Shown here: one piece after another, positions 1 to 64,000 of the stretch | How positions within the stretch are numbered: the stretch's first letter is position 1 | How the letters are laid out: each line of letters starts with the position of its first letter | From: Patescibacteria group bacterium | GTDB taxonomy: Bacteria > Patescibacteriota > Minisyncoccia > UBA6257 > 2-01-FULL-56-20 | DNA length: 64,000 nt | Direction of reading: 5' to 3' | Assembly (NCBI GenBank): GCA_038077975.1 | Contig: JBBUGM010000006.1 | Location: 4,905-68,904, forward strand | Translations under genes and position numbers: made by a program | Notes under the pieces: model-generated | Seen by the model: only the letters and a program-made list of their open reading frames with translations | Databases searched by the model: none | Told to the model about the DNA's origin: nothing

Positions 1-2
1 TG

Positions 3-497
3 AGCAACCCCAATCTCGATCATGCCGCGAAAAGCTTCCGCTATACATTCTCTCTCTCCGATCCCACCGGTAAAGTCGTTGCAACTTTTTCCGGAAACTC
101 ATTCCTTTACGCGCGTGAAGTGAAATATATTTTGCTTCCGAACGTTCCCACGCCCGCGGAGGCATTTACTAGCGTTAGTTTCAAAGCCCAAAACGCAGAG
201 TGGGTGGTGAGGGATGAATTTCCCGGCCCGCCGACATTAACCGTTTCCGGGCTAGACACCCGTGTTGAAGGCAACAACCTTATCGTTGAGGGCCGCGTGA
301 CGAATGGAGATATTTTGGCTTTTTCGGAATTGCGCGTTATCGCTCTTTTCCAAGGGCAGTTCGGCCAGCTCGCTGGGGCATCGGAAACGATTATAGACAG
401 GATAGTTCCCAACGAAACCAAGTCATTCTCCATCATCTATCCAGCGATACCGAATGCCGACTTGGCAGGGACGAAGGTATTCGTATACGCCCGCTAA
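3..497 (+). CDS. hypothetical protein (5' partial, continues upstream of window)
   Basis: Open frame runs from position 3 with no stop until 495-497; no recognisable motif. Confidence 0.4.
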   Translation, partial: SNPNLDHAAKSFRYTFSLSDPTGKVVATFSGNSFLYAREVKYILLPNVPTPAEAFTSVSFKAQNAEWVVRDEFPGPPTLTVSGLDTRVEGNNLIVEGRVTNGDILAFSELRVIALFQGQFGQLAGASETIIDRIVPNETKSFSIIYPAIPNADLAGTKVFVYAR

Positions 498-501
498 TTT
501 A

Positions 502-1548
502 ATGTCCCTCTTCCTCCCCGTCGGAATCCTTGTTTTTGCTGGGCTTTTGGCGATCTCGAGCGTTGCCCCCGCGCTTTTCTCTCTACAGCTTATGTGGGTG
601 GCGCTTGGCGTCGGCATCCTTGCCATTTTTTATTTTTTCGACTGGAGAATTCTTTTGACCTACAGGTGGTTTACCGGAGCGCTTTATATTTTTTCCGTGG
701 CGCTACTCACATTCGTTTATTTTTTCGGACCGGAGACAAGAGGTGTGCGCGGATGGATCACGTTCGGTCCGCTTAACTTTCAACCGGTCGAACTTATGAA
801 GGTCGCACTCATACTTTTGTATGCCGGTTATTTTTCACGGAAACACTGGAACATTTCGCGATGGAGCACGATTGCGCGCTCTTTTGTTTTTTTCGCGGTG
901 CCGGCCGCGCTTGTCGCTCTCCAGCCAGACCTCGGCTCGGCGACAATTCTTTTCGGCATCTGGTTCGGTTTTATTTTCTTATCCGGCTTTTCCGGAAAGA
1001 GATTGCTATTACTGCTATTCATCTTCATTATCGCCGCCGTTCTTATGTGGTTTTATTTTCTCGCCGACTATCAGCAGGCGAGGATTACCGGACTCTTTTT
1101 TCCGGAACGAGATGCCTTGGGCGTGAACTACAGCACAGCGCAGTCAAAGATAGCGATCGGTTCTGCCGGATTTTTCGGCAAGGGTTACGGGCAGGGTTCG
1201 CAGGGACAACTAGGGTTTCTTACGGAGCCCGAAAGCGACTTTGTCCTTGCCGCGATAATCGAGGAGTGGGGAATCTTCGGAGGAGCGGTAGCAATAGCGG
1301 CATTTCTCGCCCTCATCGCCGCAATTATGCGGACAGGGCTTAGGGCCGAGCGAAATTTTGAAAAATTCTTGTGCCTTGGCGTAGTTGTGGTTTTCGGCTT
1401 ACAATTTATGCTTAACGGCGGCTCGACCTTAGGCCTTATGCCCGTAGTCGGCGTCACGTATCCCTTCGTAAGTTATGGCGGTTCGAGCATGGTCACGAAT
1501 TTTTTTCTTTTAGGACTAATCAATGCCATTAAAAGGAAGCAGACGTAA
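502..1548 (+). CDS. FtsW/RodA/SpoVE-family peptidoglycan glycosyltransferase (SEDS)
   Basis: Multi-TM protein with the conserved SEDS segment GKGYGQGSQGQLGFLTEPESDFVLAAIIEEWGIFGG; ATG at 502 lies just after the upstream stop. Confidence 0.8.
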   Translation: MSLFLPVGILVFAGLLAISSVAPALFSLQLMWVALGVGILAIFYFFDWRILLTYRWFTGALYIFSVALLTFVYFFGPETRGVRGWITFGPLNFQPVELMKVALILLYAGYFSRKHWNISRWSTIARSFVFFAVPAALVALQPDLGSATILFGIWFGFIFLSGFSGKRLLLLLFIFIIAAVLMWFYFLADYQQARITGLFFPERDALGVNYSTAQSKIAIGSAGFFGKGYGQGSQGQLGFLTEPESDFVLAAIIEEWGIFGGAVAIAAFLALIAAIMRTGLRAERNFEKFLCLGVVVVFGLQFMLNGGSTLGLMPVVGVTYPFVSYGGSSMVTNFFLLGLINAIKRKQT

Positions 1549-2521
1549 AAAGTTGATCTGGTCGGCGGGGTTTCTCGCGCTATTCCTGCTTCCACTAGGA
1601 TTATTTTTTTATGGACTGATGTCTAGAGATTCCGGGACTTTGCCGCAGACAAAAATTTTTGAAGTGAAAGAAGGAGAAGGTTTTTTGGGAATTTCCCATC
1701 GTCTTGAAGCAGAAGGGGTGATAAGGTCCGAACTTGCCTTCGAAACGTTGTCGTTCTTTACTGGCGCGGCGATCCATTTCAAGCCGGGTATTTATCAATT
1801 CGATTCGACAAAAAACGGCCTTGAGATCTTGCGCGAATTGACGTTTGGGCCGCACCGAGAGATTAGCGTGCGAATTCCCGAGGGCGCGAGCGTATATGAA
1901 GTTGACTCGATCTTGAGCGAGGCCGGCGTTGTTCCGCCGAGAGAACTCTTGGCATACGTTAAAGCACAAAGCCGGCCGATCGAAGGGCGCCTTTTCCCGG
2001 ACACATACAAATTTTTTACCGGTTCGCCACCGAAAGACATAATCGAAAAATTTTTAGAGAACTTCCGCGCGAAAACCGAAGGGTTTTTTGACAAGTTGAG
2101 CGAAGCCAAGATCAATGAAATTATCACGCTCGCTTCGATCATCCAAAAAGAAGTTCCCGGCGAAGAAGACGGGAGGATCGTGGCCGGAATACTCCTTAAG
2201 CGCCTTAAGGCGGGGGTTCCCCTACAAGTAGACGCATCAATATGCTACATTAAGAAAATATTGGGCTATCCGGGGGATTCCCCATGTTATCCACTTCACC
2301 CCCTTGACTTCAAGACGGAGTCGGATTATAATACATACTTACGTAAAGGACTGCCGCCAGGGCCCATTGGAAACCCTGGTATTTCTGCGCTTCGGGCGGC
2401 TCTTAGCCCAAAGAGCTCTTCATATTGGTATTACCTAAGCGACCCCGAAACGCAGCGAACAGTTTTTGCCAGCACGCTGGAAGAGCATAACGAAAATCGG
2501 GCTATGTATTTGGGATTATAA
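1523..2521 (+). CDS. mltG: MltG/YceG-like endolytic murein transglycosylase
   Basis: N-terminal TM, YceG-like motifs (ASIIQKEV, LQVDASICY); 26-nt overlap with the SEDS gene suggests one operon. Confidence 0.7.
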   Translation: MPLKGSRRKKLIWSAGFLALFLLPLGLFFYGLMSRDSGTLPQTKIFEVKEGEGFLGISHRLEAEGVIRSELAFETLSFFTGAAIHFKPGIYQFDSTKNGLEILRELTFGPHREISVRIPEGASVYEVDSILSEAGVVPPRELLAYVKAQSRPIEGRLFPDTYKFFTGSPPKDIIEKFLENFRAKTEGFFDKLSEAKINEIITLASIIQKEVPGEEDGRIVAGILLKRLKAGVPLQVDASICYIKKILGYPGDSPCYPLHPLDFKTESDYNTYLRKGLPPGPIGNPGISALRAALSPKSSSYWYYLSDPETQRTVFASTLEEHNENRAMYLGL

Positions 2522-2691
2522 ACCGGCGATAATAAAACTTTCGTAGCCGACTTTATTTCAAAAGAGGTCGTGTTAACTTAAGCAATCAAAATTAAAAAAT
2601 CACGCTTAAACCCTTCTCTTTGAGGAAGGGGTGCGGATTTTTGTCGTGTTTTTGTTCGGGACGTAAAAATGAGCGAATTTTAAATTCCAAA

Positions 2692-5600
2692 ATGTCGGAC
2701 AAATTGCCTAAAAAAGATTTCTCAAAATCAAAGCCGCTTGTTGAGCCATTTAACCTCAACGAGGCGCAGCTTAGGTCTTACCACTGGTTCATGGACCAGG
2801 GGCTCAAGGAACTTTTTGCGGAAATTTCTCCGATCACGGACAACACCGGCAAAGAACTGGAACTGCATTTCGGCAAGTACCGTTTCGACGAGCCGAAGTA
2901 TGACGAGGTGACATCGCGCTACAAAGACGCGACTTACGAAGCGGCACTAAGAGTTGAGTTGAAGCTGGTACACAAGTCGAGCGGCCGCTCGGAAAAACAA
3001 GAGGCCTATCTCGGCGATTTTCCGGTGATGACGCAGCGTGGCACATTTATTATCAATGGCGTGGAACGCGTTGTTGTTTCCCAGCTCATCCGTTCCGCCG
3101 GAGTTTACTTTACCGCCATTCCTTGGCGCGGACGACAGCTTTTTGGCGCCAAAGTCATCCCGAATCGCGGAGCCTGGCTGGAATTCGAGACGGATATCGA
3201 CGGCGCGATCGAAGTGAAGATCGACCGCAACAGAAAAGTTCCGGTTTCAAGCTTGCTCCGCATCTTCGGCATGGAAGACGAAAAGATCAAAGCCGCTTTT
3301 GCGGACGTTGAGAAGGGACAAACGCGCTACATCGACGCCACCTTCAAGAAGGACGTCGCCAAAAACCAGGAAGAATCGTATCTGGAAATTTACAGGCGTC
3401 TTCGGCCGGGCGATCCGGCAACGCCAGCGACCGCGAAGAACCTGATCGATGCGATGTTCGACCGCGTTGATCGATACGACATCTCCGAAGTCGGTCGTTT
3501 CAAGTTCAACCAGCGCTTGCGTCTTGACGCCAAAAACAAGAACCGATTGCTCGGCGCAGACGACCTTGTCGCCATCGTGCGCGAGATCATCACTTTGAAT
3601 AATCGAGTCGACGCGCAGCCGGACGACATCGATCACTTGGGGAATAGGCGGCTCAAAGCAGTCGGCGAGCTTATCCAAGGAAGATTGCGCATCGGGCTTG
3701 CCCGCTTGCGGAGAATAGTTCAGGATAGGATGTCTACCGAGGAGCGTGATAAGCTCATGCCCGGACAACTCATTAATTTCCGGCCGATCGCTGCGGTTGT
3801 TAAAGAATTTTTTTCTTCTTCCCAACTTTCACAATTTATGGATCAGGTTAACCCTCTCGCGGAATTGGAGCACAAACGCAGGATTTCCGCACTGGGTCCA
3901 GGAGGATTGACGCGCGAAAGAGCGAGTTTTGAAGTGAGAGACGTGCACCGCTCGCATTACGGCAGGATCTGTCCGATCCAAACTCCGGAAGGCGGCAATA
4001 TCGGGCTTATCAACTACTTGGCGAGTTTCGCCAAGATCAACGATTTCGGATTCGTCGAGACGCCTTACGCGAAGGTTGCGGACGGTCGCGTGACGGACGA
4101 AATAGTTTTGCTCGACGCGTTAGAAGAGGAAAGATACAGAATAACGCACGCCGGTGTTCAAAAAGACGCGGAAGGCAACCTTTTAGGCGATCGCGTTGAG
4201 GCGAGGGTAAAAGGAGTTGCCGGCACTTGCGCGCCAAAAGAAGTTGATTTTATCGATATTGCGCCGCATCAATTCGTAAGCGTCGCCACGTCCCTTATTC
4301 CTTTCCTTCAGCACGACGACGCGAACCGCGCCCTGATGGGTTCGAACATGCAAAGGCAGGCGGTGGTTTCCGTAAAACCCTCCGCGCCTTACGTTTCGAC
4401 GGGCGAGGAAGACCGCGTTGCCCTGGATTCCGGCTATGTTATTCAGGCCGAGAGCGCGGGCAAAGTGCTCGAAGCGGACGCGAGCCACATCACTATCAAA
4501 TATCAAAAAGGAGGCCTCAAAACCTACAACCTCGAAAAGTTCAAGAGATCGAACCAGTTCACTTGTATTTCGCAAAAACCGCTCGTCGTACCGGGCGCTG
4601 CGGTGAAGAAGGGCGATATTTTGGCGGACGGCCCCTCGATCGACAACGGCGTTCTCGCCCTTGGGCAGAATCTTTTGGTCGCCTTCATGTCTTGGGGCGG
4701 ATACAACTTCGAAGACGCCGTGATACTTTCCGAGCGCGTCGTGCAGGACGATCTTTTCACGTCGATCCACATCGAGGATTATTACTGTGATGTGCGTGAT
4801 ACGAAACTGGGCCCCGAGATAACGACTCCCGACATCCCAAACGTTTCCGAAGAGAAGTTAAGAAATTTGGACGAAGAAGGCATCATCAGGATCGGCGCGG
4901 AAGTCCGGGCCGGCGACATTTTGGTCGGAAAAATATCTCCGAAAGGAGAAGCGGAACTTACGCCAGAAGAGCGCTTGCTCCGTGCGATCTTCGGCGAGAA
5001 AGCGCGCGACGTTAAAGACACATCGCTCACGCTTTCGCACGGCAAACGCGGCCGCGTTATCAATATCAAAGTTTTTGACCGCGAGAAAGGCGACAAACTC
5101 GAGCCGGGAATCATCAAACGTATACAGGTTGAAATCGCGCAATTAAGAAAAGTGCAGGCGGGCGACAAGCTTGCCGGCAGGCACGGCAACAAGGGAGTTA
5201 TCTCGCAGGTTCGCAGAGTGGAAGATATGCCGCATCTTGAGGACGGCACGCCCGTGGACGTTATTTTGAACCCTTTGGGCGTCGCATCGCGCATGAACCT
5301 CGGACAGATCTTGGAAACCCACCTTGGCTGGGCGGCAAAGACGCTTGGCTACAGGGCGGTTACACCGGGACTTGATTCCGCGAGCGAGGAAGAGATCAAA
5401 GAAGAATTGAAGAAAGCCGGCCTTCCCGAAGACGGGAAAATTAAACTTTTCGACGGCCGCACGGGTAGGCCTTTCGACAAGAAGGTCGCGGTCGGAATCA
5501 TTTATATGATGAAGCTGAACCACTTGGTCGAAGACAAGGCGCACATGCGTTCGATCGGTCCCTACTCTTTGATCACGCAGCAGCCCTTGGGCGGCAAGGC

Positions 5601-8600
5601 GCAGTTCGGTGGCCAGAGATTCGGCGAAATGGAGGTTTGGGCGCTCGAGGGATACGGCGCTCGGCACACGCTCCAGGAGATGCTCACGATCAAGTCGGAC
5701 GACGTTTTAGGGCGCGCCGCCGCGTACGAATCGATCATCAGAGGCGAGACGATCAAAGAGCCGAACCTTCCGGCGTCGTTCAATGTTTTGGTGAACGAAT
5801 TAAAATCGCTTTGTTTCAACGTCAAGCCGCTTTACGCAGACGAAACGCAAAGAAGGGAGGCCTTTTCATCCCTGCAGATATCGATCGCGTCTCCCGAAGA
5901 CATCATGAAATGGTCTCACGGCGAAGTAGTGAAGCCGGAAACCATCAACTACCGGACACAGAGGCCGGAGAAGGACGGGCTTTTCTCCGAGAGGATCTTC
6001 GGTCCGACGAAGGACTACGAATGTTATTGCGGCAAATACAGGAGGGTTCGTTATAAGGGCGTCGTTTGCGACAAGTGCGGAGTCGAGGTGACCCGTGCCT
6101 CGGTTAGGCGCGACCGCATCGGCCACATTCAGCTTGCCGCGCCGGTGGGGCACATTTGGTTCCTCAAAAGCGTGCCGTCGCGCTTAAGTTTGACGCTCGA
6201 TGTTTCCGCTCCGAAGCTCGAAAGGGTGCTCTATTATTCCGCCTACATCGTCACAGAAGTCGATGAAACGGAAAGAAAAAGAGCGCTTGATGATCTCGAA
6301 CGGGAACTCAAAAGCCGCGTCAAGGAGATCGGCAAGAACCGCGGGGCGGAGTCGGAATTGAACGAAGCGGCGAAGGTAACCGAGAACTATCTCGAAAAAT
6401 TGCGTGTCGGTCAGGTGCTAACGGAGACGGAATATTTCAATCTTTCGAAGCGTTTCGGAAGCGTCTTTAAGGCGGGTAGCGGAGCAGAATCGGTGAGGCA
6501 CATTCTCGAAGGATTGGATATGCGGAAAGAAGTTCAGAAGATAGAGAAAGACCTGGAGGATGCGAAGGATCCACTCGCGCAGAGCAAGCTTTTGCGGCGC
6601 CTCAAAATGATGAAGTCGATGATCAAGAACCAGGCGCGGCCGGAATGGATGGTCATCACGACACTCCCGGTTCTTCCGCCCGACTTGCGGCCGATGGTGG
6701 CCTTGGACGGCGGAAGATACGCCACTTCCGACTTGAACGATCTCTACAGGCGCGTCATCAACCGTAACAACCGTTTGAAGCGGCTTTTGGAGATCAAAGC
6801 TCCGGACATTATCGTGCGCAACGAAAAAAGGATGCTACAGGAATCAGTGGATGCCTTGATAGACAACTCCGCTAGGTTCGGCACCCAGCAGATGAGCGCG
6901 CAAAGGCGGCCCCTGCGTTCCTTGGCCGACATGCTCAAAGGCAAGCAGGGCAGATTCAGGCAAAACCTTTTGGGTAAGCGCGTGGACTACTCCGGCCGCT
7001 CCGTTATCGTCGTTGGCCCGCGTCTTAAGATCGACGAATGCGGACTGCCGAAGACGATGGCCCTAGAACTTTTCCGTCCGTTCGTCTTGAGCGAGATTAT
7101 TAAACGTGGACTGGCCCACAACATTCGCGGAGCTGCAAGATTTATGGAAGAAGGCAGTGACGAAGTTTGGGAGATCTTGGAAGAAGTGATGAAAGGCAAG
7201 CGCGTGCTTTTGAACCGCGCGCCGACGCTTCACCGTTTGAGCGTGCAGGCATTCAAGCCGATTTTGATTGAGGGTCTCGCCATACAGGTTCCGCCCTTGG
7301 TTTGCGTTGCCTTCAATGCCGACTTCGACGGCGACCAAATGGCCGTGCATCTTCCGCTTTCACGTCAGGCGCAAAAAGAAAGCGAGGAGATAATGGCCGC
7401 AGGCAGGAATCTTTTGAAACCGGCTACCGGAGAGCTGATCACGACCCCGACACAGGACATGGTTTTGGGAATTTATTATCTGACACAGGCAGAAGATCCA
7501 ATTTCCGGGCAGAGAGCGAAGCGATTTGAAAGCATAGAATCGGCTCTTGTCGCCTATGAATTCGGATTTTTGGGCTTGCGCGAACTTGTGAATTTCCAAG
7601 GGATGGAGACGACCCTGGGGCGCATGATCTTTAATGAATCGTTGGCTGGGCGCGTTCCTTATCAAAACGAAGCTATCACCAAAAAGAAGCTGAGCAAGAT
7701 GATCGAAAGGATATTCATCGAGCGTGGCATCGAAGAAACCAGAGACACCTTAAACAGCGTGAAGTTGCTCGGTTTTGAAATGGCCAGCCGTTCCGGCATC
7801 ACTTGGTCGATGTCCGACCTTGTGGTACCGAAAGCCAAACCGGAAATTTTGGCGGCATCGGAAAAGCAAACGGCAGAAGTATACAGCCAGTTCGAAGAGG
7901 GGTTACTCACCGCGGCGGAGCGCCGGGCGAAAGTTATTAGTATTTGGGAAAAAGCTAAGACGGCAATTTCGAAAGTTATCGCCGTCGGCATCGACAAGAA
8001 CAATTCAATTTACCAGATCGTCGATTCCGGTTCGCGCGGCTCATGGTCTCAGCCGATCCAGATGATGGGCATGAGAGGCCTCGTGCAAAATCCTAAAGGC
8101 GAGATCATCGAACTTCCGATCAAGTCATCGCTTAAAGACGGCATGAGTGTTTTGGAATATTTCATTTCAACGCACGGCGCGAGAAAAGGCACTACGGACA
8201 CGGCTTTAAAAACTGCTCAAGCCGGATATCTTACCCGCCGCCTTGTCGACGTTTCCCAGGACCTCGTTGTCCGCGAAGCGGACTGCAAGACGAAAGACGG
8301 CATCGAGATAGTCCGCGCTGATGGCAAGGAATTCAACCAGTCGCTCGCGAGCCGCGTTTTCTCTCGCACGGCGCTCGAAGACATAAAATCAGGAAGAAAG
8401 ACGCTTATCAAAGCCGGCGAGACGATCAACAAGGCCGTCGCAGAAGAGATCGAAGCCGCAAAGATCGACTCCCTCAAGGTTCGATCGCCGATTTACTGCA
8501 AAACGATCTCGGGACTTTGCGCGAAGTGTTATGGCTTCGATCTCGGCGATGATCAGCCGGTGAGATTAGGCATGGCCGCGGGAGTTGTGGCCGCGCAATC

Positions 8601-9429
8601 GATCGGCGAACCTGGCACGCAGCTCACGATGCGTACTTTCCACACTGGCGGCATCGCCGGTATCGACATTACGCACGGCTTGCCGCGGGTGGAGGAGCTT
8701 TTCGAAGTGAGGCCGCCAAAAGGCAGGGCCATTCTTGCTCCGGCGGACGGGATTATTAAGGAAATAGAAGAGAGAGGGACGGCGAAGGCGGTGCAGTTCG
8801 TCCCGAACGAGGGCAAAAAGAAGAAGCCGCAGGAATTTTTGATCCCGCGCACGGCACTTTTGTTCGTTAAGGCGGGGGACGAAGTTAAGCGCGGCGATCA
8901 GCTTTCCGAAGGGCACTTGGACATCAAGGAACTTTTGGAGATCAAGGGTAAGCCGGAAGTTCAGCGCTACATTATCAACGAAGTGCAAAGGATCTATATG
9001 TCCGAAGGCGCGAGTATCAACAACAAGCATATCGAAATTATCGTGCGCCAAATGTTCTCGCGCGTGCGCATCAAGGATGGCGGCGATTCGTCGGAACTCG
9101 TGATGGGAGAGATCGTGGAAAAGGACAAAGTTTTGGAAGCGAACCGCGAACTGCGGAAGCAGGGCATGAAACAGGTTAAAGCTGAAGAAATATTACTCGG
9201 CATCACAAGGGTCGCGCTTTCCGCGGAAAGCTTCCTTTCAGCCGCTTCTTTCCAGGACACATCGCGCGTGCTCGTTAAAGCCGCGATCGAAGGCAGGATC
9301 GACAAATTGCGCGGCCTCAAAGAAAACGTCATTATCGGCCGCCTCATACCGGTTATCGGCAAGGAAGCCGCCGCAGAAGAAGCAGAGGCGCTTTTGCCAG
9401 GAGCGGAAGAAGTTGCAACCCAAGTGTAA
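2692..9429 (+). CDS. rpoBC: DNA-directed RNA polymerase beta-beta' fusion (RpoB-RpoC in one ORF)
   Basis: N-terminal half is RpoB. C-terminal half is RpoC (Zn finger [23 protein letters not shown], catalytic [11 protein letters not shown]). Junction near nt 5830-5880 has no stop or frameshift. Confidence 0.9.
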
Positions 9430-9521
9430 TGCCAATATGCGAATTCATTCGAATGCAACGAATAATGCGAATTCGTACTATTAGTTGCATTAGTACGCAT
9501 TGGTAGATTAGTATTACGTTT
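9430..9521. promoter_or_regulatory. intergenic region with repeated ATGCGAAT/ATTCGCAT motifs (candidate operator) upstream of rpsF
   Basis: atgcgaattc, ttcgaatgc, aatgcgaattcg repeats; same motif family as 60474-60581. Confidence 0.35.
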
Positions 9522-9956
9522 ATGGAAGAAAAAGACAAAAAAAATTACGAAGTCGCATTTATCCTTGAGAAAGAGGAGAATCTTCAGGATTTTTTGAGGA
9601 TCTCGCGCCAGCACAATATCGAGCCACAAACGGAGGCGCGGGCGCATAAGCTGAATCTTGCTTACAAGATCGAAAAAGCCACGCAGGCCTATTTCGGATT
9701 TTTCAGAACTTCTGCGAATCCTGATGATGTGAAAGCGCTCGAAAAGGACCTGAACACGGCCGCCGGCGTTTTGCGTTTTCTCATCGTCAAACTTCCAAAG
9801 GAAGCGTTTGAGGCGAGGAGGGAAAGAGTTGATATGAGGGATATGAGGAGAGAGAGAAAACCAATGCCCAGAAAAAACATGCCGACACAGCCCAGGGCTT
9901 CGGAAACCTTAAGCAACGAAGCGCTGGAGAAAAAGATTGAAGAAATACTTCAATAA
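9522..9956 (+). CDS. rpsF: 30S ribosomal protein S6
   Basis: S6-like pattern (YEVAFIL..., LAYKIEK, VLRFLIVK) and position directly upstream of ssb. Confidence 0.7.
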   Translation: MEEKDKKNYEVAFILEKEENLQDFLRISRQHNIEPQTEARAHKLNLAYKIEKATQAYFGFFRTSANPDDVKALEKDLNTAAGVLRFLIVKLPKEAFEARRERVDMRDMRRERKPMPRKNMPTQPRASETLSNEALEKKIEEILQ

Positions 9957-10052
9957 AATTTCTAATTTCTAAATCCTAATTTCTAAAATTTGACTATTTT
10001 AAATTTTTGGGATTTGATTAGAGCAATTAGTAATTAGAATAATTAGAAATTT
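9957..10052. repeat. AT-rich inverted-repeat module of CTAATTTCTAA / TTAGAAATTAG units around a TTGACT box
   Basis: aatttctaatttctaaatcctaatttctaa on the left is mirrored by attagtaattagaataattagaaatt on the right. Confidence 0.45.
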
Positions 10053-10541
10053 ATGAATCTCAACAAGGCCCTCCTCATCGGTCGCATCACGGCCGACCCC
10101 CAGCTTCGGACAACTCCCGGTGGGCAGTCGGTTTCAGCATTTTCGGTCGCTACGAACCGTGTTTGGACGGACAAGGCGGGCGCGAAGCAGGAATCTGTCG
10201 AGTTTCACAACATCGTCGTTTGGGGCAGGCAGGCGGAGATAGTGACGCAATATTTAACGAAGGGTAGTATGGTTTTGATCGAAGGACGCCTGCAGACGCG
10301 TTCTTGGCAAGGCAAAGACGGCCAGGAGAGGCGCACGACGGAGATCATTGCCGAGCGGGTGCAGTTCGGTCCCCGTTCGGCAAGCTCCCAGCCTTCGCAG
10401 GGCTACGGCGGGCAGGCAGGGCAGGCGAGGCCTGCAGCTGGCAAGCAAGGTGGCGGTGAAAGTCAGGCGACAAAAGAGGAAGAAGTTCCGACGGTGAATC
10501 TTGATAGTGAAGAAGTGAAGCCGGAGGACCTGCCGTTTTGA
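10053..10541 (+). CDS. ssb: single-stranded DNA-binding protein
   Basis: OB-fold SSB N-terminus (LIGRITADPQLRTTPGG..., VEFHNIVVWG), Gly/Gln-rich linker, acidic C-terminal tail ending DLPF. Confidence 0.85.
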   Translation: MNLNKALLIGRITADPQLRTTPGGQSVSAFSVATNRVWTDKAGAKQESVEFHNIVVWGRQAEIVTQYLTKGSMVLIEGRLQTRSWQGKDGQERRTTEIIAERVQFGPRSASSQPSQGYGGQAGQARPAAGKQGGGESQATKEEEVPTVNLDSEEVKPEDLPF

Positions 10542-10990
10542 TATTCATTTTCTTTATGCCTCAATCACCAGAAAAATCTATTGGCGAAAGCAACCCACCC
10601 CCAGAGAAGCATATTAAAGGCGAAGATTTGGAAATAGCAAAATTATATCAAAAAGAGCACCCAGATTTGGATAGAGATAAATTGGGTGTATTACTAGAAC
10701 GCGAGGGATTTGGAGCTGACCACCATAAGTTCAGTGGATGTAGTGATCGAGCAGAATATATCAATTTGGTTTTAGATAAAATATTTCTATCCCCTGAAGA
10801 AGTTGAACGGCAGAAGCAGATTTTGGCATTATTGAAGCAACTAGAGGACGGAGCAATTTATAAGTCAATTATTGGTTTTATGGGACCAGTTACCAACGAA
10901 GAAGAAAGGCTGCGAAAAATAGAAGATAGGAAAACAAAAATAATAGAAGAACTTCGCAATTTAGGATACGAGATGTATCCTCGGGAATAG
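10538..10990 (+). CDS. hypothetical protein (low-GC gene)
   Basis: 150-aa ORF, markedly lower GC than flanking ribosomal genes, no recognisable motifs. Confidence 0.4.
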   Translation: MIFIFFMPQSPEKSIGESNPPPEKHIKGEDLEIAKLYQKEHPDLDRDKLGVLLEREGFGADHHKFSGCSDRAEYINLVLDKIFLSPEEVERQKQILALLKQLEDGAIYKSIIGFMGPVTNEEERLRKIEDRKTKIIEELRNLGYEMYPRE

Positions 10991-10992
10991 AT

Positions 10993-11277
10993 ATGGCCAG
11001 AGAGCAAGAACCAAATTCAAGAGAGCAGTTAGCGCAAGAGTTTTTGGAAGTGCACGAAAAGTTGAAATCCTTGGTCTATGACCTCGGAGGACCAGCAGGA
11101 TATTTGGAACAATTAGAAGATCCAGTTGGAAAGAGAAATTACACGGATTCAGAAATAGATTCTGGCAAACCACTTTCAGAGATTATAGAGAACGATATAT
11201 ATAAAACAATGGAAGCGGTTGAGGCGGTATCAAAAAAGTGGAGAGAATTAAGAGAAAAACTTAGAGAAATTAACTAA
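10993..11277 (+). CDS. hypothetical protein (low-GC gene)
   Basis: 94-aa ORF 2 nt after the previous stop; same low-GC composition. Confidence 0.4.
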   Translation: MAREQEPNSREQLAQEFLEVHEKLKSLVYDLGGPAGYLEQLEDPVGKRNYTDSEIDSGKPLSEIIENDIYKTMEAVEAVSKKWRELREKLREIN

Positions 11278-11283
11278 TTTATC

Positions 11284-11709
11284 ATGGCGAAAAAGATTAA
11301 AACAGTTCTGAAATTACAGCTCCCTGCCGGGGCCGCAAATCCCGCGCCGCCCGTGGGCACTGCTTTGGGGCCTCATGGAGTTAACATCCAGGAGTTCTGC
11401 AAACAGTTCAACGAGAAGACCAAAGACATGACAGGGGACATTGTGCCGGCGGAAATTACGATCTTCGAAGACCGCAGTTTTAAGTTTATTTTAAAAACCC
11501 CTCCGGCCTCCGCGCTCCTCAAAAAAGCCGCCGGCGTTGAGAAAGGCTCCGGCAACCAGCTCAAGACCAAAGTCGGCAAAGTTACCCGTGCCGATATCCG
11601 CAAGATCGCCGAACGCAAAATGCCCGACTTGAACACGGATAATCTCCAAGCCGCCGAAAAAATAATTGCAGGGACGGCTCGGAACATGGGAATCGACGTA
11701 GTCGATTAG
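11284..11709 (+). CDS. rplK: 50S ribosomal protein L11
   Basis: Full-length L11 similarity ([16 protein letters not shown]...[13 protein letters not shown]...). Confidence 0.9.
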
Positions 11710-11721
11710 CCCATGTTCCGC

Positions 11722-11808
11722 TCGAAACCCCGTGTTGGAAGGCCGCCGCGAAGCGGCGGGAGTGGGAAACCAGAAGGTGTCCCAGACGGGGGTCGGGGTT
11801 TCGAGTAG
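11722..11808 (+). ncRNA. candidate structured RNA element downstream of rplK (three-way junction)
   Basis: 12-bp closing helix ctcgaaaccccg / cggggtttcgag encloses hairpins ccgccgc-gaa-gcggcgg and tggga...tccca; no poly-U tail. Confidence 0.3.
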
Positions 11809-11840
11809 GAAAGTGGGAATTGAAGTAGTAGATTGAAATT

Positions 11841-12098
11841 ATGTCCACTCGCGAATCATTACCAAGGCCAGAGGTTGACGCGGAAATTGCTCGCTTGAGG
11901 GCTTGGCTTGAAATTGCTAGAGACAGAGAGGAATACGACGAAAAACTAAGCGGATCATTTTCCCACTTACAACAGGAGCTGGAATCAACTTTGGGTAAAT
12001 TGCGTGGAGGAGATATTGCAAGTGCCGATCAGATATCCGATGAAAATTTAAAGAACCTAGCGGTAGCTTCCGAGCGACTGAAGAAGTTCCTCCCATAA
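11841..12098 (+). CDS. hypothetical protein
   Basis: 85-aa ORF, weak RBS. Confidence 0.35.
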   Translation: MSTRESLPRPEVDAEIARLRAWLEIARDREEYDEKLSGSFSHLQQELESTLGKLRGGDIASADQISDENLKNLAVASERLKKFLP

Positions 12099-12123
12099 GA
12101 GAAATAAAATCTAAATTAAAATA

Positions 12124-12156
12124 AAAGCCCCTCCGCTACGCGGAGGGGCTTTTTGA
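12124..12156. terminator. bidirectional intrinsic terminator
   Basis: aaaagcccctccgc-tacg-cggaggggcttttt between convergent genes. Confidence 0.6.
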
Positions 12157-12159
12157 TTT

Positions 12160-12831
12160 TTAGTTCTCAACAGGCAGAATGGGCAGAAGAACTCGTTTTA
12201 TATCTTCAAATACTTCGCTTTCCAGCTGATCACCGTTTATGACTACGGTATTATCGCGGAAGAGATCATGTTTCGCCAAGGCGAGGTAGTTCATTCTTAT
12301 CTTCTCCAGCTTTTGCTCTTGCTCGAAAAAATCGCTCTTCTTGATTTTTTTAAATCGCCTCTCAACCCTTGTCATCGCCTTATTTGCTGGCATATCTACG
12401 ACGATGTTCAGATGCGGCCATACAAAAAGCGGACCGATAACCTGTTTGTGCAGCTCTATGAAGTAATCAGCTGACTGATTGTAAAGCATGCCATACGCGA
12501 TGGTCGACATGCAGAATCTATCCATAAGGTACAGTCGTTCGCTGTCTTCTTGTAAAAATGGCCTGATGTAACAGAAGAAATCTTGGGCGCGGTCAATGAC
12601 ATATAGCCGCTGAAATTCGACAGGATTTTCTATCATCGGCACATCGTCTGAAAGCATGTTTCTGATCAATCTGCCAGATGGATTCGATTGATCGTTGGGC
12701 TCGAGAGATCCGGCAGTAAGATACCCTTGCTCTTTAAGCCATGCGAAGATTCGCAAAAACTGAGTGCTTTTCCCCGAGCCGTCGATTCCCTCGAAGGCGA
12801 TCAATTTTCCTTTCATGTCTAGCTCCGGCAT
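12160..12831 (-). CDS. tmk: thymidylate kinase-like dNMP kinase
   Basis: P-loop AFEGIDGSGKSTQ plus DRF...STIAYG motif; start taken at the ATG giving MPELD (TTG at 12876 and the ATG giving MKGK are also possible). Confidence 0.65.
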   Translation of the reverse strand: MPELDMKGKLIAFEGIDGSGKSTQFLRIFAWLKEQGYLTAGSLEPNDQSNPSGRLIRNMLSDDVPMIENPVEFQRLYVIDRAQDFFCYIRPFLQEDSERLYLMDRFCMSTIAYGMLYNQSADYFIELHKQVIGPLFVWPHLNIVVDMPANKAMTRVERRFKKIKKSDFFEQEQKLEKIRMNYLALAKHDLFRDNTVVINGDQLESEVFEDIKRVLLPILPVEN

Positions 12832-12897
12832 TGAGTTACTATCTGATATTGTCTGCCTACTCCAAAAACTAGTCAATAAAATTCTGTGGACAGTAAG

Positions 12898-14187
12898 CTA
12901 TGCGCTCGATTTCATGACAATGTCCAGCACCTCTTTTGCGGTCTTCGGGTCGCTAAGCTGTTTTCTATATTTCTCCGGCACGCAGATGCGGAGAGCGATG
13001 TACGATTGCGCGACCTCCTCCATGTTTTGGAAATGAGCCGGGTAACGTTCCTTAAGGGAAGAGATGCGGCCGTCCTTGTGGATACGCACGTCTTTTGCCT
13101 GGAATCGTCCCGGGTTGAAGACGGGGACGACGAGTACTGCCGCTTCCGGTATGCCGGCGATATTGGCGATTTTCTTCTCGAGCTCGCCGAGGCCGGCTTG
13201 GTTTTTTTGGTCCAGCGCAGAGGACTTCATAAGTTTTCGGACCTCATCATCCTTAAGGCCGAATGTCGCAATCGCCTTATCGTTCGCCGTGCCGAGGTTG
13301 GCGAATTTTTCCGGGCGGATGACTATCGCCTCGCGGAAAAGCTCGCGGCGTTTGAGCATGTCATAGAGTTCCTGGACGACGGGATTTTTTGAAAGGCGCA
13401 TGATGCCCAGGAGTTCCGAGTCGGTGAGAGTCGGCAGGTCTTTCTTTGTGATCTCGCCAGCCAAGAGCAGATAATAAACAGTTTTTTGGAACATACGCTG
13501 GGCGATGGCCGAGGTTTTCCTTAAGTAGACGTTTTTATACATTTTGAGGTAGAAATTTTGCGCCTCGATGGCATTGTCGACGACTTTCTCGTCAATCGCG
13601 AGCTCGCCGTCTATAAAGTATATGTGCTCACGCAGGTAATCTATGCCGCTCGGCCGCGAAAGAATGGTCGCGAGTCCGTCGCGTTCAAGGTAATCGAGTT
13701 TTTCCGTGCCGAGATTTTTGTCGTGCACAGCGAGATAGAGCGGATTTTCATGCCTGGCCATCGACTCCAGTAGTTCGTAGTTGATACCGGCCTCTTCGAT
13801 CGCGCCGCGCAGGCCCCTTATGATCTCAAGGCCCAAGGCGTCGTTGTCTTTGTCGCAGAGGTCCTCGACGACGTGTGAAAAAGCGGGGTGGCCGATGTCG
13901 TGGTAGAGAGCGTAGCCGGAAAGTGCGTCCGCCTCGTCTTCTTTTATAAATCCAAGTTCCAGCCAGCGGTCGGCAAGCTTGCGCGTGGCGTGGTAGGCGC
14001 CCAAGGAATGGGCCTTCCTTGTGTGCGTTGCCGAAGGGAATGTGAGGTAAGACATGCCGAGCTGGCGCTTGTCGCCAAGCGCCTGGAATTCTTGAGTTTC
14101 CATCATGGGCAAAACGGGGCGGATGTCTATAATGCCGTAGATCGGGTCGGCAACAACTTTAGGAGCGCTGATTTGCCTTTTCTTCAT
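12898..14187 (-). CDS. HD-domain dNTP triphosphohydrolase (dGTPase/SAMHD1-like)
   Basis: THTRKAHSLGAYH...YALYHDIGHPAFSH HD motifs, about 430 aa; directly upstream of tmk on the same strand. Confidence 0.75.
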   Translation of the reverse strand: MKKRQISAPKVVADPIYGIIDIRPVLPMMETQEFQALGDKRQLGMSYLTFPSATHTRKAHSLGAYHATRKLADRWLELGFIKEDEADALSGYALYHDIGHPAFSHVVEDLCDKDNDALGLEIIRGLRGAIEEAGINYELLESMARHENPLYLAVHDKNLGTEKLDYLERDGLATILSRPSGIDYLREHIYFIDGELAIDEKVVDNAIEAQNFYLKMYKNVYLRKTSAIAQRMFQKTVYYLLLAGEITKKDLPTLTDSELLGIMRLSKNPVVQELYDMLKRRELFREAIVIRPEKFANLGTANDKAIATFGLKDDEVRKLMKSSALDQKNQAGLGELEKKIANIAGIPEAAVLVVPVFNPGRFQAKDVRIHKDGRISSLKERYPAHFQNMEEVAQSYIALRICVPEKYRKQLSDPKTAKEVLDIVMKSSA

Positions 14188-14274
14188 TTGTCGACTTTAG
14201 TATAAAACATATTTACTGCCGAGTCAATTTTGCGCCTCGCAAACGATTTTAGATTTGCATATAATAAATTCACG

Positions 14275-15732
14275 ATGCAGTATTCGCCAACAATCGGCCT
14301 TGAGATACACGCGGAGCTCAAGACGCGGACAAAGATGTTCTGCGATTCTTTGAATGACCCGAATGAGAAGCACCCGAACACGAATGTTTGCCCGGTTTGT
14401 TTGGGGCATCCGGGTACGCTTCCCACGATAAATAAAGATGCCGTCCGGCACGTTCTTAAAGTCGGCCTAGCTTTGGGCGGGAAGATAAATCCGGTCACGA
14501 AATTCGACCGCAAGAATTATTTTTACCCCGACCTGCCGAAGGGATACCAAATTTCGCAATACGACCAGCCGCTTGTTTTGGGCGGGACTTTGAATGGTGT
14601 GCGCATAACAAGGGTGCATTTAGAGGAAGACACCGGTACATTAATACACCATGACAATAACGATGACAATGACAGAAAAAACAAAAGTCATAGTCATGGT
14701 CAAAAGTCATCGTACAGCCTTGTTGATTACAACAGGGCTGGAACCCCGCTTATGGAGCTTGTAACCGAGCCAGACTTGAAGTCGGCCGAAGAGGTCGTTG
14801 CTTTCGCAAAAGAGCTTCAGCTTATTTTGCGCTATCTCGGAGTTTCCGATGCCGACATGGAAAAAGGGCAGATGAGGATAGAAGCAAACGTGAGTATTAA
14901 CATGGGTACGAAAACGGAGCTCAAAAATATCAATTCGTTCAAGTTCGCCAAAGATGCGATCGAATACGAGATAAAGCGGCAGATCGAGGCCATGGAGGGC
15001 GGCCATGAGATTCGACAGGAAACTCGTGGCTGGGACGAAGCGAAGAAAAAAACCGTGAGCCAGCGCTCCAAAGAAGAAGCGCACGATTACCGCTATTTCC
15101 CCGAGCCGGATCTGCCGCCTTTCGAAACCGGCGCCTTTGATTTAGATAAATTACGGGTGGAAGTGCCGGAACTGCCGCAGGCGAAGCGAGCGCGCTTTAA
15201 AGAAGAATATGGGATCGACGAAAAGAAGGCGATGCTTTTGGCCGACGACCAAAAAACAGCAGAGTTTTTCGAGGAATATATTTCCGAACTCCAGAGTTTT
15301 TTGCCCGGAGCGAAGCCGGGCACAGGCGTGGATTATATTTTGAATGACCTCCGCGGCTTAATGGCCGAGTCCGGAGTGAATTTTGCCGATCTTAAAATCG
15401 AACCGGAGCACATTGCTCATCTCGAGGCCTTAATAAAAAAAGGCACGATTGGCAGCCGGCAGGCGAAAGACGTGCTCAAAAAAATGTTCGAAATCGGCGC
15501 CGACCCCGAGGACATCGTCCGTGACGAAGGGCTCGCCACGGTGAAGGACGAAGGCGAGATCAAATCCGTTATTGAAAGCGTCATTGTGGAAAATCCTTCC
15601 GCCGTCGCCGACTACAAAAAAGGCAAGGCGCAGGCGCTGCAGTTCTTGGTTGGCAAGGCGATGAGCAAGTTAAAGGGCAGGGGAGACCCCGGAAAGTTAA
15701 AAGAGATTCTTGAAAAGGCGCTAACGCAGTAG
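14275..15732 (+). CDS. gatB: Asp/Glu-tRNA(Asn/Gln) amidotransferase subunit B, with a low-complexity DNNDDNDRKNKSHSHGQ insertion
   Basis: GatB N-terminus MQYSPTIGLEIHAEL...CPVCLGHPGTLP; C-terminal GatB/YqeY helix. Confidence 0.9.
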   Translation: MQYSPTIGLEIHAELKTRTKMFCDSLNDPNEKHPNTNVCPVCLGHPGTLPTINKDAVRHVLKVGLALGGKINPVTKFDRKNYFYPDLPKGYQISQYDQPLVLGGTLNGVRITRVHLEEDTGTLIHHDNNDDNDRKNKSHSHGQKSSYSLVDYNRAGTPLMELVTEPDLKSAEEVVAFAKELQLILRYLGVSDADMEKGQMRIEANVSINMGTKTELKNINSFKFAKDAIEYEIKRQIEAMEGGHEIRQETRGWDEAKKKTVSQRSKEEAHDYRYFPEPDLPPFETGAFDLDKLRVEVPELPQAKRARFKEEYGIDEKKAMLLADDQKTAEFFEEYISELQSFLPGAKPGTGVDYILNDLRGLMAESGVNFADLKIEPEHIAHLEALIKKGTIGSRQAKDVLKKMFEIGADPEDIVRDEGLATVKDEGEIKSVIESVIVENPSAVADYKKGKAQALQFLVGKAMSKLKGRGDPGKLKEILEKALTQ

Positions 15733-15744
15733 TATGATGAGCGT

Positions 15745-16068
15745 ATGGCAAAAACAGCAGCTTCAAGCCCCATAACAGCGAAAGAAATAGTTGGCGTCAT
15801 ACTCCGCGACTACGGGCCGGTTGAAAAAGTTATTTTGTTTGGTTCGCGAGCAAGGGGGAATGCCGACGAATCAAGCGATCTCGACCTGATTGTCGTGAAG
15901 AATACCGACAAGCCGTTTGTACGACGATTGGTTGACGCCCCTTATTTTTCAATCCACTCCGACATATTTGTTTACACGCCCAAAGAATTTGAACAAATGC
16001 AAGAAAATGAGAACCCTTTTGTAATGAACGCGCTTGAGCACGGAGTTGTGTTGTATCCCGCGTCTTAA
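15745..16068 (+). CDS. minimal nucleotidyltransferase (MNT) antitoxin-like protein
   Basis: GSRARGNADESSDLDL pol-beta NTase motif, 107 aa. Confidence 0.75.
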   Translation: MAKTAASSPITAKEIVGVILRDYGPVEKVILFGSRARGNADESSDLDLIVVKNTDKPFVRRLVDAPYFSIHSDIFVYTPKEFEQMQENENPFVMNALEHGVVLYPAS

Positions 16069-16069
16069 C

Positions 16070-16480
16070 ATGAAAAATTCTTTTCTAAACGCTCGCCGCT
16101 GGCTGAGGCAGGCTGAATACGACTTTGAACAGGCAGAAAAATCATTTGACGACAAGTCGTACGCCTACGCCGCATTTTTCAGTGAGCAATCGGCACAAAA
16201 ATCACTAAAGGCAGCGCTTTTTAAGAGCGGGAAGCGGGCTATCACGATTCACTCGATTGCGGAACTGGCAAAAGAAGCCGCTGCTGTTGCGGACAAATCA
16301 TTTGCGGAACTTGTTGAAAGCGGCGCGCGGCTCGACAGGCACTACCTTGCCGCGCGTTACCCCGACGCTCTGCCCGAACCAGCCACCCCCTTCGAATCTT
16401 ATGTCGAACAAGACGCGGCAGAGGCGATAGCGTTTGCCCGCAAGATTCTCTCGGCCGCAAAGAAGTTTGTCGAGCGATAA
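16070..16480 (+). CDS. HEPN-domain protein (toxin partner of MNT)
   Basis: Immediately follows the MNT gene; HEPN-like helical protein of 136 aa from the internal ATG. Confidence 0.65.
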   Translation: MKNSFLNARRWLRQAEYDFEQAEKSFDDKSYAYAAFFSEQSAQKSLKAALFKSGKRAITIHSIAELAKEAAAVADKSFAELVESGARLDRHYLAARYPDALPEPATPFESYVEQDAAEAIAFARKILSAAKKFVER

Positions 16481-16500
16481 CGGCGTTTTCGCCAACCGGA

Positions 16501-16632
16501 GCCGCCGCCGACTACAAAAAAGGCAAAGCGCAGGCCTTGCAATTCTTAGTGGGCAAGGCGATGAGCAAGTTAAAGGGCAGGGGAGACCCGGAGAAGTTGA
16601 GGGAATTACTAAAGAAACAGCTGGGGACATAG
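16501..16632 (+). pseudogene. orphan duplicate of the gatB 3' end (attR-like remnant)
   Basis: About 85% identical to 15601-15732 at an exact 900-nt offset; a 20-nt identical core gccgactacaaaaaaggcaa, then decaying identity, ending at an in-frame tag. Confidence 0.7.
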
Positions 16633-16709
16633 TTGCGAGAGAAAATAACTTGGCAAAAACCTAAAGAGCACTAGAATGTGTTTAGAAGCTTTGAGCGGAG
16701 GGATGTAAG

Positions 16710-17045
16710 ATGGGCCTTCGATCTTGGTTGAGTAAGCACGTGGAAGAATTCCGAGTTGAACCCGAACCCGAGTGCGGACACGAAGTTCCATGTCTTTGCG
16801 ACAGCTATTTGCAGGGTCTCTCCTATGAGCAATTACTCAGATTGCGCGTAGGATACAGCATTGTTGTTCTTCCAGATCACTTTCAAAAGTCGCCGACATT
16901 GGCTGCGATTCCGATTATCATTGAGGGAGACGGCGCACCGGAAAATCCCCGAACTGAATTCAGGCGCGCCAAAAACGAAGCGAAATTGGCATGCGCGAAA
17001 ATAGACAGAGTTCTTCACGATAAGTTCAGAGTGATTTTCGTTTGA
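16710..17045 (+). CDS. hypothetical protein
   Basis: 111-aa ORF with GGAGGGA RBS. Confidence 0.4.
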   Translation: MGLRSWLSKHVEEFRVEPEPECGHEVPCLCDSYLQGLSYEQLLRLRVGYSIVVLPDHFQKSPTLAAIPIIIEGDGAPENPRTEFRRAKNEAKLACAKIDRVLHDKFRVIFV

Positions 17046-17168
17046 AGGTCGAATATTCATGGCTACGGCAACAACCGTAGCCATTTAGCTTATAAACGTT
17101 TGCCTTGCCTTTTGCGCGTCAGAGTGTAGCATCTAATCAGGAGCTTTGATACATTGAGGAGGTTAGCC

Positions 17169-17876
17169 GTGAAATTCCCGCATACGATAATTGATGCAGG
17201 CAGGGAGCGCCTTCAATCCTTTGAGGAATCTCTGAAAAAGATTAATCTTGCCGCTAGGGCGTCGCCGGATCGCCATGTTAAAACAGGGACGACCGTTGTG
17301 GCCTTTGTTAGTAAAGACGGACAAGTCGGCGTTATCGCGTCTGACGGTCGCATTTCGATGGGGACAATTTCTTTTAAGGAGGAATACAGGAAAATTTTCT
17401 CCTGTCGTATCGGCTTCGTCGGTGTTGCCGGTTCGTTGACCATGGTTCAGTTGGTCATGCCGAACTACAGATTGGACCTGAATAACTTTTGCGACGGGAG
17501 AAATCGTCTTGTTACCGCATCTGGCGCGGTCCACCGGCTTTTCCAGTATTATTTGCGTGCCGCACAACAGGAGGAAGGACAACTTGAATTACTGCCGCTT
17601 TTTTGGGATTTTGAAGAGAAGCAGTGCCGACTCTACGCGCTAGCGGGAATGTGTCACGTGAGAATGAATCACGCATGTGCGATCGGAAGCGGTGTTGGAG
17701 TAAATGGGCTGGATATTGACCGGCAATATACTCCGACGAATTCCAAAAGCCGTCTTATCGCCAATGCGCGCAAGTACATCATAAGGGCGTCTGCTAAAGA
17801 CGGCGCCACAAATCGCCACATTTTCTATGGAATTATAGATAAAGGGAAATTTGACGAAAAGGAGGAGGTGCTCTGA
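17169..17876 (+). CDS. prcB: proteasome beta subunit (Ntn hydrolase) with propeptide
   Basis: TG|TTVVAFVSKDGQVGVIASDGRISMG matches the beta N-terminus Thr1-Thr2 through D17 and K33 context; AGGAGG RBS then GTG start. Confidence 0.7.
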   Translation: MKFPHTIIDAGRERLQSFEESLKKINLAARASPDRHVKTGTTVVAFVSKDGQVGVIASDGRISMGTISFKEEYRKIFSCRIGFVGVAGSLTMVQLVMPNYRLDLNNFCDGRNRLVTASGAVHRLFQYYLRAAQQEEGQLELLPLFWDFEEKQCRLYALAGMCHVRMNHACAIGSGVGVNGLDIDRQYTPTNSKSRLIANARKYIIRASAKDGATNRHIFYGIIDKGKFDEKEEVL

Positions 17877-18619
17877 TGACCGGACTAGGCAGAGTGAACT
17901 ACGGCGCGTTTCTTGCGGACAAGAGAGCAGAGATTCTCAAACATTTGGAAGGATCTTTGCCGACAGTGATTGTCCCGACGTCAAGGGGCATCTATGTTTT
18001 TGCCGAGGAAATTGCTAAGGTCCATTCCACGATTTTGATCGCAGGCGCCGGAAGAATGCTTCCGTCCATTGCCGATTGGTATCGTGCCCAGATGACAGAC
18101 ATGGTTCAGGGCTGGAGTCCGCGCGAACCGAAAGCAAGCGCCGATGTCAATCTTCTGCAGCAGATTTTTTATCCGAACCTGAGCGTAGTGCCTGATGTTT
18201 TTCTGGCGGACCTTGTTCTTGTAGAAATTGGCGCGCAGAGAAGCAGCGACTACATTGCCCGCGTTGACGCTTTTTGCGAAATGAGCGATTTGAGCGACGA
18301 GAAAGTCGTCATAGTAAGTTATAGGGTCAGAAAAGAAAATGGCCACAACGATGACGAGAGCGTCGACGAGCCCGATACCCCATTATCAATAGAGGCCAGA
18401 AAGCAAGCGGAGGATGCCGTTAAAGCCGAGCGCGAAAACGAACTTAGATCTGAATTTTTAGATCTAGGCATGGCTTTGCCGGATAACATGGAAGAACGGC
18501 AAGGGGGAAAGGCAGGCCTTCTCAAGGCCCTAGAGGAGCAATATCCCGGTAAAGCCGTTTTACTCAGGCGCGATTTTGTCAGAAAAAAGGAGTTTGACTG
18601 GGTTTTTGAACCCCTGTGA
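17876..18619 (+). CDS. prcA: proteasome alpha subunit
   Basis: Pattern like actinobacterial PrcA (…SLPTVIVPTSRGIYVFAEE…ILIAGAGR…); TGATG overlap with prcB, GGAGGAGG RBS. Confidence 0.65.
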   Translation: MTGLGRVNYGAFLADKRAEILKHLEGSLPTVIVPTSRGIYVFAEEIAKVHSTILIAGAGRMLPSIADWYRAQMTDMVQGWSPREPKASADVNLLQQIFYPNLSVVPDVFLADLVLVEIGAQRSSDYIARVDAFCEMSDLSDEKVVIVSYRVRKENGHNDDESVDEPDTPLSIEARKQAEDAVKAERENELRSEFLDLGMALPDNMEERQGGKAGLLKALEEQYPGKAVLLRRDFVRKKEFDWVFEPL

Positions 18620-18625
18620 TAGTTT

Positions 18626-18658
18626 GTGCGGGCCCTCTTTTCGGGCCCGTTCTTTTTT
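18626..18658 (+). terminator. intrinsic terminator after prcBA
   Basis: gcgggccc-tcttttc-gggcccg followed by ttcttttttg. Confidence 0.55.
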
Positions 18659-18706
18659 GTTAGTATTGTGTTAGATGTTTGAACGCTTTGGTTATGGGAG
18701 GATGTG

Positions 18707-20389
18707 ATGCCGAGAGAAAATCCCGAAAGACAGCCGGAACTTAGCGCCCAAGAACTTTTGAATCGGCTGCGAAACTGCGAAGATGCATATGCCCGATCCG
18801 CTAGCGCGAACGATAAATTGGCCGAGTTGATTTTTAAACTTGCCCCGTTTAGAGAGCCGCCATACAGCTTGGCAGTTTTCGTTTCTCTGTCCGATATAAA
18901 CGACGGCAGGGAAGAAGGACTAAGAAGATCGCTCGCGTCGCTGGGGGTCGATTCACCCACGGACGGTTTTTCGAAGTGCTATCTTTTGCTGAATAACGGC
19001 GCCATGGCGATCGGCACGGTTGAAGATGAATTAGGAAGAGGCCTCAAGTCGGGACAAGTGGTTCTTGTAAGCGGCAACATGGGGGTTGTGGCCGCGGTTC
19101 CGGACGAAGAAATCAGGCATCTTAAAAGTGTTACGGTAGCGACCATCGAGCAAGTTGTGGACGATTTTATCCTGATTGACGACGGCGCCGGATATCGAGG
19201 CGGAGGCGTTGTTCTTTCTCCTCGTCTCCGGGAAGAGTTGGGGCGTAAACCTCTTGAGAACGGCGACAAAGTTCTGCTTTTTGGGAAATGTATTTTGCGC
19301 GTGCTTGAGAGACAGGAAAAGCGTATAGGTACGCTCGAGAAGGTGACGTTTGAGGATATCGGCGGCCTGGAAAAACAGGCGCAGGAAATCCGCGACCTTT
19401 TGGGCCTCGATTTCTCCGAGGAGCTTAAGCTCAAAATGAACAGAGAGTTTCCGCGGGGGGCGGTCCTTTACGGACCTCCCGGAAACGGCAAGACCCTACT
19501 TGCCCAAGTTTTGGGCAATGAGCTCGGATTTTTCATCGAGCTTGTCAGCGGTCCGGAAATAGAGAGTATGTGGGTTGGCGAAGGGCCGAAAATGATGAGA
19601 GCGAAGTTCGGGAGAGCCTATAAGAACAGGCCGTCTCTTCTGGTTTTTGACGAAGCTGATGTTCTTTTCCCGGTCCGCGGCGCCTCCGTTAGTGAGGGAT
19701 ACAAAACAGATTACCTTGCGCAGTTCAACGTTCTTATGCAGGGAGTTGAGAGTACCGCAGGCGTTTTCGTGCTTTTGCTGACGAATCGAGTTGACCGCAT
19801 TGATCCGGCAGCCATTCGAGCTGGGCGCGCGGATAAGAAAATTTTCATACCGCGTCCCGGTATGGACGGAGCCAAAAAAATCTTCTCGATCCATCTTAGG
19901 CGCTATCCTTTTGCCGGCGCGGATGACGATAAAACGAAAAGAAATCTCATGCGCGGACTTGCAGAGAAAGTGATCGAGGCAGTTTTCAGACGCGGGTCGG
20001 ATACACATCTTTTTACGGCTTTTCGCGGAACGGACGAGACAAGGTATTACATCAGAGATTTCGTTTCCGGAGCGCTGTTCAAAAATATAGCGGACGAGAT
20101 TTCTTTGCGCGCGATGAAGCGCCTTAAAGAGGATGGCACGGAAGCAGATTCTCCGCAGTGCGGTATCACAGAGATAGATGCGGACGGCGTTGCTGCCCAG
20201 GCGATCAGTAATGAGATACCGCGCGACGACGATTCGAGAAATCAATGGCTTTTAACGAACGGATATAAACCGGCAGACACATTTAGAAACGGTCCGGCTC
20301 TCGAGGACGAGAAAGAGCTGGCAAATCGCAGAAAAGTTATGATCCGCAGGCATGCAGTGAGGAAAACAAAGAAAAAGAGGCCCTCGTAA
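18707..20389 (+). CDS. ARC/Mpa-like AAA+ ATPase (proteasome-associated)
   Basis: N-terminal coiled coil, Walker A GPPGNGKT, Walker B LLVFDEAD; basic C-terminus lacking the usual GQYL tail. Confidence 0.7.
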   Translation: MPRENPERQPELSAQELLNRLRNCEDAYARSASANDKLAELIFKLAPFREPPYSLAVFVSLSDINDGREEGLRRSLASLGVDSPTDGFSKCYLLLNNGAMAIGTVEDELGRGLKSGQVVLVSGNMGVVAAVPDEEIRHLKSVTVATIEQVVDDFILIDDGAGYRGGGVVLSPRLREELGRKPLENGDKVLLFGKCILRVLERQEKRIGTLEKVTFEDIGGLEKQAQEIRDLLGLDFSEELKLKMNREFPRGAVLYGPPGNGKTLLAQVLGNELGFFIELVSGPEIESMWVGEGPKMMRAKFGRAYKNRPSLLVFDEADVLFPVRGASVSEGYKTDYLAQFNVLMQGVESTAGVFVLLLTNRVDRIDPAAIRAGRADKKIFIPRPGMDGAKKIFSIHLRRYPFAGADDDKTKRNLMRGLAEKVIEAVFRRGSDTHLFTAFRGTDETRYYIRDFVSGALFKNIADEISLRAMKRLKEDGTEADSPQCGITEIDADGVAAQAISNEIPRDDDSRNQWLLTNGYKPADTFRNGPALEDEKELANRRKVMIRRHAVRKTKKKRPS

Positions 20390-20458
20390 TGGGGGCCTCC
20401 TTTTATTTGCGGCAATGCCTTATAATGCAGATAGCATATTGATTCTAAGGAGAATAAG

Positions 20459-22000
20459 ATGGCGCTGATCATGGGTTCGGAAACGGAATTTGGACTGACT
20501 TCGCGCGGCAGAGCTGGCATCCACGATTTTTTATTCGAAATCGACAAACAGCGCGGCCCGGCGTTTACTTCAAGAAAAAGCGGTGAAGTTGCCGAGGCGG
20601 CAAAAAAATTGAATTGGTGGGGCGAGGATCTGTCTTTTGACGAAACAGTTGATAAGCGTGCGGGATTTGCGGATGTCGCTAGGCGCCTTGGCATGAGTGG
20701 AGATTATTTAAGCAACGGAGCTCGTTTTTACAGAGATTGCGGCCACCTGGAGTATTCTACGCCTGAATGCCGTAATCCGTGGGAATTGGTCGCTTACGAA
20801 AAGGCCGGCGAGGAGATCGTGCGTTTATGCGTCGCTCGCGCCGCGGAACGCCTCGGTTCGAAAGCAGATTTACTCAAAAGAAATGCCGATTATCATGACA
20901 GTTCTTACGCGTGTCATGCCAACTATCTTCTAAGCAGAAAGCTGTTCAATCTTCTGGTCCCGAGTTTTGATGTTGAAACCTTGGGAGCATCGGACTTTTT
21001 GAGTCGCGAGCAGGCCATTTGGACCGCGCACAACATCAGTATGCAGATATTTGCTGGCGCAGGGAGGATTGTCCCCGGCATTGCATGGCCGGATTGCTTT
21101 ATTCCTTCGCAGCGGCAGAAATTCATTACCCACTTTGCCGCCCTAGATACAACTCATGCGCGCAGTATCATTAATACCCGCGATAGACCCTATGCCGATC
21201 CGTCTCGGTTTGCGAGATTGCATGTAATTTGCTGCGACAGCAACAGGGCTGATTGGTCGAATATCTTGAAGTACGGCACGTCGTCCCTGGTTTTGGGAGC
21301 GCTTGAGGACTTCGCGGCATTAGAGAACGAAAGTTACGGTTATCTTACGCCGGCAAACGCGGTGCAAAGCTTCAGAAATCTCAAAGATAGAAATAGCCAG
21401 ATTGAAACTTCTGCTGGAATAATTACCGCTCTCGATATGCAGAGAAAAATCCTTGAATTTGCGGCTAATTGGCACCAAAAGCACGGGAAGCCCGGGTATG
21501 AATGGGCGCCGCTCCTTTTTGCCATGTGGAAAGAAATTCTTGATCTACTTGAGAGAGATGACGAAAAGTTGCGTATGCTACTCGATCGATATATCAAACA
21601 GAGGGTTTTTGAAAAAGGGTTTGGCAGTTCAGATCAAAACTCCCGGACGTTAAAGTCGTTAGAGCACAACTATCATCTCGTAGATCACAACTCTCTTTTC
21701 GGCCGATTAGAGAAGGAAGGACACGTTGATGTTGTTGTCGGGAGCGACGACGTAGAAGCGGCTTTTGCTTCTCCGCCGCCCACAAGAGCCAGCCTTCGTT
21801 GCAGATTACTCCGGTTTTTAAAGAAAAGATTCGAAGATGGTCGCGGGGTTGTGTCTTGGCACTCTTTGGGCTTCACCGATGGTCGCAGGAAAGTTTTTAT
21901 TTCACTTCCTGACCCTGCGTCAAGCCGCGCACATGAAATTTCCGAAGAGAAAAGTTCGTTTTCAGAGAGATTATTTTCTCGCAAAAGGATCTGGGGTTAA
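20459..22000 (+). CDS. PafA/Dop-family protein (Pup ligase or depupylase), paralog 1
   Basis: GSETEFG N-terminus and NGARFYRDCGHLEYSTPEC signature of the PafA/Dop carboxylate-amine ligase fold. Confidence 0.75.
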   Translation: MALIMGSETEFGLTSRGRAGIHDFLFEIDKQRGPAFTSRKSGEVAEAAKKLNWWGEDLSFDETVDKRAGFADVARRLGMSGDYLSNGARFYRDCGHLEYSTPECRNPWELVAYEKAGEEIVRLCVARAAERLGSKADLLKRNADYHDSSYACHANYLLSRKLFNLLVPSFDVETLGASDFLSREQAIWTAHNISMQIFAGAGRIVPGIAWPDCFIPSQRQKFITHFAALDTTHARSIINTRDRPYADPSRFARLHVICCDSNRADWSNILKYGTSSLVLGALEDFAALENESYGYLTPANAVQSFRNLKDRNSQIETSAGIITALDMQRKILEFAANWHQKHGKPGYEWAPLLFAMWKEILDLLERDDEKLRMLLDRYIKQRVFEKGFGSSDQNSRTLKSLEHNYHLVDHNSLFGRLEKEGHVDVVVGSDDVEAAFASPPPTRASLRCRLLRFLKKRFEDGRGVVSWHSLGFTDGRRKVFISLPDPASSRAHEISEEKSSFSERLFSRKRIWG

Positions 22001-22012
22001 AGGAGGCGAACG

Positions 22013-23533
22013 ATGGTCAGATATTTTGGCACGGAAAGCGAACACAACGTTTCTTATCGTTCGAAGGAGGGAAAGATCCATAATTCCGCCAACGACGGAC
22101 TTCTGTCGCGCAACCCGCCCACTTTAGCCGATACGGAAATTTTACTGTCGGACATTAGCCCGGGAGAGCTTGGGCGTGACATCTTTTTTAACCCGAGCAA
22201 TATTTGGCTTGCGAACGGAGGCAGGCTATACAAAGACGGAGCTCTTACGGAATATGCCACTCCCGAATGCCAAAGCGCAAAGGAGTTGGTTCTTGCCGAG
22301 ATGGCCGGAGACGAAATTGTGGCGCGCGTAGTGAACAAATTAGCCGATGCCAAAGACGTCTACGCCCTTAAAAGAAGCGCTTCGAAAGAAATGGATTTAA
22401 CGCGCGGAGCCCATGAAAGCTACGCGATTCCGGAGAGTTTTCACAAGGAGCTGATAACGGATATGACGTTGAGCCACCGCATTTTCAAGTTTTTTTCGGC
22501 CAGCCGTCAAACTTTTGCCGGAGCCGGCCACCTTGGTTATCTCGGGAGAGACAAGGTGTCTCATCTTATGTTCTGGGTCAGTCCTAGAATATACTTTATC
22601 GACCTTGAGCTGAATACTGGCACAGTAAGGAACACCGGGCGAGCTTTGGTAAACTCCCGTATTAAACCGCTTGTGGCGGGAAACCTCGAGGGGATGCAGA
22701 GGTTACACTGCATAGTCGGCGACATGAATCGGTCTCCGTGGTCGATTTATCTCAAAATAGGAGTCACGGTTTTGGTCTTGGAGTTTCTTCAACTCGTTAG
22801 TTATGAAGCGTTGAATCGTCTTGGCGGAAAGATGAAGTCGGACGGCACGTTGATTCACCGAGCGAAGGCAGCCACGCTTTTCCTAAACGACAATGCCCTG
22901 AAAGACGACTTTGATTTTTTACTCGATATCCAATACCGCTTAAGCGATGCGGTTTGGGGCATGAGGGAAGAGATTTCCGAAAGACACAATGAATTTGAAG
23001 AGATTTTTTCTTTATGGCGGGAAGCGTTGGATGCCGCGGCCTCTGAAGGCGTTGCGCGCAAGAAATTTGAGAAGCGGCTCGATTGGCTGATCAAAAGGAA
23101 GTTTATTCGCGAACTCGTCGGCGGAGAGATTCCTGCTTTGGACAAAATAGAACGAGGCGATAAATTGCGCAAATTACTTTCTTTCGACTTTGCGTATCAC
23201 CGGGTTAACCACAAAGACCTGTATAAATTTCTGGTTAAGTCGGGCGCCATTGAAGAGAAATATGCGGAAAGCGAAGCTGCGCATTATCTCTCTAGCCCTC
23301 CGGGAGGAAGGGCGAAAAGCCGCGTGTTGATTGCGAGACGAGCGCAGGAGTTAGGCATAGTGAGAAATATCACCGATTTTGACTGGGCAAGAATAGGTTT
23401 TATCCGGGATCTTCTGCCGCAGGCCGATTACGACAGAAGAGTGCCGCCGAGACGAGAAATAGCGTTTGACGACAGAAGCCCGGAAACGTTAAAATTACAC
23501 TTAGAAGATATATACAACTGGATTCGAGGGTGA
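22013..23533 (+). CDS. PafA/Dop-family protein, paralog 2
   Basis: GTESEHN N-terminus and NGGRLYKDGALTEYATPEC; GGAGG RBS. Confidence 0.75.
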   Translation: MVRYFGTESEHNVSYRSKEGKIHNSANDGLLSRNPPTLADTEILLSDISPGELGRDIFFNPSNIWLANGGRLYKDGALTEYATPECQSAKELVLAEMAGDEIVARVVNKLADAKDVYALKRSASKEMDLTRGAHESYAIPESFHKELITDMTLSHRIFKFFSASRQTFAGAGHLGYLGRDKVSHLMFWVSPRIYFIDLELNTGTVRNTGRALVNSRIKPLVAGNLEGMQRLHCIVGDMNRSPWSIYLKIGVTVLVLEFLQLVSYEALNRLGGKMKSDGTLIHRAKAATLFLNDNALKDDFDFLLDIQYRLSDAVWGMREEISERHNEFEEIFSLWREALDAAASEGVARKKFEKRLDWLIKRKFIRELVGGEIPALDKIERGDKLRKLLSFDFAYHRVNHKDLYKFLVKSGAIEEKYAESEAAHYLSSPPGGRAKSRVLIARRAQELGIVRNITDFDWARIGFIRDLLPQADYDRRVPPRREIAFDDRSPETLKLHLEDIYNWIRG

Positions 23534-23536
23534 TCC

Positions 23537-23686
23537 ATGCCAGGTCAGAAACAGCGCGAAAGGCATAAACCCGAAGAAGAGGACAGTCAATTCCCAAAGC
23601 CGCCATCCCCGCTCGACGACATACTCAAAGATTTTGTTGAAGAGCAGGAAGAGGTTTTGGATCAGGAAGAAGACGACGGAGAATAA
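23537..23686 (+). CDS. Pup/UBact-like small acidic ubiquitin-like modifier candidate (49 aa, C-terminal Gly-Glu)
   Basis: Not in the ORF track (under 60 aa). Translates to MPGQKQRERHKPEEEDSQFPKPPSPLDDILKDFVEEQEEVLDQEEDDGE; starts 3 nt after the PafA/Dop paralog 2 stop and is followed by a terminator. Confidence 0.55.
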   Translation: MPGQKQRERHKPEEEDSQFPKPPSPLDDILKDFVEEQEEVLDQEEDDGE

Positions 23687-23690
23687 CGTG

Positions 23691-23722
23691 CCCCGTGCCA
23701 ATTTCGGCTCGGGGCTTTTTTA
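23691..23722 (+). terminator. intrinsic terminator after the Pup-like ORF
   Basis: gccccg...cggggc stem followed by ttttttatt. Confidence 0.5.
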
Positions 23723-23741
23723 TTGAGAAAAAGATCGCGTC

Positions 23742-23769
23742 TTGCCCTCTTAGCGATGGTGGCTATAAT
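23742..23769 (+). promoter_or_regulatory. sigma70-like promoter for lon
   Basis: TTGCCC-N16-TATAAT. Confidence 0.4.
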
Positions 23770-23803
23770 GGGATTAGACCATTGATATTCTGTGAGGTGG
23801 TTT

Positions 23804-26380
23804 ATGGACAGCGAAACTCCGCGGAATGGTGAAAACGGCGAAATTTCGCTGGTTTCCATGCCGAAGCGGCTGGTTGTTCTTCCTTTAAGCGGCCTTACGC
23901 CTTTTCCGATGGTGTCCACTATTCTCTCGTTTTCTCGCAATGAGTTTGTGGAAGAAATAAAGAAAGATTTGTTTTTCATCGCCACTGCTTTCGTGCGCGG
24001 TGATAGTATTGGGGTGCAAGGCGAAGAAATAGGCGTTCTTAGCGTCGTAAACAAAGACACAATCGTGACACAAGGAAATGCGCATATAGTCCCGGTGAAT
24101 TTTATCGCCAGGACGTTGATTACCGATGTGAAGACGCGGCTTGAAGTGAACAACCTTAAAATTTTTGAGTGCATCCCCGCGCTAAGCCCAGGCGAAAAGA
24201 TCTCTTCTGAAGCATGGGACGATGTTGAATTCCAAAAAAGAATGGCGACACTCAGAGATCTATTAACCGCTTTTTCGGGAGAAGTTTACACTTTATCGGG
24301 CATGCAGATGAATCGCTTGGGAAAGTTTGCCGCGGAAGATCGAACTAGGGCGTTCAAAAAGTTCATTTTGCGTAAGTCGCTAAGCGTTCTTGAAGGTGCC
24401 CTCCAGCGTCTTCGCGACGCGAACAGAGATGATTTTGGGACGTGCATCGACACAGCTGCGGCGCTCCTCGGAGGGCATCTTTCGGGGGGACTCGTCGATG
24501 ATATTACAAGTGACATATTTTGGGGAAAATCCCGGGACGTGTTAAGGGGTTTAGATGTCATGGAAAGGGCGGAGAGCTTTACGGAATTGCTTAATGAGGC
24601 AAGGGAGCTTGTGGCCGCCGCTGGAGAATTTTCACCAGACGATTCCACGGCGATAAACGAGGATTCTTTGCCAGAGAATGTTCGCGAAGAAATCAAAAAA
24701 CTTTTACCCTATGCGCAGGCTAATCCGCCAACCGCGGAGAGCGTTGTCGCGCAGAAACGCATCGAGTGGCTGCGCAATATTCCATGGACGAAGAGAAGCG
24801 AGGACAAAAAAGATTTTGTGAAGATCGAAGCCATTCTCGAAGAAGATCATTGCGGTTTAGAAGAGGTTAAAGAAAGGATCAGCGAATTCATTGCCGTAAG
24901 AAGATCGAAGCCGGACGCAAAGGGCTCCATCCTGTGCTTGGTTGGCCCTCCCGGCGTCGGAAAAACTTCGCTTGGAAAATCCGTCGCGAGAGCCATGGGA
25001 AGAAAATTCGTTCGGCTTTCGCTGGGCGGAATACACGATGAAGCCGAAATTCGCGGGCACAGGAGCACCTATGTGGGCGCCTTGCCTGGACAGATCATGC
25101 AGGCAATGCGTCGCGCCGGAACAAAGAACCCCGTCTTCATGCTGGACGAAATTGACAAGATCGGAAGCGACTTTCGAGGCGATCCGGCCTCTGCGCTTCT
25201 TGAAGTTCTTGACCCAGAACAAAATCATGCATTTCGAGACAATTATCTTGACCAACCCTTTGACCTTTCGGAAGTTTTCTTCATTCTTACGGCGAATACC
25301 GTGTTCACGATACCGCTCGCGCTTTTGAACAGGATGGAAGTTATCGAACTTCCGGCGTATACGGAAGAGGAGAAGATGGAAATCGCTTTTCGCCACATCA
25401 TTCCCAAAGTAACGAATGAATTCGGCATTAGCGAAGAAAATCTTCAAGCCAAAGAAATTCCGGTCTTTAGTGTTGAATTCGAAAAAAAAGCGGTTCAAAA
25501 TATAGTGAGTGTTTATACGCATGACGCCGGAATGCGCAATTCGGAGAGAGCTATTCAGCGTGTGCTAAGGAAGATTTTGAGAGTCGCCGAGAAAAAGCAA
25601 CTGTCGGAATTGACCAGTGATAATGTTGTCAAAGTCACGCCGGAGCTCCTGCTTTCTTTATTGGGTGAACCGAAGCAGCAAGAATGGCTTCCCGGACTAT
25701 TGGGCAAATTGCCGGTTGGAACTTCCGTTGGTATGTCGATCGACGGAACAGGACAGGGTGGAATTTTGGCAGTGGAAGTATCGCTATCCACGCTGGCATC
25801 TCCAAATGAACCCGTCAAGATCAAAAGAACCGGATCATTGCATCCTGTAATGAAGGAATCGATTGGTGTCGCCGTTGACCGCTTGAACAAAATCGGAGGC
25901 GTGCTCGAAGGAATGGCTAACGGTCTATTTGTTCGCATTCACGTGCCCGATGGCGCGATTCCTAAAGATGGCCCGTCGGCAGGCGTTGCTGAAATCGAGG
26001 CTCTTTACTCGGCGATTTTGAGTTTTAGGAGCGGCAAGTCCATTTCCGCCAAACCGTTTTTTGCGGCGACGGGAGAGATCACGCTCAATATGGATATCTG
26101 CGCGCCTATAGGCGGTGTTACCGCCAAACTCCTTGGGGCGCGACGTGCCGGTATTCGCGAAGCAGCGATTCCGTACGCGAATAGACGTGATATCAAGAAA
26201 GTTCCGGCGGGATGGCGCATCATTACGCCAGAAGACCGCGACGGCAAGTCGTGGAAAGAGCTTTCGCTCGAAGAAAAGCCCGAAGGAAGTTTTACCGTCT
26301 ATTGCGTAGAGAGGCCGGAAGACGTTTTGGAACTTGCTTTCCCGAACGACTATCCGCCTCGAAAGCAGGAAGAGAAATAA
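23804..26380 (+). CDS. lon: ATP-dependent Lon protease
   Basis: LON N-domain, AAA GPPGVGKTSLGKS, proteolytic DGPSAGVA Ser site. Confidence 0.9.
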   Translation: MDSETPRNGENGEISLVSMPKRLVVLPLSGLTPFPMVSTILSFSRNEFVEEIKKDLFFIATAFVRGDSIGVQGEEIGVLSVVNKDTIVTQGNAHIVPVNFIARTLITDVKTRLEVNNLKIFECIPALSPGEKISSEAWDDVEFQKRMATLRDLLTAFSGEVYTLSGMQMNRLGKFAAEDRTRAFKKFILRKSLSVLEGALQRLRDANRDDFGTCIDTAAALLGGHLSGGLVDDITSDIFWGKSRDVLRGLDVMERAESFTELLNEARELVAAAGEFSPDDSTAINEDSLPENVREEIKKLLPYAQANPPTAESVVAQKRIEWLRNIPWTKRSEDKKDFVKIEAILEEDHCGLEEVKERISEFIAVRRSKPDAKGSILCLVGPPGVGKTSLGKSVARAMGRKFVRLSLGGIHDEAEIRGHRSTYVGALPGQIMQAMRRAGTKNPVFMLDEIDKIGSDFRGDPASALLEVLDPEQNHAFRDNYLDQPFDLSEVFFILTANTVFTIPLALLNRMEVIELPAYTEEEKMEIAFRHIIPKVTNEFGISEENLQAKEIPVFSVEFEKKAVQNIVSVYTHDAGMRNSERAIQRVLRKILRVAEKKQLSELTSDNVVKVTPELLLSLLGEPKQQEWLPGLLGKLPVGTSVGMSIDGTGQGGILAVEVSLSTLASPNEPVKIKRTGSLHPVMKESIGVAVDRLNKIGGVLEGMANGLFVRIHVPDGAIPKDGPSAGVAEIEALYSAILSFRSGKSISAKPFFAATGEITLNMDICAPIGGVTAKLLGARRAGIREAAIPYANRRDIKKVPAGWRIITPEDRDGKSWKELSLEEKPEGSFTVYCVERPEDVLELAFPNDYPPRKQEEK

Positions 26381-26386
26381 CAACAA

Positions 26387-26417
26387 GGGCTGTGCTTAGG
26401 CACAGCCCGTTTTTTTA
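26387..26417 (+). terminator. intrinsic terminator after lon
   Basis: gggctgtgc-ttag-gcacagccc followed by gttttttt. Confidence 0.6.
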
Positions 26418-26420
26418 TTC

Positions 26421-26495
26421 GTCATTGCCCGACTAGATCGGGCAATCCAGTTTCGTATTTACATTTTAGATTCTCGGATCGAGTCCGAGAATGAC
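26421..26495. repeat. two-hairpin MITE/REP-like element, copy 1
   Basis: GTCATT-gcccga-ctagatc-gggcaATCC, a 21-nt spacer, then GATTctcgga-tcgag-tccgagAATGAC; hairpin B supplies the last 11 codons of miaA. Confidence 0.5.
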
Positions 26496-27649
26496 AGAGA
26501 GAATTTTTTCACCAACGACTCGGCCTCCTTCTCGCTTTTTATCCAATTTATCCTTTTGTCTTTTCTGAACCACGTCATCTGCCGCTTGGCGTAGGCCCAG
26601 GTATTTTGTTTGATTTGTTTTGCAACTTCCTGCGGAAGCGCCGATTTATGCTGATTTGGCTGATTTATGCTGATCTCTTTAAGAGGCACCGATTGCTCAA
26701 AAATGTTATTTCCTGAGTGGGTCGAAGGATAACATTTTTGAACGCCGCCCTTCGATAAACTCAGGGAAGAATAGCATCCTGCCGCAAGATAATCGATGAT
26801 CTCGCGATAACCAATCGTGTTTATAAGTACCGACGTCCTGCCGTACTTGTTGAGCAATTCTTGCACTTCTTTTACGAGTCCAGCGCGGATCATTTCGTCC
26901 ACGCGGCTTTCTATTCTCTGCCGCAGTTTTACGGGCGGCAATTTTACTCCAAGTTCAAGCGCGTCAAAAAGCGGTTCGCCTTTTTTCCGCTGGGCAGTAA
27001 AGGGTTTTCCGGTTTGGATGGCAACCTCTAGCGCGCGCACGACACGGCGGGGATTTTTGAGGTCAACTATGTAAGCCGCTTCCGGGTCCAGTTTCAAGAG
27101 TTCTTCGGCAACGGAATCTAATCCTTTCTTCTCTATTCTCTCTTTTATCTCCTTGCGTAGCTTCGGATCCGCCTTGACTTCCGGTATGTCTAAATTCTCA
27201 ACGATCGCTTTTACATAAAGTCCCGTGCCGCCAACGAGTATCGGCAGTTTGCCGCGCCGCAATATGCCGCGGATGGCGCGCAAGGCGTCGCGTTTGTAAT
27301 CTGCGAGTGAGTATTCTTCGTCCGGATTTTTGATGTCGATAAGATGATGTGCTATCTTGCTCTTTGCGATTTGCGCTTTGCCCTTTGCGGTGCCGATATC
27401 CATCCCGCGGTATATTTGCCTTGAATCCGCAGAGACAATCTCCCCATTGAATTTTTTGGCGAGCTTAAGCGCGAGTGCGGATTTGCCGCTTGCCGTGGGG
27501 CCCACGATAACCAGTATTTTTGGCAAGGATTTTGTGGCGCGGCGACTCGATGAAGCCAAAAATGCTATTTCCTGAGCTGGTCGAAGGATGGTATTTTTGG
27601 CGGTACCCTTCGACAAGCTCAATGGATGAAAATTACTCGTGTTTGACAT
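26459..27649 (-). CDS. miaA: tRNA dimethylallyltransferase carrying repeat-derived in-frame insertions
   Basis: P-loop GPTASGKS, DSRQIYRGMDIGTAK, YAKRQMTWFR. About 90 aa longer than typical MiaA because of two in-frame copies of a 69-nt palindromic repeat plus a 15-nt microduplication; N-terminal start uncertain. Confidence 0.75.
   Translation of the reverse strand: MSNTSNFHPLSLSKGTAKNTILRPAQEIAFLASSSRRATKSLPKILVIVGPTASGKSALALKLAKKFNGEIVSADSRQIYRGMDIGTAKGKAQIAKSKIAHHLIDIKNPDEEYSLADYKRDALRAIRGILRRGKLPILVGGTGLYVKAIVENLDIPEVKADPKLRKEIKERIEKKGLDSVAEELLKLDPEAAYIVDLKNPRRVVRALEVAIQTGKPFTAQRKKGEPLFDALELGVKLPPVKLRQRIESRVDEMIRAGLVKEVQELLNKYGRTSVLINTIGYREIIDYLAAGCYSSLSLSKGGVQKCYPSTHSGNNIFEQSVPLKEISINQPNQHKSALPQEVAKQIKQNTWAYAKRQMTWFRKDKRINWIKSEKEAESLVKKFSLSFSDSIRESKM
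26698..26766. repeat. 69-nt palindromic repeat, copy A (inside miaA, in frame)
   Basis: aaaaatgttatttcctgagtgggtcgaagg...cccttcgataaactcaggg with inverted arms; encodes the ...SLSLSKGG... insert. Confidence 0.6.
27558..27625. repeat. 69-nt palindromic repeat, copy B (miaA 5' region / N-terminal extension)
   Basis: aaaaatgctatttcctgagctggtcgaagg...cccttcgacaagctcaatgg, about 80% identical to copy A. Confidence 0.6.
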
Positions 27650-27671
27650 AGTTCTTCTTTTCCGCTATAAT
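27643..27671 (+). promoter_or_regulatory. consensus sigma70 promoter TTGACA-N17-TATAAT
   Basis: Perfect -35 and -10 hexamers; drives the small plus-strand gene and overlaps the annotated miaA ATG. Confidence 0.55.
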
Positions 27672-27707
27672 ACCATTAGATTTAACTTTTGGCAAAGGAG
27701 CAATGCG

Positions 27708-27902
27708 ATGAAACGATTCGGATATTTTTTGATGGCAGTGGCTGCTGTTGTGGGCATAGGGTTTGCCGCCAGGCAAATTGCGCGTTTCCGCGACGAGCGC
27801 GACGCGCGCTTGTTGCTGGATCTTCATGACGAAGAGGAGAAAGAGGATGAAAACCTCTTCATGGCCCGTCGTGCAGAGATGCGGCCCCGCTGGATCATGT
27901 AA
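27708..27902 (+). CDS. small membrane protein (64 aa)
   Basis: AAGGAG RBS 8 nt upstream of ATG; one TM helix then a charged tail. Confidence 0.5.
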   Translation: MKRFGYFLMAVAAVVGIGFAARQIARFRDERDARLLLDLHDEEEKEDENLFMARRAEMRPRWIM

Positions 27903-27912
27903 TGTTTGTTTC

Positions 27913-27942
27913 GACCCCGTTTTTCTTCGGAAAACCGGGGTC
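27913..27942 (+). terminator. intrinsic terminator (12-bp stem)
   Basis: gaccccgttttt-cttcgg-aaaaccggggtc. Confidence 0.5.
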
Positions 27943-27972
27943 TTGACTTTTTATAGAGTTCCATGGTATAAT
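27943..27972 (+). promoter_or_regulatory. sigma70-like promoter TTGACT-N18-TATAAT
   Basis: Hexamers close to consensus upstream of the 28047 gene. Confidence 0.45.
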
Positions 27973-28046
27973 GTTAAACAGCAAGACAGTAGTAAAATCC
28001 TCCGTTGCCGGCTTCGGCTGGCGCTAACGGATCAAAGAGGTGATGT

Positions 28047-28355
28047 ATGGATCTCCAAAATGTTCAGATCGTCCTTCTCGTTGCGGGTGTGGCCCTTCTC
28101 ATTGCTTCCGTGGCAGTTTTTCTGCTACGGCGTGCCCATGCAGATGTCCAAGGATCTTTGCAGGAATCTCCGGTTGTGCGGGAGGCTGTTTCGCTTGGGC
28201 CTGGCGACCGCGTCACTTATCCTCATAGGAAGAGGACAGGGAATGGGAAAGCCACTATCTTGAGCATCAAAGACCGGCGCGGTGAACCGTGGGCTCGGAT
28301 GTTCAATGGGTCAAGCTTTCTTTCCCGCCCACTCCGGGAACTGCAGCGAGCCTAA
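28047..28355 (+). CDS. hypothetical membrane-anchored protein
   Basis: AAAGAGGTG RBS, N-terminal TM helix. Confidence 0.45.
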   Translation: MDLQNVQIVLLVAGVALLIASVAVFLLRRAHADVQGSLQESPVVREAVSLGPGDRVTYPHRKRTGNGKATILSIKDRRGEPWARMFNGSSFLSRPLRELQRA

Positions 28356-28470
28356 GACAAGCACAACCACAGCCGTAGCGCATTCCCAAAAGGGCTCCTC
28401 GATTCAATCGCGGGGCCCTTCGAATTTATGGCAGCTTCTCACAAGGATTTTCTCTTATTGGTGTTTTTCG

Positions 28471-28496
28471 TAGCGCTATCCTATAGGATAGCGCTA
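28471..28496. repeat. perfect 26-bp palindrome adjacent to the thrS stop
   Basis: tagcgctatcctataggatagcgcta equals its own reverse complement. Confidence 0.5.
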
Positions 28497-28498
28497 GC

Positions 28499-30250
28499 TT
28501 ATATAGTTTTCTCTTCTATTTCTCTTTGAAGTTGTTCGATGAATTTTTCGGTTTTTACTTCGCCGAGCTGACTTTTGCGGTAATGCCTTACGTTCACCGT
28601 GCCGTTTTTTTCTTCTTTTTCTCCGACAACGAGCACATAAGGGATCTTTCTCATTTCCGCTTCGCGGATGCGTTTACCGAGAGTATCATTCGCATCGCTC
28701 ATTTCTACCCGGATACCGCTTTCGCGGATTTTTGCAAATACGCCGGACGCATACTTGCTGAATTTTTCGCTTAGGGGTAAAACGGCGGCCTGTACAGGCG
28801 CGAGCCACAAAGGGAACGCTCCGGCGAAGTGCTCGATCGCGATGGCCAGGAACCTTTCAAGCGAACCCATGATCGCGGCGTGTATCATTACTATCCTTTC
28901 TTTTTCGCCTTTCTCATTTATGCACGTGAGGTCGAACCTCTCCGGCATGTTGATGTCGAGCTGTATCGTCGCCACTTGCCATTCGCGGCCCAAAGAATCC
29001 TTCGCGAGGAAATCGAGTTTCGGGCCGTAGAAATTGGCTTCACCCATTCCCTCGAATGTTTTGGCTTTTTTGCTTTTCGCTATCTCGCGCAAGATATCCT
29101 CCGCCTTTTTCCAGTCGGCGGCAAACCCCAGGTATTTTTCCGGCTGTTTTGGGTCGTGGAGTGAGATCCGCACCTTGAGTTCGAAGCCGAAGACGCCATA
29201 AAATTCTTCAACGATGTCCCAGATCGCGGAAAATTCTTCCTTTATTTGCGACTGACGGCAAAAAACGTGGGCGTCGTCCTGCGTTATCGCGCGCACCCTG
29301 ACGAGGCCGGAGAGTTCGCCGGTTTGCTCGTCGCGGTAAACTTTGGTCGTCGAGGCGTATCTTTGCGGCAGTTCGCGGTAGCTCCATTGCTTCCTCGCAT
29401 AAATTTGCGTGTGGTGCGGGCAGTTCATCGGCTTTAGGGCGAACAAGTGTTCCTCGCGCGTTTTTATCTTAAAGAGGTCATCCTTGAATTTTTCCCAATG
29501 CCCGCTTTTTTCATAGAGATCTTTTTTCGTGATGTGCGGTATATCAACCTGTTCATATCCGCGCGCTTTGCGGAGTTGCCAGACGAAGTCATCAAGAAGA
29601 TTTCTCACAAGCGTTCCCTTCGGGGTCCAGAGAGGGAGACCGGAGCCCACGAGTTCGGAAAAAGTGAAGAGGTCCAGCGCGGGGCCGAGTATTTTGTGGT
29701 CTCGCTTTTCCGCCTCTGCGCGCATCCTCACGTATTCCTCAAGCTCTTTTTTGGAAGAGAATGCCAGGCCATAGATGCGCTGAAGTTGTGGTTTTTTCTC
29801 GTCTCCACGCCAGTATGCGCCGGCAAGCTTGTCGAGCTTGAAAGCATCTGCGAGTATCTCGGAGGTGTTTTCCACGTGTCCGCCGTGGCAGAGGTCGACA
29901 AAAACATCGCCGGTGTAGTAGGCCGTGAGCTGCAGTTTTTCTTTGGAAAAATCTTTTATGAGATTGAGTTTGAACGGCTGTTTCGAAAAAAGTTTTTTTG
30001 CCTCGGCAAGTGTAAGTTTTTTGCCGGAGAACGGCAGTTTCTGCGCGATAAGCGCACGCATCGTTTTTTCGAATTCTTTAAGATCGTCGGGTGTGAGCGC
30101 GCGCGGCAGAAGAAAATCATAGTAAAAGCCGTTTTCGATCGTGGGGCCGATACCGAGCATGGCGTCGGGGAAATTTTTCAAAACAGCGGCGGCAAGCAAG
30201 TGCGCCAACGAATGGCGAATGTTGTCGAGGGAAGTTTCGTTTTTGACCAT
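28499..30250 (-). CDS. thrS: threonyl-tRNA synthetase (no N-terminal TGS domain)
   Basis: HSLAHLLAAAV editing-domain motif, class II core, C-terminal anticodon-binding domain; start at the ATG giving MVKNE. Confidence 0.85.
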   Translation of the reverse strand: MVKNETSLDNIRHSLAHLLAAAVLKNFPDAMLGIGPTIENGFYYDFLLPRALTPDDLKEFEKTMRALIAQKLPFSGKKLTLAEAKKLFSKQPFKLNLIKDFSKEKLQLTAYYTGDVFVDLCHGGHVENTSEILADAFKLDKLAGAYWRGDEKKPQLQRIYGLAFSSKKELEEYVRMRAEAEKRDHKILGPALDLFTFSELVGSGLPLWTPKGTLVRNLLDDFVWQLRKARGYEQVDIPHITKKDLYEKSGHWEKFKDDLFKIKTREEHLFALKPMNCPHHTQIYARKQWSYRELPQRYASTTKVYRDEQTGELSGLVRVRAITQDDAHVFCRQSQIKEEFSAIWDIVEEFYGVFGFELKVRISLHDPKQPEKYLGFAADWKKAEDILREIAKSKKAKTFEGMGEANFYGPKLDFLAKDSLGREWQVATIQLDINMPERFDLTCINEKGEKERIVMIHAAIMGSLERFLAIAIEHFAGAFPLWLAPVQAAVLPLSEKFSKYASGVFAKIRESGIRVEMSDANDTLGKRIREAEMRKIPYVLVVGEKEEKNGTVNVRHYRKSQLGEVKTEKFIEQLQREIEEKTI

Positions 30251-30312
30251 CTTTCTATTATAACCGCAGTTTGTGTTTAAACGAAACGAGAATTGATATA
30301 TCATTAATAAAT

Positions 30313-31545
30313 ATGCTCGACATCAAACTTCTTCGCGATAGTCCTCAAGTTGTGAAAGACGGCATTGCCGTGAAAGGCGCGGGCCCTAAGCTCGTCGACG
30401 AGTTTTTGCGCCTAGACGGAGAATGGCGAACTTTCACGGCGAATTTGGACGAAAAACGCGCTTTGCAGAATAAATTGAGCAAGGAAAGGAATATCGAAGC
30501 GGCGAAGAAGAACAAAGAAGAGATAAAAGAATTGGAATCAAAATTGGCGGCAACGGAAAAGTCGCGCGAGGAAATATTGTTGCAAATCCCGAACTTGCCG
30601 GATGCGGCCGCTCCCCGAGGCAAAAGCGAGGCGGAAAATAAAGTTCTCCGCGAAGTCGGAAAAAAGCCGAAATTCGATTTTACCCCCAAAGACCATCTCG
30701 AACTTGGCGAGGCCTTGGGCATCATTGATTTCGAGACTGCCTCAAGAGTTTCCGGTTCGGGATTTTACTATCTCAAAAACGACGGCGTGCTACTGGAGTT
30801 CGCGCTTGTGCATTATGCCTTGGATTTTTTGCGGAGCAAAGGATTCGATTTGTGGTTCACGCCGGATTTGGCGCGGGAAAAATATTATCTGGGAACGGGA
30901 TATAATCCCCGCGGTCCGGAGGCGCAGACGTATCTCATCGAAAATTCCGACCTCGGCCTCGTTGCCACCTCCGAGGTGACGCTTGCCGGTATTCACGCGG
31001 GGGAGTCGTTTGCCGCTGAGGCCTTGCCGAAGCGCTACGCCGGCTATTCGCATTGCTTCAGGCAGGAAGCGGGCGCTTACGGCAAGTATTCGCGGGGACT
31101 TTACCGCGTGCATCAGTTCACGAAAGTGGAAATGTACGTCTTCACCCGCCCCGAGGATTCGGCGAAAATGCACGAAGAACTTCTCGCGCTCGAAGAAGAG
31201 CTTTGGCAGGGCCTCAAGGTGCCTTACCGCGTGGTTGAGATATGCACCGGGGACTTAGGCGCTCAGGCATCGAGAAAATTCGACCTCGAAGCGTGGATGC
31301 CCGGCCGCAACGATTGGGGAGAGATCACTTCGACCTCGAACACGACCGATTACCAGGCGCGGCGCCTCAATATCCGATACAAAAAAGGCGGCGAGAAACC
31401 GGAATTCGCGCACACCCTGAATGGCACCGCGATCGCGACTTCGCGGGCGATCATCGCGATATTGGAAAACTACCAGCGCAAGGACGGCAAAGTGGACGTG
31501 CCCAAGGCGTTAGAGAAGTATATGGGGAAGAAAGTGATCGGATGA
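30313..31545 (+). CDS. serS: seryl-tRNA synthetase
   Basis: MLDIKLLRD... N-terminal coiled-coil arm, class II motifs, about 411 aa; divergent from thrS. Confidence 0.9.
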   Translation: MLDIKLLRDSPQVVKDGIAVKGAGPKLVDEFLRLDGEWRTFTANLDEKRALQNKLSKERNIEAAKKNKEEIKELESKLAATEKSREEILLQIPNLPDAAAPRGKSEAENKVLREVGKKPKFDFTPKDHLELGEALGIIDFETASRVSGSGFYYLKNDGVLLEFALVHYALDFLRSKGFDLWFTPDLAREKYYLGTGYNPRGPEAQTYLIENSDLGLVATSEVTLAGIHAGESFAAEALPKRYAGYSHCFRQEAGAYGKYSRGLYRVHQFTKVEMYVFTRPEDSAKMHEELLALEEELWQGLKVPYRVVEICTGDLGAQASRKFDLEAWMPGRNDWGEITSTSNTTDYQARRLNIRYKKGGEKPEFAHTLNGTAIATSRAIIAILENYQRKDGKVDVPKALEKYMGKKVIG

Positions 31546-31706
31546 ATTTTTATTGAGTCGACTTACCCTTTTTGGTTGTAGTCCTATTTTCTTATTCGCG
31601 CGAATAAGAAAATAAGACAATCAAAAACAAACAGAAAGCGAAAAATCTTATTGAACCGTTCGCACGAATGGTTCCATGCGAGGTTTTTGAGCCGATACCG
31701 CCGCAC

Positions 31707-31734
31707 TTGCATTTTTCCGCCAGCGTGTTATAAT
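31707..31734 (+). promoter_or_regulatory. sigma70-like promoter TTGCAT-N16-TATAAT
   Basis: Followed by AAAGGAGG RBS and ATG at 31784. Confidence 0.4.
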
Positions 31735-31783
31735 TGGGCCAGCGTGGGGAAACTCACGACTTTACAGAAAAAGGAGGCTGACC

Positions 31784-32380
31784 ATGTCAAAAGACATGCT
31801 CGGCACTTTGGTAAGAAAGTTGGTCAATGTCCCGGAGGAAGCACTCGGCACGTTGATCGATCTCTCGGAGAAGCTTGCCGGCCCGAACGGTAAGGAGTGG
31901 CTGGTTGCCCTCAAGCATTTCCTTCGCAAGGAAGGCATGGCAATGTTGGAAGTCTTCCGCGTCACGGTCGACTACTCGATGACCATCGAGCAGATGATCG
32001 CCGCGGGCCGCTACGACTGGCAGAACAACGACGTGAACGACAAGCACTTCCCAATTCCGCCCTCGAAACGCGGGAAACAGGAAGTCGCGATCGAACTCAT
32101 CAAATTCGACCGCGATATGGAGTCCAATGAAGTTCTCCGCGAGCTCGACAAGATGGGCCTCCGCTCAGCCGAGTTGCCGGAACTTCTGGCCTTCGGCGCC
32201 GCCTACCCCGAGAAGCAACGTGAATTTCCGGTCGTTGCTCTTGGTTCCGTGTGGCACTACTGGGACGGCGATCGCGGCGTTGCGTGCCTCTGCAGGCACG
32301 CCGGCGGGCGCTACCTCGACCTCCGTTGGTGGTGCGGCAGGTGGTTCTCGCACGGTCGCTTCGCAGCCGTTAGCAAGTAG
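31784..32380 (+). CDS. hypothetical protein
   Basis: 198-aa ORF with strong promoter and RBS; no motif recognised. Confidence 0.5.
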   Translation: MSKDMLGTLVRKLVNVPEEALGTLIDLSEKLAGPNGKEWLVALKHFLRKEGMAMLEVFRVTVDYSMTIEQMIAAGRYDWQNNDVNDKHFPIPPSKRGKQEVAIELIKFDRDMESNEVLRELDKMGLRSAELPELLAFGAAYPEKQREFPVVALGSVWHYWDGDRGVACLCRHAGGRYLDLRWWCGRWFSHGRFAAVSK

Positions 32381-32434
32381 CATTGGTCCTCGGACGCTAG
32401 GATCCTCTGGCCTTTCAGATCCTTTGATCCTTTC

Positions 32435-32474
32435 GCCCGTTGAAACTCCGGTTTCAACGGGCGTATTTTTTTTG
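32435..32474 (+). terminator. intrinsic terminator
   Basis: cgcccgttgaaac-tccgg-tttcaacgggcg followed by tattttttttg. Confidence 0.6.
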
Positions 32475-32508
32475 AGCAAAAAATACGATAGCATGAAAGG
32501 GATATCTT

Positions 32509-33747
32509 ATGGCAAAAGTTTTAACAAAAACACACAGAACGTGGATTGAAATCGATTCGCGGGCGGCGAAGAAGAATTATGATACGTTTCGGAAGTTGAT
32601 CGGCCCTGTTCGACCCCTTCGACAAGCTCAGGGTATAAAAGCTCAGGGCAAGCGCGGAACGCAATTGTGGTCTGTTGTGAAGTCGAATGCCTACGGGCAC
32701 GGGATAGTCGTTTTTTCGAAATTAGCCGACCGCTTAGGGGTCAATGGTTTTTGCGTTGATTCTTTGGTTGAGGGAATTCGTCTGCGCAAAGAAGGAATTA
32801 AAAAGCCGATCTTGGTTCTGGGCCCGACCTTGCCGGCACTACTTCACGAAGCGGCGAAAAGGAAAATAACGATCACAATTTCCAATTTTGATTCTTTGAA
32901 AGTATTAACATCGATTGTAGCTAAAAAAGCTACAATCGACGGAGTGCCGGAATTTCATTTGAAGATCGATACCGGCATGCACCGCCAAGGGTTCTACCTC
33001 GCGGATTTACCAAAGGTTCTTAAATCCCTAAATTCTAAATCCTCAATCCTAAATTCTCGTTTGCGGGGCATCTACACCCACTTCGCTTCGGCAAAAGACA
33101 CGAATTACCCGACTTATACCGAAAAACAATTCGCCGAATTCCAAAAAGCGATAAAGCTTTTCGAAGACGCCGGTTTTCCCGCCGAAGGCGGGTCCGCCTC
33201 TGGCGGAAAGAATTCCATTACCGTCCATTGCGCGGCAACAGGCGGGACACTCGTGAACCCAAAATATCATCTCGATGCCGTGCGAGTTGGCATCGGACTT
33301 TACGGATTATGGCCGTCAAAAGAACTGGAGGTCCAGCTCGGCCGCAAAATCAAACTCTATCCGGTTTTATCATGGCGAGCTGTTGTGAGCGAGGTGAAAA
33401 ATTTGGAGGCAGGGGATTATATTGGTTACGACCTCGTTGAACGCGCCCCGCGGCCGATGAAAATGGCCGTGATCCCCGTTGGCTACTGGCACGGATTGCC
33501 GCGTTCGCTCTCCGGCATCGGTGAAGTGCTTATAAATGGCCGCCGCGCGAAAATTCTTGGCCGCATTTCGATGGACCTCATCGCCGTGGGGCCGGTTACG
33601 GGTGTAAAGCCGGGGGATATCGCGACTTTCATCGGTAAAGACGGCAAAGAAAATTTTCTCGCATTCGACGTCGCGGCGCGCGGCGGCACTATCCACTACG
33701 AACTCTTAACGCGACTTAATCCCTTAATCGAGCGCATCATCCAATAG
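32509..33747 (+). CDS. alr: alanine racemase with two repeat-derived in-frame insertions
   Basis: PLP-lysine motif VVKSNAYGHG and C-terminal racemase domain. Insert 1 (32598-32640) matches one arm of the miaA 69-nt repeat. Insert 2 (33001-33060) is the CTAAATTCTAAATCC AT-rich repeat. Confidence 0.85.
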   Translation: MAKVLTKTHRTWIEIDSRAAKKNYDTFRKLIGPVRPLRQAQGIKAQGKRGTQLWSVVKSNAYGHGIVVFSKLADRLGVNGFCVDSLVEGIRLRKEGIKKPILVLGPTLPALLHEAAKRKITITISNFDSLKVLTSIVAKKATIDGVPEFHLKIDTGMHRQGFYLADLPKVLKSLNSKSSILNSRLRGIYTHFASAKDTNYPTYTEKQFAEFQKAIKLFEDAGFPAEGGSASGGKNSITVHCAATGGTLVNPKYHLDAVRVGIGLYGLWPSKELEVQLGRKIKLYPVLSWRAVVSEVKNLEAGDYIGYDLVERAPRPMKMAVIPVGYWHGLPRSLSGIGEVLINGRRAKILGRISMDLIAVGPVTGVKPGDIATFIGKDGKENFLAFDVAARGGTIHYELLTRLNPLIERIIQ

Positions 33748-33806
33748 AGCACAAAAGTCCAAACCACAAATTACAAACAAATTTGAAACACAAAACGGCG
33801 CGCCGT

Positions 33807-33863
33807 GTCATTCCTGCGGAAGCAGGAATCCAGTCCTGGTTCCCAAATCAAGTTTGGGATGAC
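33807..33863. repeat. two-hairpin MITE/REP-like element, copy 2
   Basis: GTCATTcctgc-ggaa-gcaggAATCC, 9-nt spacer, tcccaaa-tcaag-tttgggaTGAC; same architecture and flanks as 26421-26495 with compensatory stem changes. Confidence 0.5.
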
Positions 33864-33884
33864 GGCATGGCCGTCGGTTTTTTT
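33861..33884 (+). terminator. intrinsic terminator after alr
   Basis: gacggc-atg-gccgtc followed by ggttttttt. Confidence 0.6.
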
Positions 33885-33934
33885 GGATTTTGATATTTGA
33901 ATTTGTGTATTGTTTGTAATTTGGGATTTGTAAT

Positions 33935-34771
33935 TTGGACTTTATGCCAAAAGCAGATGTTTATGTCCCCGACGGCCGCGGCGAGCGCAGAAAAAAGCGC
34001 TTTATTTTTGTCATTGTCATGGTCATTGTCACCGCGTATCTCTCGGTCCTTGCCGCCGGCTGGCTGATTTTGCGTAATCCGGTTTTCCGCATCCAAAATG
34101 TCGAAGTTGTCGGCAATATCGATGTCTCGGGCGAAAGAATAAAAGGAGTTGTTCTTTCGCGCATTGTACGCGGAAGTTTTTGGCGGGCCTTGATTGGCAT
34201 CAACAATGTCCTCATCTGGCCGGAGCGTTTAAGCGCGGAGGACCTCGTTTTTTTACCGGAAGTGAAGAGCGTGGAACTAGAGAAAGATTACGCATCGCGA
34301 AGCGTTTTAATAAACGTTGACGAACGCAAACCGCGCGGCATCTGGTGTCTTGCCTCGCCGCCCGTAGGCGATAACTGTTGGTGGTTCGATGACGCTGGCG
34401 TGCTTTTCCGCCGCGCAATATTCGCCGAAGGAAGCTTGATCACTGTTGTTGTTGACTACTCCCAGGAAAATTTCGGCCTGGGATACAAGATCTTACCGGA
34501 GGAATTCATTGATAATGCCTTTTCCGTTTTCGATGTCGTGCGTAGTAGCGGATTAAGAATCAAAGAGGTACGCCTAAACGACCTTGAACTTGAAGAGGTG
34601 GAGGTTTTGACTTTCGACGGTCCGCGCGTTTTGTTCAGCTTACGTTTTCCGTCCGTTAACGCGCTCGAGGTTATACAAAAATTATTTTCCGCCAAAGGCG
34701 GATCCGCCCCTGGCGGGAAAGATTTGGATTATTTGGATTTCAGAGTGGAAAACAGGGTATACTATAAATAG
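33935..34771 (+). CDS. FtsQ/DivIB-like cell-division protein (TM plus POTRA)
   Basis: Short cytoplasmic tail, one TM, then a POTRA-like segment VFRIQNVEVVGNIDVSGERIKGVV. Confidence 0.55.
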   Translation: MDFMPKADVYVPDGRGERRKKRFIFVIVMVIVTAYLSVLAAGWLILRNPVFRIQNVEVVGNIDVSGERIKGVVLSRIVRGSFWRALIGINNVLIWPERLSAEDLVFLPEVKSVELEKDYASRSVLINVDERKPRGIWCLASPPVGDNCWWFDDAGVLFRRAIFAEGSLITVVVDYSQENFGLGYKILPEEFIDNAFSVFDVVRSSGLRIKEVRLNDLELEEVEVLTFDGPRVLFSLRFPSVNALEVIQKLFSAKGGSAPGGKDLDYLDFRVENRVYYK

Positions 34772-34794
34772 AACTGATTTTTTGGCGGTGCAGC

Positions 34795-35076
34795 GTGGCC
34801 GGTGTTCGATACAGTAACAAAAAGTTTATAGCCGCTTATAAAGAGTGGTTTAGGCGGCAAATTGACATGAATGCGCGCATAGTTTTATGCGAAGACGACG
34901 TGCCGCGCTCTGCAAGTGAGATTGTGAAAGCTCTTAGGGCCGGCGAAGATTGGGCGGTGAAGTCGTTGATAAAAAAACTTGTCATGGTCGCGCGAAAAAA
35001 ACGCATGGACCCCTTTAAGCTTTTGCGAAGCTTTAAGGTTAGAACTATTTATACAACTTGTCCGATCAAATCATGA
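34795..35076 (+). CDS. hypothetical protein
   Basis: 93-aa ORF, no motif. Confidence 0.3.
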   Translation: MAGVRYSNKKFIAAYKEWFRRQIDMNARIVLCEDDVPRSASEIVKALRAGEDWAVKSLIKKLVMVARKKRMDPFKLLRSFKVRTIYTTCPIKS

Positions 35077-35123
35077 CGGCGCGCTGTGCGCGCCGTTCTA
35101 ATTTTTAAGGTAAAATTTTCTCA

Positions 35124-37073
35124 ATGGCGGTTGACGAGATAAAAAAGACGGGTCTTCCGCGCGGAATTGGTTGGGGGATTTTCGCGCTGATTTTGGTTTT
35201 CATCGGCGGGCTATTTTTAACTTTCGGCCGGACGAAAGATATTACCGCGGAAAGGGTGGCAGGCAACATCGATGAATTGAAGAGCGGCGTCGAAGACCTG
35301 CGCAACTTTAACACCGAATCGGCTAAAGAGAGATTTTCTCGAATAGGAACGGAGATAGTCGATATTAGGGATTCGGTGGGAATTTTCGGCTCGCTTTTTA
35401 GTGGCACGGGAGAGCTTTTGCTAAATTTTCAAAACGTGACAGCGCAAGGCATCGCCTTGAGTGGCGAGATGGAATTCCTGCGCGCGAACGCGCTCGGTCT
35501 TTTCCTTGAAGACGGAAAGACGCTTCTCGAACATCTTAAAACTGTCCAGGGTGCGCTTAGAAGTGTTGATGAGTCGGCGCGCAAGCTCGCTACGGCGGCG
35601 TCCGGTCTCAATGAGGCCGCTTCGCTCGCCGGAGAATTCTATTTGCCGTTCCAGCTCGATCTCGCGCGGTTCATGGGTTTTCTTGATGCGCTTTTGCCGA
35701 AGCTCGAAGCGGAAGAGATAAATTTTTTGGTCCTTTTCCAAAATCCGTCGGAGATAAGGCCCGCGGGAGGATTTCTCGGGAGCTATGCCGTGGTTTCGGT
35801 GAAGGGGGGCCAGCTCCAAAACGTGGAAGTGCACGACGTAAACGACGTCGACCGTACTTTTGAAGATAAGATCACGCCGCCGCGGCCGCTTCAGGCGGTT
35901 GCGAGGTCATGGCGTCCGTATGACGCAAATTGGTTTTTCGATTTTGCTCTCTCGGCAAAAAAGGTTGCGAAATTTTTCGAGACATCCGGACTGTACCGAG
36001 ACAAGGCCGCCCCTGACGGTGCCGCAGCCCCGTTTGACGGGGTGATGGCAGTTTCTCCTAAGGTTGTCGAAGACATTCTTGCGCTTACCGGCCCCATCGA
36101 ACTACCGGAAAGAAAATTGGTTTTTAATGAAGATAATTTTTTGATGGAAACCCAGCGCCTTGTGCAGGAAGGCCAGGCGACGAACTCGACATATCCCAAA
36201 AAAATATTGGAAGAACTCGCGCCGCTTATATTTGAGCGCGTCAAAACGATGGACGACGCGCAAAAAAATGAATTTTGGAATTTGGTTTCTGATTGGATCA
36301 GCCGCAAGGACATTATGGTTTATTTTGTGGAGCCGAAACTCCAGAGTTTCGCGCGGTACTACGGGGCAACGGGTGAGACATACGAATTATCGCAGGATTG
36401 GAATGGCAATTACTTAGCGCTCGTCGATGCGAACATTGGCGGCGGCAAATCGGATCTTTTCATTAAGCAAAATATCGTCTTGGAGAGCCAGATCAATGCC
36501 GACGGCACTATTTCCAACCATCTGGTCGTTGATCGCATCCACGAGGGTAATAGATCGAAGTACTGGTGGTACAAGGAAACGAACCAAAATTACCTTCAGG
36601 TTTTCGTGCCAAGTTCCGCGCGGCTTACGAACTTCAAAGGTGGCGTGGACAAAACAATTACGCCGAAAGTGAATTACGTAAAAGAGGGATATGACGTGGA
36701 CAGCGATGTTTCCGCTATCGAAAGTTCGGAGGAAGCGGTTTTCAATTTCCCTGCGGTTCGTATGCACAAAGAACTGGGCAAGTCGGTTTTCTCCACCTGG
36801 TCGGCAACAAAAGCGGGCGCGAGAACACAGCTTGTTTTCGATTACGTGACGCGGCTCGCTCTCGCTCCCGAGGACGGAGTGGAATATCACTTTGTTTTCG
36901 AAAAACAAGCCGGGACTGCTCGCAATTATAAATTCCAGATCAGCGCCCCGGCCGGATTTCGTTTCGCGGAGAGCGGCTTGCCGGTATTTGCGTATGAAGC
37001 AGTGAGTAACGCTACGTCTTCTAGTGCGCTCCCGGGGCGGTTGATCGTAGATTTGACATTGGAGAGGATCTGA
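35124..37073 (+). CDS. DUF4012-like membrane-anchored extracytoplasmic protein
   Basis: N-terminal TM, 649 aa, motif NPSEIRPAGGFLGSYAVV recalled from the DUF4012 family. Confidence 0.5.
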   Translation: MAVDEIKKTGLPRGIGWGIFALILVFIGGLFLTFGRTKDITAERVAGNIDELKSGVEDLRNFNTESAKERFSRIGTEIVDIRDSVGIFGSLFSGTGELLLNFQNVTAQGIALSGEMEFLRANALGLFLEDGKTLLEHLKTVQGALRSVDESARKLATAASGLNEAASLAGEFYLPFQLDLARFMGFLDALLPKLEAEEINFLVLFQNPSEIRPAGGFLGSYAVVSVKGGQLQNVEVHDVNDVDRTFEDKITPPRPLQAVARSWRPYDANWFFDFALSAKKVAKFFETSGLYRDKAAPDGAAAPFDGVMAVSPKVVEDILALTGPIELPERKLVFNEDNFLMETQRLVQEGQATNSTYPKKILEELAPLIFERVKTMDDAQKNEFWNLVSDWISRKDIMVYFVEPKLQSFARYYGATGETYELSQDWNGNYLALVDANIGGGKSDLFIKQNIVLESQINADGTISNHLVVDRIHEGNRSKYWWYKETNQNYLQVFVPSSARLTNFKGGVDKTITPKVNYVKEGYDVDSDVSAIESSEEAVFNFPAVRMHKELGKSVFSTWSATKAGARTQLVFDYVTRLALAPEDGVEYHFVFEKQAGTARNYKFQISAPAGFRFAESGLPVFAYEAVSNATSSSALPGRLIVDLTLERI

Positions 37074-37129
37074 TATATAATGCTTCCAGCATCGGCGGAT
37101 TCTAATCTGCCGAAAACAAGGAGGATAGC

Positions 37130-37408
37130 GTGAAGAAAGCACTTGTGTCACTTTTCGTTCTGATGGCTGTGGCCTCCACACTCAACTTCATGGCAAATCA
37201 AAAAGTTACCGATAAAGTCACTGATTACGATTCTCTTGCGGTTGTGCATCAAACACGCGACGGATGGTTTGTAACCCATCCTTCATTCGCGCGACGCCTG
37301 CCCGATGAAATGAAGGATCTGTTCCCAATCCCACGCCGCATCTCAATTCATTACGAATTCCTAAAGAAAGAAAAAGTAGTAATTACGACAGAAACGATAG
37401 AGTACTAA
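37130..37408 (+). CDS. small secreted protein
   Basis: GGAGG RBS, signal-peptide-like N-terminus MKKALVSLFVLMAVAS. Confidence 0.45.
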   Translation: MKKALVSLFVLMAVASTLNFMANQKVTDKVTDYDSLAVVHQTRDGWFVTHPSFARRLPDEMKDLFPIPRRISIHYEFLKKEKVVITTETIEY

Positions 37409-37531
37409 GTTCTTTTCCCCTAGCCCCGTGCGATTTCCGCGCGGGGTTTTCTTTTACGGACCAGAATTTTTACCTTGCGAGCCCAAAATTTTCCGATTGC
37501 AATCCAGCAAAAAATTTGGTACAATTAAAGT

Positions 37532-37777
37532 ATGAAAACAAACATTTTAAGGCGGCTTCCAAAAAACCTTTATGGATATTTTTGGGAAATTGATCGGAAG
37601 TCTCTCGACGCTAAAAAGTATGGCGCGTACATCGTTAAACGCCTTTTGGAGCATGGCCGGCCGGAGGCGATCCGTTGGGCGTGGAAACATATCCCAAGGC
37701 GGGTATGGCGTAAGGCGCTCCAGTCGCGCGAGATTTCGCAAAGAACCCGCTCGTTTTGGGAATCGCTCGTGCGCTGA
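37532..37777 (+). CDS. small basic protein, putative AbiEi-like antitoxin partner
   Basis: 81-aa ORF ending 9 nt before the AbiEii-like gene. Confidence 0.35.
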   Translation: MKTNILRRLPKNLYGYFWEIDRKSLDAKKYGAYIVKRLLEHGRPEAIRWAWKHIPRRVWRKALQSREISQRTRSFWESLVR

Positions 37778-37786
37778 CACACTTTT

Positions 37787-38425
37787 ATGGTTGTCCTCGA
37801 CAATCTGCCAAAAAATACGCGGGGCGCCCTCGAAAAACTTGCCGGCGCCGCTTTTATAAAAAAATTTTATCTTGCCGGCGGCACGGCCGCGACGCTTTTT
37901 TTTAGACACCGGGAATCCAAAGACCTCGATTTCTTTTCCGAGGACCATTTTCGGACACCAACACTTATTAGACACCTCGCGAAAATCGGCTCATTCGTTA
38001 CTACTAAAACCGCAGAAGATACGCTAGAAGGCAGATTTGAAAAAGTAAAAATTAGCTTTTTCACGCTTCCATACAAATTGCTCGAAAAATCGCTCAAGTA
38101 CAAAAATATGCGCATTGCTTCCCTGGTTGATATTGCGACGATGAAAATTCTTGCCATATCTGATCGCGGTACGCGGCGCGATTTTATAGATCTTTACTGT
38201 CTGGCTACGCGGGTAAAGCCGCTCGACAAACTACTTCTCGATTTTGAGAGAAAATTCGGGAAATACGACTACAATTTACACCACATCATCGCAAGCTTAA
38301 CTTATTTCAAGGACGCAGAGGAGGAACCGATACCGCATCTTTATATCGATCTTGAGTGGAAGAATGTTAAGAGGTTTTTTTTACACGAAAAACCGCTTCT
38401 TGCAAAGAAGTTTTTGATTGGATAG
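37787..38425 (+). CDS. AbiEii/DUF1814-like nucleotidyltransferase toxin
   Basis: YLAGGTAATLFFRHRESKDLDFF nucleotidyltransferase motif. Confidence 0.7.
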   Translation: MVVLDNLPKNTRGALEKLAGAAFIKKFYLAGGTAATLFFRHRESKDLDFFSEDHFRTPTLIRHLAKIGSFVTTKTAEDTLEGRFEKVKISFFTLPYKLLEKSLKYKNMRIASLVDIATMKILAISDRGTRRDFIDLYCLATRVKPLDKLLLDFERKFGKYDYNLHHIIASLTYFKDAEEEPIPHLYIDLEWKNVKRFFLHEKPLLAKKFLIG

Positions 38426-38486
38426 TTCCCTTGGCGACAAAGCCTCTTCTGCCTTCTCCGACTCGACAGAGGCGAGGCGAGCGAGA

Positions 38487-38559
38487 TCGGCTTGCCGGTA
38501 TTTGCGTATGAATCGCACGAATCTTCATCATCGACGAATCAGATGCCGGGGCGGTTGAT
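38487..38559 (+). pseudogene. orphan duplicate of the 3' end of the DUF4012-like gene (attR-like remnant)
   Basis: 25-nt identical core cggcttgccggtatttgcgtatgaa (36974-36998 vs 38487-38511), a diverged middle, then shared ccggggcggttgat. Confidence 0.6.
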
Positions 38560-38677
38560 ATCATATTTTGCGCGACGCAGATTTAACGGCGGATGAATTG
38601 ATGAATTTGTTATAGACTAATTTGATTTTTATCGAGCATTAAGATATACTGCGGGCAGTACTTAGAGGAGGATTCAC

Positions 38678-38947
38678 TTGAAGACAGCTGATAAAGTTGA
38701 GCTTCTGGGAGCAGCATCTGGTGTCATCACAACCGCATCTTTCGTGCCGCAAGTAGTGAAAATCTGGTGGGCTTATCCCGCGCCGGCAAACGACATTTCT
38801 CTCTTGGCGTTCGCCGCGCTCACTTTCGGCGTCGCCGGCTGGATCGCCTATGGTGTGTTCAGGAGATCGCCTTCTTTGATAATCGCTAACTCGCTCACAT
38901 TTGTATTCGCCGGTTCGATCCTTGTCTACAAGCTCATTTGCGGCTAA
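38678..38947 (+). CDS. SemiSWEET/PQ-loop-like 3-TM transporter
   Basis: 89 aa, three TM helices, PQ motif FVPQVVKI in TM1; GAGGAGG RBS with TTG start. Confidence 0.5.
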   Translation: MKTADKVELLGAASGVITTASFVPQVVKIWWAYPAPANDISLLAFAALTFGVAGWIAYGVFRRSPSLIIANSLTFVFAGSILVYKLICG

Positions 38948-39050
38948 TCGATTCCTCGCCCCGCGCGATTTTCGCGCGGGGCTTTGTATTGTCTTATATC
39001 GTGCGATCGCAGCGTATAAGAATTTTCTGCGCGGGGCGGAGGATACTCGA

Positions 39051-40802
39051 TTATTTTTTGAGTATCTCTCTGAACGTTTCCGGCGGGATGTCAACGCGCG
39101 CCATTGATTGCAGTTTTTCCTTCCCCCTCGCCTGTTTTTTCCAAAGCTTCATTTTGCGCGTTCTGTCGCCGCCGGTTTTTCCGAAATTGCCCAAAAGTTT
39201 CTTCATGGCCGGAATCGTTTCGCGGGCAATGATGCGCCCGTGCGCTTGCGCTTGTATCGCCTGCGTAAATTGCTGTTTGGGCAAAAGCTCCTTGAGGCGT
39301 TCCACGGTTTGCCGCGCCTCGCGCTCAATGTCTTTTTCCGCAACTATGCGCGTTAGAGCCGGCACAACGTCGCCCACAACAAGAATTTCGAGTTTCGCCA
39401 CCTCCGCCTCTTCTTCGCCTGCAAGCTCGTAGCTGAATGATGCGTAACCTTGGGAAGCGGACTTCAACTTGTCATCAAAATCGCGGATAAGTTCCGCAAG
39501 CGGCATTTTTGCTTCGACAATGACGCTGTCGCCCATGGTTTGCACTTCGAGTATTTCAATATCAAAAACGTTCTTCAGCATCGCCACGGAATTCAAATAT
39601 TCCTTTGGCGCCAGAATTTCGAGCTTGATCATTGGCTGCCATGCTTTGTCCGGCTTGTCGGGAAAATCCTGCGGCTGTTTGATAACTTTTTTCGTGCCAC
39701 TCTCTTCGATTGTGTAGGCAATGGTGGGGAAACTGGTAAGGAATTCCAAGCTGAATTCTCTTTCGAGGCGGCTTGAGACGATCTCGAAATGAAGCTGTCC
39801 TAAAAATCCTACCTTTAGTCCACGCCCAAGGGCCTCGTTCGCTTCGGGCTCGATCGAAAGCGCCGGATCCGAAAGGCGCAAACGATCCAGGCCTTTCTTC
39901 AAATCCTCGAATTTGGTTTTGCCATCCGGATAATAAGAAATGAAGACGACCGGTGCCACCTCGCGATAGCCCGGAAGCGGAGTCGCTTCGCGGCCTGCTG
40001 GTCTTATTGTGTCACCAATACGGACAAGCGCCGGCTCTTTGAGCCCTGTTGCAACATAGCCGATCTCGCCGGAACGAACCGCTTCGGAACGCTTGAATTC
40101 GGGAGTAAAATATCCGACTTCTTTGGGATGAAACCTGGTTCCGCCGGAAGCAAATTGCATTTCACTTCCGCCGAAGTCGCCCGAAAAGACGCGCACGAAT
40201 GCGATGATACCCTTGTGATCATCGTAGAGTGAGTCGAAAATCAATGCCTTCTCGCCATCCGTAGCACGCGGTGCAGGGAATTTTTCGATGGTTGCATTGA
40301 GCAATTCCTCAACTCCGACGCCCGTCTTTGCCGAAATACGAAAAATCTCTTCGGCGGGAACTCCGAGAAGTTCGGCGGTTGCCTTCACTGTTTTTTCGAT
40401 GTTCGGTAAGTTGAGATCAATTTTGTTCACGGCGCCGATTATTTTTAGACCCGCCCTTCTCGCGGCTCGCAAATTGGAAAGCGTCTGCGCCTGAATTCCT
40501 TTCGTGGCATCAACAAGCAGGATCGCGCCCTCGACCGCCGCAAGAGCGCGTGAAACCTCGTAGGAGAAATCGCTGTGTCCCGGCGTGTCGATCAGATTCA
40601 GAATGTGACCCTTGTACGACATCCTTACCGGCGCCATCTTGATTGTGATTCCCCGTTCGCGCTCGAGCTCCATCTTATCCAAATACTGCGGCTTCATCTG
40701 CCGCTTATCCACCGTTCCTGTGATTTCCAAAAGCCGATCGGCGAGAGTCGATTTACCGGAATCGATGTGGGCAATAATACAGAAGTTGCAAATATTATTC
40801 AT
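39051..40802 (-). CDS. lepA: elongation factor 4
   Basis: G domain AHIDSGKSTLADRLL, DTPGHSDF, and LepA-specific C-terminal domain. Confidence 0.9.
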   Translation of the reverse strand: MNNICNFCIIAHIDSGKSTLADRLLEITGTVDKRQMKPQYLDKMELERERGITIKMAPVRMSYKGHILNLIDTPGHSDFSYEVSRALAAVEGAILLVDATKGIQAQTLSNLRAARRAGLKIIGAVNKIDLNLPNIEKTVKATAELLGVPAEEIFRISAKTGVGVEELLNATIEKFPAPRATDGEKALIFDSLYDDHKGIIAFVRVFSGDFGGSEMQFASGGTRFHPKEVGYFTPEFKRSEAVRSGEIGYVATGLKEPALVRIGDTIRPAGREATPLPGYREVAPVVFISYYPDGKTKFEDLKKGLDRLRLSDPALSIEPEANEALGRGLKVGFLGQLHFEIVSSRLEREFSLEFLTSFPTIAYTIEESGTKKVIKQPQDFPDKPDKAWQPMIKLEILAPKEYLNSVAMLKNVFDIEILEVQTMGDSVIVEAKMPLAELIRDFDDKLKSASQGYASFSYELAGEEEAEVAKLEILVVGDVVPALTRIVAEKDIEREARQTVERLKELLPKQQFTQAIQAQAHGRIIARETIPAMKKLLGNFGKTGGDRTRKMKLWKKQARGKEKLQSMARVDIPPETFREILKK

Positions 40803-40992
40803 AAATCAAAGCATAACCGCTTGTGCAGAAAAGAGAAAGGCGCAACGAGAAGCCCACCCGAAACGTTCCGGGAGATTTTGAAAAAGTAAGTATTATTATA
40901 TCGTACGATCGGAACATTTAATAAAAATGCCCCGAGCGAATTAGTGTAAATTTGTAGTTCCGATTGTTTTTCAGTATCCTTAAATTGCAATT

Positions 40993-41280
40993 ATGAAACT
41001 TATTTCCGTAATCGTTCTCGTGGGCATTCTGGTTCTTCTCGGCACCCAAATCTATTCTTTTTGGGGCCGCCGAAGCGAGCTTAAGGCCGAATTCGGGGAA
41101 TTGCAGGCAAAATTGGATCGCTCGCAGGCAGATAACGCAAAATTCCAGGCAGAACTCGACTATTATTTGAATCCCGCTAACTTAGAAAAAGAACTGCGCG
41201 CGCGCTTCAATTATAAAAGACCGGGAGAGAAGCTTTTAATCATAGTTCCTCGCAGCGAAACGACAACGGCAAGCAATTGA
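40993..41280 (+). CDS. FtsB/DivIC-like septum-formation protein (TM plus coiled coil)
   Basis: 95 aa, N-terminal TM then heptad-rich segment. Confidence 0.4.
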   Translation: MKLISVIVLVGILVLLGTQIYSFWGRRSELKAEFGELQAKLDRSQADNAKFQAELDYYLNPANLEKELRARFNYKRPGEKLLIIVPRSETTTASN

Positions 41281-41403
41281 CCTAATTAACCTAATTTCTA
41301 ATTGCCCTAATCAATATCCAAAAAACAAAGCGGTAAAATTTAGAAATTTATTCATTGGGATTTATTTAGGTCAATTAAGTTAATTAGAAATTAGACATTT
41401 ATA
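41281..41403. repeat. AT-rich inverted-repeat module of CTAATTTCTAATT / AATTAGAAATTAG units
   Basis: cctaattaacctaatttctaattgccctaatc on the left, ttaattagaaattagac on the right; same family as 9957-10052. Confidence 0.45.
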
Positions 41404-41979
41404 ATGATCCGTTATCGCATCTACATCATTTTCTCCATCATCATTGCTTTGGGCGTGAGCGCCATTTTTTTGGTCTCGCAGGGATATTATCCGGTCGCGC
41501 TTGTGGAAGGCGATTTTGTGAGCGCATATGAGTTCGCGCGCGAATACCGTGCCGCGACTATTTATTACCAAAACCTTTTGAAGACCTACGGTGCCGCCTT
41601 TGAAGAGAAAGAAAAGATCTCGTCCGCCGATCTGGAACTCGCGGTGATCAACAGTTTGATAGAAAATAATTTGATAGCGAAAGGCGCGCGCGCGGAAACG
41701 GGAGAGGACTTCGAATATTTGCTGGAAAACAAATTGAGCAAGTTCGTGGGCGATGCCGAGCTTGAGAAAGCCGCGCTTGCGCTCTACGGCCTCGAGGGCA
41801 ATGAATTCCGCGAAGACGTCCTCATTCCGCAGGCGGAACGGGAGATCTTGGCCGGGCGGCTTTTCTTGCGCGGAGAAAAGATCGAAGATTGGTTGGCAAG
41901 CACCAAGCAGGCGGCGCAGGTTATCATTTTTTCGCCGCAATTCGAATGGAACGGGGAGAGCGTCGTGACCCAACAGTAG
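41404..41979 (+). CDS. hypothetical membrane-anchored protein
   Basis: 191-aa ORF with N-terminal TM. Confidence 0.4.
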   Translation: MIRYRIYIIFSIIIALGVSAIFLVSQGYYPVALVEGDFVSAYEFAREYRAATIYYQNLLKTYGAAFEEKEKISSADLELAVINSLIENNLIAKGARAETGEDFEYLLENKLSKFVGDAELEKAALALYGLEGNEFREDVLIPQAEREILAGRLFLRGEKIEDWLASTKQAAQVIIFSPQFEWNGESVVTQQ

Positions 41980-42016
41980 AAAACCGCTCCGGGCATAGTG
42001 CCGGAGCGGATGTATT

Positions 42017-43096
42017 TTAGTCCCAAATCGCAGGATGGTCGTGTTTTCTTCTGCCGAATCTTGTCATCCATGCATTGTGTTCGAAGTTTATGAACTCACG
42101 GCCGCTGAACGAATATTCCGCTTCCACCATATCAATGACTTCAGGCATCTGGGGGAGAAAGAGATCGTCGTCGGGATTCAAGGAGCAGAGAACATGGCTT
42201 TGCAGAAGATCGCGTATCTTGAGGTAGCCCGTATTGGGGATCAGGCCAGAGGAATAATTCGATCCCGGACAAAGTTCAATGCCGATCCTATTTTCTACGA
42301 CATATTTGACGAGGTCATTATCATAAGCGAGAGGAATGGCGTGTCCGACGCGGTCGGCGCCAAGATTAAAGATGGCGGTACGGATGTTGCGCAAAAGAGA
42401 TGGCTTGTCGCGCTCGGCCAGTTGGCGGATGCGGCTTGCAAGCCCCGCTCGTTCCGATGAGTTGCTTCCTGCAGGATAATCCGTTGCCACCCATTCCCCG
42501 GCATGAATCGAAATTTTAAGTCCAAGTTTTTTAGCTAACCGGAACGCCACCATGTGTTTTTCCGGAGGATGACCGGCTTCGTCGCAGACAAGTCCTACGC
42601 CGACAACGTAATTCCGATCGCACTCAGATGCGAGACGGATCAACTCCTCGCTTCTTGCTAGATCAACTTCTCTGCCGATCGTAAAAAGCAGATTGACCTC
42701 AATTTGCGGAAATTCTGATTCGGCCCTTTTGATCCCCTCAATGAGCGCACCGATCACCTCTTTTTCTTTCATACCTCCGAACATATGATACTGCGGCGCA
42801 ATTGTTGCTTCGCAATAGAGGAATCCTTGTTCTGCGCGCGTTCTCGTATAAGCTTCTCCGGCAAGGGCCAAAGTTTCGCGCGATTGCATCACGCCTGTCG
42901 TGTTGGAAAATCTTTCGACAATGTCGAGCTGGACATTGTTGAAAAGCGTTTTCACCTGTTCACACTGCTCCGCAAAAGTTCCCTTGAAAGGATATGGTTT
43001 TTTGCTGATCCGGAAGAGTTCCGGGAGAACAGTCATAAGCGGATACGAGCCATCAAGGTGATCATGTAGGAGAACTCTGGGAATGGAATGTTTCAT
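42017..43096 (-). CDS. add: adenosine deaminase-family metallohydrolase
   Basis: LHDHLDGS and SIHAGEW motifs of the adenosine/AMP deaminase fold. Confidence 0.8.
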   Translation of the reverse strand: MKHSIPRVLLHDHLDGSYPLMTVLPELFRISKKPYPFKGTFAEQCEQVKTLFNNVQLDIVERFSNTTGVMQSRETLALAGEAYTRTRAEQGFLYCEATIAPQYHMFGGMKEKEVIGALIEGIKRAESEFPQIEVNLLFTIGREVDLARSEELIRLASECDRNYVVGVGLVCDEAGHPPEKHMVAFRLAKKLGLKISIHAGEWVATDYPAGSNSSERAGLASRIRQLAERDKPSLLRNIRTAIFNLGADRVGHAIPLAYDNDLVKYVVENRIGIELCPGSNYSSGLIPNTGYLKIRDLLQSHVLCSLNPDDDLFLPQMPEVIDMVEAEYSFSGREFINFEHNAWMTRFGRRKHDHPAIWD

Positions 43097-43221
43097 GTTG
43101 TGCTTCCTCGGTTTGTGAATTTATCCTATCGCAAGTTTAATTTTACGATGTTAATTTGTCAATTTCGCGCCTTCATCAACCTTTATGCCGTTTCTGGTCA
43201 TCGGACACGCTATAGAGTACA

Positions 43222-44778
43222 ATGAATCCTGGGTCAATTATCCACATGCTCAATTCTCAATCAAAAGTTAATGACAGGAAGATGCAAGTCGGAGAACTTG
43301 GGACTCCGGCCTTGTCAAAAGAAGAACGCCTCGCTATCGAGAAGTTTTTTTTGGCGAAAGGGCTTCCTCTCGACCGCGCGGTGACTTTTGCCGACGTTAC
43401 GCTTCCCGAGCGCTATTCCGACATCCGCACGCGCTCGGAGGTTTATGATTTTAAGACGGAACTTGTTCCGGGCTTTTCGCTTGCCATTCCGGTTGTGAGT
43501 GCGAACATGGAATCGGTAACGGGTCTTGAGTTATCCGTGGCGCTTGAGTGCGAAGGGGGATTGGCTTTCCCGCCGCAGACCCTGCCGGTCGGCGAGCGCG
43601 TGGAGCTTATCGAACGCATTGCGCGGGCAGATTCCGCTTTTATTGAAAATCCGCTTACGGCAAGGCCGGAGTGGACGCTTAACAAGGCAAAAGAATTGAT
43701 GGCGGAGTATGGCGTGAAGAGTTTGATAGTTACGGACGAGAAGAAGAAAGTAGTCGGCATCTTTACAAAAAGAGATTGGTTCTACGAGAACGACGACAAG
43801 ACATTGGTGGGCGATCTGATGACCAAAAAGGTAATAACGGCGGAGCGCGGCGTTAATTTCGAAAAAGCAGGCGAGATCTTGCGCAAAAATAAAATTGAAA
43901 AACTCCCGCTTGTGGGGAAGCAAGGAGGCCTCGCGGGGCTTATCACCGCTAACGGCCTTTTCTATAAATATCGGCATCCGCGGGCGACGCGTGACGATAT
44001 GGGAAGGTTCGTCCGTACGGGCTCGATCGGCGTCGGCAAATCTTTTAGCGATACGCACCTCAAAGAAGTCGAATCGCAAGTTAAGGCAGGCATATCATTG
44101 CTCTTAGTTGACACTGCAAGGGCGTTTTCGGTGAACACCGAAGAAGCTGTGAAGAGAATAAAAAAAGAATTTCCCGCGCTTCCGCTCGTTGTTGGCAATG
44201 TTTCTACCGCCGAAGGGGCAAAATTTTTATTCGAGACGGGTGCGGATATCGTGAAAGTCGGCCAGGGTCCCGGTTTTGCCTGCCGCACGCGCGCGATCGG
44301 AGTCGGCGTGCCGCAACTCTCCGCCGTTGCGGAATGCGCGGTTATTGCCTCGTGCTACGGTAAAACCGTCATTGCCGACGGAGGAATGAAAAGTCCGGGT
44401 GACGCGGCGAAGGCCTTAATCGCCGGAGCGCGGGCCGTGATGCTGGGCAATATGCTCGTGCGCGCGCAAGAATCCGCCGCGCCGATGTTCGTTGACGAAG
44501 ACGGCAGGCCGGTAAAAAATTATGTCGGTTCTGCGTCTTTCGCCGCGCAGATGGCGCGTCTCGAACGCGGCGATCTCTCGCATCTCCGCCGCCCGGAAGG
44601 CGTAACGAAAGTTGTTCCGGTCACAGGCACGGTGGAAGAGATTGTGAATGACCTAATGCGCGGCTTGAGTTCTACGATGGCTTACTTGGGAGTGCGCAAT
44701 CTCAAAGAACTTCGTGAGCACGGGAGATTTATTTCGCAAACTTCTGCAGGGTATGTGGAGGGCGTGAAGAAAGGATGA
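43222..44778 (+). CDS. IMP dehydrogenase/GMP reductase-family protein with CBS pair
   Basis: TIM-barrel motif VGQGPGFACRTR with catalytic Cys in place; CBS-like segments; atypical N-terminus. Confidence 0.65.
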   Translation: MNPGSIIHMLNSQSKVNDRKMQVGELGTPALSKEERLAIEKFFLAKGLPLDRAVTFADVTLPERYSDIRTRSEVYDFKTELVPGFSLAIPVVSANMESVTGLELSVALECEGGLAFPPQTLPVGERVELIERIARADSAFIENPLTARPEWTLNKAKELMAEYGVKSLIVTDEKKKVVGIFTKRDWFYENDDKTLVGDLMTKKVITAERGVNFEKAGEILRKNKIEKLPLVGKQGGLAGLITANGLFYKYRHPRATRDDMGRFVRTGSIGVGKSFSDTHLKEVESQVKAGISLLLVDTARAFSVNTEEAVKRIKKEFPALPLVVGNVSTAEGAKFLFETGADIVKVGQGPGFACRTRAIGVGVPQLSAVAECAVIASCYGKTVIADGGMKSPGDAAKALIAGARAVMLGNMLVRAQESAAPMFVDEDGRPVKNYVGSASFAAQMARLERGDLSHLRRPEGVTKVVPVTGTVEEIVNDLMRGLSSTMAYLGVRNLKELREHGRFISQTSAGYVEGVKKG

Positions 44779-44979
44779 CTTGTCATTGCGAGGCCGAAGC
44801 CGCCAGGCGAAGGCCGTGGCAATCCATAAATGCTAGAATGAAACACATGAGAGAAACTATTTCAACCAAAAAATCCGCCCAAAATATTCAAGACGAAATT
44901 TTCAGCAAGATGTCGCCTGGAAAAAAAATAAAATCAGCCGCAGAGCTTGCGGCGCTGTGCTTAAAACTTAACCGCCTCA

Positions 44980-45552
44980 ATGGAGCTAACCAGTCAGGAA
45001 AAAATTCTGATTGATGTAGCAAGAACGCTTGAAAAGCTACACCTCCCGTATTTTGTTACAGGTGGTTTTGCGGTTTCTCTCTGGGGTCGCCCTCGAGCCA
45101 CTTTTGACGTGGACATCGTGATTCAGCTTATGAACTCGGATATCAATCCACTTGCTAAGGCGCTAAAAGAAGTTTCTAAATTGGGTTACATAGACGAAGA
45201 CATGATGAAAGACGCTGTCAAATGGCACCGAGAATTTAATTTCATTGATCCGGAAAGCGGCATGAAGGTGGATTTTATGGTTAGTCCCAATGACGAGTTC
45301 TCCCGTTCAAGATTTAAACGGAAGAGCGCGAAAGAAATCGGTGGACAGCAAGTATATTTTACATCACCGGAGGACTTGATATTGAGCAAACTCTTATGGC
45401 AAAAGGAATCCGGCTCCGAATTGCAGCTTAGAGATGTGGAATCGATCATCAAAATTTCTGGTCGTAAGCTCGACAGGTCTTATTTGGAAGAATGGGCAAG
45501 AAAATTGGGCGTTTGGGATGTTTTGGACGGCATTTTAGAAGACGCGGCATAG
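44980..45552 (+). CDS. predicted nucleotidyltransferase-fold protein
   Basis: YFVTGGFAVSLWGRPRATFDVDIVI NTase-like core; preceded by a small overlapping ORF (about 44838-45014). Confidence 0.45.
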   Translation: MELTSQEKILIDVARTLEKLHLPYFVTGGFAVSLWGRPRATFDVDIVIQLMNSDINPLAKALKEVSKLGYIDEDMMKDAVKWHREFNFIDPESGMKVDFMVSPNDEFSRSRFKRKSAKEIGGQQVYFTSPEDLILSKLLWQKESGSELQLRDVESIIKISGRKLDRSYLEEWARKLGVWDVLDGILEDAA

Positions 45553-45660
45553 TTCTGGTTGCCGGCTTTTCCCCAATTCCGCGCCCTTGCGCGGTTCTTC
45601 TTTTTTTGCAATGATGAAGGCAGGAATTGAACTTGAAAATTCAAGAAGAGGAGGACTCGA

Positions 45661-48399
45661 ATGAGTCGAAACCCGAAAGAGCAAGACAGCAAGCGAGATC
45701 CGCAAGCAGAACAGGCAGAGAAAGAAAAACAGCAAGTGATGCGGTTTTCGAAAAAACTGCGTCCGTATCTCAAAAAGTCAGGCCGTATTCGCAACCAGCA
45801 AGTTGTGCAGGCGTCCAATGTCGAAAAGAACAAGGCCCGCGGTTTTCTGGCCAAACTTGTCGAACTGGGATACTTGATCAACGTTGCCGATTCAGAAGAC
45901 GGCTGTACATGGTATTTCTCGAACGAAGAAGGTTTTTACGAATCCGAAGAGCTCTACAAACTCATCCCCGAACAAGAGCGGAACAGAATTTTGGAACACA
46001 TCGATGATGAAGTCATCACGCTCGACAGTTTGGCCAATGCGTTGTATGGCAACCGAGCGCGTGGAGTGAACTTCTTGGAGACATTCCTTGATTATTATGT
46101 TGACCTGGGATTGATCCAGTTCAGCAACAAGGAAGACGGATATTTACTGACCGAGCGTGGCGCTGAACTTGGCGTTGATGCTCAGTCCGTGAGAACTCTC
46201 GAGGCCACCGCACTTGAAAACGATATTTTCGTTAAGAGCGAAGAAAACGCAGAGCTTCCCGCGTCTTTGAAGACAGTGGGAGAAGCTTTGAAACAGGATA
46301 TCGTGAACAAAACGGTTCCCGTTATCGACCTTACCAAAGAACTTGGCGGCAAGGACCTCAAAATCCTTTTTGTCGGCGAAGTTCTCTACGGCAGTCAGTA
46401 CACCGACCAAGAGCTTCTTGACTGGGTGCTTGACGCTACGGACAAACCCAACCTCATTATCACGAGCGGGCTTGTTCAAGGCAGGTTTGAGACCAAGAAC
46501 AAGGCGAAGACGAGGATGCTCGCGGAAACGGGCGGTCTCCACAGGATCGAAACCCAATTCCATTCGGCCGGCATGTTGCTCGATTGGTTCGAGAAGATCG
46601 CGACCAACAGGGTTTGTCTGATCCAGAGCGATGACGATTGGCGTCTCGCCGAAGATTATGCGACCTTGATGCATCTTGCCGAAGGCAAAAACCCCTGGAA
46701 GTTTGGCGTTGATTGGACCAGTTTTTCTGCCGAAATGAAGCGTCGCCTTGAAAACAAGGAATTGCGGCGCAAGATCCGCATTCAGTGGGAAATCATTCAA
46801 GCGTACATGGGACGCATTGGTCGTTCGCTTCTGAACAAAAAGGAAGTGAAAGCCAGAATTGGCATTCGCAAGAGCGAATATCGCCTGATCATCGAGACCA
46901 TGGTTGCGAAACGCAACAACTTCGATTACCCGAAGGAATACGAAAAAGTCGTGAACGTTGAAGCTCTCTATGGCAATATCGGTAAACGCATTGTCACTCC
47001 CGATACCTTGCGCCTCAAAGTCAGAGAGGGTAAGGAGATCAGAGTTACCCATAATGCCGGATTTTCGGACATCACTCAATATCAGGACACGATCCAACAC
47101 CTTGATGCGATCGCGAGACACCTCGGCCTTTCCAGACAGGAATTGCCCTGGGTGCTTGCCGATTTCCACCAAGAATCCCTTTTCGGCGAATACCTGATGG
47201 GAACCTGGATCATGAACCTGCCGGGCATGCAGAACACGATGCCTGCGGCCGCATACACGCTCAAAGAATGGAACGCGAAGATCCTTGAATCTAAGGAACG
47301 GAGACAAAGCCGGGTTCGCAAAGAACCTGCTTCGCCCGCTGCGACGGAAATTAATTTCTGCGCAGATGGCCGTATCCGTATCCGGCTGATGAATCGACAC
47401 GTGATGGAAGTTCTCGCTGCGCAAAAAGGTGAAAAGGAACGAAGAGAAGTTGGTGTCCTTGGAACCGATCTGCAGTTCGGCTCGATCACCAATTGGCCCG
47501 AACTTTCCGCCAAGTTTCTCGACTACGGCCTCTATGGTCGCAGGGCGACGAAACTCTGGCTGAACGGCGACATCATCCACGGCAACATTTACCCGCAGCA
47601 TACCGCGGAGAGCAGGCCGATGCGTTTGACCTCTCTGCACGCTCAAAAGAAATTCGCTTTTAACTTGCTTGCTCCGCTGATCCTTGACGCCCCGAACTTG
47701 AATGATTGCGCGGCTTGGCTTGGCAACCATGAATGGAACAACTTTGATGCCAAGCGTTCCGGCGACAGCCCTCTCACCTTTCTTGAGATCGGCCTCCAAG
47801 GCGTTCTCATGGAAAGGAAGCGCGTGGGTACCGAAACCCCGCTCGAGAGAGCCATGACCGTCAGCCGGATCCGCTGGCGCGATACGCACAATCCGCAGGG
47901 CGACATCATCAACTGGCCTTTCTTCGCCGACACGATTTGCGGCTTCAAGGTTGCCATTCAGCACATGTGGCAGCCGTTTGCCGGAAAGACGCCGGCCAAT
48001 GAAGGCAAAAAGTGGCTCAAGAACATGGCACGCGCGGCAAGAGGATTTGACCTTTTGCTTGGCGGCGACAAGCACTCTGTTTGGATGGCTGGACTTGGCG
48101 ACAAGTTCATCGTTCAGGCGGGTGCGGGTGCGAGCCAAAGCGGCTATGAACTTGCGCGCGGACTCATGTCCACGGTGATGTTCACACTTGTCGAATTTTC
48201 GAACCGCGACGGCATTACCGTTGAGTTCGTGCCCTGGGAATTTTTGCTGAACAACTATGAATTCCAATGCCCGGCCTACAAAGGCAGGGATGCGGAATTT
48301 GTTCGTCCGGCTCCGGGGACTAAGGCGTACAAACAAGGCAAGATGGCTCCGGCCATCGAAGAGATGATCGAAGACCTGACTGCCTATCCCGAAGTCTAA
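45661..48399 (+). CDS. large hypothetical protein: N-terminal wHTH-like region plus C-terminal degenerate metallophosphatase-like motifs
   Basis: GAGGAGG RBS; 912 aa; C-terminal half has DLQFG, GDIIHGN, GNHEW, GGDKH in calcineurin-like order. Antisense 730-aa ORF judged a shadow. Confidence 0.6.
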   Translation: MSRNPKEQDSKRDPQAEQAEKEKQQVMRFSKKLRPYLKKSGRIRNQQVVQASNVEKNKARGFLAKLVELGYLINVADSEDGCTWYFSNEEGFYESEELYKLIPEQERNRILEHIDDEVITLDSLANALYGNRARGVNFLETFLDYYVDLGLIQFSNKEDGYLLTERGAELGVDAQSVRTLEATALENDIFVKSEENAELPASLKTVGEALKQDIVNKTVPVIDLTKELGGKDLKILFVGEVLYGSQYTDQELLDWVLDATDKPNLIITSGLVQGRFETKNKAKTRMLAETGGLHRIETQFHSAGMLLDWFEKIATNRVCLIQSDDDWRLAEDYATLMHLAEGKNPWKFGVDWTSFSAEMKRRLENKELRRKIRIQWEIIQAYMGRIGRSLLNKKEVKARIGIRKSEYRLIIETMVAKRNNFDYPKEYEKVVNVEALYGNIGKRIVTPDTLRLKVREGKEIRVTHNAGFSDITQYQDTIQHLDAIARHLGLSRQELPWVLADFHQESLFGEYLMGTWIMNLPGMQNTMPAAAYTLKEWNAKILESKERRQSRVRKEPASPAATEINFCADGRIRIRLMNRHVMEVLAAQKGEKERREVGVLGTDLQFGSITNWPELSAKFLDYGLYGRRATKLWLNGDIIHGNIYPQHTAESRPMRLTSLHAQKKFAFNLLAPLILDAPNLNDCAAWLGNHEWNNFDAKRSGDSPLTFLEIGLQGVLMERKRVGTETPLERAMTVSRIRWRDTHNPQGDIINWPFFADTICGFKVAIQHMWQPFAGKTPANEGKKWLKNMARAARGFDLLLGGDKHSVWMAGLGDKFIVQAGAGASQSGYELARGLMSTVMFTLVEFSNRDGITVEFVPWEFLLNNYEFQCPAYKGRDAEFVRPAPGTKAYKQGKMAPAIEEMIEDLTAYPEV

Positions 48400-48405
48400 A
48401 AAATA

Positions 48406-48441
48406 TGGCCCCTGCGCAATGCGCCGGGGCCTTTTTGTTTC
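48406..48441. terminator. bidirectional intrinsic terminator
   Basis: ggcccctgcgcaatgcgccggggcc followed by tttttgtttcttttc, between convergent genes. Confidence 0.55.
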
Positions 48442-48446
48442 TTTTC

Positions 48447-48992
48447 TTAAAATGTTCCGTCTATCGCGGCGAGGATTCCTGTTCGATCACTTTGCATATA
48501 GAGCGGATTTTTGCGGTAAGGAAAGTGGCGGCGGAATTTCTTGTTGCGCACTTCAACCCAAAGGCGGAATTGCGAATCCCAGCGCGTGTTCCAATAAGGA
48601 CGTCCCAGTTCTCTGTTGAGCTTCACTCGGCGCTGCCTCATATTTTCGAAAGATTTGCTTCCCTTGCCTCTGTAATAGCGTTTGGCCTGACGCGTGTCCC
48701 AGTGGATTACATACGGTTTATCGGTGTTTTGCGCGCCATCGCCAACATGGTGGAAAGCGCAAAGCGTGATGCCGTTTTCCGGGGAATTCACGTCCCAGCC
48801 GCAGCCCTTATAGTGAGCATCGTAATATCCGCGCGGCGCGATGTGATGCACCTGAAGATGCGTTTTGTTGCGGCACCTCTCCCACTTCTTTGTTCCCGCG
48901 TTGTATGTCATAAAACAGCACTGATGTCCGTCGCGTTCAAGTATCCAGAGGCGTTGTGATTTGGTGAGGCCAGGAACTTTTTCTTTTGCCAC
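48447..48992 (-). CDS. HNH endonuclease
   Basis: RDGHQC...C...LQVHHIAP...NGITLCAFHH HNH/Zn-finger motif, 181 aa. Confidence 0.75.
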   Translation of the reverse strand: MAKEKVPGLTKSQRLWILERDGHQCCFMTYNAGTKKWERCRNKTHLQVHHIAPRGYYDAHYKGCGWDVNSPENGITLCAFHHVGDGAQNTDKPYVIHWDTRQAKRYYRGKGSKSFENMRQRRVKLNRELGRPYWNTRWDSQFRLWVEVRNKKFRRHFPYRKNPLYMQSDRTGILAAIDGTF

Positions 48993-49036
48993 AATGCACC
49001 GCCGATTTTGAAGGTCTGTGCTTATTATACCAGGCT

Positions 49037-49073
49037 ATGGAAGTCCGACTTCCATTAGGAAGTCGGACTTCAT
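49037..49073. promoter_or_regulatory. tandem palindromic operator-like sites in the divergent HNH/pcm promoter region
   Basis: atGGAAGTCcGACTTCCat followed by aGGAAGTCgGACTTCat. Confidence 0.4.
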
Positions 49074-49085
49074 AAAATTAGAGCA

Positions 49086-49790
49086 ATGGCTCGTACCAAC
49101 AAAGAACTTGCTGAAGAGCTCATCCGCGACGGATATTTGAAGTCGCCGCTTTTGATCAGGGCCTTTCGCGCGATCAACCGCAAAGATTTCGTTCCGAAAG
49201 AATTTTGGGACGAGGCATACGGAAATTATCCGCTCGATATCGGCGAGAGGCAGACGATCTCGCAGCCGTTAACGGTCGCTTTTATGCTCGAGCTTCTTTC
49301 GTCGCAGCCAGGAGAAAACATTTTGGATATTGGCACGGGTTCTGGATGGGTGGCCGCTATTTTGGCCTACGTGGTTAGCCAAAACAGCGGAGATCAAAAT
49401 GTCGGAAGAGTTATCTCAATCGAGCGCATCAAAAAACTTTCAGAAAGTGCAGAGAAAAATTTGAGAAAATATGGATTTATAAAAAAAGGAATTTTAAAAT
49501 TTATCGTCGGTGATGGCTCGCGTGGGTATGAAGCGGAAGCTCCATATGACAAAATTATTGTCGGAGCTGCCGTTCAGGTGGCGGAGATCCGCCGAAGCCC
49601 AGAAGGGCGAAGGAGGACCGCCGCGGCAGGGGAGCGAATTCCCATAGCATGGAAGAAGCAACTTAAGGTGGGAGGCAGAATAGTCGCGCCTGTCGGAAAT
49701 TCCGTGGTCGTCGTCGACAAAATTTCGGAAAAGAAGTTTCGCTCTCGCGAATATTTTGGGTTCAGTTTTGTTCCGCTTGTGAAAGGATAA
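49086..49790 (+). CDS. pcm: protein-L-isoaspartate O-methyltransferase
   Basis: ERQTISQPLTVAFMLELL and LDIGTGSGW SAM-binding motifs. Confidence 0.8.
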   Translation: MARTNKELAEELIRDGYLKSPLLIRAFRAINRKDFVPKEFWDEAYGNYPLDIGERQTISQPLTVAFMLELLSSQPGENILDIGTGSGWVAAILAYVVSQNSGDQNVGRVISIERIKKLSESAEKNLRKYGFIKKGILKFIVGDGSRGYEAEAPYDKIIVGAAVQVAEIRRSPEGRRRTAAAGERIPIAWKKQLKVGGRIVAPVGNSVVVVDKISEKKFRSREYFGFSFVPLVKG

Positions 49791-49815
49791 TCGGACAGCG
49801 GTAGCTAAAAATATT

Positions 49816-49916
49816 TGTCATTCTCGGACTTGATCCGAGAATCCAGACAATGCCCTTCGGGACACACGTCTTCGACTGCGGCCATGGACTAGATTCCCGC
49901 TTTCGCGGGAATGACA
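49816..49916. repeat. two-hairpin MITE/REP-like element, copy 3 (longest)
   Basis: tGTCATTctcgga-cttgatc-cgagaATCC, 42-nt spacer, GATTcccgc-tttc-gcgggAATGACa; terminal inverted repeats GTCATT / AATGAC. Confidence 0.55.
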
Positions 49917-50106
49917 AAAACGCATTATTCGCCAAGCTCACTTTTGGACACTTGCGCCTATGGCGCGATATTGGCGATATCAATCAATATCCATAAGTAT
50001 CAATAAATATCAGCAAGTACCGGTAGCTTCCGAACACTCTTGCATTATGGGGGGCACAGGCATACCCTAATCGTAGATATTCGACTCTTTAAGGAAGGGT
50101 GATTCG

Positions 50107-52824
50107 ATGAAACGAAACTCTGTTTTTGTGCTGTGTTTCATGCTTTTGGCCGTTTCTTTGGCCTTGGCCCAGGATACGCCCGGGCAAGGACCGCAGGGAC
50201 CGCAAGGACCCCAGCAAGGACCGCCGGGTGATTTGCCCAATAACCAAACCCCCGAGGTTCGTAAACAGACCGAAGCCGAAAAAATCCAAGAACTTCAAAA
50301 GAGAATCGCAAATAAAGAAAAAGAAGTTGGTGAAAAAGAACAAAAACATCAGGCCTTGATTAAGGAGTCGGTCGACAAATTCGGATTTACCGCCGAAGAA
50401 CTCGCCGTGCTCGAAGAACTTGTTGCGGAGAAAGAAAAAAACCGCAGGAAGGAACTCGAAAACCGAGTGCCCGAGGACAAGCGCAAACAAGCTTCGAAGA
50501 TCATAAAGTCCCTCAAGGATCTCACGAAAAAGAGAAGCGAACTTGCCCGCCTAAGAGAAGACCTTTCCGCGCTTCAAGCCCGTCAAGATTCGCCGGAGTC
50601 CGTGAAGAGTGGATCGCCGGAAACCAAGGGCGGTTCTTTCGACAAGAAAGCGGAAAAGAAGATCGCGGAAAAGATCAAAGATTTAGAAACGGAATTGGCC
50701 AGGACAAAGTCGGATTTCGAGCGCAAGAAGATCGAACGCGAACGTGAAATTCAAGAAGAGCAATCGGAAGAGAAACGCGCCGAACTTGAGGAAAAATTCG
50801 CGAACTTTATCGAAGACAATCGCGAAAAAGTCCAAAAACTCGAAACCAGGATCGAGGTACTGCAAGGGATGCCTGTTGAGGCCCTACGCAGGGAAGATGA
50901 TGAGTTCAAGAAAGTTGCGCCTTATTGCGGTTTGCGCGATCCCAGAGATTTTTGGGGAGACCCGCAAGATACGATCGAAGACCTGGACTTGCCCGACAAG
51001 TGTACTTACGTCGACAGAGTAAGCGTCACCGTGCCTGTCGGCCAGATCAGCGCGGCGACCGCTGCCGTTTGTACTGCGAGAGGGATGTTGTGGAGCAATC
51101 AGCTCACGATCAACAACCTTTCAGCGCTTTTTTTCCACTACTACCCCGTGAATTCTCCGCCCCTGCTCATCGGTTACACCCCGTATTTTCCACAACTCTC
51201 GATGTTGCAATTCGAGCTTTCCCCGATCTCTCGCGACCAGCTTATTGCGGAAATCTGCAAAATGGGAGGAGTTGCTTCCGCCGGAGATTTCGACTGGGTC
51301 GAGGTTCTGACCGCGTCTCCGAGCGAAGCTCATTCTCCCGAACAAATGCTTGCTCAGATCTTTATGGATCCGCAACGGCGTAGCGGCGGGCAGATGTCCG
51401 GTTTTCCCGCGCCCAAGAGCGAAATGCCCGACTTCGGCCTCTGCAACATCGTTTTCGATCCAACCCTGAGCGATCTGCTTCTCAAAGAAGGCGAAGCATT
51501 CGAGGCGATCGTGAACAGCTTCTCCAAGGAGCTTCAGCCGCTCGAAGCCGGTTTGCAGGAATTTGAGGATTTCGAGAAGGCCATTGAACAATTGCGCAAG
51601 AATTTCGGTTCGAATTCCGGACCGGAAATCCTTGCTTTGGCCGAGAAAGCCGAATCTTCAAAGTACCTGCTACCCTATGCCTCGGAACTCCGCAATATCG
51701 CAGGCAAAGCTGGCGCAGGCGACTTGAAGGGTGCGAAGAAAGATCTCGAAAAATTGAACAACAAGAAGATCAAGAAAGACCACAAAAACCTGCTTAAGGA
51801 ATATGTCAGGTACGCGCAACATATTGCGCGCGCGGCCGATCTTCGTAATCAGTTCGAATTTACCGCGATCCAAACTCAAGGAGCAATTAGCGACCTCATC
51901 AAGATCAAACCGAAGGAAGAGCGGGACCCTCTCTACGCGCTCGAAAAAAAGCGCATGGAGTCGGCCCGCGCCTTCCAGGATCGCTACGATGATCTCAAGA
52001 AAGCTCTTGCGAGAGAACTTAACGACGCAGACCACATGGAGCCGGTTATTGTCGATTTCGGCGATAAGCGAATGGTCCTTACGTCTTTTGAAGGCGTTCG
52101 CAGGAACCAGAGAACAATGAGCGCTCGCCTGAAGATGAAGTTTTCTTCTTCCTATCTGCCGATGAAGGCGGATGGGACGATCGATCTTGACGCGAAGCCG
52201 CTCGATGACGCCATCCCCGCGGTTTTCGAGATAGACGAACTCCTTGGTCTTGGCATCAAGGGTATCGTACCGCCTCATGGCCCGATCGTATGGCTCGAAG
52301 AGCTGAAGGAACAAGGGCATAAGCAAGTTACTGCCGATCTGCCGAAAGGAAAACCTGGCCGCAATTTCGTTTCCGTCGAAGAATTGATCCGTTTTGGCGG
52401 GAATGATCAGCGCCTAATGATCGATGGACAGGAAATCGCACTTACCGACCTTGCCGGGAAGGGTGTTTACTTGTTTTTGGTGCGTTCCAACGCAGAGCCC
52501 GATCCAACGTATCACCCCGACTATATCCCGAGCAGAGAGAATCAATATCTCTCGGTCGCGAAATTTGTCGCAGAGGACTCCGCGCAAAATAAAACTGTTA
52601 AAAAGCAGTTCACCATCGTGCGTCTCATTTTCGAGAGCAAGCGAACTCTAAGCACTCTCAATAACGAAGAGAATCCGCAGACGATCGAAGTTCCGTTCCG
52701 TCTTCGTCCCGGACTCTACCGCAACCGATTCATCGTTTATGATGTCTTCCAGAAGAAGGGCGTAAAGCTGCCACCGATCGATTTTCGCGTTTTGCTGCCG
52801 GAGGAAACTCCGACGCAACCCTAA
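50107..52824 (+). CDS. large secreted protein with collagen-like GPQ repeats and long K/E-rich coiled-coil region
   Basis: Signal peptide MKRNSVFVLCFMLLAVSLALA, QGPQGPQGPQQGPPG, then about 200 aa of charged heptad-like sequence and a globular C-terminal region. Confidence 0.6.
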   Translation: MKRNSVFVLCFMLLAVSLALAQDTPGQGPQGPQGPQQGPPGDLPNNQTPEVRKQTEAEKIQELQKRIANKEKEVGEKEQKHQALIKESVDKFGFTAEELAVLEELVAEKEKNRRKELENRVPEDKRKQASKIIKSLKDLTKKRSELARLREDLSALQARQDSPESVKSGSPETKGGSFDKKAEKKIAEKIKDLETELARTKSDFERKKIEREREIQEEQSEEKRAELEEKFANFIEDNREKVQKLETRIEVLQGMPVEALRREDDEFKKVAPYCGLRDPRDFWGDPQDTIEDLDLPDKCTYVDRVSVTVPVGQISAATAAVCTARGMLWSNQLTINNLSALFFHYYPVNSPPLLIGYTPYFPQLSMLQFELSPISRDQLIAEICKMGGVASAGDFDWVEVLTASPSEAHSPEQMLAQIFMDPQRRSGGQMSGFPAPKSEMPDFGLCNIVFDPTLSDLLLKEGEAFEAIVNSFSKELQPLEAGLQEFEDFEKAIEQLRKNFGSNSGPEILALAEKAESSKYLLPYASELRNIAGKAGAGDLKGAKKDLEKLNNKKIKKDHKNLLKEYVRYAQHIARAADLRNQFEFTAIQTQGAISDLIKIKPKEERDPLYALEKKRMESARAFQDRYDDLKKALARELNDADHMEPVIVDFGDKRMVLTSFEGVRRNQRTMSARLKMKFSSSYLPMKADGTIDLDAKPLDDAIPAVFEIDELLGLGIKGIVPPHGPIVWLEELKEQGHKQVTADLPKGKPGRNFVSVEELIRFGGNDQRLMIDGQEIALTDLAGKGVYLFLVRSNAEPDPTYHPDYIPSRENQYLSVAKFVAEDSAQNKTVKKQFTIVRLIFESKRTLSTLNNEENPQTIEVPFRLRPGLYRNRFIVYDVFQKKGVKLPPIDFRVLLPEETPTQP

Positions 52825-52837
52825 AAATGAATAACCG

Positions 52838-52868
52838 CGTTGCTTGAGCAACGCGGTTTTTTTGTTTT
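52838..52868. terminator. bidirectional intrinsic terminator
   Basis: aaccgcgttgc-ttga-gcaacgcggtt followed by tttttt. Confidence 0.6.
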
Positions 52869-52874
52869 GAAAAA

Positions 52875-53936
52875 TTATCTGCCAAGCTGTCGGGTGTACC
52901 AGATATCGTAGTCGAAAGGACGGAAAATACCTTTTTCATCGGTTTCGCCGACTTGTAGGATCACTTCCTTCCCTTTATTGCCTTTTTTGAGGTAGAAGCC
53001 GACCTCATACATTTTACCGAAGAGTTCTGCGATTTTATCGAACTTTTCTCCCGCCTCGTTCGGTTTTTCCGCGGTGAGGCGCCTCCCTCCGGTCATTGCC
53101 GTGAGGAATTCGAGGTCTTCCTGAGACAGGCGTAATTGTGGCTTGTCGCTGAAACGTCCGGCAAAATCAACGATGTAAATGCTGGTGTTTGATAGAGCGA
53201 AAGCAGTGACGAGGTCATCAACCCCGACCGTTCTGCAGGAAGCAGATGCCGCAGTGCAGGGTGTCCCGCTCGCGCTGTCAATGAGTTTGCGTTTCAGTTC
53301 GCGCGACTGGTCGAAGGTGTCAGTTACGACAATTACCATGTTGCGCCGGTTTTCGTTATCGCGGCCAAGCATTTCCTCTGAGGCATAGTAGAGCGTGTCG
53401 AGCAAGCTCGTATTGTTGTCGACGGCCTCGATCGAGGCAATGCCCGTTCTTACCGTTTCGATATCCTTCGTCCAGGGAACAACAACAGAACGTTTGTCGT
53501 TCATTGTCCAGACGGAGAATTCATCGTCCGTTCGGCTGATAGTACGAATGAAACGGCGTTGGGCCGGTTTCGAAAAACGGTTGAGATGCGCTCTCGCCGA
53601 TGCCGAATTGTCATCAATAAATAGCAAGTTGACCGGAGGCCGGTTGAATTCATTGGAGAAAGCGATCTCTTCAGGGTTGGCGCAGGGAGTTTTCGGTTGT
53701 TCTTCGAGTTTCATTTTCTTGCTGCGCTTGGTGGTTGTTTCTGTTGGGCAAGCCCGCCAGTTTTCTTGCTTGATGCCCGAGATGGCCATGCCTTTGCGTT
53801 CGACCGTGACCATGCGTACCACGAGTTCGACGTCTACGCGGATCGTTGTGCCTTCTTGAGAATGGTTTTGCGCCGTGGCCAATGCCGGCTGAAACAGCAG
53901 ACAGAGCATTACTCCGAAGTGCAGGATCTTTTTCAT
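52875..53936 (-). CDS. secreted von Willebrand factor A (VWA)-domain protein
   Basis: Signal peptide, MIDAS-like DDNSAS (DxSxS) and downstream VVTDTFD; GGAAGGTGG RBS. Confidence 0.55.
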   Translation of the reverse strand: MKKILHFGVMLCLLFQPALATAQNHSQEGTTIRVDVELVVRMVTVERKGMAISGIKQENWRACPTETTTKRSKKMKLEEQPKTPCANPEEIAFSNEFNRPPVNLLFIDDNSASARAHLNRFSKPAQRRFIRTISRTDDEFSVWTMNDKRSVVVPWTKDIETVRTGIASIEAVDNNTSLLDTLYYASEEMLGRDNENRRNMVIVVTDTFDQSRELKRKLIDSASGTPCTAASASCRTVGVDDLVTAFALSNTSIYIVDFAGRFSDKPQLRLSQEDLEFLTAMTGGRRLTAEKPNEAGEKFDKIAELFGKMYEVGFYLKKGNKGKEVILQVGETDEKGIFRPFDYDIWYTRQLGR

Positions 53937-54009
53937 TGAAACCACCTTCCATATTCAAAATTTGCTGGTTTTATAATACACTAAGCGTAAAGAAAGTACA
54001 AGGAGGATC

Positions 54010-54136
54010 GCCGCAAACTTTTTGAGAACCGGCGTCGCTTCGCTTCCGGCGAGCGAAGCGCATCTGCATCTCGCCCCGGCGGCTCTTCGAGACCAAGCCC
54101 GCCGGGCCTCCGATAGCTTCTCAAAAAGTTTGCGGC
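54010..54136. repeat. 127-bp structured region bounded by a perfect 19-bp inverted repeat
   Basis: gccgcaaactttttgagaa ... ttctcaaaaagtttgcggc enclosing two GC-rich hairpins. Confidence 0.45.
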
Positions 54137-54163
54137 TCGCTTTATGATTGGCGAGGCAGTAAC

Positions 54164-54197
54164 GCGGGATTAGTACAGTGGCAGTACGGTTGCTTCC
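54164..54197 (+). pseudogene. tRNA-Gly 5'-half pseudo-copy
   Basis: 29 of 34 nt identical to the 5' half of the tRNA at 54259; no T-arm or acceptor 3' strand follows. Confidence 0.4.
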
Positions 54198-54258
54198 TCC
54201 CGTTTCTGTTTGAGCGAAGCGAATTACAGAAACGCAACCCCGTTCAATTTTGCGCGAT

Positions 54259-54332
54259 GCGAGGTTAGTACAGTGGTAGTACGCCTGCTTCCCAAGCAGG
54301 AGACGCGAGTTCGATTCTCGTACCTCGCTCCA
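54259..54332 (+). tRNA. tRNA-Gly (anticodon CCC), CCA encoded
   Basis: Hand-folded cloverleaf: acceptor gcgaggt/acctcgc, D-arm gtac-agtggta-gtac, anticodon arm cctgc-ttCCCaa-gcagg, T-arm gcgag-ttcgatt-ctcgt, then tCCA. Confidence 0.85.
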
Positions 54333-54502
54333 AGCTAAGCAAAATTGCTACGGGGCCAATGTTGAAGTGACGCCAGTTCCCTGCCCGCCGAAGCCACTTC
54401 GGCGCAGGCGGGGATTCTGGTATCCCGCTCAAAAACTTGACGTTTATACAAAGCACCGAATATACTCAAGGTAGAAAATGTATATCAACACGGGGGCGTA
54501 GC

Positions 54503-54673
54503 GTGAAAACACGTTTCAAGGTGGGAGATTGGATTCGTGCTGTAGCTGGTCCAGAAAAAGGAAAAGCAACTACTATTACGAATGTTGTCACGAGTGGCGA
54601 AGAACCGGTTTACGTGGGTTATTACTGTGGACTTCCAATTTGGGTGCGCGAGAGTGAGGCAGAACCGTACTAA
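54503..54673 (+). CDS. small hypothetical protein (56 aa, GTG start)
   Basis: GGGGG RBS then GTG; followed by a terminator. Confidence 0.3.
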   Translation: MKTRFKVGDWIRAVAGPEKGKATTITNVVTSGEEPVYVGYYCGLPIWVRESEAEPY

Positions 54674-54681
54674 CCAGAAAC

Positions 54682-54711
54682 AGGCAGTGTAGCAAGCGCG
54701 CACTGCCTTTT
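54682..54711 (+). terminator. intrinsic terminator
   Basis: ggcagtgtagcaagcgcgcactgcc followed by ttttctttt. Confidence 0.55.
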
Positions 54712-54835
54712 CTTTTATGTAAAATCAGACACGAAAAATCGTTTTCCATCCCAATCCAATAGGTTCTAACGTCGTTCGCTAAACCGCTCAAATAAAAAAC
54801 TGCTCGTAAAAGCAGTTTTCACTTTTATAAAGCCC

Positions 54836-55603
54836 CTATTTTTTTCTTTTGATCGCCGCAACTGCGAAAATTGCCGCGGCTACGACTACTACCGTTGGCC
54901 CGAGTTCGAGTTCGTATGCCGAAGAGAGCGCGAATCCGGCGACAACCGAGAGCGCCGCGAATATTGCCGAGTATGCGAGGAATTGCCCCAAGCTGTGCGT
55001 GACCTGCCTTGCGGCGGCCGCAGGGATGATGATGAGCGAGCCGGCAAGGAGAGCTCCCAAGAATTGCAGGCCGGAGAGTATCGTGAGCGCGAAGAGTAGC
55101 AAGAACCAAAGGTTTACCGAACTCGTTTTTATATTCATAGCTGCGGCTAGGTCTTCGGAGAAAAGCGCGATGATAAGTTTGTTTCGCAGTATCCAAAGCA
55201 TGACGATGACGAAGATACTTACAGCCATTCCGAAAATAAATTCATTTAAGGAAAGTTTTACGAAGCCGCCGAAAAGCGCGTCTATCAAATCTTCTTCGGA
55301 ATTGATCAATAGCGCTCCCAAGGCCACAGAAGAGGCGAAGATGACCCCGATCGCCGCATCGGATGAGAGCGTGGTCTTTTTTTCAAGCTGCCAAATAACG
55401 ATCGCGCCAAGGATCAATGTTGTCCCGCCCCCCAAGATCGGATTCAAACTCCAGAGCAAGGCCAATCCCAGTCCGGGTATCGCAAGGTGAGACATCACGT
55501 CGCCCGCGAGCACGGTTTTTTTCATCAAGGCGAAGGCGCCGACAAGTCCGGCGGCGCTTGCCGCGAACACAGAGAGGACGACAGAAAAATATTCGTTAAT
55601 CAT
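54836..55603 (-). CDS. znuB: ABC-3 family metal (Zn/Mn) transporter permease
   Basis: 8-TM ABC-3 permease pattern; overlaps the ATPase gene start. Confidence 0.75.
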   Translation of the reverse strand: MINEYFSVVLSVFAASAAGLVGAFALMKKTVLAGDVMSHLAIPGLGLALLWSLNPILGGGTTLILGAIVIWQLEKKTTLSSDAAIGVIFASSVALGALLINSEEDLIDALFGGFVKLSLNEFIFGMAVSIFVIVMLWILRNKLIIALFSEDLAAAMNIKTSSVNLWFLLLFALTILSGLQFLGALLAGSLIIIPAAAARQVTHSLGQFLAYSAIFAALSVVAGFALSSAYELELGPTVVVVAAAIFAVAAIKRKK

Positions 55604-56300
55604 TTTTATGGTAATAGTGATGATAGTATTTATGCGGCCCGTAAATTTTTTCCAAAGCTTCCGGTGTTAATGTTTCTTGGGGTTCGCCGAAGCAAATTTC
55701 CGATTTATTGAGGCACAGAACTTTCGTCGCATAGCGGTAGACGAAATGAAGGTCGTGAGAAACAACGACAGGTGTAATATTGTGTTCGTCCTGCAAGCGA
55801 TGGATGAGGTCATAGATCTTTTCTTCGCCGGGGATATCGATGCTCGCGGTCGGCTCGTCTAAGAGAAGTACGTTAGGTTCGCCCAATAAGGCAAATGCGA
55901 TAAGCGCGCGCTGGAATTCTCCGCCGGAGAGATGTCCGATGGGCGTGCGGAGCCGTTCTCTGTCGAGTCCAACATCTTTTACGACTTTCTCGATAACACC
56001 ATTTTTTATTTTTAAGACCCTGCTTTTCGCTTCAAGTAAATTGCGCAGATTAAGCGGTAAGTGTCTGTCGGCCTCGATTTTCTGCGGAACGTAACCAATT
56101 TTTATATTTTTCTGCCAGCGTACTGTGCCGGAGTAAGGCGTGACGTGAAGAAGCGCGCGCAAAAGCACTGTCTTCCCAGAGCCGTTGGGGCCGATGATCG
56201 CGAGCGATTCGCCGGCATCGAGTTTGAAACTCAAGTTATTGAGAGCGATAAAGTCGCCAAAGGCAACTTTTAAGTTTTCTACAGCCAAAATTTCAGACAT
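55596..56300 (-). CDS. znuC: ABC transporter ATP-binding protein (Zn/Mn type)
   Basis: Walker A GPNGSGKT, signature LSGGEFQR, Walker B LLLDEP. Confidence 0.8.
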   Translation of the reverse strand: MSEILAVENLKVAFGDFIALNNLSFKLDAGESLAIIGPNGSGKTVLLRALLHVTPYSGTVRWQKNIKIGYVPQKIEADRHLPLNLRNLLEAKSRVLKIKNGVIEKVVKDVGLDRERLRTPIGHLSGGEFQRALIAFALLGEPNVLLLDEPTASIDIPGEEKIYDLIHRLQDEHNITPVVVSHDLHFVYRYATKVLCLNKSEICFGEPQETLTPEALEKIYGPHKYYHHYYHKND

Positions 56301-56327
56301 TATGTTAATATTAACCTATCTAAGTAA

Positions 56328-59300
56328 ATGCGCAGAATTCTAGTTTTGTCGGTCATGTTTTTGGCGCTTGGTTTATCTTTTCTGCCTCGCGGCGCGGATG
56401 CGTTTTCCTTTTCTAATCTCCGCGCGGAAAATATTTATGGGCCTGGCGCGCAGATAAAGTGGACGACAGATGAGTCGGGAGATTCGAAAGTGTATTACGG
56501 GACATCGCCCGGCAACTACCCTAATCACGCAGCGGGGGATTGCCTTTCACCAAGCTCTCCGGTTTTTGAACACTGCGTTAATTTAACAAACCTCGCAGCG
56601 AGTACAAAATATTATTATGTTGTTAAAACCACTGTTGCCTCCGGCAGTTATCCAGAGTACACCTCCGAAGAGAAAAATTTTGATTCAGCAACATCCTCTT
56701 CGACTTCAACCAGTACCTCAACAGGTACATCTCCACCTGCGGCGCCTTCTGGGTTTATAGCGGCTCTTTCCGGAAATGACGTAAAGCTCGACTGGCAAGA
56801 CAATTCGAGCGACGAATCGGATTTCAAGATATTCCGAAGGCCGCAGGGTGGCATTTGGGCTTTTATTATATCTCTTAGCCAAAACGTAACTTCTTTTACG
56901 GAGTTTGGTTTTGCGGTTAATTTCTCGCCGGGAACTTATGAGTATCATGTTAACGCCTGCAATCCGGCCGGTTGCTCTCCCGACTCGAATATCGTCTCCG
57001 TTAGCATTGGGGGCGCACCTCCATCAACAACCACGACAGAGGCGACTTCGTCTCAACCCACTGCGCAGACGACCGTCGTCTCCGGCATCGCTCTCGACCC
57101 AATCGGTAAAGCGGTTGCGGGCGCGGGTGTCAGAATTTTTAAAGAGGACTTCAGCAGAAATTATGGGATCTTAAGCGGGGCGGATGGTTCTTGGAAAATC
57201 AGCGGCGTCGAAGCCGGCAATTATTGGCTTGAAGCCATGCCTCCGCCGGAGAGAACAGAACTTTCGCGCGCGGAACCATTTAGATTTAGCATTTCAGACA
57301 ACGAAACAAAGGTGTTCACCTTAAAATTCGTCGGCACAAGCAAGAATGTTTCGGGAGCCGCCTCTTTCTCCGACGGCACTCCCATCTCGGATGCCGAAGT
57401 CGGCGCCTATTCAAGTGAAACGAAGCAATGGAAGAGCGTTTTTGTTGACTCCGGTGGCAGATATAACTTGGCTTTGAGTGGCGGCATTTGGCAGTTGGGC
57501 ACCCGGCCGCGCGATCCCGCGAGCGCAAAGTGGTCGTGGAACGGGCCTTTTTCTGAAGTGGTTTTTGCGGATGACATAACTCCAGAGAGCCGCACGGTCA
57601 ACTTCGTCATACCGATTTCCGACTCCAAGGTCATCATCAGTGTGCGCGACGAGGCGGGTAAACCATTGGAAGGCGCGGGGATAATGCTCGATACTTTGAG
57701 CGCAGGCGATCAATCGTCCCTGCGTCCACCGCCGGATTACAAAAAAAGCGATGCCCAGGGCCTCGCGACTTTCCTTGCTAGAGCCGGGACATATTACCTC
57801 CGCGCATTCCTTCCTTCCGAATTAGGATACCTGAATCCGGAAGAGCAAAAGATATCTATTCTGTCTGGCGAAACAAAAGACATCGCATTCGTTTTCCGCC
57901 GGCCGACGCTTTTTGAAACAGTCAAGGTTTTCGGCACGACAAAAATTTCCGGCGTCGGACCTGTCGACGCATTCGTTTGGGCATGGTCGGAGAAAGGTGG
58001 AAACGTTAACTTGCGGGCAAGCGCCGGGGGAGAATTCATCGCCGTGCTTCAGCGGGGCGACAAATGGAGGATAGGAGCAGGCAAGGAAGAGAACGGCATT
58101 CCGTATAAATCCGGAGAGATAATTTTAGACACTTCCCAGCCGGTGGGTTTGGTTGAGCTCATACTCGAAAGGTACGGTTTGGAGGCATTGCCGCCGCCGG
58201 TTTCTACAAGTCAGTCGGCAACCAAAGAGATATTTGTGCAAACCGCCGATGGCGCCGAGGTGAGAATTCCGCCGTCCGCCGCGGGGACGAGCGGCACGGT
58301 CAGTGTTGAGATCACGCCAACGATCGAGGCGCCGTCCCAGCCGGCAGCGAAGGTTGTAAGCACCGTCTACGAAGTAACCATAAAAGACAGCGCCGGCACG
58401 AACATAGAAACATTGCAGGATGAAACGGAAATAGTTATTCCCTACGATCCGGAAGTATTGAAAGATCAGGGCATTACGGAAGACGCGGTTGTCCCTAGTT
58501 TCTTCGACGAGTCGACTGGTGTATGGGTGAAAGTAGAGAGTTATACAGTTGATAAAATTCGCAAAGTTTTCATTTTGCGCGTCACGCACCTGACGATATT
58601 TGCCCTTGTTGCCGCGGCGGACACAACGCCGCCTAACCCCCCGACGAACGTGACTGCATCGTATGGCACGGATGGATCAATCGTTATTTCGTGGATAAAC
58701 CCCACTGCCGATTTCAGCCATGTGAGAGTTTATCGCTCAACGGAAAGAGGATTCTTGGGCGACGTAATCGCGACGAACCTCAAAAAGAATACGCTTACAG
58801 ACATAAATGTTACAAAGGGGGTTGTTTATTACTATGTCGTGCGCGCGGTTGATCCGGCTGGTAACGAGACATCGAACAAGAACCAGGTCGTGATCGAGGC
58901 GACGCAAACTTTATCCGTGCCGCAAGGAGCAATCGCAAAGCTCGAAATATTGCGCAACCTTTCCGCGGGCTCGTCGGGCGAGGACGTTAAAGCGCTTCAG
59001 AGTTTGCTTCTCGCCGAAGGCGTCTATCCCCAAGGCCTAATCACCGGATTTTTCGGGGAACTTACTCGCCAGGCAGTTATCAGATTTCAGGAGAAATACG
59101 CGGACGAGGTTTTAGCTCCTGCGGGGCTCACTTCCGGCAATGGTTTTGTCGGGCCGCTCACGCGTAAAAAAGTGAATGCGCTTACCCTTGGTGCGGCCGC
59201 GCCGGCCGCGGAAGCCCCTCCCGCAGAGACGCCTCCACAAGCTCCTCTGGGACAGGCAACCAAAGCAGAAATTTTGCGCGACCTTACGGTCGGTTCGACG

Positions 59301-59510
59301 GGAGAAGATGTAAAAGCGCTTCAAGAATTGCTTCTTGCCGAAGGGGTGTATACAGAAGGCCTTATCACGGGATTTTTCGGATCGCTCACCAAGCAAGCTG
59401 TTATTAGGTTCCAGGAGAAATATGCGGATGAGGTTTTGGCTCCGGCCGGGCTCGTGAACGGAACCGGATACGTTGGTCCCGCGACGAGAGCGAAGATCCA
59501 AGAGCTCTAA
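56328..59510 (+). CDS. large cell-surface protein: FN3-like and carboxypeptidase-regulatory-like domains plus two C-terminal peptidoglycan-binding repeats
   Basis: Signal peptide, Ser/Thr-rich linkers, tandem about 84-aa repeats (nt 58929-59180 and 59257-59507) with the PG_binding_1-like motif GEDVKALQxLLLAEGVY...GFFGxLTxQAVIRFQEKY. Confidence 0.7.
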   Translation: MRRILVLSVMFLALGLSFLPRGADAFSFSNLRAENIYGPGAQIKWTTDESGDSKVYYGTSPGNYPNHAAGDCLSPSSPVFEHCVNLTNLAASTKYYYVVKTTVASGSYPEYTSEEKNFDSATSSSTSTSTSTGTSPPAAPSGFIAALSGNDVKLDWQDNSSDESDFKIFRRPQGGIWAFIISLSQNVTSFTEFGFAVNFSPGTYEYHVNACNPAGCSPDSNIVSVSIGGAPPSTTTTEATSSQPTAQTTVVSGIALDPIGKAVAGAGVRIFKEDFSRNYGILSGADGSWKISGVEAGNYWLEAMPPPERTELSRAEPFRFSISDNETKVFTLKFVGTSKNVSGAASFSDGTPISDAEVGAYSSETKQWKSVFVDSGGRYNLALSGGIWQLGTRPRDPASAKWSWNGPFSEVVFADDITPESRTVNFVIPISDSKVIISVRDEAGKPLEGAGIMLDTLSAGDQSSLRPPPDYKKSDAQGLATFLARAGTYYLRAFLPSELGYLNPEEQKISILSGETKDIAFVFRRPTLFETVKVFGTTKISGVGPVDAFVWAWSEKGGNVNLRASAGGEFIAVLQRGDKWRIGAGKEENGIPYKSGEIILDTSQPVGLVELILERYGLEALPPPVSTSQSATKEIFVQTADGAEVRIPPSAAGTSGTVSVEITPTIEAPSQPAAKVVSTVYEVTIKDSAGTNIETLQDETEIVIPYDPEVLKDQGITEDAVVPSFFDESTGVWVKVESYTVDKIRKVFILRVTHLTIFALVAAADTTPPNPPTNVTASYGTDGSIVISWINPTADFSHVRVYRSTERGFLGDVIATNLKKNTLTDINVTKGVVYYYVVRAVDPAGNETSNKNQVVIEATQTLSVPQGAIAKLEILRNLSAGSSGEDVKALQSLLLAEGVYPQGLITGFFGELTRQAVIRFQEKYADEVLAPAGLTSGNGFVGPLTRKKVNALTLGAAAPAAEAPPAETPPQAPLGQATKAEILRDLTVGSTGEDVKALQELLLAEGVYTEGLITGFFGSLTKQAVIRFQEKYADEVLAPAGLVNGTGYVGPATRAKIQEL

Positions 59511-60473
59511 ATGCCAAAAAGCATTTTCGGCAAATTGTCGGTTATCGCCGTCATAGTTGCCGTCTTTGGCGGCTTTTCCTTTGCCGGTTATTACTATTTT
59601 AGAGAGGAGAATATTCTTCCGGCGAGAGAACTGCGCATCGCGCATTTTTATAACGATCCAGAAACAAGCATTGAGAAGATTGGTCTTAGGGTTTTTTACG
59701 CGGTTCCCAAAAATCGCGAAAAAGATTTTGATCAAAAATGGCGCGGAAAAATCGATCCGGTGCTCCTCCGGGCGTCGCGATTTCATTTTTTAGAGCTGCG
59801 CGGTCTTTCCGAGTTAGACTACAAACTTTTTCCTCAGCCGGTTTTTTTGGAACACGACGATCCATTTTATTCCACCTCGACCGACGGCGGCAATCCGCGC
59901 GCCTTGATTGCTATTGCTGAAGAAATTGACAGGCGTGTCTTCGGCGCAGGCGGCGATCTTTATGATCCCGAATTTGCGAAATTTGAAGAAGGCCCGCCTC
60001 GCGTCGATGAGCCGACGCGAGTCGAGGCGGGCGAATATCCGGCGATGGGTATTATTTACGAAGGCGTTGGAGCTTCTGGCGGCATTATCTATAAGACAGA
60101 AGAGGACTTGACGCGCGCAGAGATCGCAATGCGTTTAGGCGTGCCGGAATCAATGGTTTTCCTCTTGGACATCGAGTCGGTGCGCGGATTTTTCATCTTG
60201 AATTACGAATTTTTGAGCGACAAGGAGTTTTCTGTTTTTGGCCCCACCTACCTTTACCACGAGTTCGGCCACTCGTATGGTTTGCCGGACCGCGACGAAG
60301 CGGCCCCGTTTAGTGTCGACTCGCCTCAACTCGGCGAAGCGGGCGATCAAGCGCGGTTCGAGGCCAACAAAGCGCCTCCTGGCAATGACATTATGGGCTA
60401 CGGCCGGAAAGAGCCGCTTGAGGTAATGTATATTGGAAGGGATTTGCTCAAAGGGTTAGGGGTTATTGATTAA
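59511..60473 (+). CDS. membrane-anchored putative zinc metallopeptidase
   Basis: N-terminal TM and HExxH motif LYHEFGHSYGLPD. Confidence 0.5.
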   Translation: MPKSIFGKLSVIAVIVAVFGGFSFAGYYYFREENILPARELRIAHFYNDPETSIEKIGLRVFYAVPKNREKDFDQKWRGKIDPVLLRASRFHFLELRGLSELDYKLFPQPVFLEHDDPFYSTSTDGGNPRALIAIAEEIDRRVFGAGGDLYDPEFAKFEEGPPRVDEPTRVEAGEYPAMGIIYEGVGASGGIIYKTEEDLTRAEIAMRLGVPESMVFLLDIESVRGFFILNYEFLSDKEFSVFGPTYLYHEFGHSYGLPDRDEAAPFSVDSPQLGEAGDQARFEANKAPPGNDIMGYGRKEPLEVMYIGRDLLKGLGVID

Positions 60474-60581
60474 GACCTAATGCGAAATGCGCGAACACGA
60501 TTATGCGAATCATGCGAAAACGAAACCGTTTTATTTCGCAATATTCGCATAGTTAATTCGTAATTTCGCATTATTATAATT
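60474..60581. promoter_or_regulatory. intergenic region with four TGCGAA and three TTCGCA repeats (candidate operator array) upstream of the histidine kinase
   Basis: atgcgaaatgcgcgaac...atgcgaatcatgcgaaaacg...atttcgcaatattcgcatag...aatttcgcatt. Confidence 0.4.
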
Positions 60582-62429
60582 ATGTTCCGCGGCAAACTGC
60601 GCAACAAAATAATTTTCTTTATGGTGCTTGTGAGTGTCGTGCCGGTGCTCGCCGCTGGCTTTTTGTCCGTGTGGAGTATCACCTTATCGCACAAAATTGA
60701 TGTCGCCAATCTCGAAACGGCTCTTATTGAGCAGAAATACAACGAAATCAAGCGTTTTATGGATAACACGGTGCTTGGGAATATCATTGTTAACGTATCC
60801 TATGAACAGACAACGGACGTTGCGCCGCAAGATCAAAAGTTCTTGTTGGGCGGTATTTTGGAGAGGGTCCCGGGGCTGGAATGGGTTTCTTTCATCAATT
60901 TAGAAGGCCGCGAAACCACGAGATTGACACGTTTGGAGCCGGATGGCGTTTCTGAAGAAGACCTGCGAAATTGGAGCGGGATAGAGGGATTCTCCGAAGC
61001 CAAAGCAGAGAACACTTATTTGAGCCCGGTTCATTTCACCTTGAACGGTCCGATGGTTACGGTTTTGGCTCCCGCGAAAAATAAAAACGGAGTTGTGATA
61101 TTTGTTACGGCTGCCGAAGCAAATTTAGAGAAGATCAGAGAAGTGGTGGAAAATGCGTCGCTCGGCAGCTCGGGGTATGTTTACCTTGCCGATCAATCGG
61201 GGTCGTTTATCGTCGGTAGCGGCCCATTCGATAATATTGGCGGGGGGACCAGCTTGGAGGGCGTCGGCATCATTTCCGGTCTTACGGGACGGAGCGGGAT
61301 ACGCGCATCCGATTGGAAAATCTCGGCGCGGCGCGAAGATGCGAAAGACGACATCACCATAAAGAGGGATTTTCTTGGCACAGAAGGACAGAGGAAATAC
61401 GAAAGCTTTTTTGGAGAAAAAGTGGTTGCCGCCGGCAGGTTTCTGCCGGAGTATAACTGGGCTCTGATCGCCGAGTGGCCCGTAAAGGAGGCGGATGCGA
61501 GCGTCAACGAACTTATCTACAACAACGGAATGGTTTCCATAGCCGTTTTTGCGGCAGCGGTAGGCGCGAGCATTTTACTTGCCACATTTATCGTTCGTCC
61601 CGTTAAAACTTTGGAGGCGGGGACGGAAAGGGTTGCTCAAGGCAAGTTCGAAGAAAAAATAGAGATAAAAACCGGCGACGAGCTTGAAGAGCTGGGTGCG
61701 GCGTTCAACAAAATGATGGCTGGCCTAAAGCGCTTGGAAGAACTGAAAGAAGAGTTCGTCTTCGTTGCCGCGCACGAATTGCGCACACCAGTCGCGGCGA
61801 TGAAGGGGTATTTATCGCTTATTTTGGACGGCACGACTGGCGGAGTGAATGACCGCACCAAGGATTTTATAACTAAAGTAATTCAATCCAACAATCGCCT
61901 TGTTCAGCTTGTGAACGATCTCCTCGAAGTTTCTCGTTCCGAAGCCGGCCGGCTGACGATCAGGGTTTCGCCGATCGATCTTGTGTCTCCGATCCATGAT
62001 GTCTTGGTAGAGCTCGAAAAAATGGCTGAAGAAAAGCATGTGCAGCTCGTGCATGAAACTTTGCCGCAAATGCCAAAAATTTTAGCAGACCCAGATCGCT
62101 TGAAGGAAGTACTCGTGAACTTGGTCGGAAATTCCATCAAATACATGGGCGGCTCGGGCACTGTTACTATTTCTCACGAGCTAAAAGCTAACGAGCTCAT
62201 TACTCACATCAAAGATACCGGCATCGGCATGTCCAAAGAAGCCCAGGAGAAACTTTTTGAAAAGTTTTACAGGATTGCCACGGACAAGACGCGCGAAATC
62301 ACGGGCACCGGCCTCGGCCTTTTCATCGTCAAAGAGATCATCGAAAAAATGAACGGAAAAATTTGGGCAACGTCAGAAGGGGAGGGGAAGGGGTCTACGT
62401 TCAGCTTCAGTTTGCCAGTTGCAAAGTAG
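60582..62429 (+). CDS. sensor histidine kinase (TM, extracytoplasmic sensor, HAMP, HisKA, HATPase)
   Basis: H-box FVAAHELRTPVAAMKGY, N-box VNLVGNSIKY, G-box GTGLGLFIVKEII. Confidence 0.85.
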   Translation: MFRGKLRNKIIFFMVLVSVVPVLAAGFLSVWSITLSHKIDVANLETALIEQKYNEIKRFMDNTVLGNIIVNVSYEQTTDVAPQDQKFLLGGILERVPGLEWVSFINLEGRETTRLTRLEPDGVSEEDLRNWSGIEGFSEAKAENTYLSPVHFTLNGPMVTVLAPAKNKNGVVIFVTAAEANLEKIREVVENASLGSSGYVYLADQSGSFIVGSGPFDNIGGGTSLEGVGIISGLTGRSGIRASDWKISARREDAKDDITIKRDFLGTEGQRKYESFFGEKVVAAGRFLPEYNWALIAEWPVKEADASVNELIYNNGMVSIAVFAAAVGASILLATFIVRPVKTLEAGTERVAQGKFEEKIEIKTGDELEELGAAFNKMMAGLKRLEELKEEFVFVAAHELRTPVAAMKGYLSLILDGTTGGVNDRTKDFITKVIQSNNRLVQLVNDLLEVSRSEAGRLTIRVSPIDLVSPIHDVLVELEKMAEEKHVQLVHETLPQMPKILADPDRLKEVLVNLVGNSIKYMGGSGTVTISHELKANELITHIKDTGIGMSKEAQEKLFEKFYRIATDKTREITGTGLGLFIVKEIIEKMNGKIWATSEGEGKGSTFSFSLPVAK

Positions 62430-62474
62430 CATGCTATCATTACGTTAGAAACTTTTGGAAGCGAGGTTACGATT

Positions 62475-62759
62475 ATGTGTACAAGGCAGTCAAAGTGCGG
62501 CATCATTGTTTCTCTTGAACAACGTATGTCTGCCAGAAACGCCGAATTAACCGAGTCCAAGAGAGAAAGCTTAGATCGGGCCGTACTGGATGCCATACGG
62601 ACACATCCTGCCCTGACTCCGGTTTTGTTAATGTTTTACCTGGAAAATACTTATCCGATTTCGTGGAGGGACGGCGACATCAAAGATGCTTTGTATCGAC
62701 TCACGGAAAGCGGCAAAATTGTACTCAACAGCGACCGCACATTTGGCTTGGCTGCTTGA
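62475..62759 (+). CDS. hypothetical small protein
   Basis: 94-aa ORF, no response regulator motif. Confidence 0.3.
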   Translation: MCTRQSKCGIIVSLEQRMSARNAELTESKRESLDRAVLDAIRTHPALTPVLLMFYLENTYPISWRDGDIKDALYRLTESGKIVLNSDRTFGLAA

Positions 62760-62858
62760 AGGTTCGTATTCCCCGTCCATGTCGGATGGGGATTTTTTGT
62801 AAATTCCAAAACACGATGCTATGATGTGAGTAGAATTTTGTGAACAGGAGTAGCCGAG

Positions 62859-63149
62859 ATGGATAACCGTTTGTTGTCGGCAACGGTGAAGAAGCTATAT
62901 ACCTTTGCCGATGTGCATGACGCTACTCTTACTATTGAAAGGGACGCTAATCTCGACCAATTCGTAGCATTTCTCCGCGACAAGAAGACCAAGGAAAGAT
63001 TGGGACTAAAAACTGAAAAAGGTATTTATGATAGCGTCATTTTTGAACATGTATCAGGCGTAGACCGGTCTCCAGTTGTGGCAATATGCAGATTAGCCGA
63101 AAAAGTTGAGAGCCACGACTTTCAGCTTGTGGTTCGGAGGAAGCGGTAA
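62859..63149 (+). CDS. hypothetical small protein
   Basis: GGAG RBS; stop overlaps the next start (ATGA). Confidence 0.35.
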   Translation: MDNRLLSATVKKLYTFADVHDATLTIERDANLDQFVAFLRDKKTKERLGLKTEKGIYDSVIFEHVSGVDRSPVVAICRLAEKVESHDFQLVVRRKR

Positions 63150-63376
63150 TGACCGACGCCGAGCGCCTGGAAAGATTGACCGAGATCGCGAGCTTCGCAA
63201 ATCGCGAACCCTTGACCGACGCAGAGTTCGCATTCTTGGAAAATAACTTCGAATGGAACGCGCAACTTTTGCGCCGAGTCCGTTTTACCCGCGCGCGTCC
63301 CTTCGAGGCCTTCCTCGATGGCTTTACAGAGAGGTGTCTAACTTGTAGAGTCGAACGCAATTATTGCTGTGATTAA
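63149..63376 (+). CDS. hypothetical small protein
   Basis: 75-aa ORF translationally coupled to the previous one; terminator-like hairpin follows. Confidence 0.35.
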   Translation: MTDAERLERLTEIASFANREPLTDAEFAFLENNFEWNAQLLRRVRFTRARPFEAFLDGFTERCLTCRVERNYCCD

Positions 63377-63407
63377 AATATTTCCCCGTCCGAAAATGGA
63401 CGGGGAA

Positions 63408-63749
63408 TTAATTTTCCAGAATCACCTCAAACGCGACGTATTCTTTTACCGGACCGAGCAGTTCAAGGTTTTCTTTTATTGCTTCCTGTTTGTTTTTCGC
63501 GCACGGTTCGATTTGCTCGAACGGTATCAGCCGGAAAATTGTTTGGAGTGAGCCGAAAACGACTCTGCCAATCTTTCCGTACAAGCGTGGGCCGCTGTAG
63601 CCGCAAGACAAAGTTGTTTTTCTTCCGGTGCGGAGCTGACCTCTATTCCACTGCCGTTCAGCGCGTCGCACTTCCCATCGCTTTCCGCGCGAACGGAAAT
63701 CCTCGAACGATTCTGTCGCGAGCGGTACGAAAACGGGTGTTTCGTTCAT
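63408..63749 (-). CDS. hypothetical protein (possibly ASCH/PUA-like)
   Basis: 113-aa ORF; weak resemblance to ASCH domains only. Confidence 0.3.
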   Translation of the reverse strand: MNETPVFVPLATESFEDFRSRGKRWEVRRAERQWNRGQLRTGRKTTLSCGYSGPRLYGKIGRVVFGSLQTIFRLIPFEQIEPCAKNKQEAIKENLELLGPVKEYVAFEVILEN

Positions 63750-64000
63750 ACTGCTTTACGTCTCATCACTTCGTCTCTCTCTATGCGGCGCGATGGCAAT
63801 GCTAACGTACCAGTTTTAGCAAGCTGCACTTCATTCAGGAGCTGCAGTAAGCTCGGGTCGTTCACAAAATCCCACGAACCCTTATATTTCCGGCTAATTT
63901 TTTCTCTCCACTCTTGAGTTAAACGGACATATTCGTACCGCTCTTCTATTGGAACAAAGTCCATGTCCGGATCCCAGAGGATCCTCGCGAGCGTGATTAC
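63746..64000 (-). CDS. hypothetical protein (partial, open to window end)
   Basis: Frame stays open beyond 63964 to the window edge; 4-nt overlap with the downstream gene. Confidence 0.3.
   Translation of the reverse strand, partial: VITLARILWDPDMDFVPIEERYEYVRLTQEWREKISRKYKGSWDFVNDPSLLQLLNEVQLAKTGTLALPSRRIERDEVMRRKAV

Follow-up and report, generated by a model that had tools for sequence, protein, structure and literature searches.

Architecture and gene context of the three elements

The window (the whole stretch of DNA that was analysed, 64,000 nt) contains exactly three elements, at 26421-26495, 33807-33863 and 49817-49915. They share one architecture, a convergent pair of hairpin modules around a unique spacer, and each module has the form GTC-ATT[stem]-loop-[stem]AAT-C(C/T)AG. 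All three copies described in an earlier note on this DNA were present, within 1 nt. The six module ends (L1, R1, L2, R2, L3 and R3) are written from the outside in. Left modules lie on the forward and right modules on the reverse strand; the elements themselves were assigned no strand.

Element 1 (26421-26495, 75 bp) consists of two convergent hairpin modules of Ssn type (see below), L1 at 26421-26450 (GTC-ATTGCCCGA-ctaga-TCGGGCAAT-CCAG) and R1 at 26466-26495 (GTC-ATTCTCGGA-ctcga-TCCGAGAAT-CTAA). The modules are separated by a non-conserved stretch of 15 nt (23 nt from stem to stem), and no counterpart of this spacer was found in other genomes. The element lies between a terminator-like hairpin at 26387-26408, which was scored on both strands and is common to the convergent genes lon and miaA, and the body of miaA (26459-27649, reverse strand; IPP transferase, Pfam IPPT, E = 1.4e-73). 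The reading frame agrees with the earlier observation that Element 1 provides miaA with its stop and the 11 codons before it. The gene ends ctG TCA TTC TCG GAC TCG ATC CGA GAA TCT AAA ATG TAA, and the C-terminal SFSDSIRESKM of MiaA and its stop are read from the element. The last 11 codons fall within R1, with its CTAA tail contributing the stop codon's first base. MiaA homologues end near KKFL plus 0-10 residues.

Element 2 (33807-33863, 57 bp) is again a convergent pair, with L2 at 33807-33833 (GTC-ATTCCTGC-ggaa-GCAGGAAT-CCAG) and R2 at 33836-33863 (GTC-A-TCCCAAA-cttga-TTTGGGA-A-CCAG). Just 2 nt remain between the CCAG and CTGG tails. R2 is slightly decayed, its closing pair having been lost through one substitution. 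As noted earlier, the element is located between alr (stop at 33747) and its terminator, inside a larger inverted repeat. The terminator-like hairpin (33860-33876, forward strand) consists of TGACGGCatgGCCGTCG followed by seven T and reuses the last four bases of Element 2, TGAC. Both are enclosed by an AT-rich long inverted repeat (33754-33943, arms at ~33754-33795 and 33900-33943; RNA fold -75.7 kcal/mol, z = -6.7), which is unique in the window.

In Element 3 (49817-49915, 99 bp), the convergent modules L3 at 49817-49846 (GTC-ATTCTCGGA-cttga-TCCGAGAAT-CCAG) and R3 at 49889-49915 (GTC-ATTCCCGC-gaaa-GCGGGAAT-CTAG) are separated by a unique stretch of 42 nt (50 nt from stem to stem). Altogether, the six hairpins in ~80 kb have five different stems. 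The TCNAG-type loop that had been ascribed to all copies was seen at four ends, and tetraloops (GGAA and GAAA) occur at the remaining two.

Pattern searches, folding and covariation

The search pattern proposed in the earlier note matched four times in the window (0.52 expected). Three of the matches are the elements; the fourth, at 45270-45294, is without hairpin. Scanning of both strands for GTCA plus hairpin gave nothing beyond the six ends. A covariance model, the training set of which included the six ends themselves, was run with filters off and recovered them at E = 3e-9 to 1.5e-4 (L1, 38.1 bits, E = 2.2e-7; R1, 41 bits, E = 4.1e-8; L2, 26.9 bits, E = 1.5e-4; R2, 28.3 bits, E = 6.7e-5; L3, 45.3 bits). 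Nothing else in the window scored better than E ~1, and no further copies were found there. When folded as ssDNA, the two hairpins of each element form on either strand (z = -4.6 to -6.0).

Covariation was assessed in 136 distinct sequences that were selected by their flanks alone. Paired cells amounted to 84.6%, versus 64.4% in shuffles and 23-44% with the partner slid. In this set, which comprises 38 different stems, 240 cells were changed on both sides, versus 70.5. The covariation score was 0.488 compared to 0.165 in shuffles, and 0/500 shuffles reached 0.488. The compensatory stem changes that had been claimed were confirmed, with both-side changes at eight of nine stem pairs.

Correspondence to NTS/SRM repeats

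Judged by their sequences, the window modules are NTS/SRM repeats of dRS3 lineage, the putative targets of Ssn GIY-YIG ssDNA nucleases, and the family is thus already known. The hairpin motif family was first noticed as dRS3/NTS repeats in Neisseria, and NTS/SRM hairpins are recognised by Ssn, single-domain GIY-YIG ssDNA nucleases of the cd10448 type (Chenal et al. 2025, Nat Commun, PMC11893778). The published SRM pattern, HGTCWYN(0-2)YYVSBRHN(0-5)WNVSBRGN(0-2)RNCYNB (PMC11893778), is matched exactly by L3 and R3 (0.28 matches expected per window). R1 deviates by one mismatch, L1 and L2 by two each, and the decayed R2 by more than three. Compared to the NTS consensus CGTCATTCCCGCGMAVGCGGGAATCYRG, for which a tolerance of one mismatch was used in PMC11893778, R3 has one mismatch (27/28 bases). 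It also contains a perfect dRS3, ATTCCC-N8-GGGAAT.

GTC directly precedes the palindrome at 6/6 ends. C directly follows it at 5/6 ends, and in R2 it comes after the unpaired A of the lost closing pair. GTC is critical for cleavage and the trailing C for binding, and SsnA activity was abolished when the palindrome was changed and the structure kept (PMC11893778).

Occurrence in other genomes and association with ssn

The motif GTCATTCTCGGA-N5-TCCGAGAAT was found exactly in >118 GTDB genome stretches of many phyla, with a chance expectation of ~0.3 (21 fixed bases, 1.2e12 positions). The L3 hairpin (ATTCTCGGA/TCCGAGAAT) is this hairpin. The stretches with the exact motif (832 kb) contain 332 such hairpins, and neighbours within 300 bp were convergent in 83, divergent in 52 and on the same strand in 27 cases. 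Convergent pairs have spacers of 4 to 93 nt. The two ends of an element are heterologous in 77/78 pairs. Hundreds of copies exist elsewhere, all of which align under one structure model, so that the refuting condition set in the earlier note does not hold. Its proposal that these two-hairpin units are MITE/REP-like and form a true repeat family was borne out.

Stem sequences are discrete and reappear in different phyla with almost no change. A near-identical version of the L2 stem is present in L050 and an intact version of R2, GTCATCCCAAACTTGATTTGGGATC, in L111, and the R3 hairpin also occurs in an Uhrbacteria locus (L015), with a CCAG tail instead of CTAG. Other candidate-phyla-radiation genomes with SRM pairs are those of Uhrbacteria (L015) and Saccharibacteria (L081); single hairpins were found in Peribacteria (L084) and Gracilibacteria (L088).

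In other genomes, ssn genes of ~290 bp sit exactly between convergent hairpin pairs, and ssn is the only gene that is repeatedly bracketed by them. Five tight convergent pairs of 289-345 bp (two in L081, one each in L018, L022 and L109, the latter a disrupted copy) each surround one GIY-YIG ORF of ~95-112 aa. The four intact cassette ORFs that were scanned match Pfam PF01541 at E = 5e-11 to 2e-16. Two further ssn cassettes are present in another groundwater genome (L132). The Ssn protein family comprises at least 7345 relatives, some of them named as from Patescibacteria and Pacebacteria. In the window and 16 kb at its ends (~80 kb), an ssn homologue was absent (best tblastn hit, E ~1).

Proposed origin as ssn-less miniatures

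The elements are probably convergent SRM pairs of NTS/dRS3 type, i.e. ssn-less miniature derivatives of an SRM-ssn-SRM cassette. An SRM is an oriented module of ~28-30 nt, consisting of GTC, a 7-9 bp hairpin starting with AT(T), and C, and its hairpin forms in single-stranded DNA. In the characterised systems, those of Neisseria and Wolbachia, a single-domain GIY-YIG Ssn of ~95 aa binds the hairpin; it binds only the motif strand and only ssDNA, and the cut falls a few nucleotides 5' of the motif (PMC11893778). As a convergent pair has one motif per strand and its GTC ends point outward, cuts would be predicted just outside each element end. Because the same end pairs bracket ssn itself in other genomes, the window elements look like MITE/NIME-like miniatures of this selfish cassette.

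The earlier conclusion that selection acts on structure rather than on sequence holds in its first part, as the stems covary. Its second part was rejected because the 5' GTC and 3' C are invariant, the same stem sequences recur across phyla and SsnA activity is lost with a changed palindrome. Covariation of the stems is explained if the hairpin must form, and conservation of GTC, the trailing C and the discrete stem 'dialects' if these are read by a protein.

Ssn may act on these copies in this organism. Since they have five stems and SsnA needs the palindrome sequence, one enzyme may not serve all six hairpins, and some may be relics. The pairs may also have spread as mobile units. No flanking direct repeat indicative of a target-site duplication was seen in 76/81 pairs, and neither an empty site nor presence/absence polymorphism was found, all assemblies being 100% identical; mobility is therefore not demonstrated. 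To our knowledge, no experiment has ever demonstrated transposition by Ssn, and PMC11893778 only remarks on a resemblance to an insertion sequence. More speculatively, and with considerable doubt on our part, ssn-less pairs could represent non-autonomous mobile elements of a GIY-YIG, ssDNA-hairpin-guided class that crosses phyla, including minimal candidate-phyla-radiation genomes. Here they would persist perhaps without a resident Ssn, after recruitment to form gene ends (MiaA C-terminus) and terminator parts (alr). If so, their spread would be driven by a nuclease without known strand-transfer activity, and heterologous ends would be the rule (77/78 pairs).

Alternative explanations

The hairpins could instead function chiefly as RNA structures, stabilisers in the 3' UTR or aids to a terminator, under host selection, with the repeat family only as their source or irrelevant. 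Elements 1 and 2 are situated in the 3' regions of miaA, lon and alr beside terminator-like hairpins, and the alr terminator stem takes 4 nt from Element 2. E. coli REP elements stabilise upstream mRNA, and covariation alone cannot tell an RNA from a DNA hairpin. We nevertheless consider this role improbable as the main one. No T run follows the hairpin at any of the six ends, as would be required of an intrinsic terminator; the terminator-like sites at 26387-26408 and 33860-33876 are separate hairpins, and Element 3 adjoins no terminator. The asymmetric GTC...C flanks are kept across phyla whatever the gene context. With one motif per strand, a transcript contains one copy in sense and the other in antisense, a symmetry expected of DNA-level terminal inverted repeats. 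Because of this arrangement, and because SsnA does not bind RNA (PMC11893778), the relevant structure is most likely an ssDNA hairpin and not RNA. Of the suggested 'RNA or cruciform DNA', the RNA part is thus probably incorrect.

Use of the hairpins as integration target sites of phage or recombinase type is suggested by the perfect dRS3 in R3, as phage integration into dRS3 has been documented in Neisseria. However, none of the three elements is adjoined by a recombinase or prophage, and the hairpins elsewhere repeatedly bracket only ssn. Target use would moreover come second to the repeats themselves, whose existence it leaves unexplained, and as an explanation of the elements it is very unlikely.

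Even less probable are REP/BIME-type repeats kept by a RAYT (an IS200/IS605-like Y1 enzyme) instead of Ssn. The logic would be the same (oriented ssDNA hairpins and mosaic arrays that flank their own enzyme gene), and one Y1_Tnp gene (Pfam, E = 1e-31) was indeed detected between two such hairpins in L065. This gene, however, is that of an IS200-type element, which has subterminal hairpins of its own and lies within the spacer of a known 69-bp pair; in L048 and L079 this pair is uninterrupted (...CCAGAGGCTTTAAGTGGATTC...). The L065 gene is thus a secondary IS200 insertion, and no other Y1 gene was seen near such hairpins. No Y1 gene was found in ~80 kb of this organism. The tight cassettes (5/5) carry GIY-YIG and not Y1. 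The 5' signature of REP sequences is typically GTAG, and here it is GTCAT.

Chance palindromes or ordinary terminators of similar look hardly merit consideration, for although 64 kb holds only three copies and short palindromes are common, they are refuted by the pattern statistics, covariance model E-values down to 3e-9, the covariation and the exact recurrence of the same modules of 26-30 nt at hundreds of sites in other phyla.

Comparison with known repeat systems

Of the hallmarks of a classical MITE, the ssn-less pairs have terminal inverted modules and a gene-bearing counterpart that shares their ends, but 76/81 pairs lack a flanking direct repeat and no empty site was found. Rickettsia palindromic elements and Correia/ERIC-type MITEs resemble them in that a palindromic repeat is read as coding sequence. 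There is, however, no sequence relationship to these, and no target-site duplication was found; Element 1 replaces a gene end, whereas insertions of the Rickettsia palindromic type interrupt a domain. With REP/BIME sequences and their RAYT the elements have in common oriented extragenic palindromes as ssDNA hairpins, often in inverted pairs, and a flanked enzyme gene. They differ in the enzyme, a GIY-YIG nuclease and not a Y1 (HUH) transposase, and in the conserved 5' signature.

Neisseria dRS3/NIME units likewise have a variable spacer without conserved sequence between two hairpin repeats in inverted orientation. NIMEs are dRS3-RS-dRS3 units with spacers of ~20-200 bp and were described as Neisseria-specific, typically forming long arrays beside surface-protein genes (Parkhill 2000; Bentley 2007, PMC1797815). 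The window units, in contrast, are isolated, located at housekeeping gene ends and found in an unrelated phylum, and the strict dRS3 definition is fitted by one of the six ends (R3). As only R3 fits, arrays are lacking and the host is a Patescibacteria bacterium, the elements are analogous to dRS3/NIME in architecture and not members.

The published NTS/SRM repeats differ from the window copies in host ('Patescibacteria' is absent from the main text of PMC11893778), and here copy number is low, with five stem variants among six ends, and only short ssn-less pairs are present, with no ssn gene in ~80 kb. The window copies otherwise share with them the module of (C/T)GTCAT, an 8-9 bp palindrome and ATC(C/T)(A/G)G, with GTC and the trailing C kept, and in other genomes the same hairpins flank ssn genes convergently. 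What is new is the host, an ultra-small groundwater Patescibacteria bacterium that carries a known and very widespread repeat family.

Structure of the three elements

The elements are located at 26421–26495 (element 1, 75 bp), 33807–33863 (element 2, 57 bp) and 49817–49915 (element 3, 99 bp), where an earlier note had described three copies with a common architecture. Each proved to be a convergent pair of one oriented module, i.e. two modules with their GTC ends outward. Read from the outside in, a module comprises GTC, a hairpin starting with AT(T) (stem 7–9 bp, loop 4–5 nt) and C(C/T)A(G/A). The left (+) and right (-) modules carry the stems ATTGCCCGA (L1) and ATTCTCGGA (R1) in element 1, ATTCCTGC (L2) and (A)TCCCAAA with the closing pair lost (R2) in element 2, and ATTCTCGGA (L3) and ATTCCCGC (R3) in element 3. 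Five stem dialects thereby occur among six ends; GTC is kept at all six, and all six hairpins have a C after the 3' arm. When folded as single-stranded DNA, either strand formed two hairpins in every element, with z-scores of -4.6 to -6.0.

The flank pattern proposed earlier matched the window four times (0.52 expected); three matches were the elements and the fourth, at 45270, had no hairpin. Scanning both strands for GTC[AT][TC] plus a hairpin returned the six modules alone, besides unrelated AT-rich or tRNA hairpins without the flanks. A search against Rfam at gathering thresholds gave tRNA only and no family for the elements. Nothing elsewhere corresponds to the spacers of elements 1 and 3, which are thus not remnants of a common internal sequence; since counterparts of the modules do exist in other genomes, the conserved unit is the module alone. 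The finding is real and beyond chance.

Gene context

The source genome, a Patescibacteria MAG, was recovered from Hainich groundwater (0.1 µm filter fraction). Element 1 is placed between the body of miaA and a terminator-like hairpin common to lon and miaA (26387–26408, scored on both strands). The miaA frame enters R1, and its TAA stop starts at the last base of R1 and extends into the spacer. The reading frame thus confirms that this copy supplies the last 11 codons (SFSDSIRESKM) and the stop; MiaA homologues end at about KKFL plus 0–10 residues. Element 2 follows the alr stop; its final four bases (TGAC) are also the first four of a terminator-like hairpin downstream of alr (33860–33876). 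An AT-rich inverted repeat, unique and potentially able to form a long stem, encloses the region, so that the position described for this copy, between alr and its terminator within a larger inverted repeat, was also borne out. Element 3 is intergenic, with pcm on one side and a 905-aa ORF on the other.

Within miaA (-), a second, unrelated repeat family is present at 26692–26768 and 27550–27625 (86% identity over 43 nt), each copy containing inverted repeats that interleave as A-B-A'-B'. Both copies are read in frame, giving 'HPLSLSKGTAKNTILRPAQEIAFLA' within an N-terminal extension and 'SSLSLSKGGVQKCYPSTHSGNNIFEQ' within an internal insertion absent from most homologues. A weaker copy (32600–32640) is found in the 5' part of alr, with the core CTGAGCTTGTCGAAGG in the N-terminal extension of alr. 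miaA also contains a tandem repeat of 19 nt (GCYGATTTATGCTGAT twice; 26640–26674, -), which encodes 'ISINQPNQHKSA'. Similar 'LINAD...ISINQ...HKSA' insertions are present there in several MiaA homologues of other Patescibacteria, so this site may be a recurrent hotspot for in-frame repeat insertion.

Elsewhere in the window, a single 2269-aa ORF (2620–9429, +) appears to be an rpoB–rpoC fusion; the matching gene call (2245 aa) has Rpb2 (RNA polymerase beta) and Rpb1 (beta-prime) Pfam domains. Upstream of lon (approximately 17170–23690, +), genes for a proteasome subunit, an AAA ATPase and two Pup-ligase-family proteins and a 49-aa ORF form a Pup-proteasome-like cluster, which seems unusual for a Patescibacteria genome. 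Approximately 9.4 kb past the window end (extension L125, 21376–21848) a 536-aa reverse-transcriptase (RVT_1) gene starts, possibly of a group II intron or retron.

Occurrence in other genomes

GTDB species genomes were scanned with GTCATTCTCGGA-N5-TCCGAGAAT, the stem occurring twice in the window. At least 118 stretches matched, against a chance expectation of approximately 0.3 for a pattern with 21 fixed bases. Among the matches listed were Alphaproteobacteria (including Rickettsiales and one complete Rhizobiales chromosome), Gammaproteobacteria (including Cysteiniphilum and Marinicella isolates), Fibrobacter, Treponema, Dehalococcoidales and four candidate-phyla-radiation lineages (Uhrbacteria, Saccharibacteria, Peribacteria and Gracilibacteria). 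Some gut 'Ruminococcus gnavus' and 'Bacteroidaceae' bins also matched; these may be contaminated, because they share an identical 123-bp element with gut alphaproteobacterial MAGs. Viral contigs had no match to the ATTCTCGGA hairpin.

The 832 kb around the listed matches contained 332 modules of GTCAY plus hairpin. Neighbours no more than 300 bp apart were convergent in 83 cases, divergent in 52 and on the same strand in 27. The convergent pairs have the architecture of the window elements, with spacers of 4–93 nt. Unlike ends are the norm, as the two stems were the same in just one of 78 such pairs. Counterparts of individual window stems were found for R3 (the hairpin, in Uhrbacteria, L015), R2 and L2 (near-identical, in L111 and L050, respectively) and L1 (similar, in L115). 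The modules (26–30 nt) are near-identical in distant phyla, and on these sequence comparisons point to probable horizontal spread.

L111, a MAG locus with three stem dialects in common with the window, has a further GTCAT-type hairpin dialect (GTCATCTCGACCG ... CGGTCGAGATGAC; 4960–5000 and 5535–5640) adjoining an apparent recombinase gene remnant. Pairs also form a tandem array with a 230-bp period in Rhizobiales IMCC20636 (L073, 2625–3421), and dense mosaics, whose flanks are themselves repeats, in gut alphaproteobacterial MAGs (e.g. L040, L113, L117).

Covariation and covariance model

To avoid circularity, sequences were picked by their flanks alone (GTCAY-N19-RTCY), which gave 314 matches versus 50 in shuffled loci. 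The number of paired positions per sequence was bimodal (1–5 or 8–9 of 9). Covariation was calculated for the 136 distinct sequences not matching the scan pattern, background matches included. Standard pairs were formed in 84.6% of cells (shuffled, 64.4%; partner slid by 1–3 columns, 23–44%), 240 cells were changed on both sides (70.5; 37–74), and the covariation score was 0.488 (0.165; 0.038–0.173). None of 500 shuffles reached the observed values. The set contained 38 different stems, and with changes on both sides in eight of nine stem pairs, the compensatory nature of the stem differences was verified.

A covariance model was built from 60 modules, the six window modules among them, and run on the window without filters. 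Exactly these six were regained (E = 3e-9 to 1.5e-4; next best E approximately 1). The copies thus fit one structure model, as anticipated in the earlier note, and further copies are abundant in other genomes. Its structural reading was essentially right; selection on structure rather than on sequence held in its first half only. Structure is clearly constrained, but so is sequence, because the flanks are invariant, stem dialects recur across phyla and structure-preserving changes of the palindrome abolish the activity of the nuclease SsnA (PMC11893778).

Relation to Ssn-related motifs and ssn cassettes

The R3 hairpin (ATTCCCGC-GAAA-GCGGGAAT) is reminiscent of the Neisseria dRS3 repeat. About half of the dRS3 copies belong to a longer oriented repeat, NTS (CGTCATTCCCGCGMAVGCGGGAATCYRG) (Chenal et al. 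2025, PMC11893778). NTS-like motifs, termed SRM (Ssn-related motif) and defined by a degenerate pattern in the Methods of that study, are present in many bacterial phyla and spatially linked to SsnA, a 94-aa single-domain GIY-YIG protein of family cd10448 (PMC11893778). Binding of the hairpin by SsnA requires single-stranded DNA and is confined to the motif strand, with cleavage a few nucleotides upstream; neither RNA nor double-stranded DNA serves as a substrate (PMC11893778). The three bases before the palindrome are most important for cutting, and the C right after it for binding (PMC11893778).

R3 is a perfect dRS3 with one mismatch to NTS, the tolerance used in PMC11893778. The SRM pattern, for which 0.28 matches are expected per window, is matched exactly by L3 and R3; R1 deviates from it at one position, L1 and L2 at two each and R2 at more. 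A Neisseria-like host was rejected, as MiaA is of Patescibacteria type and the window contains no Neisseria DNA uptake sequence (GCCGTCTGAA, its AT- and AG-extended forms or the Kingella-type variant).

In other genomes, small GIY-YIG ORFs occupy precisely the interval between two convergent modules, in Saccharibacteria (L081, two cassettes), Rickettsiales (L018) and Rhizobiales (L022); a Hyphomicrobiales locus (L109) has a disrupted copy. The cassettes, approximately 340–390 bp in total, read GTCATTCTCGGA...ATCC, about 10–40 nt, ATG...stop, about 10 nt, GGAT...ATGAC. Five convergent pairs have an interior of 289–345 bp, and a GIY-YIG ORF was present in each. The four intact cassette ORFs scanned all matched Pfam GIY-YIG (E = 5e-11 to 2e-16). 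Based on size, single-domain architecture, SRM context and the sequence signature of the family, the cassette proteins probably belong to cd10448. Among solved structures, there was a weak match to a UPF0213 GIY-YIG protein only and no Ssn structure. A protein search with the L081 sequence returned at least 7345 relatives of about 95–105 aa; many of them come from very short contigs, and some bear Patescibacteria or Pacebacteria names. Through one of these relatives, a different groundwater genome was located that contains two more hairpin-bracketed cassettes. A candidate ssn of the window organism was discarded, as it came from a different groundwater project.

Motif scans and tblastn detected no ssn in the window and a 16 kb extension, where a Y1 gene was likewise not found. 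Because ssn ORFs elsewhere are bracketed by such convergent modules, the window elements are best read as putative ssn-less miniatures of the SRM-ssn-SRM cassette. Besides ssn, the sole enzyme gene seen between hairpins was an IS200-type Y1 transposase gene (L065, 529–1144) with its own subterminal hairpins, located between ...GGCTTTAA and GTGGATTC.... This gene inserted secondarily into a 69-bp SRM pair, within the spacer; the uninterrupted pair is seen in L048 and L079. A 144-aa ORF between hairpins in L111 was rejected as a partner protein; it had no Pfam match and by eye resembles a recombinase gene remnant.

Mobility and significance

Around elements 1 and 2 all Hainich assemblies were 100% identical, hence the insertions are fixed in the population. 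The closest MiaA homologues are just 58–61% identical, which precluded a nucleotide-level empty-site comparison at miaA. Comparison of the joined flanks of 78 pairs with other loci gave repeat-array matches only and no orthologous empty sites. Neither target-site duplication, empty site nor polymorphism was found in the elements, the flanking comparisons or the Hainich assemblies; it is the architecture that suggests the elements may be mobile. Ssn is a nuclease for which no joining activity is known. That a tiny genome carries five dialects is not easily reconciled with one sequence-specific enzyme. Separate invasions could have left them as relics; alternatively, Ssn enzymes may be more tolerant of stem variation than Neisseria SsnA.

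A 2025 study characterised the Ssn/SRM system in Neisseria and Wolbachia, with a survey mostly of RefSeq genomes (PMC11893778). The repeats of this system now reach ultra-small groundwater Patescibacteria, a new host lineage. Also new are the short convergent pair with unlike ends, not the lone hairpin, as the commonest repeat form in many genomes, and the case of miaA, an essential gene of a streamlined genome whose end has been rewritten by an SRM element. The six window ends are ready substrates for work on Ssn specificity, with biotechnological interest in programmable single-stranded-DNA cutting.

The family itself is already known, dRS3 and NIME (the dRS3-RS-dRS3 unit) having been described in 2000 and NTS/SRM-Ssn in 2025. 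As in the window elements, the conserved part of the Neisseria dRS3-RS-dRS3 units is the module alone, and the SRM tandem arrays and mosaics of some genomes resemble NIME/BIME arrays.

Follow-up and report, generated by a model that had tools for sequence, protein, structure and literature searches.

The DNA analysed here, a stretch of 64,000 nucleotides from a Patescibacteria group bacterium (hereafter, the window), contains a miaA open reading frame (ORF) in which nearly the same palindromic sequence occurs twice, and a related motif lies within alr. The locus raises the question of what these sequences are, where they come from and whether they are truly part of the encoded enzymes. The window is part of a 180,597-bp contig (coverage 13) assembled from Hainich groundwater (well H43, 0.1-μm fraction). 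An initial annotation had described a 69-nt repeat, present inside the 396-aa MiaA ORF as two copies of about 80% identity. Our alignment agrees with the latter figure, since the segments at 26698-26766 and 27557-27625 are identical at 55 of 70 positions (79%). These copies, named A and B, are 859 bp apart, have the same orientation and are flanked by unrelated sequences. An assembly artefact was ruled out, because the miaA DNA was assembled with 0 differences in six loci (11 contigs, several Hainich samples). A protein search retrieved an identical protein, named MiaA, from an NCBI Patescibacteria MAG. The features of this gene are as follows.

26459 to 27649, minus strand: miaA ORF, 396 aa (homologues about 300 aa), Pfam IPPT 1.4e-73, holding copies A and B.
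26695 to 26774, plus strand: copy A, core of a hairpin repeat (covariance model R1, 73.8 bits, E 1.5e-13), with arm a at 26699-26709, TTCC, arm b at 26714-26728, arm a' at 26729-26740, a spacer, arm b' at 26748-26765 and GGGAAGAATA.
27554 to 27632, plus strand: copy B, the second core copy (R1, 69.8 bits), without counterpart in the homologue alignment.
26648 to 26773, minus strand: composite MiaA insert, residues 293-334, consisting of copy A and half of an older repeat.

Repeat analysis showed that both copies possess the inverted arms that had been noticed at the outset, and that these are interleaved, not nested, in the order a-b-a'-b'. Arm a (AAAAATGYTAT) is followed by TTCC, b (TGAGYKGGTCGAAGG), a' (ATRRYATTTTT), a spacer of 7-9 nt and b' (CCTTCGAYAARCTCA). 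A candidate outer arm of copy A (GAGGCACCGATTG vs. TAATCGATGATCTC) was rejected, because what looks like its right arm is a run of conserved MiaA codons (EIIDY). When up to three mismatches were allowed, the 17-mer CCTTCGACAAGCTCAGG matched the window six times as compared to 0.17 expected: four times in miaA, once exactly in alr (32616-32632) and once weakly at 36057. The 19-mer spanning the a-b junction matched twice, as compared to 0.02 expected.

Copies A and B are the cores of a dispersed family of nested-hairpin repeats of about 85-120 nt. A scan of metagenome contigs with TTTCCTGAGNNNGTCGAAGGAT gave at least 120 loci carrying the b motif and, among the matches listed, about 27 distinct loci show the interleaved architecture of A and B and reveal a larger unit. 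The full unit is bounded by outer inverted arms (X...X') and contains a (gccaaaaaKtta), TTTCC, b and a' (taaMtttttggc), the loop of the a:a' hairpin being TTTCC-TGAGCYTGTCGAAGG-AT (b); after a spacer comes the inverted second motif b', CCCTTCGAC[variable]GCTCAGGG, and then AATAA. Many family copies carry outer arms (GAGACNGT...ACNGTCTC; TTGAATTACGAAA...TTTCGTAATTCAA), which are also present in the fold of locus L132, whereas those of the window copies are not convincing. The unit is thus longer than the 69 nt originally assigned to it, with a core of 85 nt and a length of about 110-120 nt when the outer arms found in other copies are included. Searched over the whole window without filtering, R1 found only copy A, copy B and a partial match in alr (32594-32641, 24.5 bits, E 0.004), and over the fetched loci it found about 30 copies with at least 60 bits, L209, L138 and L233 having a second copy on their contig. 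At least 30 further family copies are found in metagenome contigs, mostly in intergenic positions. A composite pattern, TATTTCCTGAGNNGGTCGAAGGAT, had 0 matches in GTDB representatives; the window copies have a private GG variant, which made the pattern too specific.

This variant (GGTCGAAGG) is common to A and B and is missing from the other family members found. It might suggest that the pair arose locally, by segmental duplication or gene conversion within miaA, and that other loci share just the b motif; the fact that both full copies of the 64 kb lie in miaA, so near to each other and in the same orientation, points the same way. However, A and B have diverged to 79% identity between unrelated flanks, and the matches of 60-92 bits found elsewhere are not confined to b, but take in the a arms and the AATAA tail and agree in the layout of the spacer. 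We consider a local origin very unlikely.

The gene reads copy A antisense as ...SLSLSKGGVQKCYPSTHSGNNIFE... and copy B as ...PLSLSKGTAKNTILRPAQEIAFL...; if translated, the miaA copies encode peptides such as CYPSTHSGNNIFEQSVPLK and, at the N-terminus, MSNTSNFHPLSLSK. With respect to 22 homologues, this MiaA has about 40 extra N-terminal residues, which hold copy B, about 50 extra residues between 'IGYREIIDYL' and '(L)xEAVxxIKxNTW', which hold copy A, and a short C-terminal tail. The nearest homologues have a length of about 300 aa and share 57-68% of aligned residues with the window protein, the P0003 protein being about 61% identical. In the protein alignment the composite insert is absent or different in all 22, and the helices flanking the copy A insert are conserved. 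At the DNA level, the copy A site measures 111 nt in the window and 12 nt in P0003, a net gain of 99 nt, that is 33 codons. The initial annotation had proposed aligning orthologues and predicting the structure to see whether the inserts occupy surface loops. Comparison with homologues (MiaA alignment; PDB racemases) shows that the segments of both MiaA and Alr are inserted, and AlphaFold2 places copy A in a low-pLDDT loop between helices. In the model, built on the homologue alignment, the core has a pLDDT of 85-95, and residues 1-20, 34-38 and 293-334 are below 50 and have no secondary structure; the last segment sits between helices 281-294 and 339-362. Copy A is therefore a true in-frame insert, located in a loop that is predicted to be disordered.

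The case of copy B is different, since it is found upstream of the P-loop that is conserved in MiaA, within the 43 codons that separate this from the ATG at 27649, and thus outside the conserved protein. An alternative start, the TTG at 'LPKILVIVGP', would make copy B a 5' leader. A promoter-like site with an extended -10 (TTGCCA-17-TATTAT, 27695-27667, minus strand) terminates 18 nt upstream of this ATG, and its position puts the whole of copy B within the predicted transcript. A survey of REPs observed that those located at the N-terminus of ORFs may be untranslated (PMC3733652). Copy B could equally be a translated N-terminal extension or a 5' leader, so that the claim of two in-frame insertions in MiaA is supported for copy A and not, in this form, for copy B.

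Only one of the three gene-sense frames of copy A is free of stops, and it is the one in use. Copies A and B share their frame across b' ('LSLSKG'), but b and a are read as 'YPSTHSGNNIF' in one and 'ILRPAQEIAFL' in the other, because a 1-nt difference in the spacer shifts the frame over half of the element. Since the two are read in different frames, the peptide is not what is conserved. This bears on the idea that the inserts are kept because of the amino acids they encode, as protein modules that have been co-opted (flexible linkers or interaction peptides, for example). The peptide 'YPST(S/H)SGNN(V/I)' does recur in MiaA, Fmt and a glycosyltransferase and, in the homologue alignment, the same MiaA loop bears inserts in many lineages. 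However, the DNA motif has just one open frame, and the recurring peptide is no more than its translation; moreover, disorder is predicted for the inserts, and most family copies are non-coding. Searches at the protein level reveal no family either: a profile of four translated copies run against 5.8 billion proteins gave 6 candidates with one weak match (P0121), and the 41-aa MiaA insert, searched with phmmer against 1.84 billion representatives, had one match, the unrelated repetitive protein P0122. The translated copies are too short and too variable in frame for searches of this kind. Taken together, a role as protein modules appears highly improbable.

Copy A is not the only repeat in its loop, as the following feature shows.

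26633 to 26674, minus strand: right half of an older palindromic repeat (ATCAGCATAAATCAG / CCAAATCAGCATAAATCGG, peptide ISINQPNQHKSALP).

A 15-nt microduplication had been reported next to copy A. The direct repeat is real (GCYGATTTATGCTGAT x2 at 26640-26674, 16 nt, 94% identical), but it belongs to this separate, older repeat, which is common to homologues. The older half is identical to P0003 DNA at 34 of 36 nt, although the proteins are only about 61% identical. In P0004 and P0005 the same MiaA loop contains a full stacked palindrome (GCNGATAAANGCNGAT units), and P0036 and others have it too. Copy A occupies the place of the left half of the older element, which indicates insertion of a repeat into a repeat, and the loop has been repeatedly invaded by repeats across lineages. 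Within 1.2 kb, the miaA ORF presents a sequence of three repeat families, with a further CGTC-type hairpin just downstream. True CGTC-type REPs are present separately in the window at 26421-26447, 26469-26495 and 49817-49843, and the first two of these fit the CGTC/TGTC layout.

The motif in the alanine racemase gene belongs to an insert of another construction.

32509 to 33747, plus strand: alr ORF, 412 aa (Pfam Ala_racemase_N and Ala_racemase_C; PDB alignments).
32605 to 32652, plus strand: Alr N-terminal insert, about residues 33-48, PVRPLRQAQGIKAQGK, a stacked half-site element.

The PDB racemases align from about residue 51 of Alr to chain residue 31-36 or so, leaving about 17 extra residues in Alr. 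The DNA of the insert reads GTTCGAC-CCCTTCGAC-AAGCTCAGGG-TATAAAAGCTCAGGG-CAAG, that is two left half-sites and then two right half-sites, and alr also hosts a second palindromic insert. The same type of element is found in frame in the C-terminal domain of the fmt gene of locus L227, where 31 nt are 100% identical and an extra hairpin is present at the centre. The Alr insert therefore represents a separate sub-family of stacked half-sites (TTCGAC x2 and then AAGCTCAGGG x2). It had been taken for a half-copy of the MiaA repeat: it is in frame and built on the same motif (the exact 17-mer), but it is a complete member of this different sub-family.

The position of the a-b-a'-b' copies with respect to genes was analyzed in the 21 copies outside the window. 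They lie mostly between ORFs, and have stops in all six frames or only a few codons open. Copies inside long ORFs were found in methionyl-tRNA formyltransferase fmt (L227, 'FPELVEGLPTEKSEHYPSTSSGNNVL') and in a glycosyltransferase (L239, 'SPELVEGPYKKRYPSTSSGNNVFE'). All in-gene copies (miaA A and B, fmt, glycosyltransferase) are read antisense to the a-b-a'-b' orientation. The sense orientation contains one stop per frame: TGA (in TGAGC), TAA (in GGATAA) and TAA (in AATAA). Any open frame is available in antisense in 14 of the 21 copies, as compared to 5 in sense. Antisense is thus the permissive orientation, since it usually offers a frame without stops. Five of the loci (L227, L171, L163, L239 and L154) come from the well and size fraction of the window, with a coverage of 13-19, and their tetranucleotide correlation with the window is 0.91-0.95, the next-best locus having 0.85; they are probably other contigs of the population of the window or of a sister population. 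In this probable same- or sister-population set, 3 copies are intergenic and 4 are in frame. The coding density of the window is about 0.90.

In an alignment of 23 copies, 86.5% of the cells in the stems are paired as compared to 72.1% in shuffles, and double-sided changes occur in 12 of the 17 pairs (0 of 500 shuffles were as high); sliding the partner columns abolishes the covariation signal. The closing stem of b' varies as CCCT/AGGG, CCCC/GGGG and GCCT/AGGC with no unpaired case, and one copy carries a compensatory pair (b GTCGTTGG / b' CCAACGAC). The minimum-free-energy fold is a long b:b' hairpin. Compensatory changes are seen in a:a' and in b:b', although the two cannot fully form together, which counts against the selfish-repeat reading given below; both the local hairpins and the b:b' helix leave traces. 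The fold z-scores on the plus and minus strands are, respectively, -3.8 and -3.5 for copy A, -2.4 and -3.1 for copy B, and -6.5 and -7.2 for the full element of L132.

The covariation of the stems, which is strong, would fit equally well a structured RNA under selection, such as an mRNA stabiliser, a processing or pausing site or an antisense-strand RNA, acting in cis on the expression of miaA, fmt and alr, and it counts to that extent against a selfish repeat. Such a function would also agree with the significant z-scores, with two G:T wobbles that the a:a' stem of copy B shows on the plus strand, with the position of copy B just downstream of the promoter-like site, as a possible leader, and with the argument that many REPs act as RNA (PMC3733652). 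However, Rfam 15 gave no match at or above the gathering score for the window and eight canonical loci, the sub-threshold noise consisting of miRNA models and of RF02901 (16-31 bits vs. a cut-off of 97). The mismatches show no strand bias (133 G:T vs. 126 A:C in 104 copies) and the two strands fold equally well, so that they favor neither a role as RNA nor one as DNA. Moreover, the contexts of the copies are unrelated (intergenic, N-terminal, mid-gene and near gene ends), and neither copy A nor copy B is followed by a T-tract terminator. We regard a functional RNA as an unlikely explanation.

The reading that we favor is that copies A and B are probably two diverged copies of a non-autonomous nested-palindrome family, a selfish DNA similar to REPs, MITEs and RPEs that behaves like the RPEs. 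New copies would enter the genome at almost any point and, with about 90% of it coding, most insertions must land in genes. Selection would purge the copies that break the frame or the fold, and those that are stop-free, in the permissive orientation and located at loops or termini would persist. As a consequence of this filter, the survivors would look like neat in-frame inserts in surface loops or termini, and the encoded peptide would be a by-product. Spreading might follow the model proposed for REP/RAYT, with hairpin-dependent (single-strand) transposition, or with copy-paste by an enzyme that acts in trans and whose gene lies elsewhere.

Some results do not favor the selfish-repeat reading. 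Mobility is only deduced, because the closest MiaA is just about 61% identical and the comparison gave no empty-site/filled-site pair at nucleotide resolution, which counts against it. So does the presence of only two full copies in 64 kb, both in miaA, an event of about 2% under random insertion. Visual inspection of the borders of L132, L134, L184, L206 and L224 revealed no target-site duplication, and no cognate insertion sequence with matching ends was found. The 30 window ORFs that were scanned, a set that left out 22 shorter or longer ones, contained no transposase domain, including RAYT.

The motif at the core of the element extends well beyond this family. The exact 17-mer CCTTCGACAAGCTCAGG has at least 120 matches in GTDB contigs (one genome per species); chance alone would give about 70 in 596 Gb. 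Among the matches listed, the hosts belong to Proteobacteria, Bacteroidota, Chloroflexota, Cyanobacteria, Actinomycetota, Nitrospirota, NC10, Planctomycetota, Acidobacteriota, Verrucomicrobiota and several CPR lineages. However, the matches are not just what chance would give: the consensus reaches past the query (GCCCTTCGACAAGCTCAGGGCGAACGG), and an inverted partner is found at no more than 120 nt in 58 of 132 occurrences (44%), and many of the loci show stacked half-sites, (TTCGAC)n...(GCTCAGG)m; such arrays look like the product of repeated self-insertion or of half-site slippage. Two other interpretations of the 17-mer were discarded: as the loop of a variable stem, since only 9 of the 132 occurrences have at least 7 paired flanking bases, and as linked to tRNA or tmRNA, since ARAGORN called nothing in L067 and, in L016, a tRNA-Glu that the motif just abuts. 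No named family was found for this core, though it is present in most bacterial phyla, and full-text literature searches found no paper containing the motif or its peptides. We tentatively suggest, while considering it doubtful, that the half-site pair CCTTCGAC|AAGCTCAGG forms the core of a class of ultra-small hairpin/half-site repeats that is pan-bacterial and has not been described so far. The half-site unit may also have passed whole between unrelated genes, as in the Alr and L227 Fmt inserts. If a class of this kind exists, then for it to be conserved in so many phyla either the mobilising enzyme would have to be shared very widely or the motif would have to be recognised by a universal host factor. 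The a-b-a'-b' element of Patescibacteria would then be an elaboration of the pan-bacterial core in one lineage.

If the selfish-repeat reading is correct, the smallest and most gene-dense genomes, those of Patescibacteria, would carry several families of palindromic selfish repeats that are translated within housekeeping enzymes. This would account for many odd low-complexity inserts and 'hypothetical' peptides of CPR proteins (LSLSKG, PELVEG, FDKLR, LRQAQGK, GGSASGG); FDKLRANG, LSLSKH and PELVEG are presumably peptides of many hypothetical proteins. It would also warn of over-long N-termini in annotations, and R1 together with the 17-mer would offer a handle on what mobilises a motif common to most bacterial phyla.

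Repeats that enter genes without breaking the frame had been called unusual in the initial annotation. This was an overstatement, given that in-frame REPs and RPEs are known in Rickettsia, Opitutus, Thauera and others (PMC10969869; PMC3733652). For Patescibacteria, in-frame palindromic repeats have apparently not yet been reported: our literature searches gave no paper joining RPEs with Patescibacteria and one irrelevant paper for MITE and CPR, and the motif is absent from the supplementary data of the REP survey. The cross-phylum core and the stacked half-site architecture could be the part that is new in kind.

Among known systems, MITEs such as Correia/NEMIS and the QMITE of Coxiella resemble the family in being non-coding, about 100 bp long and multi-copy, with occasional in-frame fusions (PMC10969869, PMC5896051). 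Terminal inverted arms are clear in many metagenome copies, but not in A and B. MITEs differ from the family in that no target-site duplication or parent insertion sequence was found for the latter. REPs (the GTAG/CGTC types and the REP/RAYT 'REPtrons') are likewise short hairpin repeats, often arranged as inverted dimers, with compensatory changes in the stem; both are mostly extragenic and sometimes lie in frame within ORFs, even twice per ORF, and CGTC REPs, too, have no known dedicated transposase (Di Nocera et al. 2013, PMC3733652). In-frame GTAG/CGTC REPs occur in Opitutus, Thauera, Xanthomonas and others, sometimes two per ORF and often in tRNA-related enzymes (PMC3733652). Unlike REPs, the a-b-a'-b' element has no terminal GTAG/CGTC tag, A and B beginning with CAAAAATG, and it lacks the 8-9-bp AT-first stem, the 4-5-nt loop and the CCA tail. 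As for RPEs, PMC10969869 describes RPE-1 to RPE-10 (Ogata et al. 2000) as palindromic and located in frame inside Rickettsia genes. The host here is a member of the Patescibacteria and not Rickettsia, so that by taxon the family does not belong to the RPEs; the hairpins are interleaved (a-b-a'-b'), and the 17-mer core spans many phyla, whereas RPEs are restricted to a genus; the resemblance is functional, one of behaviour rather than of sequence comparison. In this sense it is extensive. Intergenic copies are found together with in-frame copies in MiaA, Fmt and the glycosyltransferase, and the MiaA insert occupies a structurally permissive position (AlphaFold2, residues 293-334 and 1-20). Both RPEs and the present repeats are dispersed palindromes of about 100-150 bp, intergenic as well as in frame within unrelated housekeeping genes, and both are translated as surface-compatible peptide inserts in small, gene-dense genomes.

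In MiaA, the loop that follows 'IGYREIIxYL' carries differing palindrome-derived inserts in many Patescibacteria (alignment A2; loci L248 and L249, outside the window), with peptides such as ADKRRLK..INAD and ISINQ..HKSA; in alignment A2, the homologues showing them are P0003-P0005, P0018, P0020, P0023, P0036, P0037 and P0043. This loop is either a hot spot for repeated insertion or a position that tolerates it. Inserts are also seen ahead of 'AFDAIGY' (P0006 and P0037) and, in some homologues, past 'GTAK'.

An additional palindromic family consists of small hairpins, two in tandem (CCGCC-NNN-GGCGG x2), and 4 matches were found where 0.19 were expected. Its copies are translated in frame:

Window 33179-33206, in alr, peptide EGGSASGGK
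Window 34689-34716, in ORF 33935-34771, peptide KGGSAPGGK
L248, in the miaA of another Patescibacterium (P0005), peptide KGRSASGGK

In Alr this is an 11-residue insert relative to PDB racemases, and ORF 33935-34771, which adjoins alr, gave no Pfam match.

At the start of miaA, two promoter-like sites are divergent and overlap each other. The site at 27643-27671 (+), whose -35 hexamer overlaps the start codon annotated for miaA, is a perfect TTGACA-17-TATAAT predicted to serve a small plus-strand gene at 27709; the site at 27695-27667 (-), TTGCCA-17-TATTAT with TG, is predicted to serve miaA.

The window also contains, consecutively at 17154-23533, a proteasome subunit gene (PF00227), an unassigned ORF, an AAA ATPase gene and two Pup-ligase family genes, which is a Pup-proteasome-like cluster in a Patescibacterium. 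Pup_ligase genes also lie beside miaA in L241, the contig that carries the nearest relative of MiaA. Three further ORFs look like toxin-antitoxin or defence genes:

16034-16480, HEPN ORF
37787-38425, AbiEii-toxin-like ORF
44980-45552, DUF6036 nucleotidyltransferase ORF

The HEPN gene is flanked by direct repeats (15601-15698 and 16501-16598, 90% identical) that represent a duplicated coding end of the GatB C-terminus. The direct repeat at 58944-59453 (186 nt, 77% identical, spacing 324 nt), within the 1060-aa ORF 56328-59510, would correspond to an internal protein repeat.

In a Vulcanimicrobiota MAG (L067, 4440-4530), a tRNA/tmRNA-like T-arm and acceptor end (GGTTCGATTCCCGTTGGCGCTACCA) lies directly 3' of the 17-mer core motif of the nested-hairpin repeat. 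ARAGORN made no gene call in this stretch, which may be a tRNA-like gene that has decayed or been interrupted.

Three CGTC/TGTC-tagged REP-like hairpins were recognised by layout in the window (GTCATTGCCCGACTAGATCGGGCAATC; GTCATTCTCGGACTYGATCCGAGAATC, the latter with two copies identical at 26/27 positions):

26421-26447, plus strand, immediately downstream of the miaA ORF
26469-26495, minus strand
49817-49843, plus strand

The extra MiaA C-terminal tail (...SFSDSIRESKM) is the translation of the hairpin at 26469-26495, and therefore three different repeat families are represented within the miaA ORF. All three tagged hairpins match the layout of the CGTC super-family REPs (PMC3733652).

Follow-up and report, generated by a model that had tools for sequence, protein, structure and literature searches.

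Phage 21/e14, at icd, is one of the integrative elements that enter a protein-coding gene at its 3' end and bring along a substitute for that end; CIMEs are integrase-less elements flanked by att sites. Displacement of gene ends has also been described for rhs genes, in which an identical core is followed by differing tips and the intervening genes are carried along, the route proposed being homologous recombination by way of a circular intermediate (Jackson et al. 2009, PMC2935791). Furthermore, homology-facilitated illegitimate recombination (HFIR) has been invoked to explain how T6SS effector-immunity modules are displaced in Vibrio cholerae (PMC5361080, where de Vries & Wackernagel 2002 and Prudhomme et al. 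2002 are cited for the process). Finally, the AbiE (AbiEi/AbiEii) type IV toxin-antitoxin (TA)/abortive-infection and MenAT systems, as portrayed in PMC3985639, PMC7450476, PMC10435456 and PMC11375011, provide the frame for the genes found here between two copies of a gene end.

The DNA under study comes from a groundwater Patescibacteria genome; the window referred to below is the whole stretch that was analysed, 64 kb in length. The insert that it carries behind a conserved DUF4012 gene has the look of a known type of recombination scar and not of a novel sort of mobile element.

The DUF4012 gene and the recurrence of its 3' region

The DUF4012 gene (35124..37073, + strand) is intact and encodes a protein of 649 aa (Pfam PF13196, E=4e-19). 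All 209 DUF4012 homologues collected from Patescibacteria share the C-terminus ...LPV[FY]xYE-linker-PGRL..LTLEKI*. The repeated segment as it stands in the live gene, copy A (36969..37045, +), consists of a 30-nt core (E-S-G-L-P-V-F-A-Y-E), a 33-nt Ser-rich linker (AVSNATSSSAL) and a 14-nt tail (P-G-R-L-I). Copy B, the displaced orphan tail (38483..38596, +, with an in-frame stop at 38594-38596), has the same core (29/30 positions identical between 36969-36998 and 38483-38512), a different 33-nt linker (SHESSSSTNQM) and the 14-nt tail, followed by divergent sequence, and is devoid of the final 28 nt of the gene. Within the core, the exact 25-mer CGGCTTGCCGGTATTTGCGTATGAA stands at 36974-36998 and 38488-38512, and the 14-nt block CCGGGGCGGTTGAT at 37032-37045 and 38546-38559; the spacing from A to B is 1514 nt for both the 30-nt and the 14-nt block, so that the two are in register without indel. 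The linkers, equal in length, are about 30% identical by hand count, which is the chance level.

The original prediction had the final 70 nt or so of the gene recurring downstream, with an identical 25-nt core, a diverged middle and a conserved tail. The recurrence and its tripartite structure are borne out (25/25 nt, about 30% across 33 nt and a 14-nt block), but the repeated segment stops short of the gene's stop codon at 37073 by 28 nt; the second copy, said to begin at 38487, was misplaced by one position (the 25-mer begins at 38488). A local alignment upholds the similarity, with a score of 27.5 against a shuffle maximum of 13.5. In the 64-kb window the 25-mer occurs exactly twice when up to 3 mismatches are allowed (chance expectation 0.00), as does the 14-mer with up to 1 mismatch (0.03), and tblastn with the tail of the gene finds copy B at E=3.4e-7. 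Since it is in frame, has a linker of equal length and carries a linker type found in other DUF4012 proteins, copy B is, judging from its sequence, a genuine DUF4012 tail rather than a chance match. The linker type in question is that of the DUF4012 protein P0020 (...ATSSTNRMPGRLI), and the 3' half of the copy B linker is identical in 24/26 nt to the DUF4012 gene of this distant lineage (L106/P0020). The linker type of copy A is that of the two closest relatives, P0002 and P0004.

In 97/97 related loci that include lepA, this gene follows DUF4012 on the same strand, with gaps of -3 to 2203 nt, and none of the 97 has an AbiEii cassette in the gap. Because of this constant order and the absence of the cassette from all these loci, the segment between copies A and B is an insertion relative to the ancestral DUF4012-to-lepA arrangement. 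In the closest relative (L011) the spacer between both genes is 88 nt, and the sequence 3' of copy B, together with terminator hairpin T2 (38954..38990, +), the counterpart of the intergenic terminator of L011, aligns with it. The signals as to which copy is the resident one conflict, the linker of A matching the closest relatives and the downstream flank of B, plus T2, matching L011 better than the flank of A does. The slot between DUF4012 and lepA has a further lineage-specific occupant, a SemiSWEET-like gene of 89 aa (38678..38947, +; matched by NCBIfam SemiSWEET_2 at E=9e-21, short of the curated cut-off), in front of which the promoter scan found a promoter-like site (38622-38650, +). The lepA gene itself (39051..40802, - strand) is inverted with respect to all 97 related loci.

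An assembly artefact is unlikely, since the contigs that two assembly pipelines yielded for several separate samples are 100% identical in this region, and both copies are contained in at least five of these contigs.

The genes between the two copies

The insert, of about 1.5 kb, comprises a gene for a 92-aa protein with a signal peptide, then a terminator, and lastly a pair formed by a DUF6922 gene and an AbiEii/MenT-fold nucleotidyltransferase (NTase) gene, in agreement with the small secreted protein, small basic ORF and AbiEii NTase initially read there. The GC content of the cargo region is 0.41-0.46, against about 0.5. A sigma-70 consensus (TTGACA-17-TATAAT, 37053..37081, +) matching at 12/12 positions overlaps the last DUF4012 codons and the stop and, going by this consensus, is likely to be the promoter of the downstream gene. 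The first cargo gene (37130..37408, +) encodes the 92-aa protein, which has an N-terminal signal-peptide-like segment; it matches no family, in Pfam or otherwise, and shows no homology to the genes that fill the DUF4012-lepA slot in relatives. It is followed by terminator hairpin T1 (37419..37455, +), 84% identical to T2 (38954-38990). In locus L012, too, a cargo gene is followed by a hairpin that resembles T1 by eye.

The TA pair is preceded by a promoter-like site, TTGCAA-17-TACAAT with a TG (37497..37525, +), recognized as a consensus match only. The DUF6922 gene (37532..37777, +; Pfam PF21956, E=4.8e-9) encodes a basic protein of 81 aa, a putative antitoxin or partner, for which no AbiEi or HTH family was matched in Pfam, NCBIfam or PADLOC. 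After a gap of 9 nt comes the gene for the AbiEii/DUF1814/MenT-fold NTase (37787..38425, +), a putative toxin of 212 aa whose Pfam match (PF08843, E=4e-16) lies above the gathering score, and which the AbiEii models of PADLOC match weakly. The protein retains every residue that is invariant in an alignment of 30 sequences of the family, G31, G32, D46, D48, K120, R127, D132 and D135 among them, and the protein displays the catalytic pattern of Pol-beta NTases (GG[ST]...DxD plus a downstream K/R/D motif). Its AF2 model has a pLDDT of 95, the best PDB folds being JHP933, MenT4 and MenT1, while its sequence is too divergent for a profile match to any solved structure. From the stop codon of this gene, a 57-nt spacer (38426..38482, +) with no significant structure (z=0.24) extends to its right edge, the start of the DUF4012 homology.

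A DUF6922 gene directly 5' of an AbiEii NTase gene is also found in L019, L020-L022 and L186-L188, the bicistronic pairing being conserved. The two genes are a plausible NTase toxin-antitoxin pair. Most likely they would act as an AbiE/MenAT-like module, in which a toxic NTase of the MenT/AbiEii fold would be restrained by its small DUF6922 partner.

Comparable footprints at other genes

A footprint of the same type, as had been foreseen, exists at gatB (14230-15732, +). The live 3' end of this gene (15601..15732) is duplicated downstream as an orphan 3' end (16501..16632, +) which is in frame and has its stop at the homologous position; 98 nt (15601-15698 vs 16501-16598) are 90% identical, including an identical run of 38 nt, and tblastn detects the orphan tail at E=6.6e-19. 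Between both copies lies a pair of overlapping or adjacent genes (15745..16480, +) identified by Pfam as MNT (NTP_transf_2/Polbeta, 15745-16068, E ~2e-10) and HEPN (E=1e-26, probably from the ATG at 16070 to 16480). The NCBIfam MntA-like match of the former is weak and below the cut-off, and the cassette has the layout of MNT-HEPN (type VII-like) TA pairs, with a minimal nucleotidyltransferase next to a HEPN-domain protein. The orphan tail differs over its first 32 codons by 10 nucleotides but only 2 amino acids (P=0.0003). The relic, with synonymous differences, reaches some 50 nt 5' of the longest run of identity, which implies a crossover inside longer homology and hence homologous rather than site-specific exchange.

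The window also contains, without TA cargo, an orphan 3' end of lepA (40836..40889, +) in the ancestral orientation. Between its final 12 codons (PPETFREILKK*) and those of the live gene there are 8 nucleotide differences, all synonymous, a result reached by 0/20000 random placements. In L012, moreover, the final 27 nt of DUF4012 are repeated (25/27) 3' of a 170-aa cargo gene and a terminator; this relic, counted over 27 nt ending at the stop codon, has 4 differences and 0 protein changes (P=0.00075). The same locus repeats its lepA tail 138 nt downstream with no cargo, 1 of the 21 differences being non-synonymous. A 32-nt identical relic of a binding-protein gene is found 3' of a paralog in L020, and in L186 an MNT/HEPN pair is followed by a short, weak relic of the rpiB tail, one further case showing that TA cassettes are a frequent cargo of the displacement process. 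The cargo is thus a TA pair at gatB, DUF4012 and rpiB, but a secreted protein in L012 and a paralog in L020, and lepA in L012 has none at all. The scan of 2068 ORF tails gave scores of 22-73 for relic pairs and always below 18 for the reversed-sequence control, and each of the three pairs measured includes an identical run of 25-38 nt.

As their differences are overwhelmingly synonymous, the gatB, lepA and L012 DUF4012 relics were once functional alleles in related lineages, and the displaced gatB and lepA tails of the window, which differ from the live genes almost exclusively by synonymous changes, derive from such alleles. This signature of purifying selection points to homology-driven exchange between related lineages and not to a site-specific element.

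The original prediction had gone further and proposed a family of integrase-less NTase-TA cassettes targeting gene 3' termini, with a third NTase pair as a member. This is not supported, since the families are different, there is no common core and the footprint also occurs with non-TA cargo or with none. The three NTase modules belong to three families (NTP_transf_2/HEPN, DUF6922/AbiEii and DUF6036), and inspection of their flanks, another of the checks proposed, revealed no common sequence. The third module (44775..45552, +), a 79-aa ORF with a DUF6036-like NTase of 190 aa that is an insertion with respect to L015, has no flanking duplication (score 9.5 vs a shuffle mean of 9.2).

Origin of the insertion and relation to known systems

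The explanation that we favour, and hold to be rather probable, is the homology-anchored additive integration of DNA from relatives, with copy B as a displaced DUF4012 tail and the TA pair as passive cargo of the recombination event. An incoming segment from a related Patescibacteria lineage, bearing its own DUF4012 3' part, the 92-aa gene, the terminator and the DUF6922/AbiEii-type TA pair, would have entered the chromosome as an addition, through recombination for which the conserved block encoding GLPVFAYE served as anchor, with the crossover within the identical run of 25-30 nt. The second junction would not have been a matching homologous exchange, and for this reason the older tail would have been not replaced but pushed 1.5 kb downstream, where it would be silent and decaying and would have lost 28 nt at its end. 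Such a product is expected from one crossover with a circularised fragment, or from linear DNA joined homologously on one side and illegitimately on the other. We infer both this route and the assignment of A and B to donor and resident; RecA dependence and natural transformation would likewise be presumed parts of it.

Some observations count against this explanation, among them the conflicting signals on the resident copy. The core and tail blocks of A and B are identical and yet the linker is saturated, which a simple divergence of donor and resident alleles would not predict; fine-scale mosaicism of the linker, supported by the L106 match, or later gene conversion would be required. In addition, the 25-30-nt identical core around the insert also resembles a site-specific att pair. 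Neither a donor-type nor a recipient-type configuration was found in public assemblies, all contigs of the population being identical.

The att-like core is the starting point of the foremost alternative, in which a remnant or trans-mobilised integrative cassette, its integrase lost or encoded elsewhere, entered the 3' end of DUF4012 and supplied a replacement end. The 29/30 core followed by a diverged tail that is similar at the protein level would suit such a cassette, as would the layout shared with the gatB TA cassette and the rpiB HEPN/MNT pair of L186, and the many close AbiEii homologues on contigs of 1-2 kb, as expected for repeated or strain-variable DNA. We nevertheless consider it improbable. 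An identical core at both ends of the insert (29/30, 25 nt exact) is also expected from a homologous crossover, and at gatB the crossover lay in longer homology, as in homologous exchange. The main ORFs of the 64-kb window include no integrase or transposase, and no tyrosine or serine recombinase, as had been anticipated; neither the JGI metagenome contigs nor IMG/VR contain an exact match to the 25-nt core; and the gatB and DUF4012 repeats have no core in common, nor did inspection reveal a motif shared by the gatB, DUF4012, lepA, rpiB, L012 and L020 repeats. Relatives of the cassette at five other, unrelated loci have no duplication flanking them (L017, L019 and L020 by alignment, L186 and L187 by repeat scan), the identical type of footprint occurs with non-TA cargo and with none, and another gene and a terminator stand between copy A and the TA pair.

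Copy B could instead serve, as in pilE/pilS, as a silent cassette from which gene conversion renews one segment, the Ser-rich linker, of a DUF4012 protein exposed at the surface. Identical blocks around an in-frame variable block of equal length fit this pattern exactly, and the linker is hypervariable in the family, one type being common to distant lineages at the nucleotide level. We regard this as very unlikely, since copy B is single, lacks the terminal 28 nt of the gene and appears decayed; the gatB and lepA relics share the layout but have no plausible role in variation; and among the other 150 DUF4012 loci a relic was found in L012 only, covering just the invariant last 27 nt. The 100% identity of contigs from several separate samples gives no sign of linker switching.

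An origin in place, by tandem duplication or slippage with later insertion of the cargo, or an assembly chimera of two strains, would account for two direct copies that are in register and close together, and for the duplication of T1/T2, but is hardly credible: neutral decay can yield neither a saturated linker between two perfectly identical blocks nor gatB and lepA relics whose differences are almost purely synonymous, the copy B linker matches a foreign allele, and separate assemblies, made from different samples with different pipelines, do not differ at a single base. Template and variable repeats of a diversity-generating retroelement at the 3' end of its target gene, although such pairs are common in these genomes and the same scan found L012, L175, L111, L170 and L073, are effectively refuted by the mismatches between A and B, which affect each of the four bases instead of the adenines of one copy only, and there is no reverse transcriptase or Avd among the ORFs Pfam-scanned or listed for 23.8-48.4 kb.

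Compared with the systems introduced at the beginning, the locus resembles the 3'-end integrative elements (phage 21/e14, CIMEs) in that a direct repeat of a gene 3' end flanks the insert, the live copy retaining the reading frame and the displaced one being a pseudogene. It differs from them in having no integrase among the main ORFs of the window and no recurrent att core, in repeats that have diverged by coding-type substitutions, and in a footprint that also occurs without cargo. The TA pair shares with AbiE and MenAT the bicistronic organization with a DUF1814-family nucleotidyltransferase as second gene, the conserved G-G-[ST]...D-x-D and a fold nearest to JHP933, MenT4 and MenT1. The partner, however, is here an 81-aa DUF6922 protein and not a two-domain wHTH AbiEi, and the NTase is short (212 aa) and divergent, its toxicity, neutralisation and target being putative.

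With HFIR the locus has in common a conserved upstream anchor, non-homologous cargo added with no need of an integrase, and an old 3' end that was shifted back with the downstream genes and not deleted. For Patescibacteria the process is a presumed one, as is natural transformation, and an illegitimate junction is indistinguishable from a circle-closure junction. The displacement of rhs and polymorphic-toxin genes differs in that DUF4012, gatB and lepA are no toxins, that the tips, of 12-45 codons, are allelic versions of one conserved tail and not alternative toxin domains, that the cargo is a TA pair or other small gene and not a cognate immunity gene, and that there is one orphan and not a string of them. 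Shared with it are genes that accompany the incoming tip and core fragments of variable length. As in scars of C-terminal displacement or HFIR, an intact gene is followed by a dissociated, silent 3' fragment with an identical core start and a different tip, the fragment stems from a functional allele of a related lineage (gatB, lepA in the window and in L012, and DUF4012 in L012; for copy B, the linker type shared with L106/P0020), and the arrangement is independent of the type of cargo and recurs at conserved genes.

The duplicated tail of the DUF4012 gene

The DUF4012 gene (35124-37073, forward strand) carries near its 3' end a segment, copy A, which recurs downstream as an orphan, copy B. 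Both contain an exact 25-mer, CGGCTTGCCGGTATTTGCGTATGAA (36974-36998 and 38488-38512), within a core identical at 29 of 30 positions (36969-36998 vs 38483-38512), as well as a tail block, CCGGGGCGGTTGAT (37032-37045 and 38546-38559). Since both block pairs lie 1514 nt apart, the copies are in register. Core and tail blocks occur twice each in the window, even with mismatches allowed (expected 0.00 and 0.03, respectively), while the 33 nt separating them are of equal length in both copies and about 30% identical by hand count, which is the chance level. The identical core, diverged middle and conserved tail initially described are borne out by the local alignment (score 27.5, shuffle maximum 13.5). 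The original prediction also took the repeat for the very end of the gene, which is not the case: the stop codon lies at 37073 and copy B is without the last 28 nt. The start assigned to copy B, 38487, was off by one. The region is 100% identical in contigs from several separate samples and two assembly pipelines, with at least five contigs spanning both copies, and this base-for-base agreement makes an assembly artefact unlikely.

Read in the DUF4012 frame, copy B encodes E-I-G-L-P-V-F-A-Y-E-S-H-E-S-S-S-S-T-N-Q-M-P-G-R-L-I, a DUF4012 tail whose Ser-rich linker differs from that of copy A and equals it exactly in length (tblastn E=3.4e-7). The C-terminus of the family consists of ...LPV[FY]xYE, a variable linker and PGRL..LTLEKI*. 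The linker of copy A (AVSNATSSSAL) is akin to those of the two closest relatives, and that of copy B to the linker of a distant homologue, P0020 (ATSSTNRM); the 3' half of the copy B linker is identical at 24 of 26 nt to the P0020 gene at locus L106, where the core region differs. The same-length linker and this match indicate that copy B is a real but mosaic DUF4012 tail and no chance repeat. It leaves the gene sequence after GGTTGAT; the sequence beyond this point and terminator T2 align with the DUF4012-lepA spacer of the closest relative, L011 (3/500 and 0/500 shuffles). The missing 28 nt could correspond to a small deletion between TGAT microhomologies.

Gene content and insertion in the DUF4012-lepA slot

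A perfect sigma-70 consensus, TTGACA-17-TATAAT (37053-37081), forms a putative promoter overlapping the last codons (D-L-T) and the stop of DUF4012. It is followed, on the same strand, by a 92-aa gene (37130-37408) that has no family match and encodes a signal-peptide-like N-terminus, the hairpin terminator T1 (37419-37455), a promoter-like site (37497-37525), a DUF6922 gene of 81 aa (37532-37777) and, after a 9-nt gap, the gene for an AbiEii (PF08843) protein of 212 aa (37787-38425), the nucleotidyltransferase (NTase). A 57-nt spacer precedes copy B (38483-38559), beyond which the sequence is divergent until a stop codon in the same frame (38594-38596). Next come a SemiSWEET-like gene (38678-38947), preceded by a promoter-like site of its own, and terminator T2 (38954-38990), then lepA (39051-40802) on the reverse strand. 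T2 is 84% identical to T1, and this hairpin type is found nowhere else in the window. No RNA families or structure were found in the 57-nt spacer, copy B or the SemiSWEET leader.

The conserved DLTLEKI* tail of DUF4012 may double as promoter of the next gene, which in most relatives is lepA, often just 3-60 nt away. The promoter-bearing part is kept in a 27-nt relic of the second-closest relative, L012, and lost from copy B. The SemiSWEET-like gene was apparently inserted into the ancestral DUF4012-lepA spacer: a single L011 sequence, CTCGCTTCGCGCGACGC, aligns on either side of it (38566-38580 and 38954-38970).

The host is a groundwater Patescibacteria MAG (Paceibacteria-like). Alignment-based contig scans yielded 160 related loci, where an earlier single-protein scan had given none. 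The gene order in relatives is alanine racemase, FtsQ-like, DUF4012, 0-2 small genes, lepA on the forward strand, divIC, a 191-aa gene and IMPDH. Each of the 97 related loci that include the downstream lepA has this gene behind DUF4012 and on its strand (gaps of -3 to 2203 nt), and none of the 97 has an AbiEii or DUF6922 gene in the slot; L011 has a spacer of 88 nt and nothing else. Judged from this comparison of gene orders, the stretch between the copies (the cassette) is an insertion relative to the ancestral DUF4012-lepA order, as had been proposed. The small genes filling the slot in different lineages show no homology among them, which makes the slot a hotspot for lineage-specific additions. 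Contigs with an exact match to the DUF4012 or NTase protein all originate from a single groundwater population (Hainich wells); they are 100% identical where covered, and no empty site was found. The 191-aa gene and IMPDH are separated in the window by an adenosine-deaminase gene (42017-43096, reverse strand), which loci L012 and L015 lack there and which thus represents another lineage-specific insertion.

The NTase keeps all invariant family residues, including G31, G32, D46, D48, K120, R127, D132 and D135. By fold search, JHP933, MenT4 and MenT1 come closest to its AlphaFold model (pLDDT 95); a family sequence-profile search against PDB sequences gave no match, the matches coming from the fold search alone. 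Moreover, the DUF6922-NTase pairing is found again in other genomes. The kept residues, fold matches and recurrent pairing make the pair a credible AbiE/MenAT-like toxin-antitoxin (TA) module with a non-canonical small partner and presumed activity. DUF6922 residues 25-45 (DAKKYGAYIVKRLLEHGRPEA) match one Pumilio/PUF repeat in a number of solved structures (best E=6e-7), which hints at an RNA-binding helical repeat in the partner of a tRNA-modifying-type toxin. Locus L185 has the two genes in common with the cassette and nothing more. At L020 (4768-5645) the pair lies within an ABC-transporter operon, in which a 23S_rRNA_IVP-family gene also splits two permease genes. Accessory genes of the TA kind are simply frequent in these genomes: within 5 kb, the TA-rich region of L186 (739-5642; Polbeta/HepT, rpiB, HEPN/NTP_transf_2, a ParE pair and DUF6922/AbiEii) carries four such modules.

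Orphan tails of other genes

The comparable footprint predicted at gatB is confirmed: 98 nt recur at 90% identity (15601-15698 vs 16501-16598), with an MNT + HEPN pair between the copies. The gatB relic keeps the reading frame as far as its stop codon, which occupies the homologous position, and its first 32 codons hold 10 nt differences and 2 amino-acid changes (P=0.0003). In addition, lepA is inverted in the window relative to all 97 related loci, and an orphan lepA tail (40836-40889, forward strand) is found where the ancestral end would lie, just upstream of divIC. The 8 nt differences in its last 12 codons are all synonymous (0/20000), and the similarity runs on into remnants of the downstream hairpin region (tail and remnants together 40836-40945, forward strand). 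A motif, ttatatcgtRcgatcg, is located near both ends of the inverted lepA (38993-39010 and 40896-40912).

Similar relics occur in relatives. At L012 the last 27 nt of DUF4012 recur (25/27) beyond a 170-aa secreted-protein gene and a hairpin which is T1-like by eye; the 27 nt up to and including the stop codon differ at 4 positions, all protein-neutral (P=0.00075). The last 111 nt of lepA also recur there in frame, 138 nt downstream with no gene between, with 21 differences, 1 of them non-synonymous. The stretches with these relics are 6722-7416 and 10019-10378, respectively; the locus also carries a DGR (121-2687; bAvd, RT and a VR/TR pair) adjoining alanine racemase. At L020, 32 nt from the tail of a periplasmic-binding-protein gene recur unchanged as a relic (3471-3503 / 4641-4672) behind an inserted paralog, immediately upstream of the DUF6922/AbiEii pair. 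At L186, a short rpiB tail relic (2837-2868, ...SGEKRHKRR*) after the HEPN/MNT pair is weak (score 18, shuffle maximum 17). When 2068 ORF tails were scanned, the reversed-sequence control stayed below a score of 18, and the real hits consisted of these relics together with DGR VR/TR pairs and tandem paralogs. Six clear independent gene/relic pairs and the weak rpiB one were obtained in about 1.7 Mb of related sequence, with an identical run of 25-38 nt in each of the three pairs measured. Inverted relics, searched in all loci scanned, amounted to just a DGR, hairpins and spurious ORFs. A further candidate, at L089, flanks a probably spurious ORF and was counted as a direct repeat around an insert only.

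Other features were observed at or beyond these sites. Between gatB and lon, the window holds a Pup-proteasome-like cluster (17154-23533; proteasome subunit, AAA ATPase and two Pup-ligase-family genes), which seems unusual for Patescibacteria; at L183 (GatB 75% identical) the order is gatB, a SLFN_AlbA_2 gene and lon, without the cluster. Two GatB homologues of 646-650 aa, P0268 and P0294, contain a PF13366 (GxxExxY/PDDEXK_3) domain, a sign that other lineages may have insertions within or at gatB. One 2269-aa ORF (2620-9429) comprises all RpoB (Rpb2) and then all RpoC (Rpb1) domains, an rpoB-rpoC fusion. A 43-nt hairpin-like direct repeat (86%) in or near miaA (26698-26740 / 27557-27599) and a 28-nt inverted pair, 96% complementary, at the miaA 3' end and downstream of a PCMT gene (26469-26496 / 49816-49843), may be small repeat elements. 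Finally, a 34-nt copy (85%) of the 5' half of tRNA-Gly(CCC) (54259-54332), 95 nt upstream of it at 54164-54197, gave no tRNA call with ARAGORN and may be a tRNA fragment relic.

Origin of the footprint

The differences of the gatB and lepA relics from the live genes are almost all synonymous, so these tails were under purifying selection until displaced; on this pattern of substitutions they are tails of functional alleles from related lineages. The same near-synonymous divergence rules them out as decayed in-place duplications or att sites. Homology-anchored additive integration is the best-supported explanation, its recombination route, the direction of transfer and a role of natural transformation being presumed. 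Incoming DNA from a relative would carry a conserved gene end and whatever adjoined it downstream in the donor, and would recombine within that gene end; the identical runs of 25-38 nt are the kind of stretch where a homologous crossover would resolve. At the far junction there would be no matching homologous exchange but either the point where a circularised fragment closed or illegitimate joining, so that the resident tail would be shunted downstream, unreplaced. The TA pair would be the cargo. In these genomes, the footprint is a recombination scar of general occurrence.

Copies identical in core and tail blocks and saturated in the linker are not expected from plain divergence between donor and recipient; such a pattern would require an exchangeable mosaic linker, which the L106 match supports, or later patchy conversion. 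Moreover, linker and downstream-flank comparisons give conflicting signals as to which copy is resident and which came from the donor. The saturated linker between identical blocks and these conflicting signals leave room for rivals. The foremost, although unlikely, is a degenerate or trans-mobilised site-specific cassette. Still less probable is a whole class of integrase-less cassettes (the two TA cassettes and the rpiB example of L186) moved into the 3' ends of conserved genes, with a recombinase encoded elsewhere or a dedicated host pathway as mover; the identical runs could then be the recognition or crossover site. Among the main ORFs of the window, neither an integrase nor a transposase was detected, and exact searches of JGI metagenome contigs and IMG/VR did not recover the 25-nt core. 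There is no flanking duplication at the third NTase module (44775-45552), nor at the cassette itself at five other loci with DUF6922/AbiEii relatives (L017, L019, L020, L186 and L187), and no flanking core is shared by the three NTase modules. Thus, of the original prediction, the insertion bounded by a duplicated gene tail, with its counterpart at gatB, stands, and the family of NTase-TA cassettes targeting 3' termini finds no evidence. A milder version is better supported than the trans-moved class: in Patescibacteria, accessory cassettes may bring along a conserved-gene tail fragment that acts as a portable homology arm, which would mean integrase-free TA mobility between lineages, with in-frame orphan tails as a countable record of events.

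That copy B, with its alternative linker, serves as a silent cassette for linker variation is highly improbable, and in-place duplication or artefact, against which the mosaic linker and the agreement between samples argue, is even more so. A DGR can be dismissed on the mismatch pattern and the absence of an RT among the ORFs scanned.

If additive integration is right, the locus is a dated footprint of accessory and defence gene gain by ultra-small, uncultivated Patescibacteria without integrases or transposases, in which DNA of relatives was added by recombination, with conserved gene ends as anchors, and left the old tail orphaned. Given six clear pairs and the weak rpiB one in about 1.7 Mb, orphan tails could serve for counting and dating such acquisitions and show where recombination is concentrated, in hotspots such as the DUF4012-lepA and gatB-lon slots; the locus is chiefly of value as a countable trace of genes gained without integrases. 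Annotations should mark copy B and the fragments of gatB and lepA as pseudogene relics, neither genes nor mobile-element repeats.

Neither a novel type of mobile element nor a novel defence mechanism is revealed by the locus; its components are of known kinds, an AbiE/MenAT-like module with a DUF6922 partner and a scar of the C-terminal-displacement/HFIR type. In rhs C-terminal displacement, identical cores with differing tips are observed, intervening genes are carried along and a circular intermediate has been invoked (PMC2935791), and HFIR-type displacement has been proposed for T6SS effector modules (PMC5361080). The additive-integration logic put forward here matches that proposed for the former and is also that of the latter.
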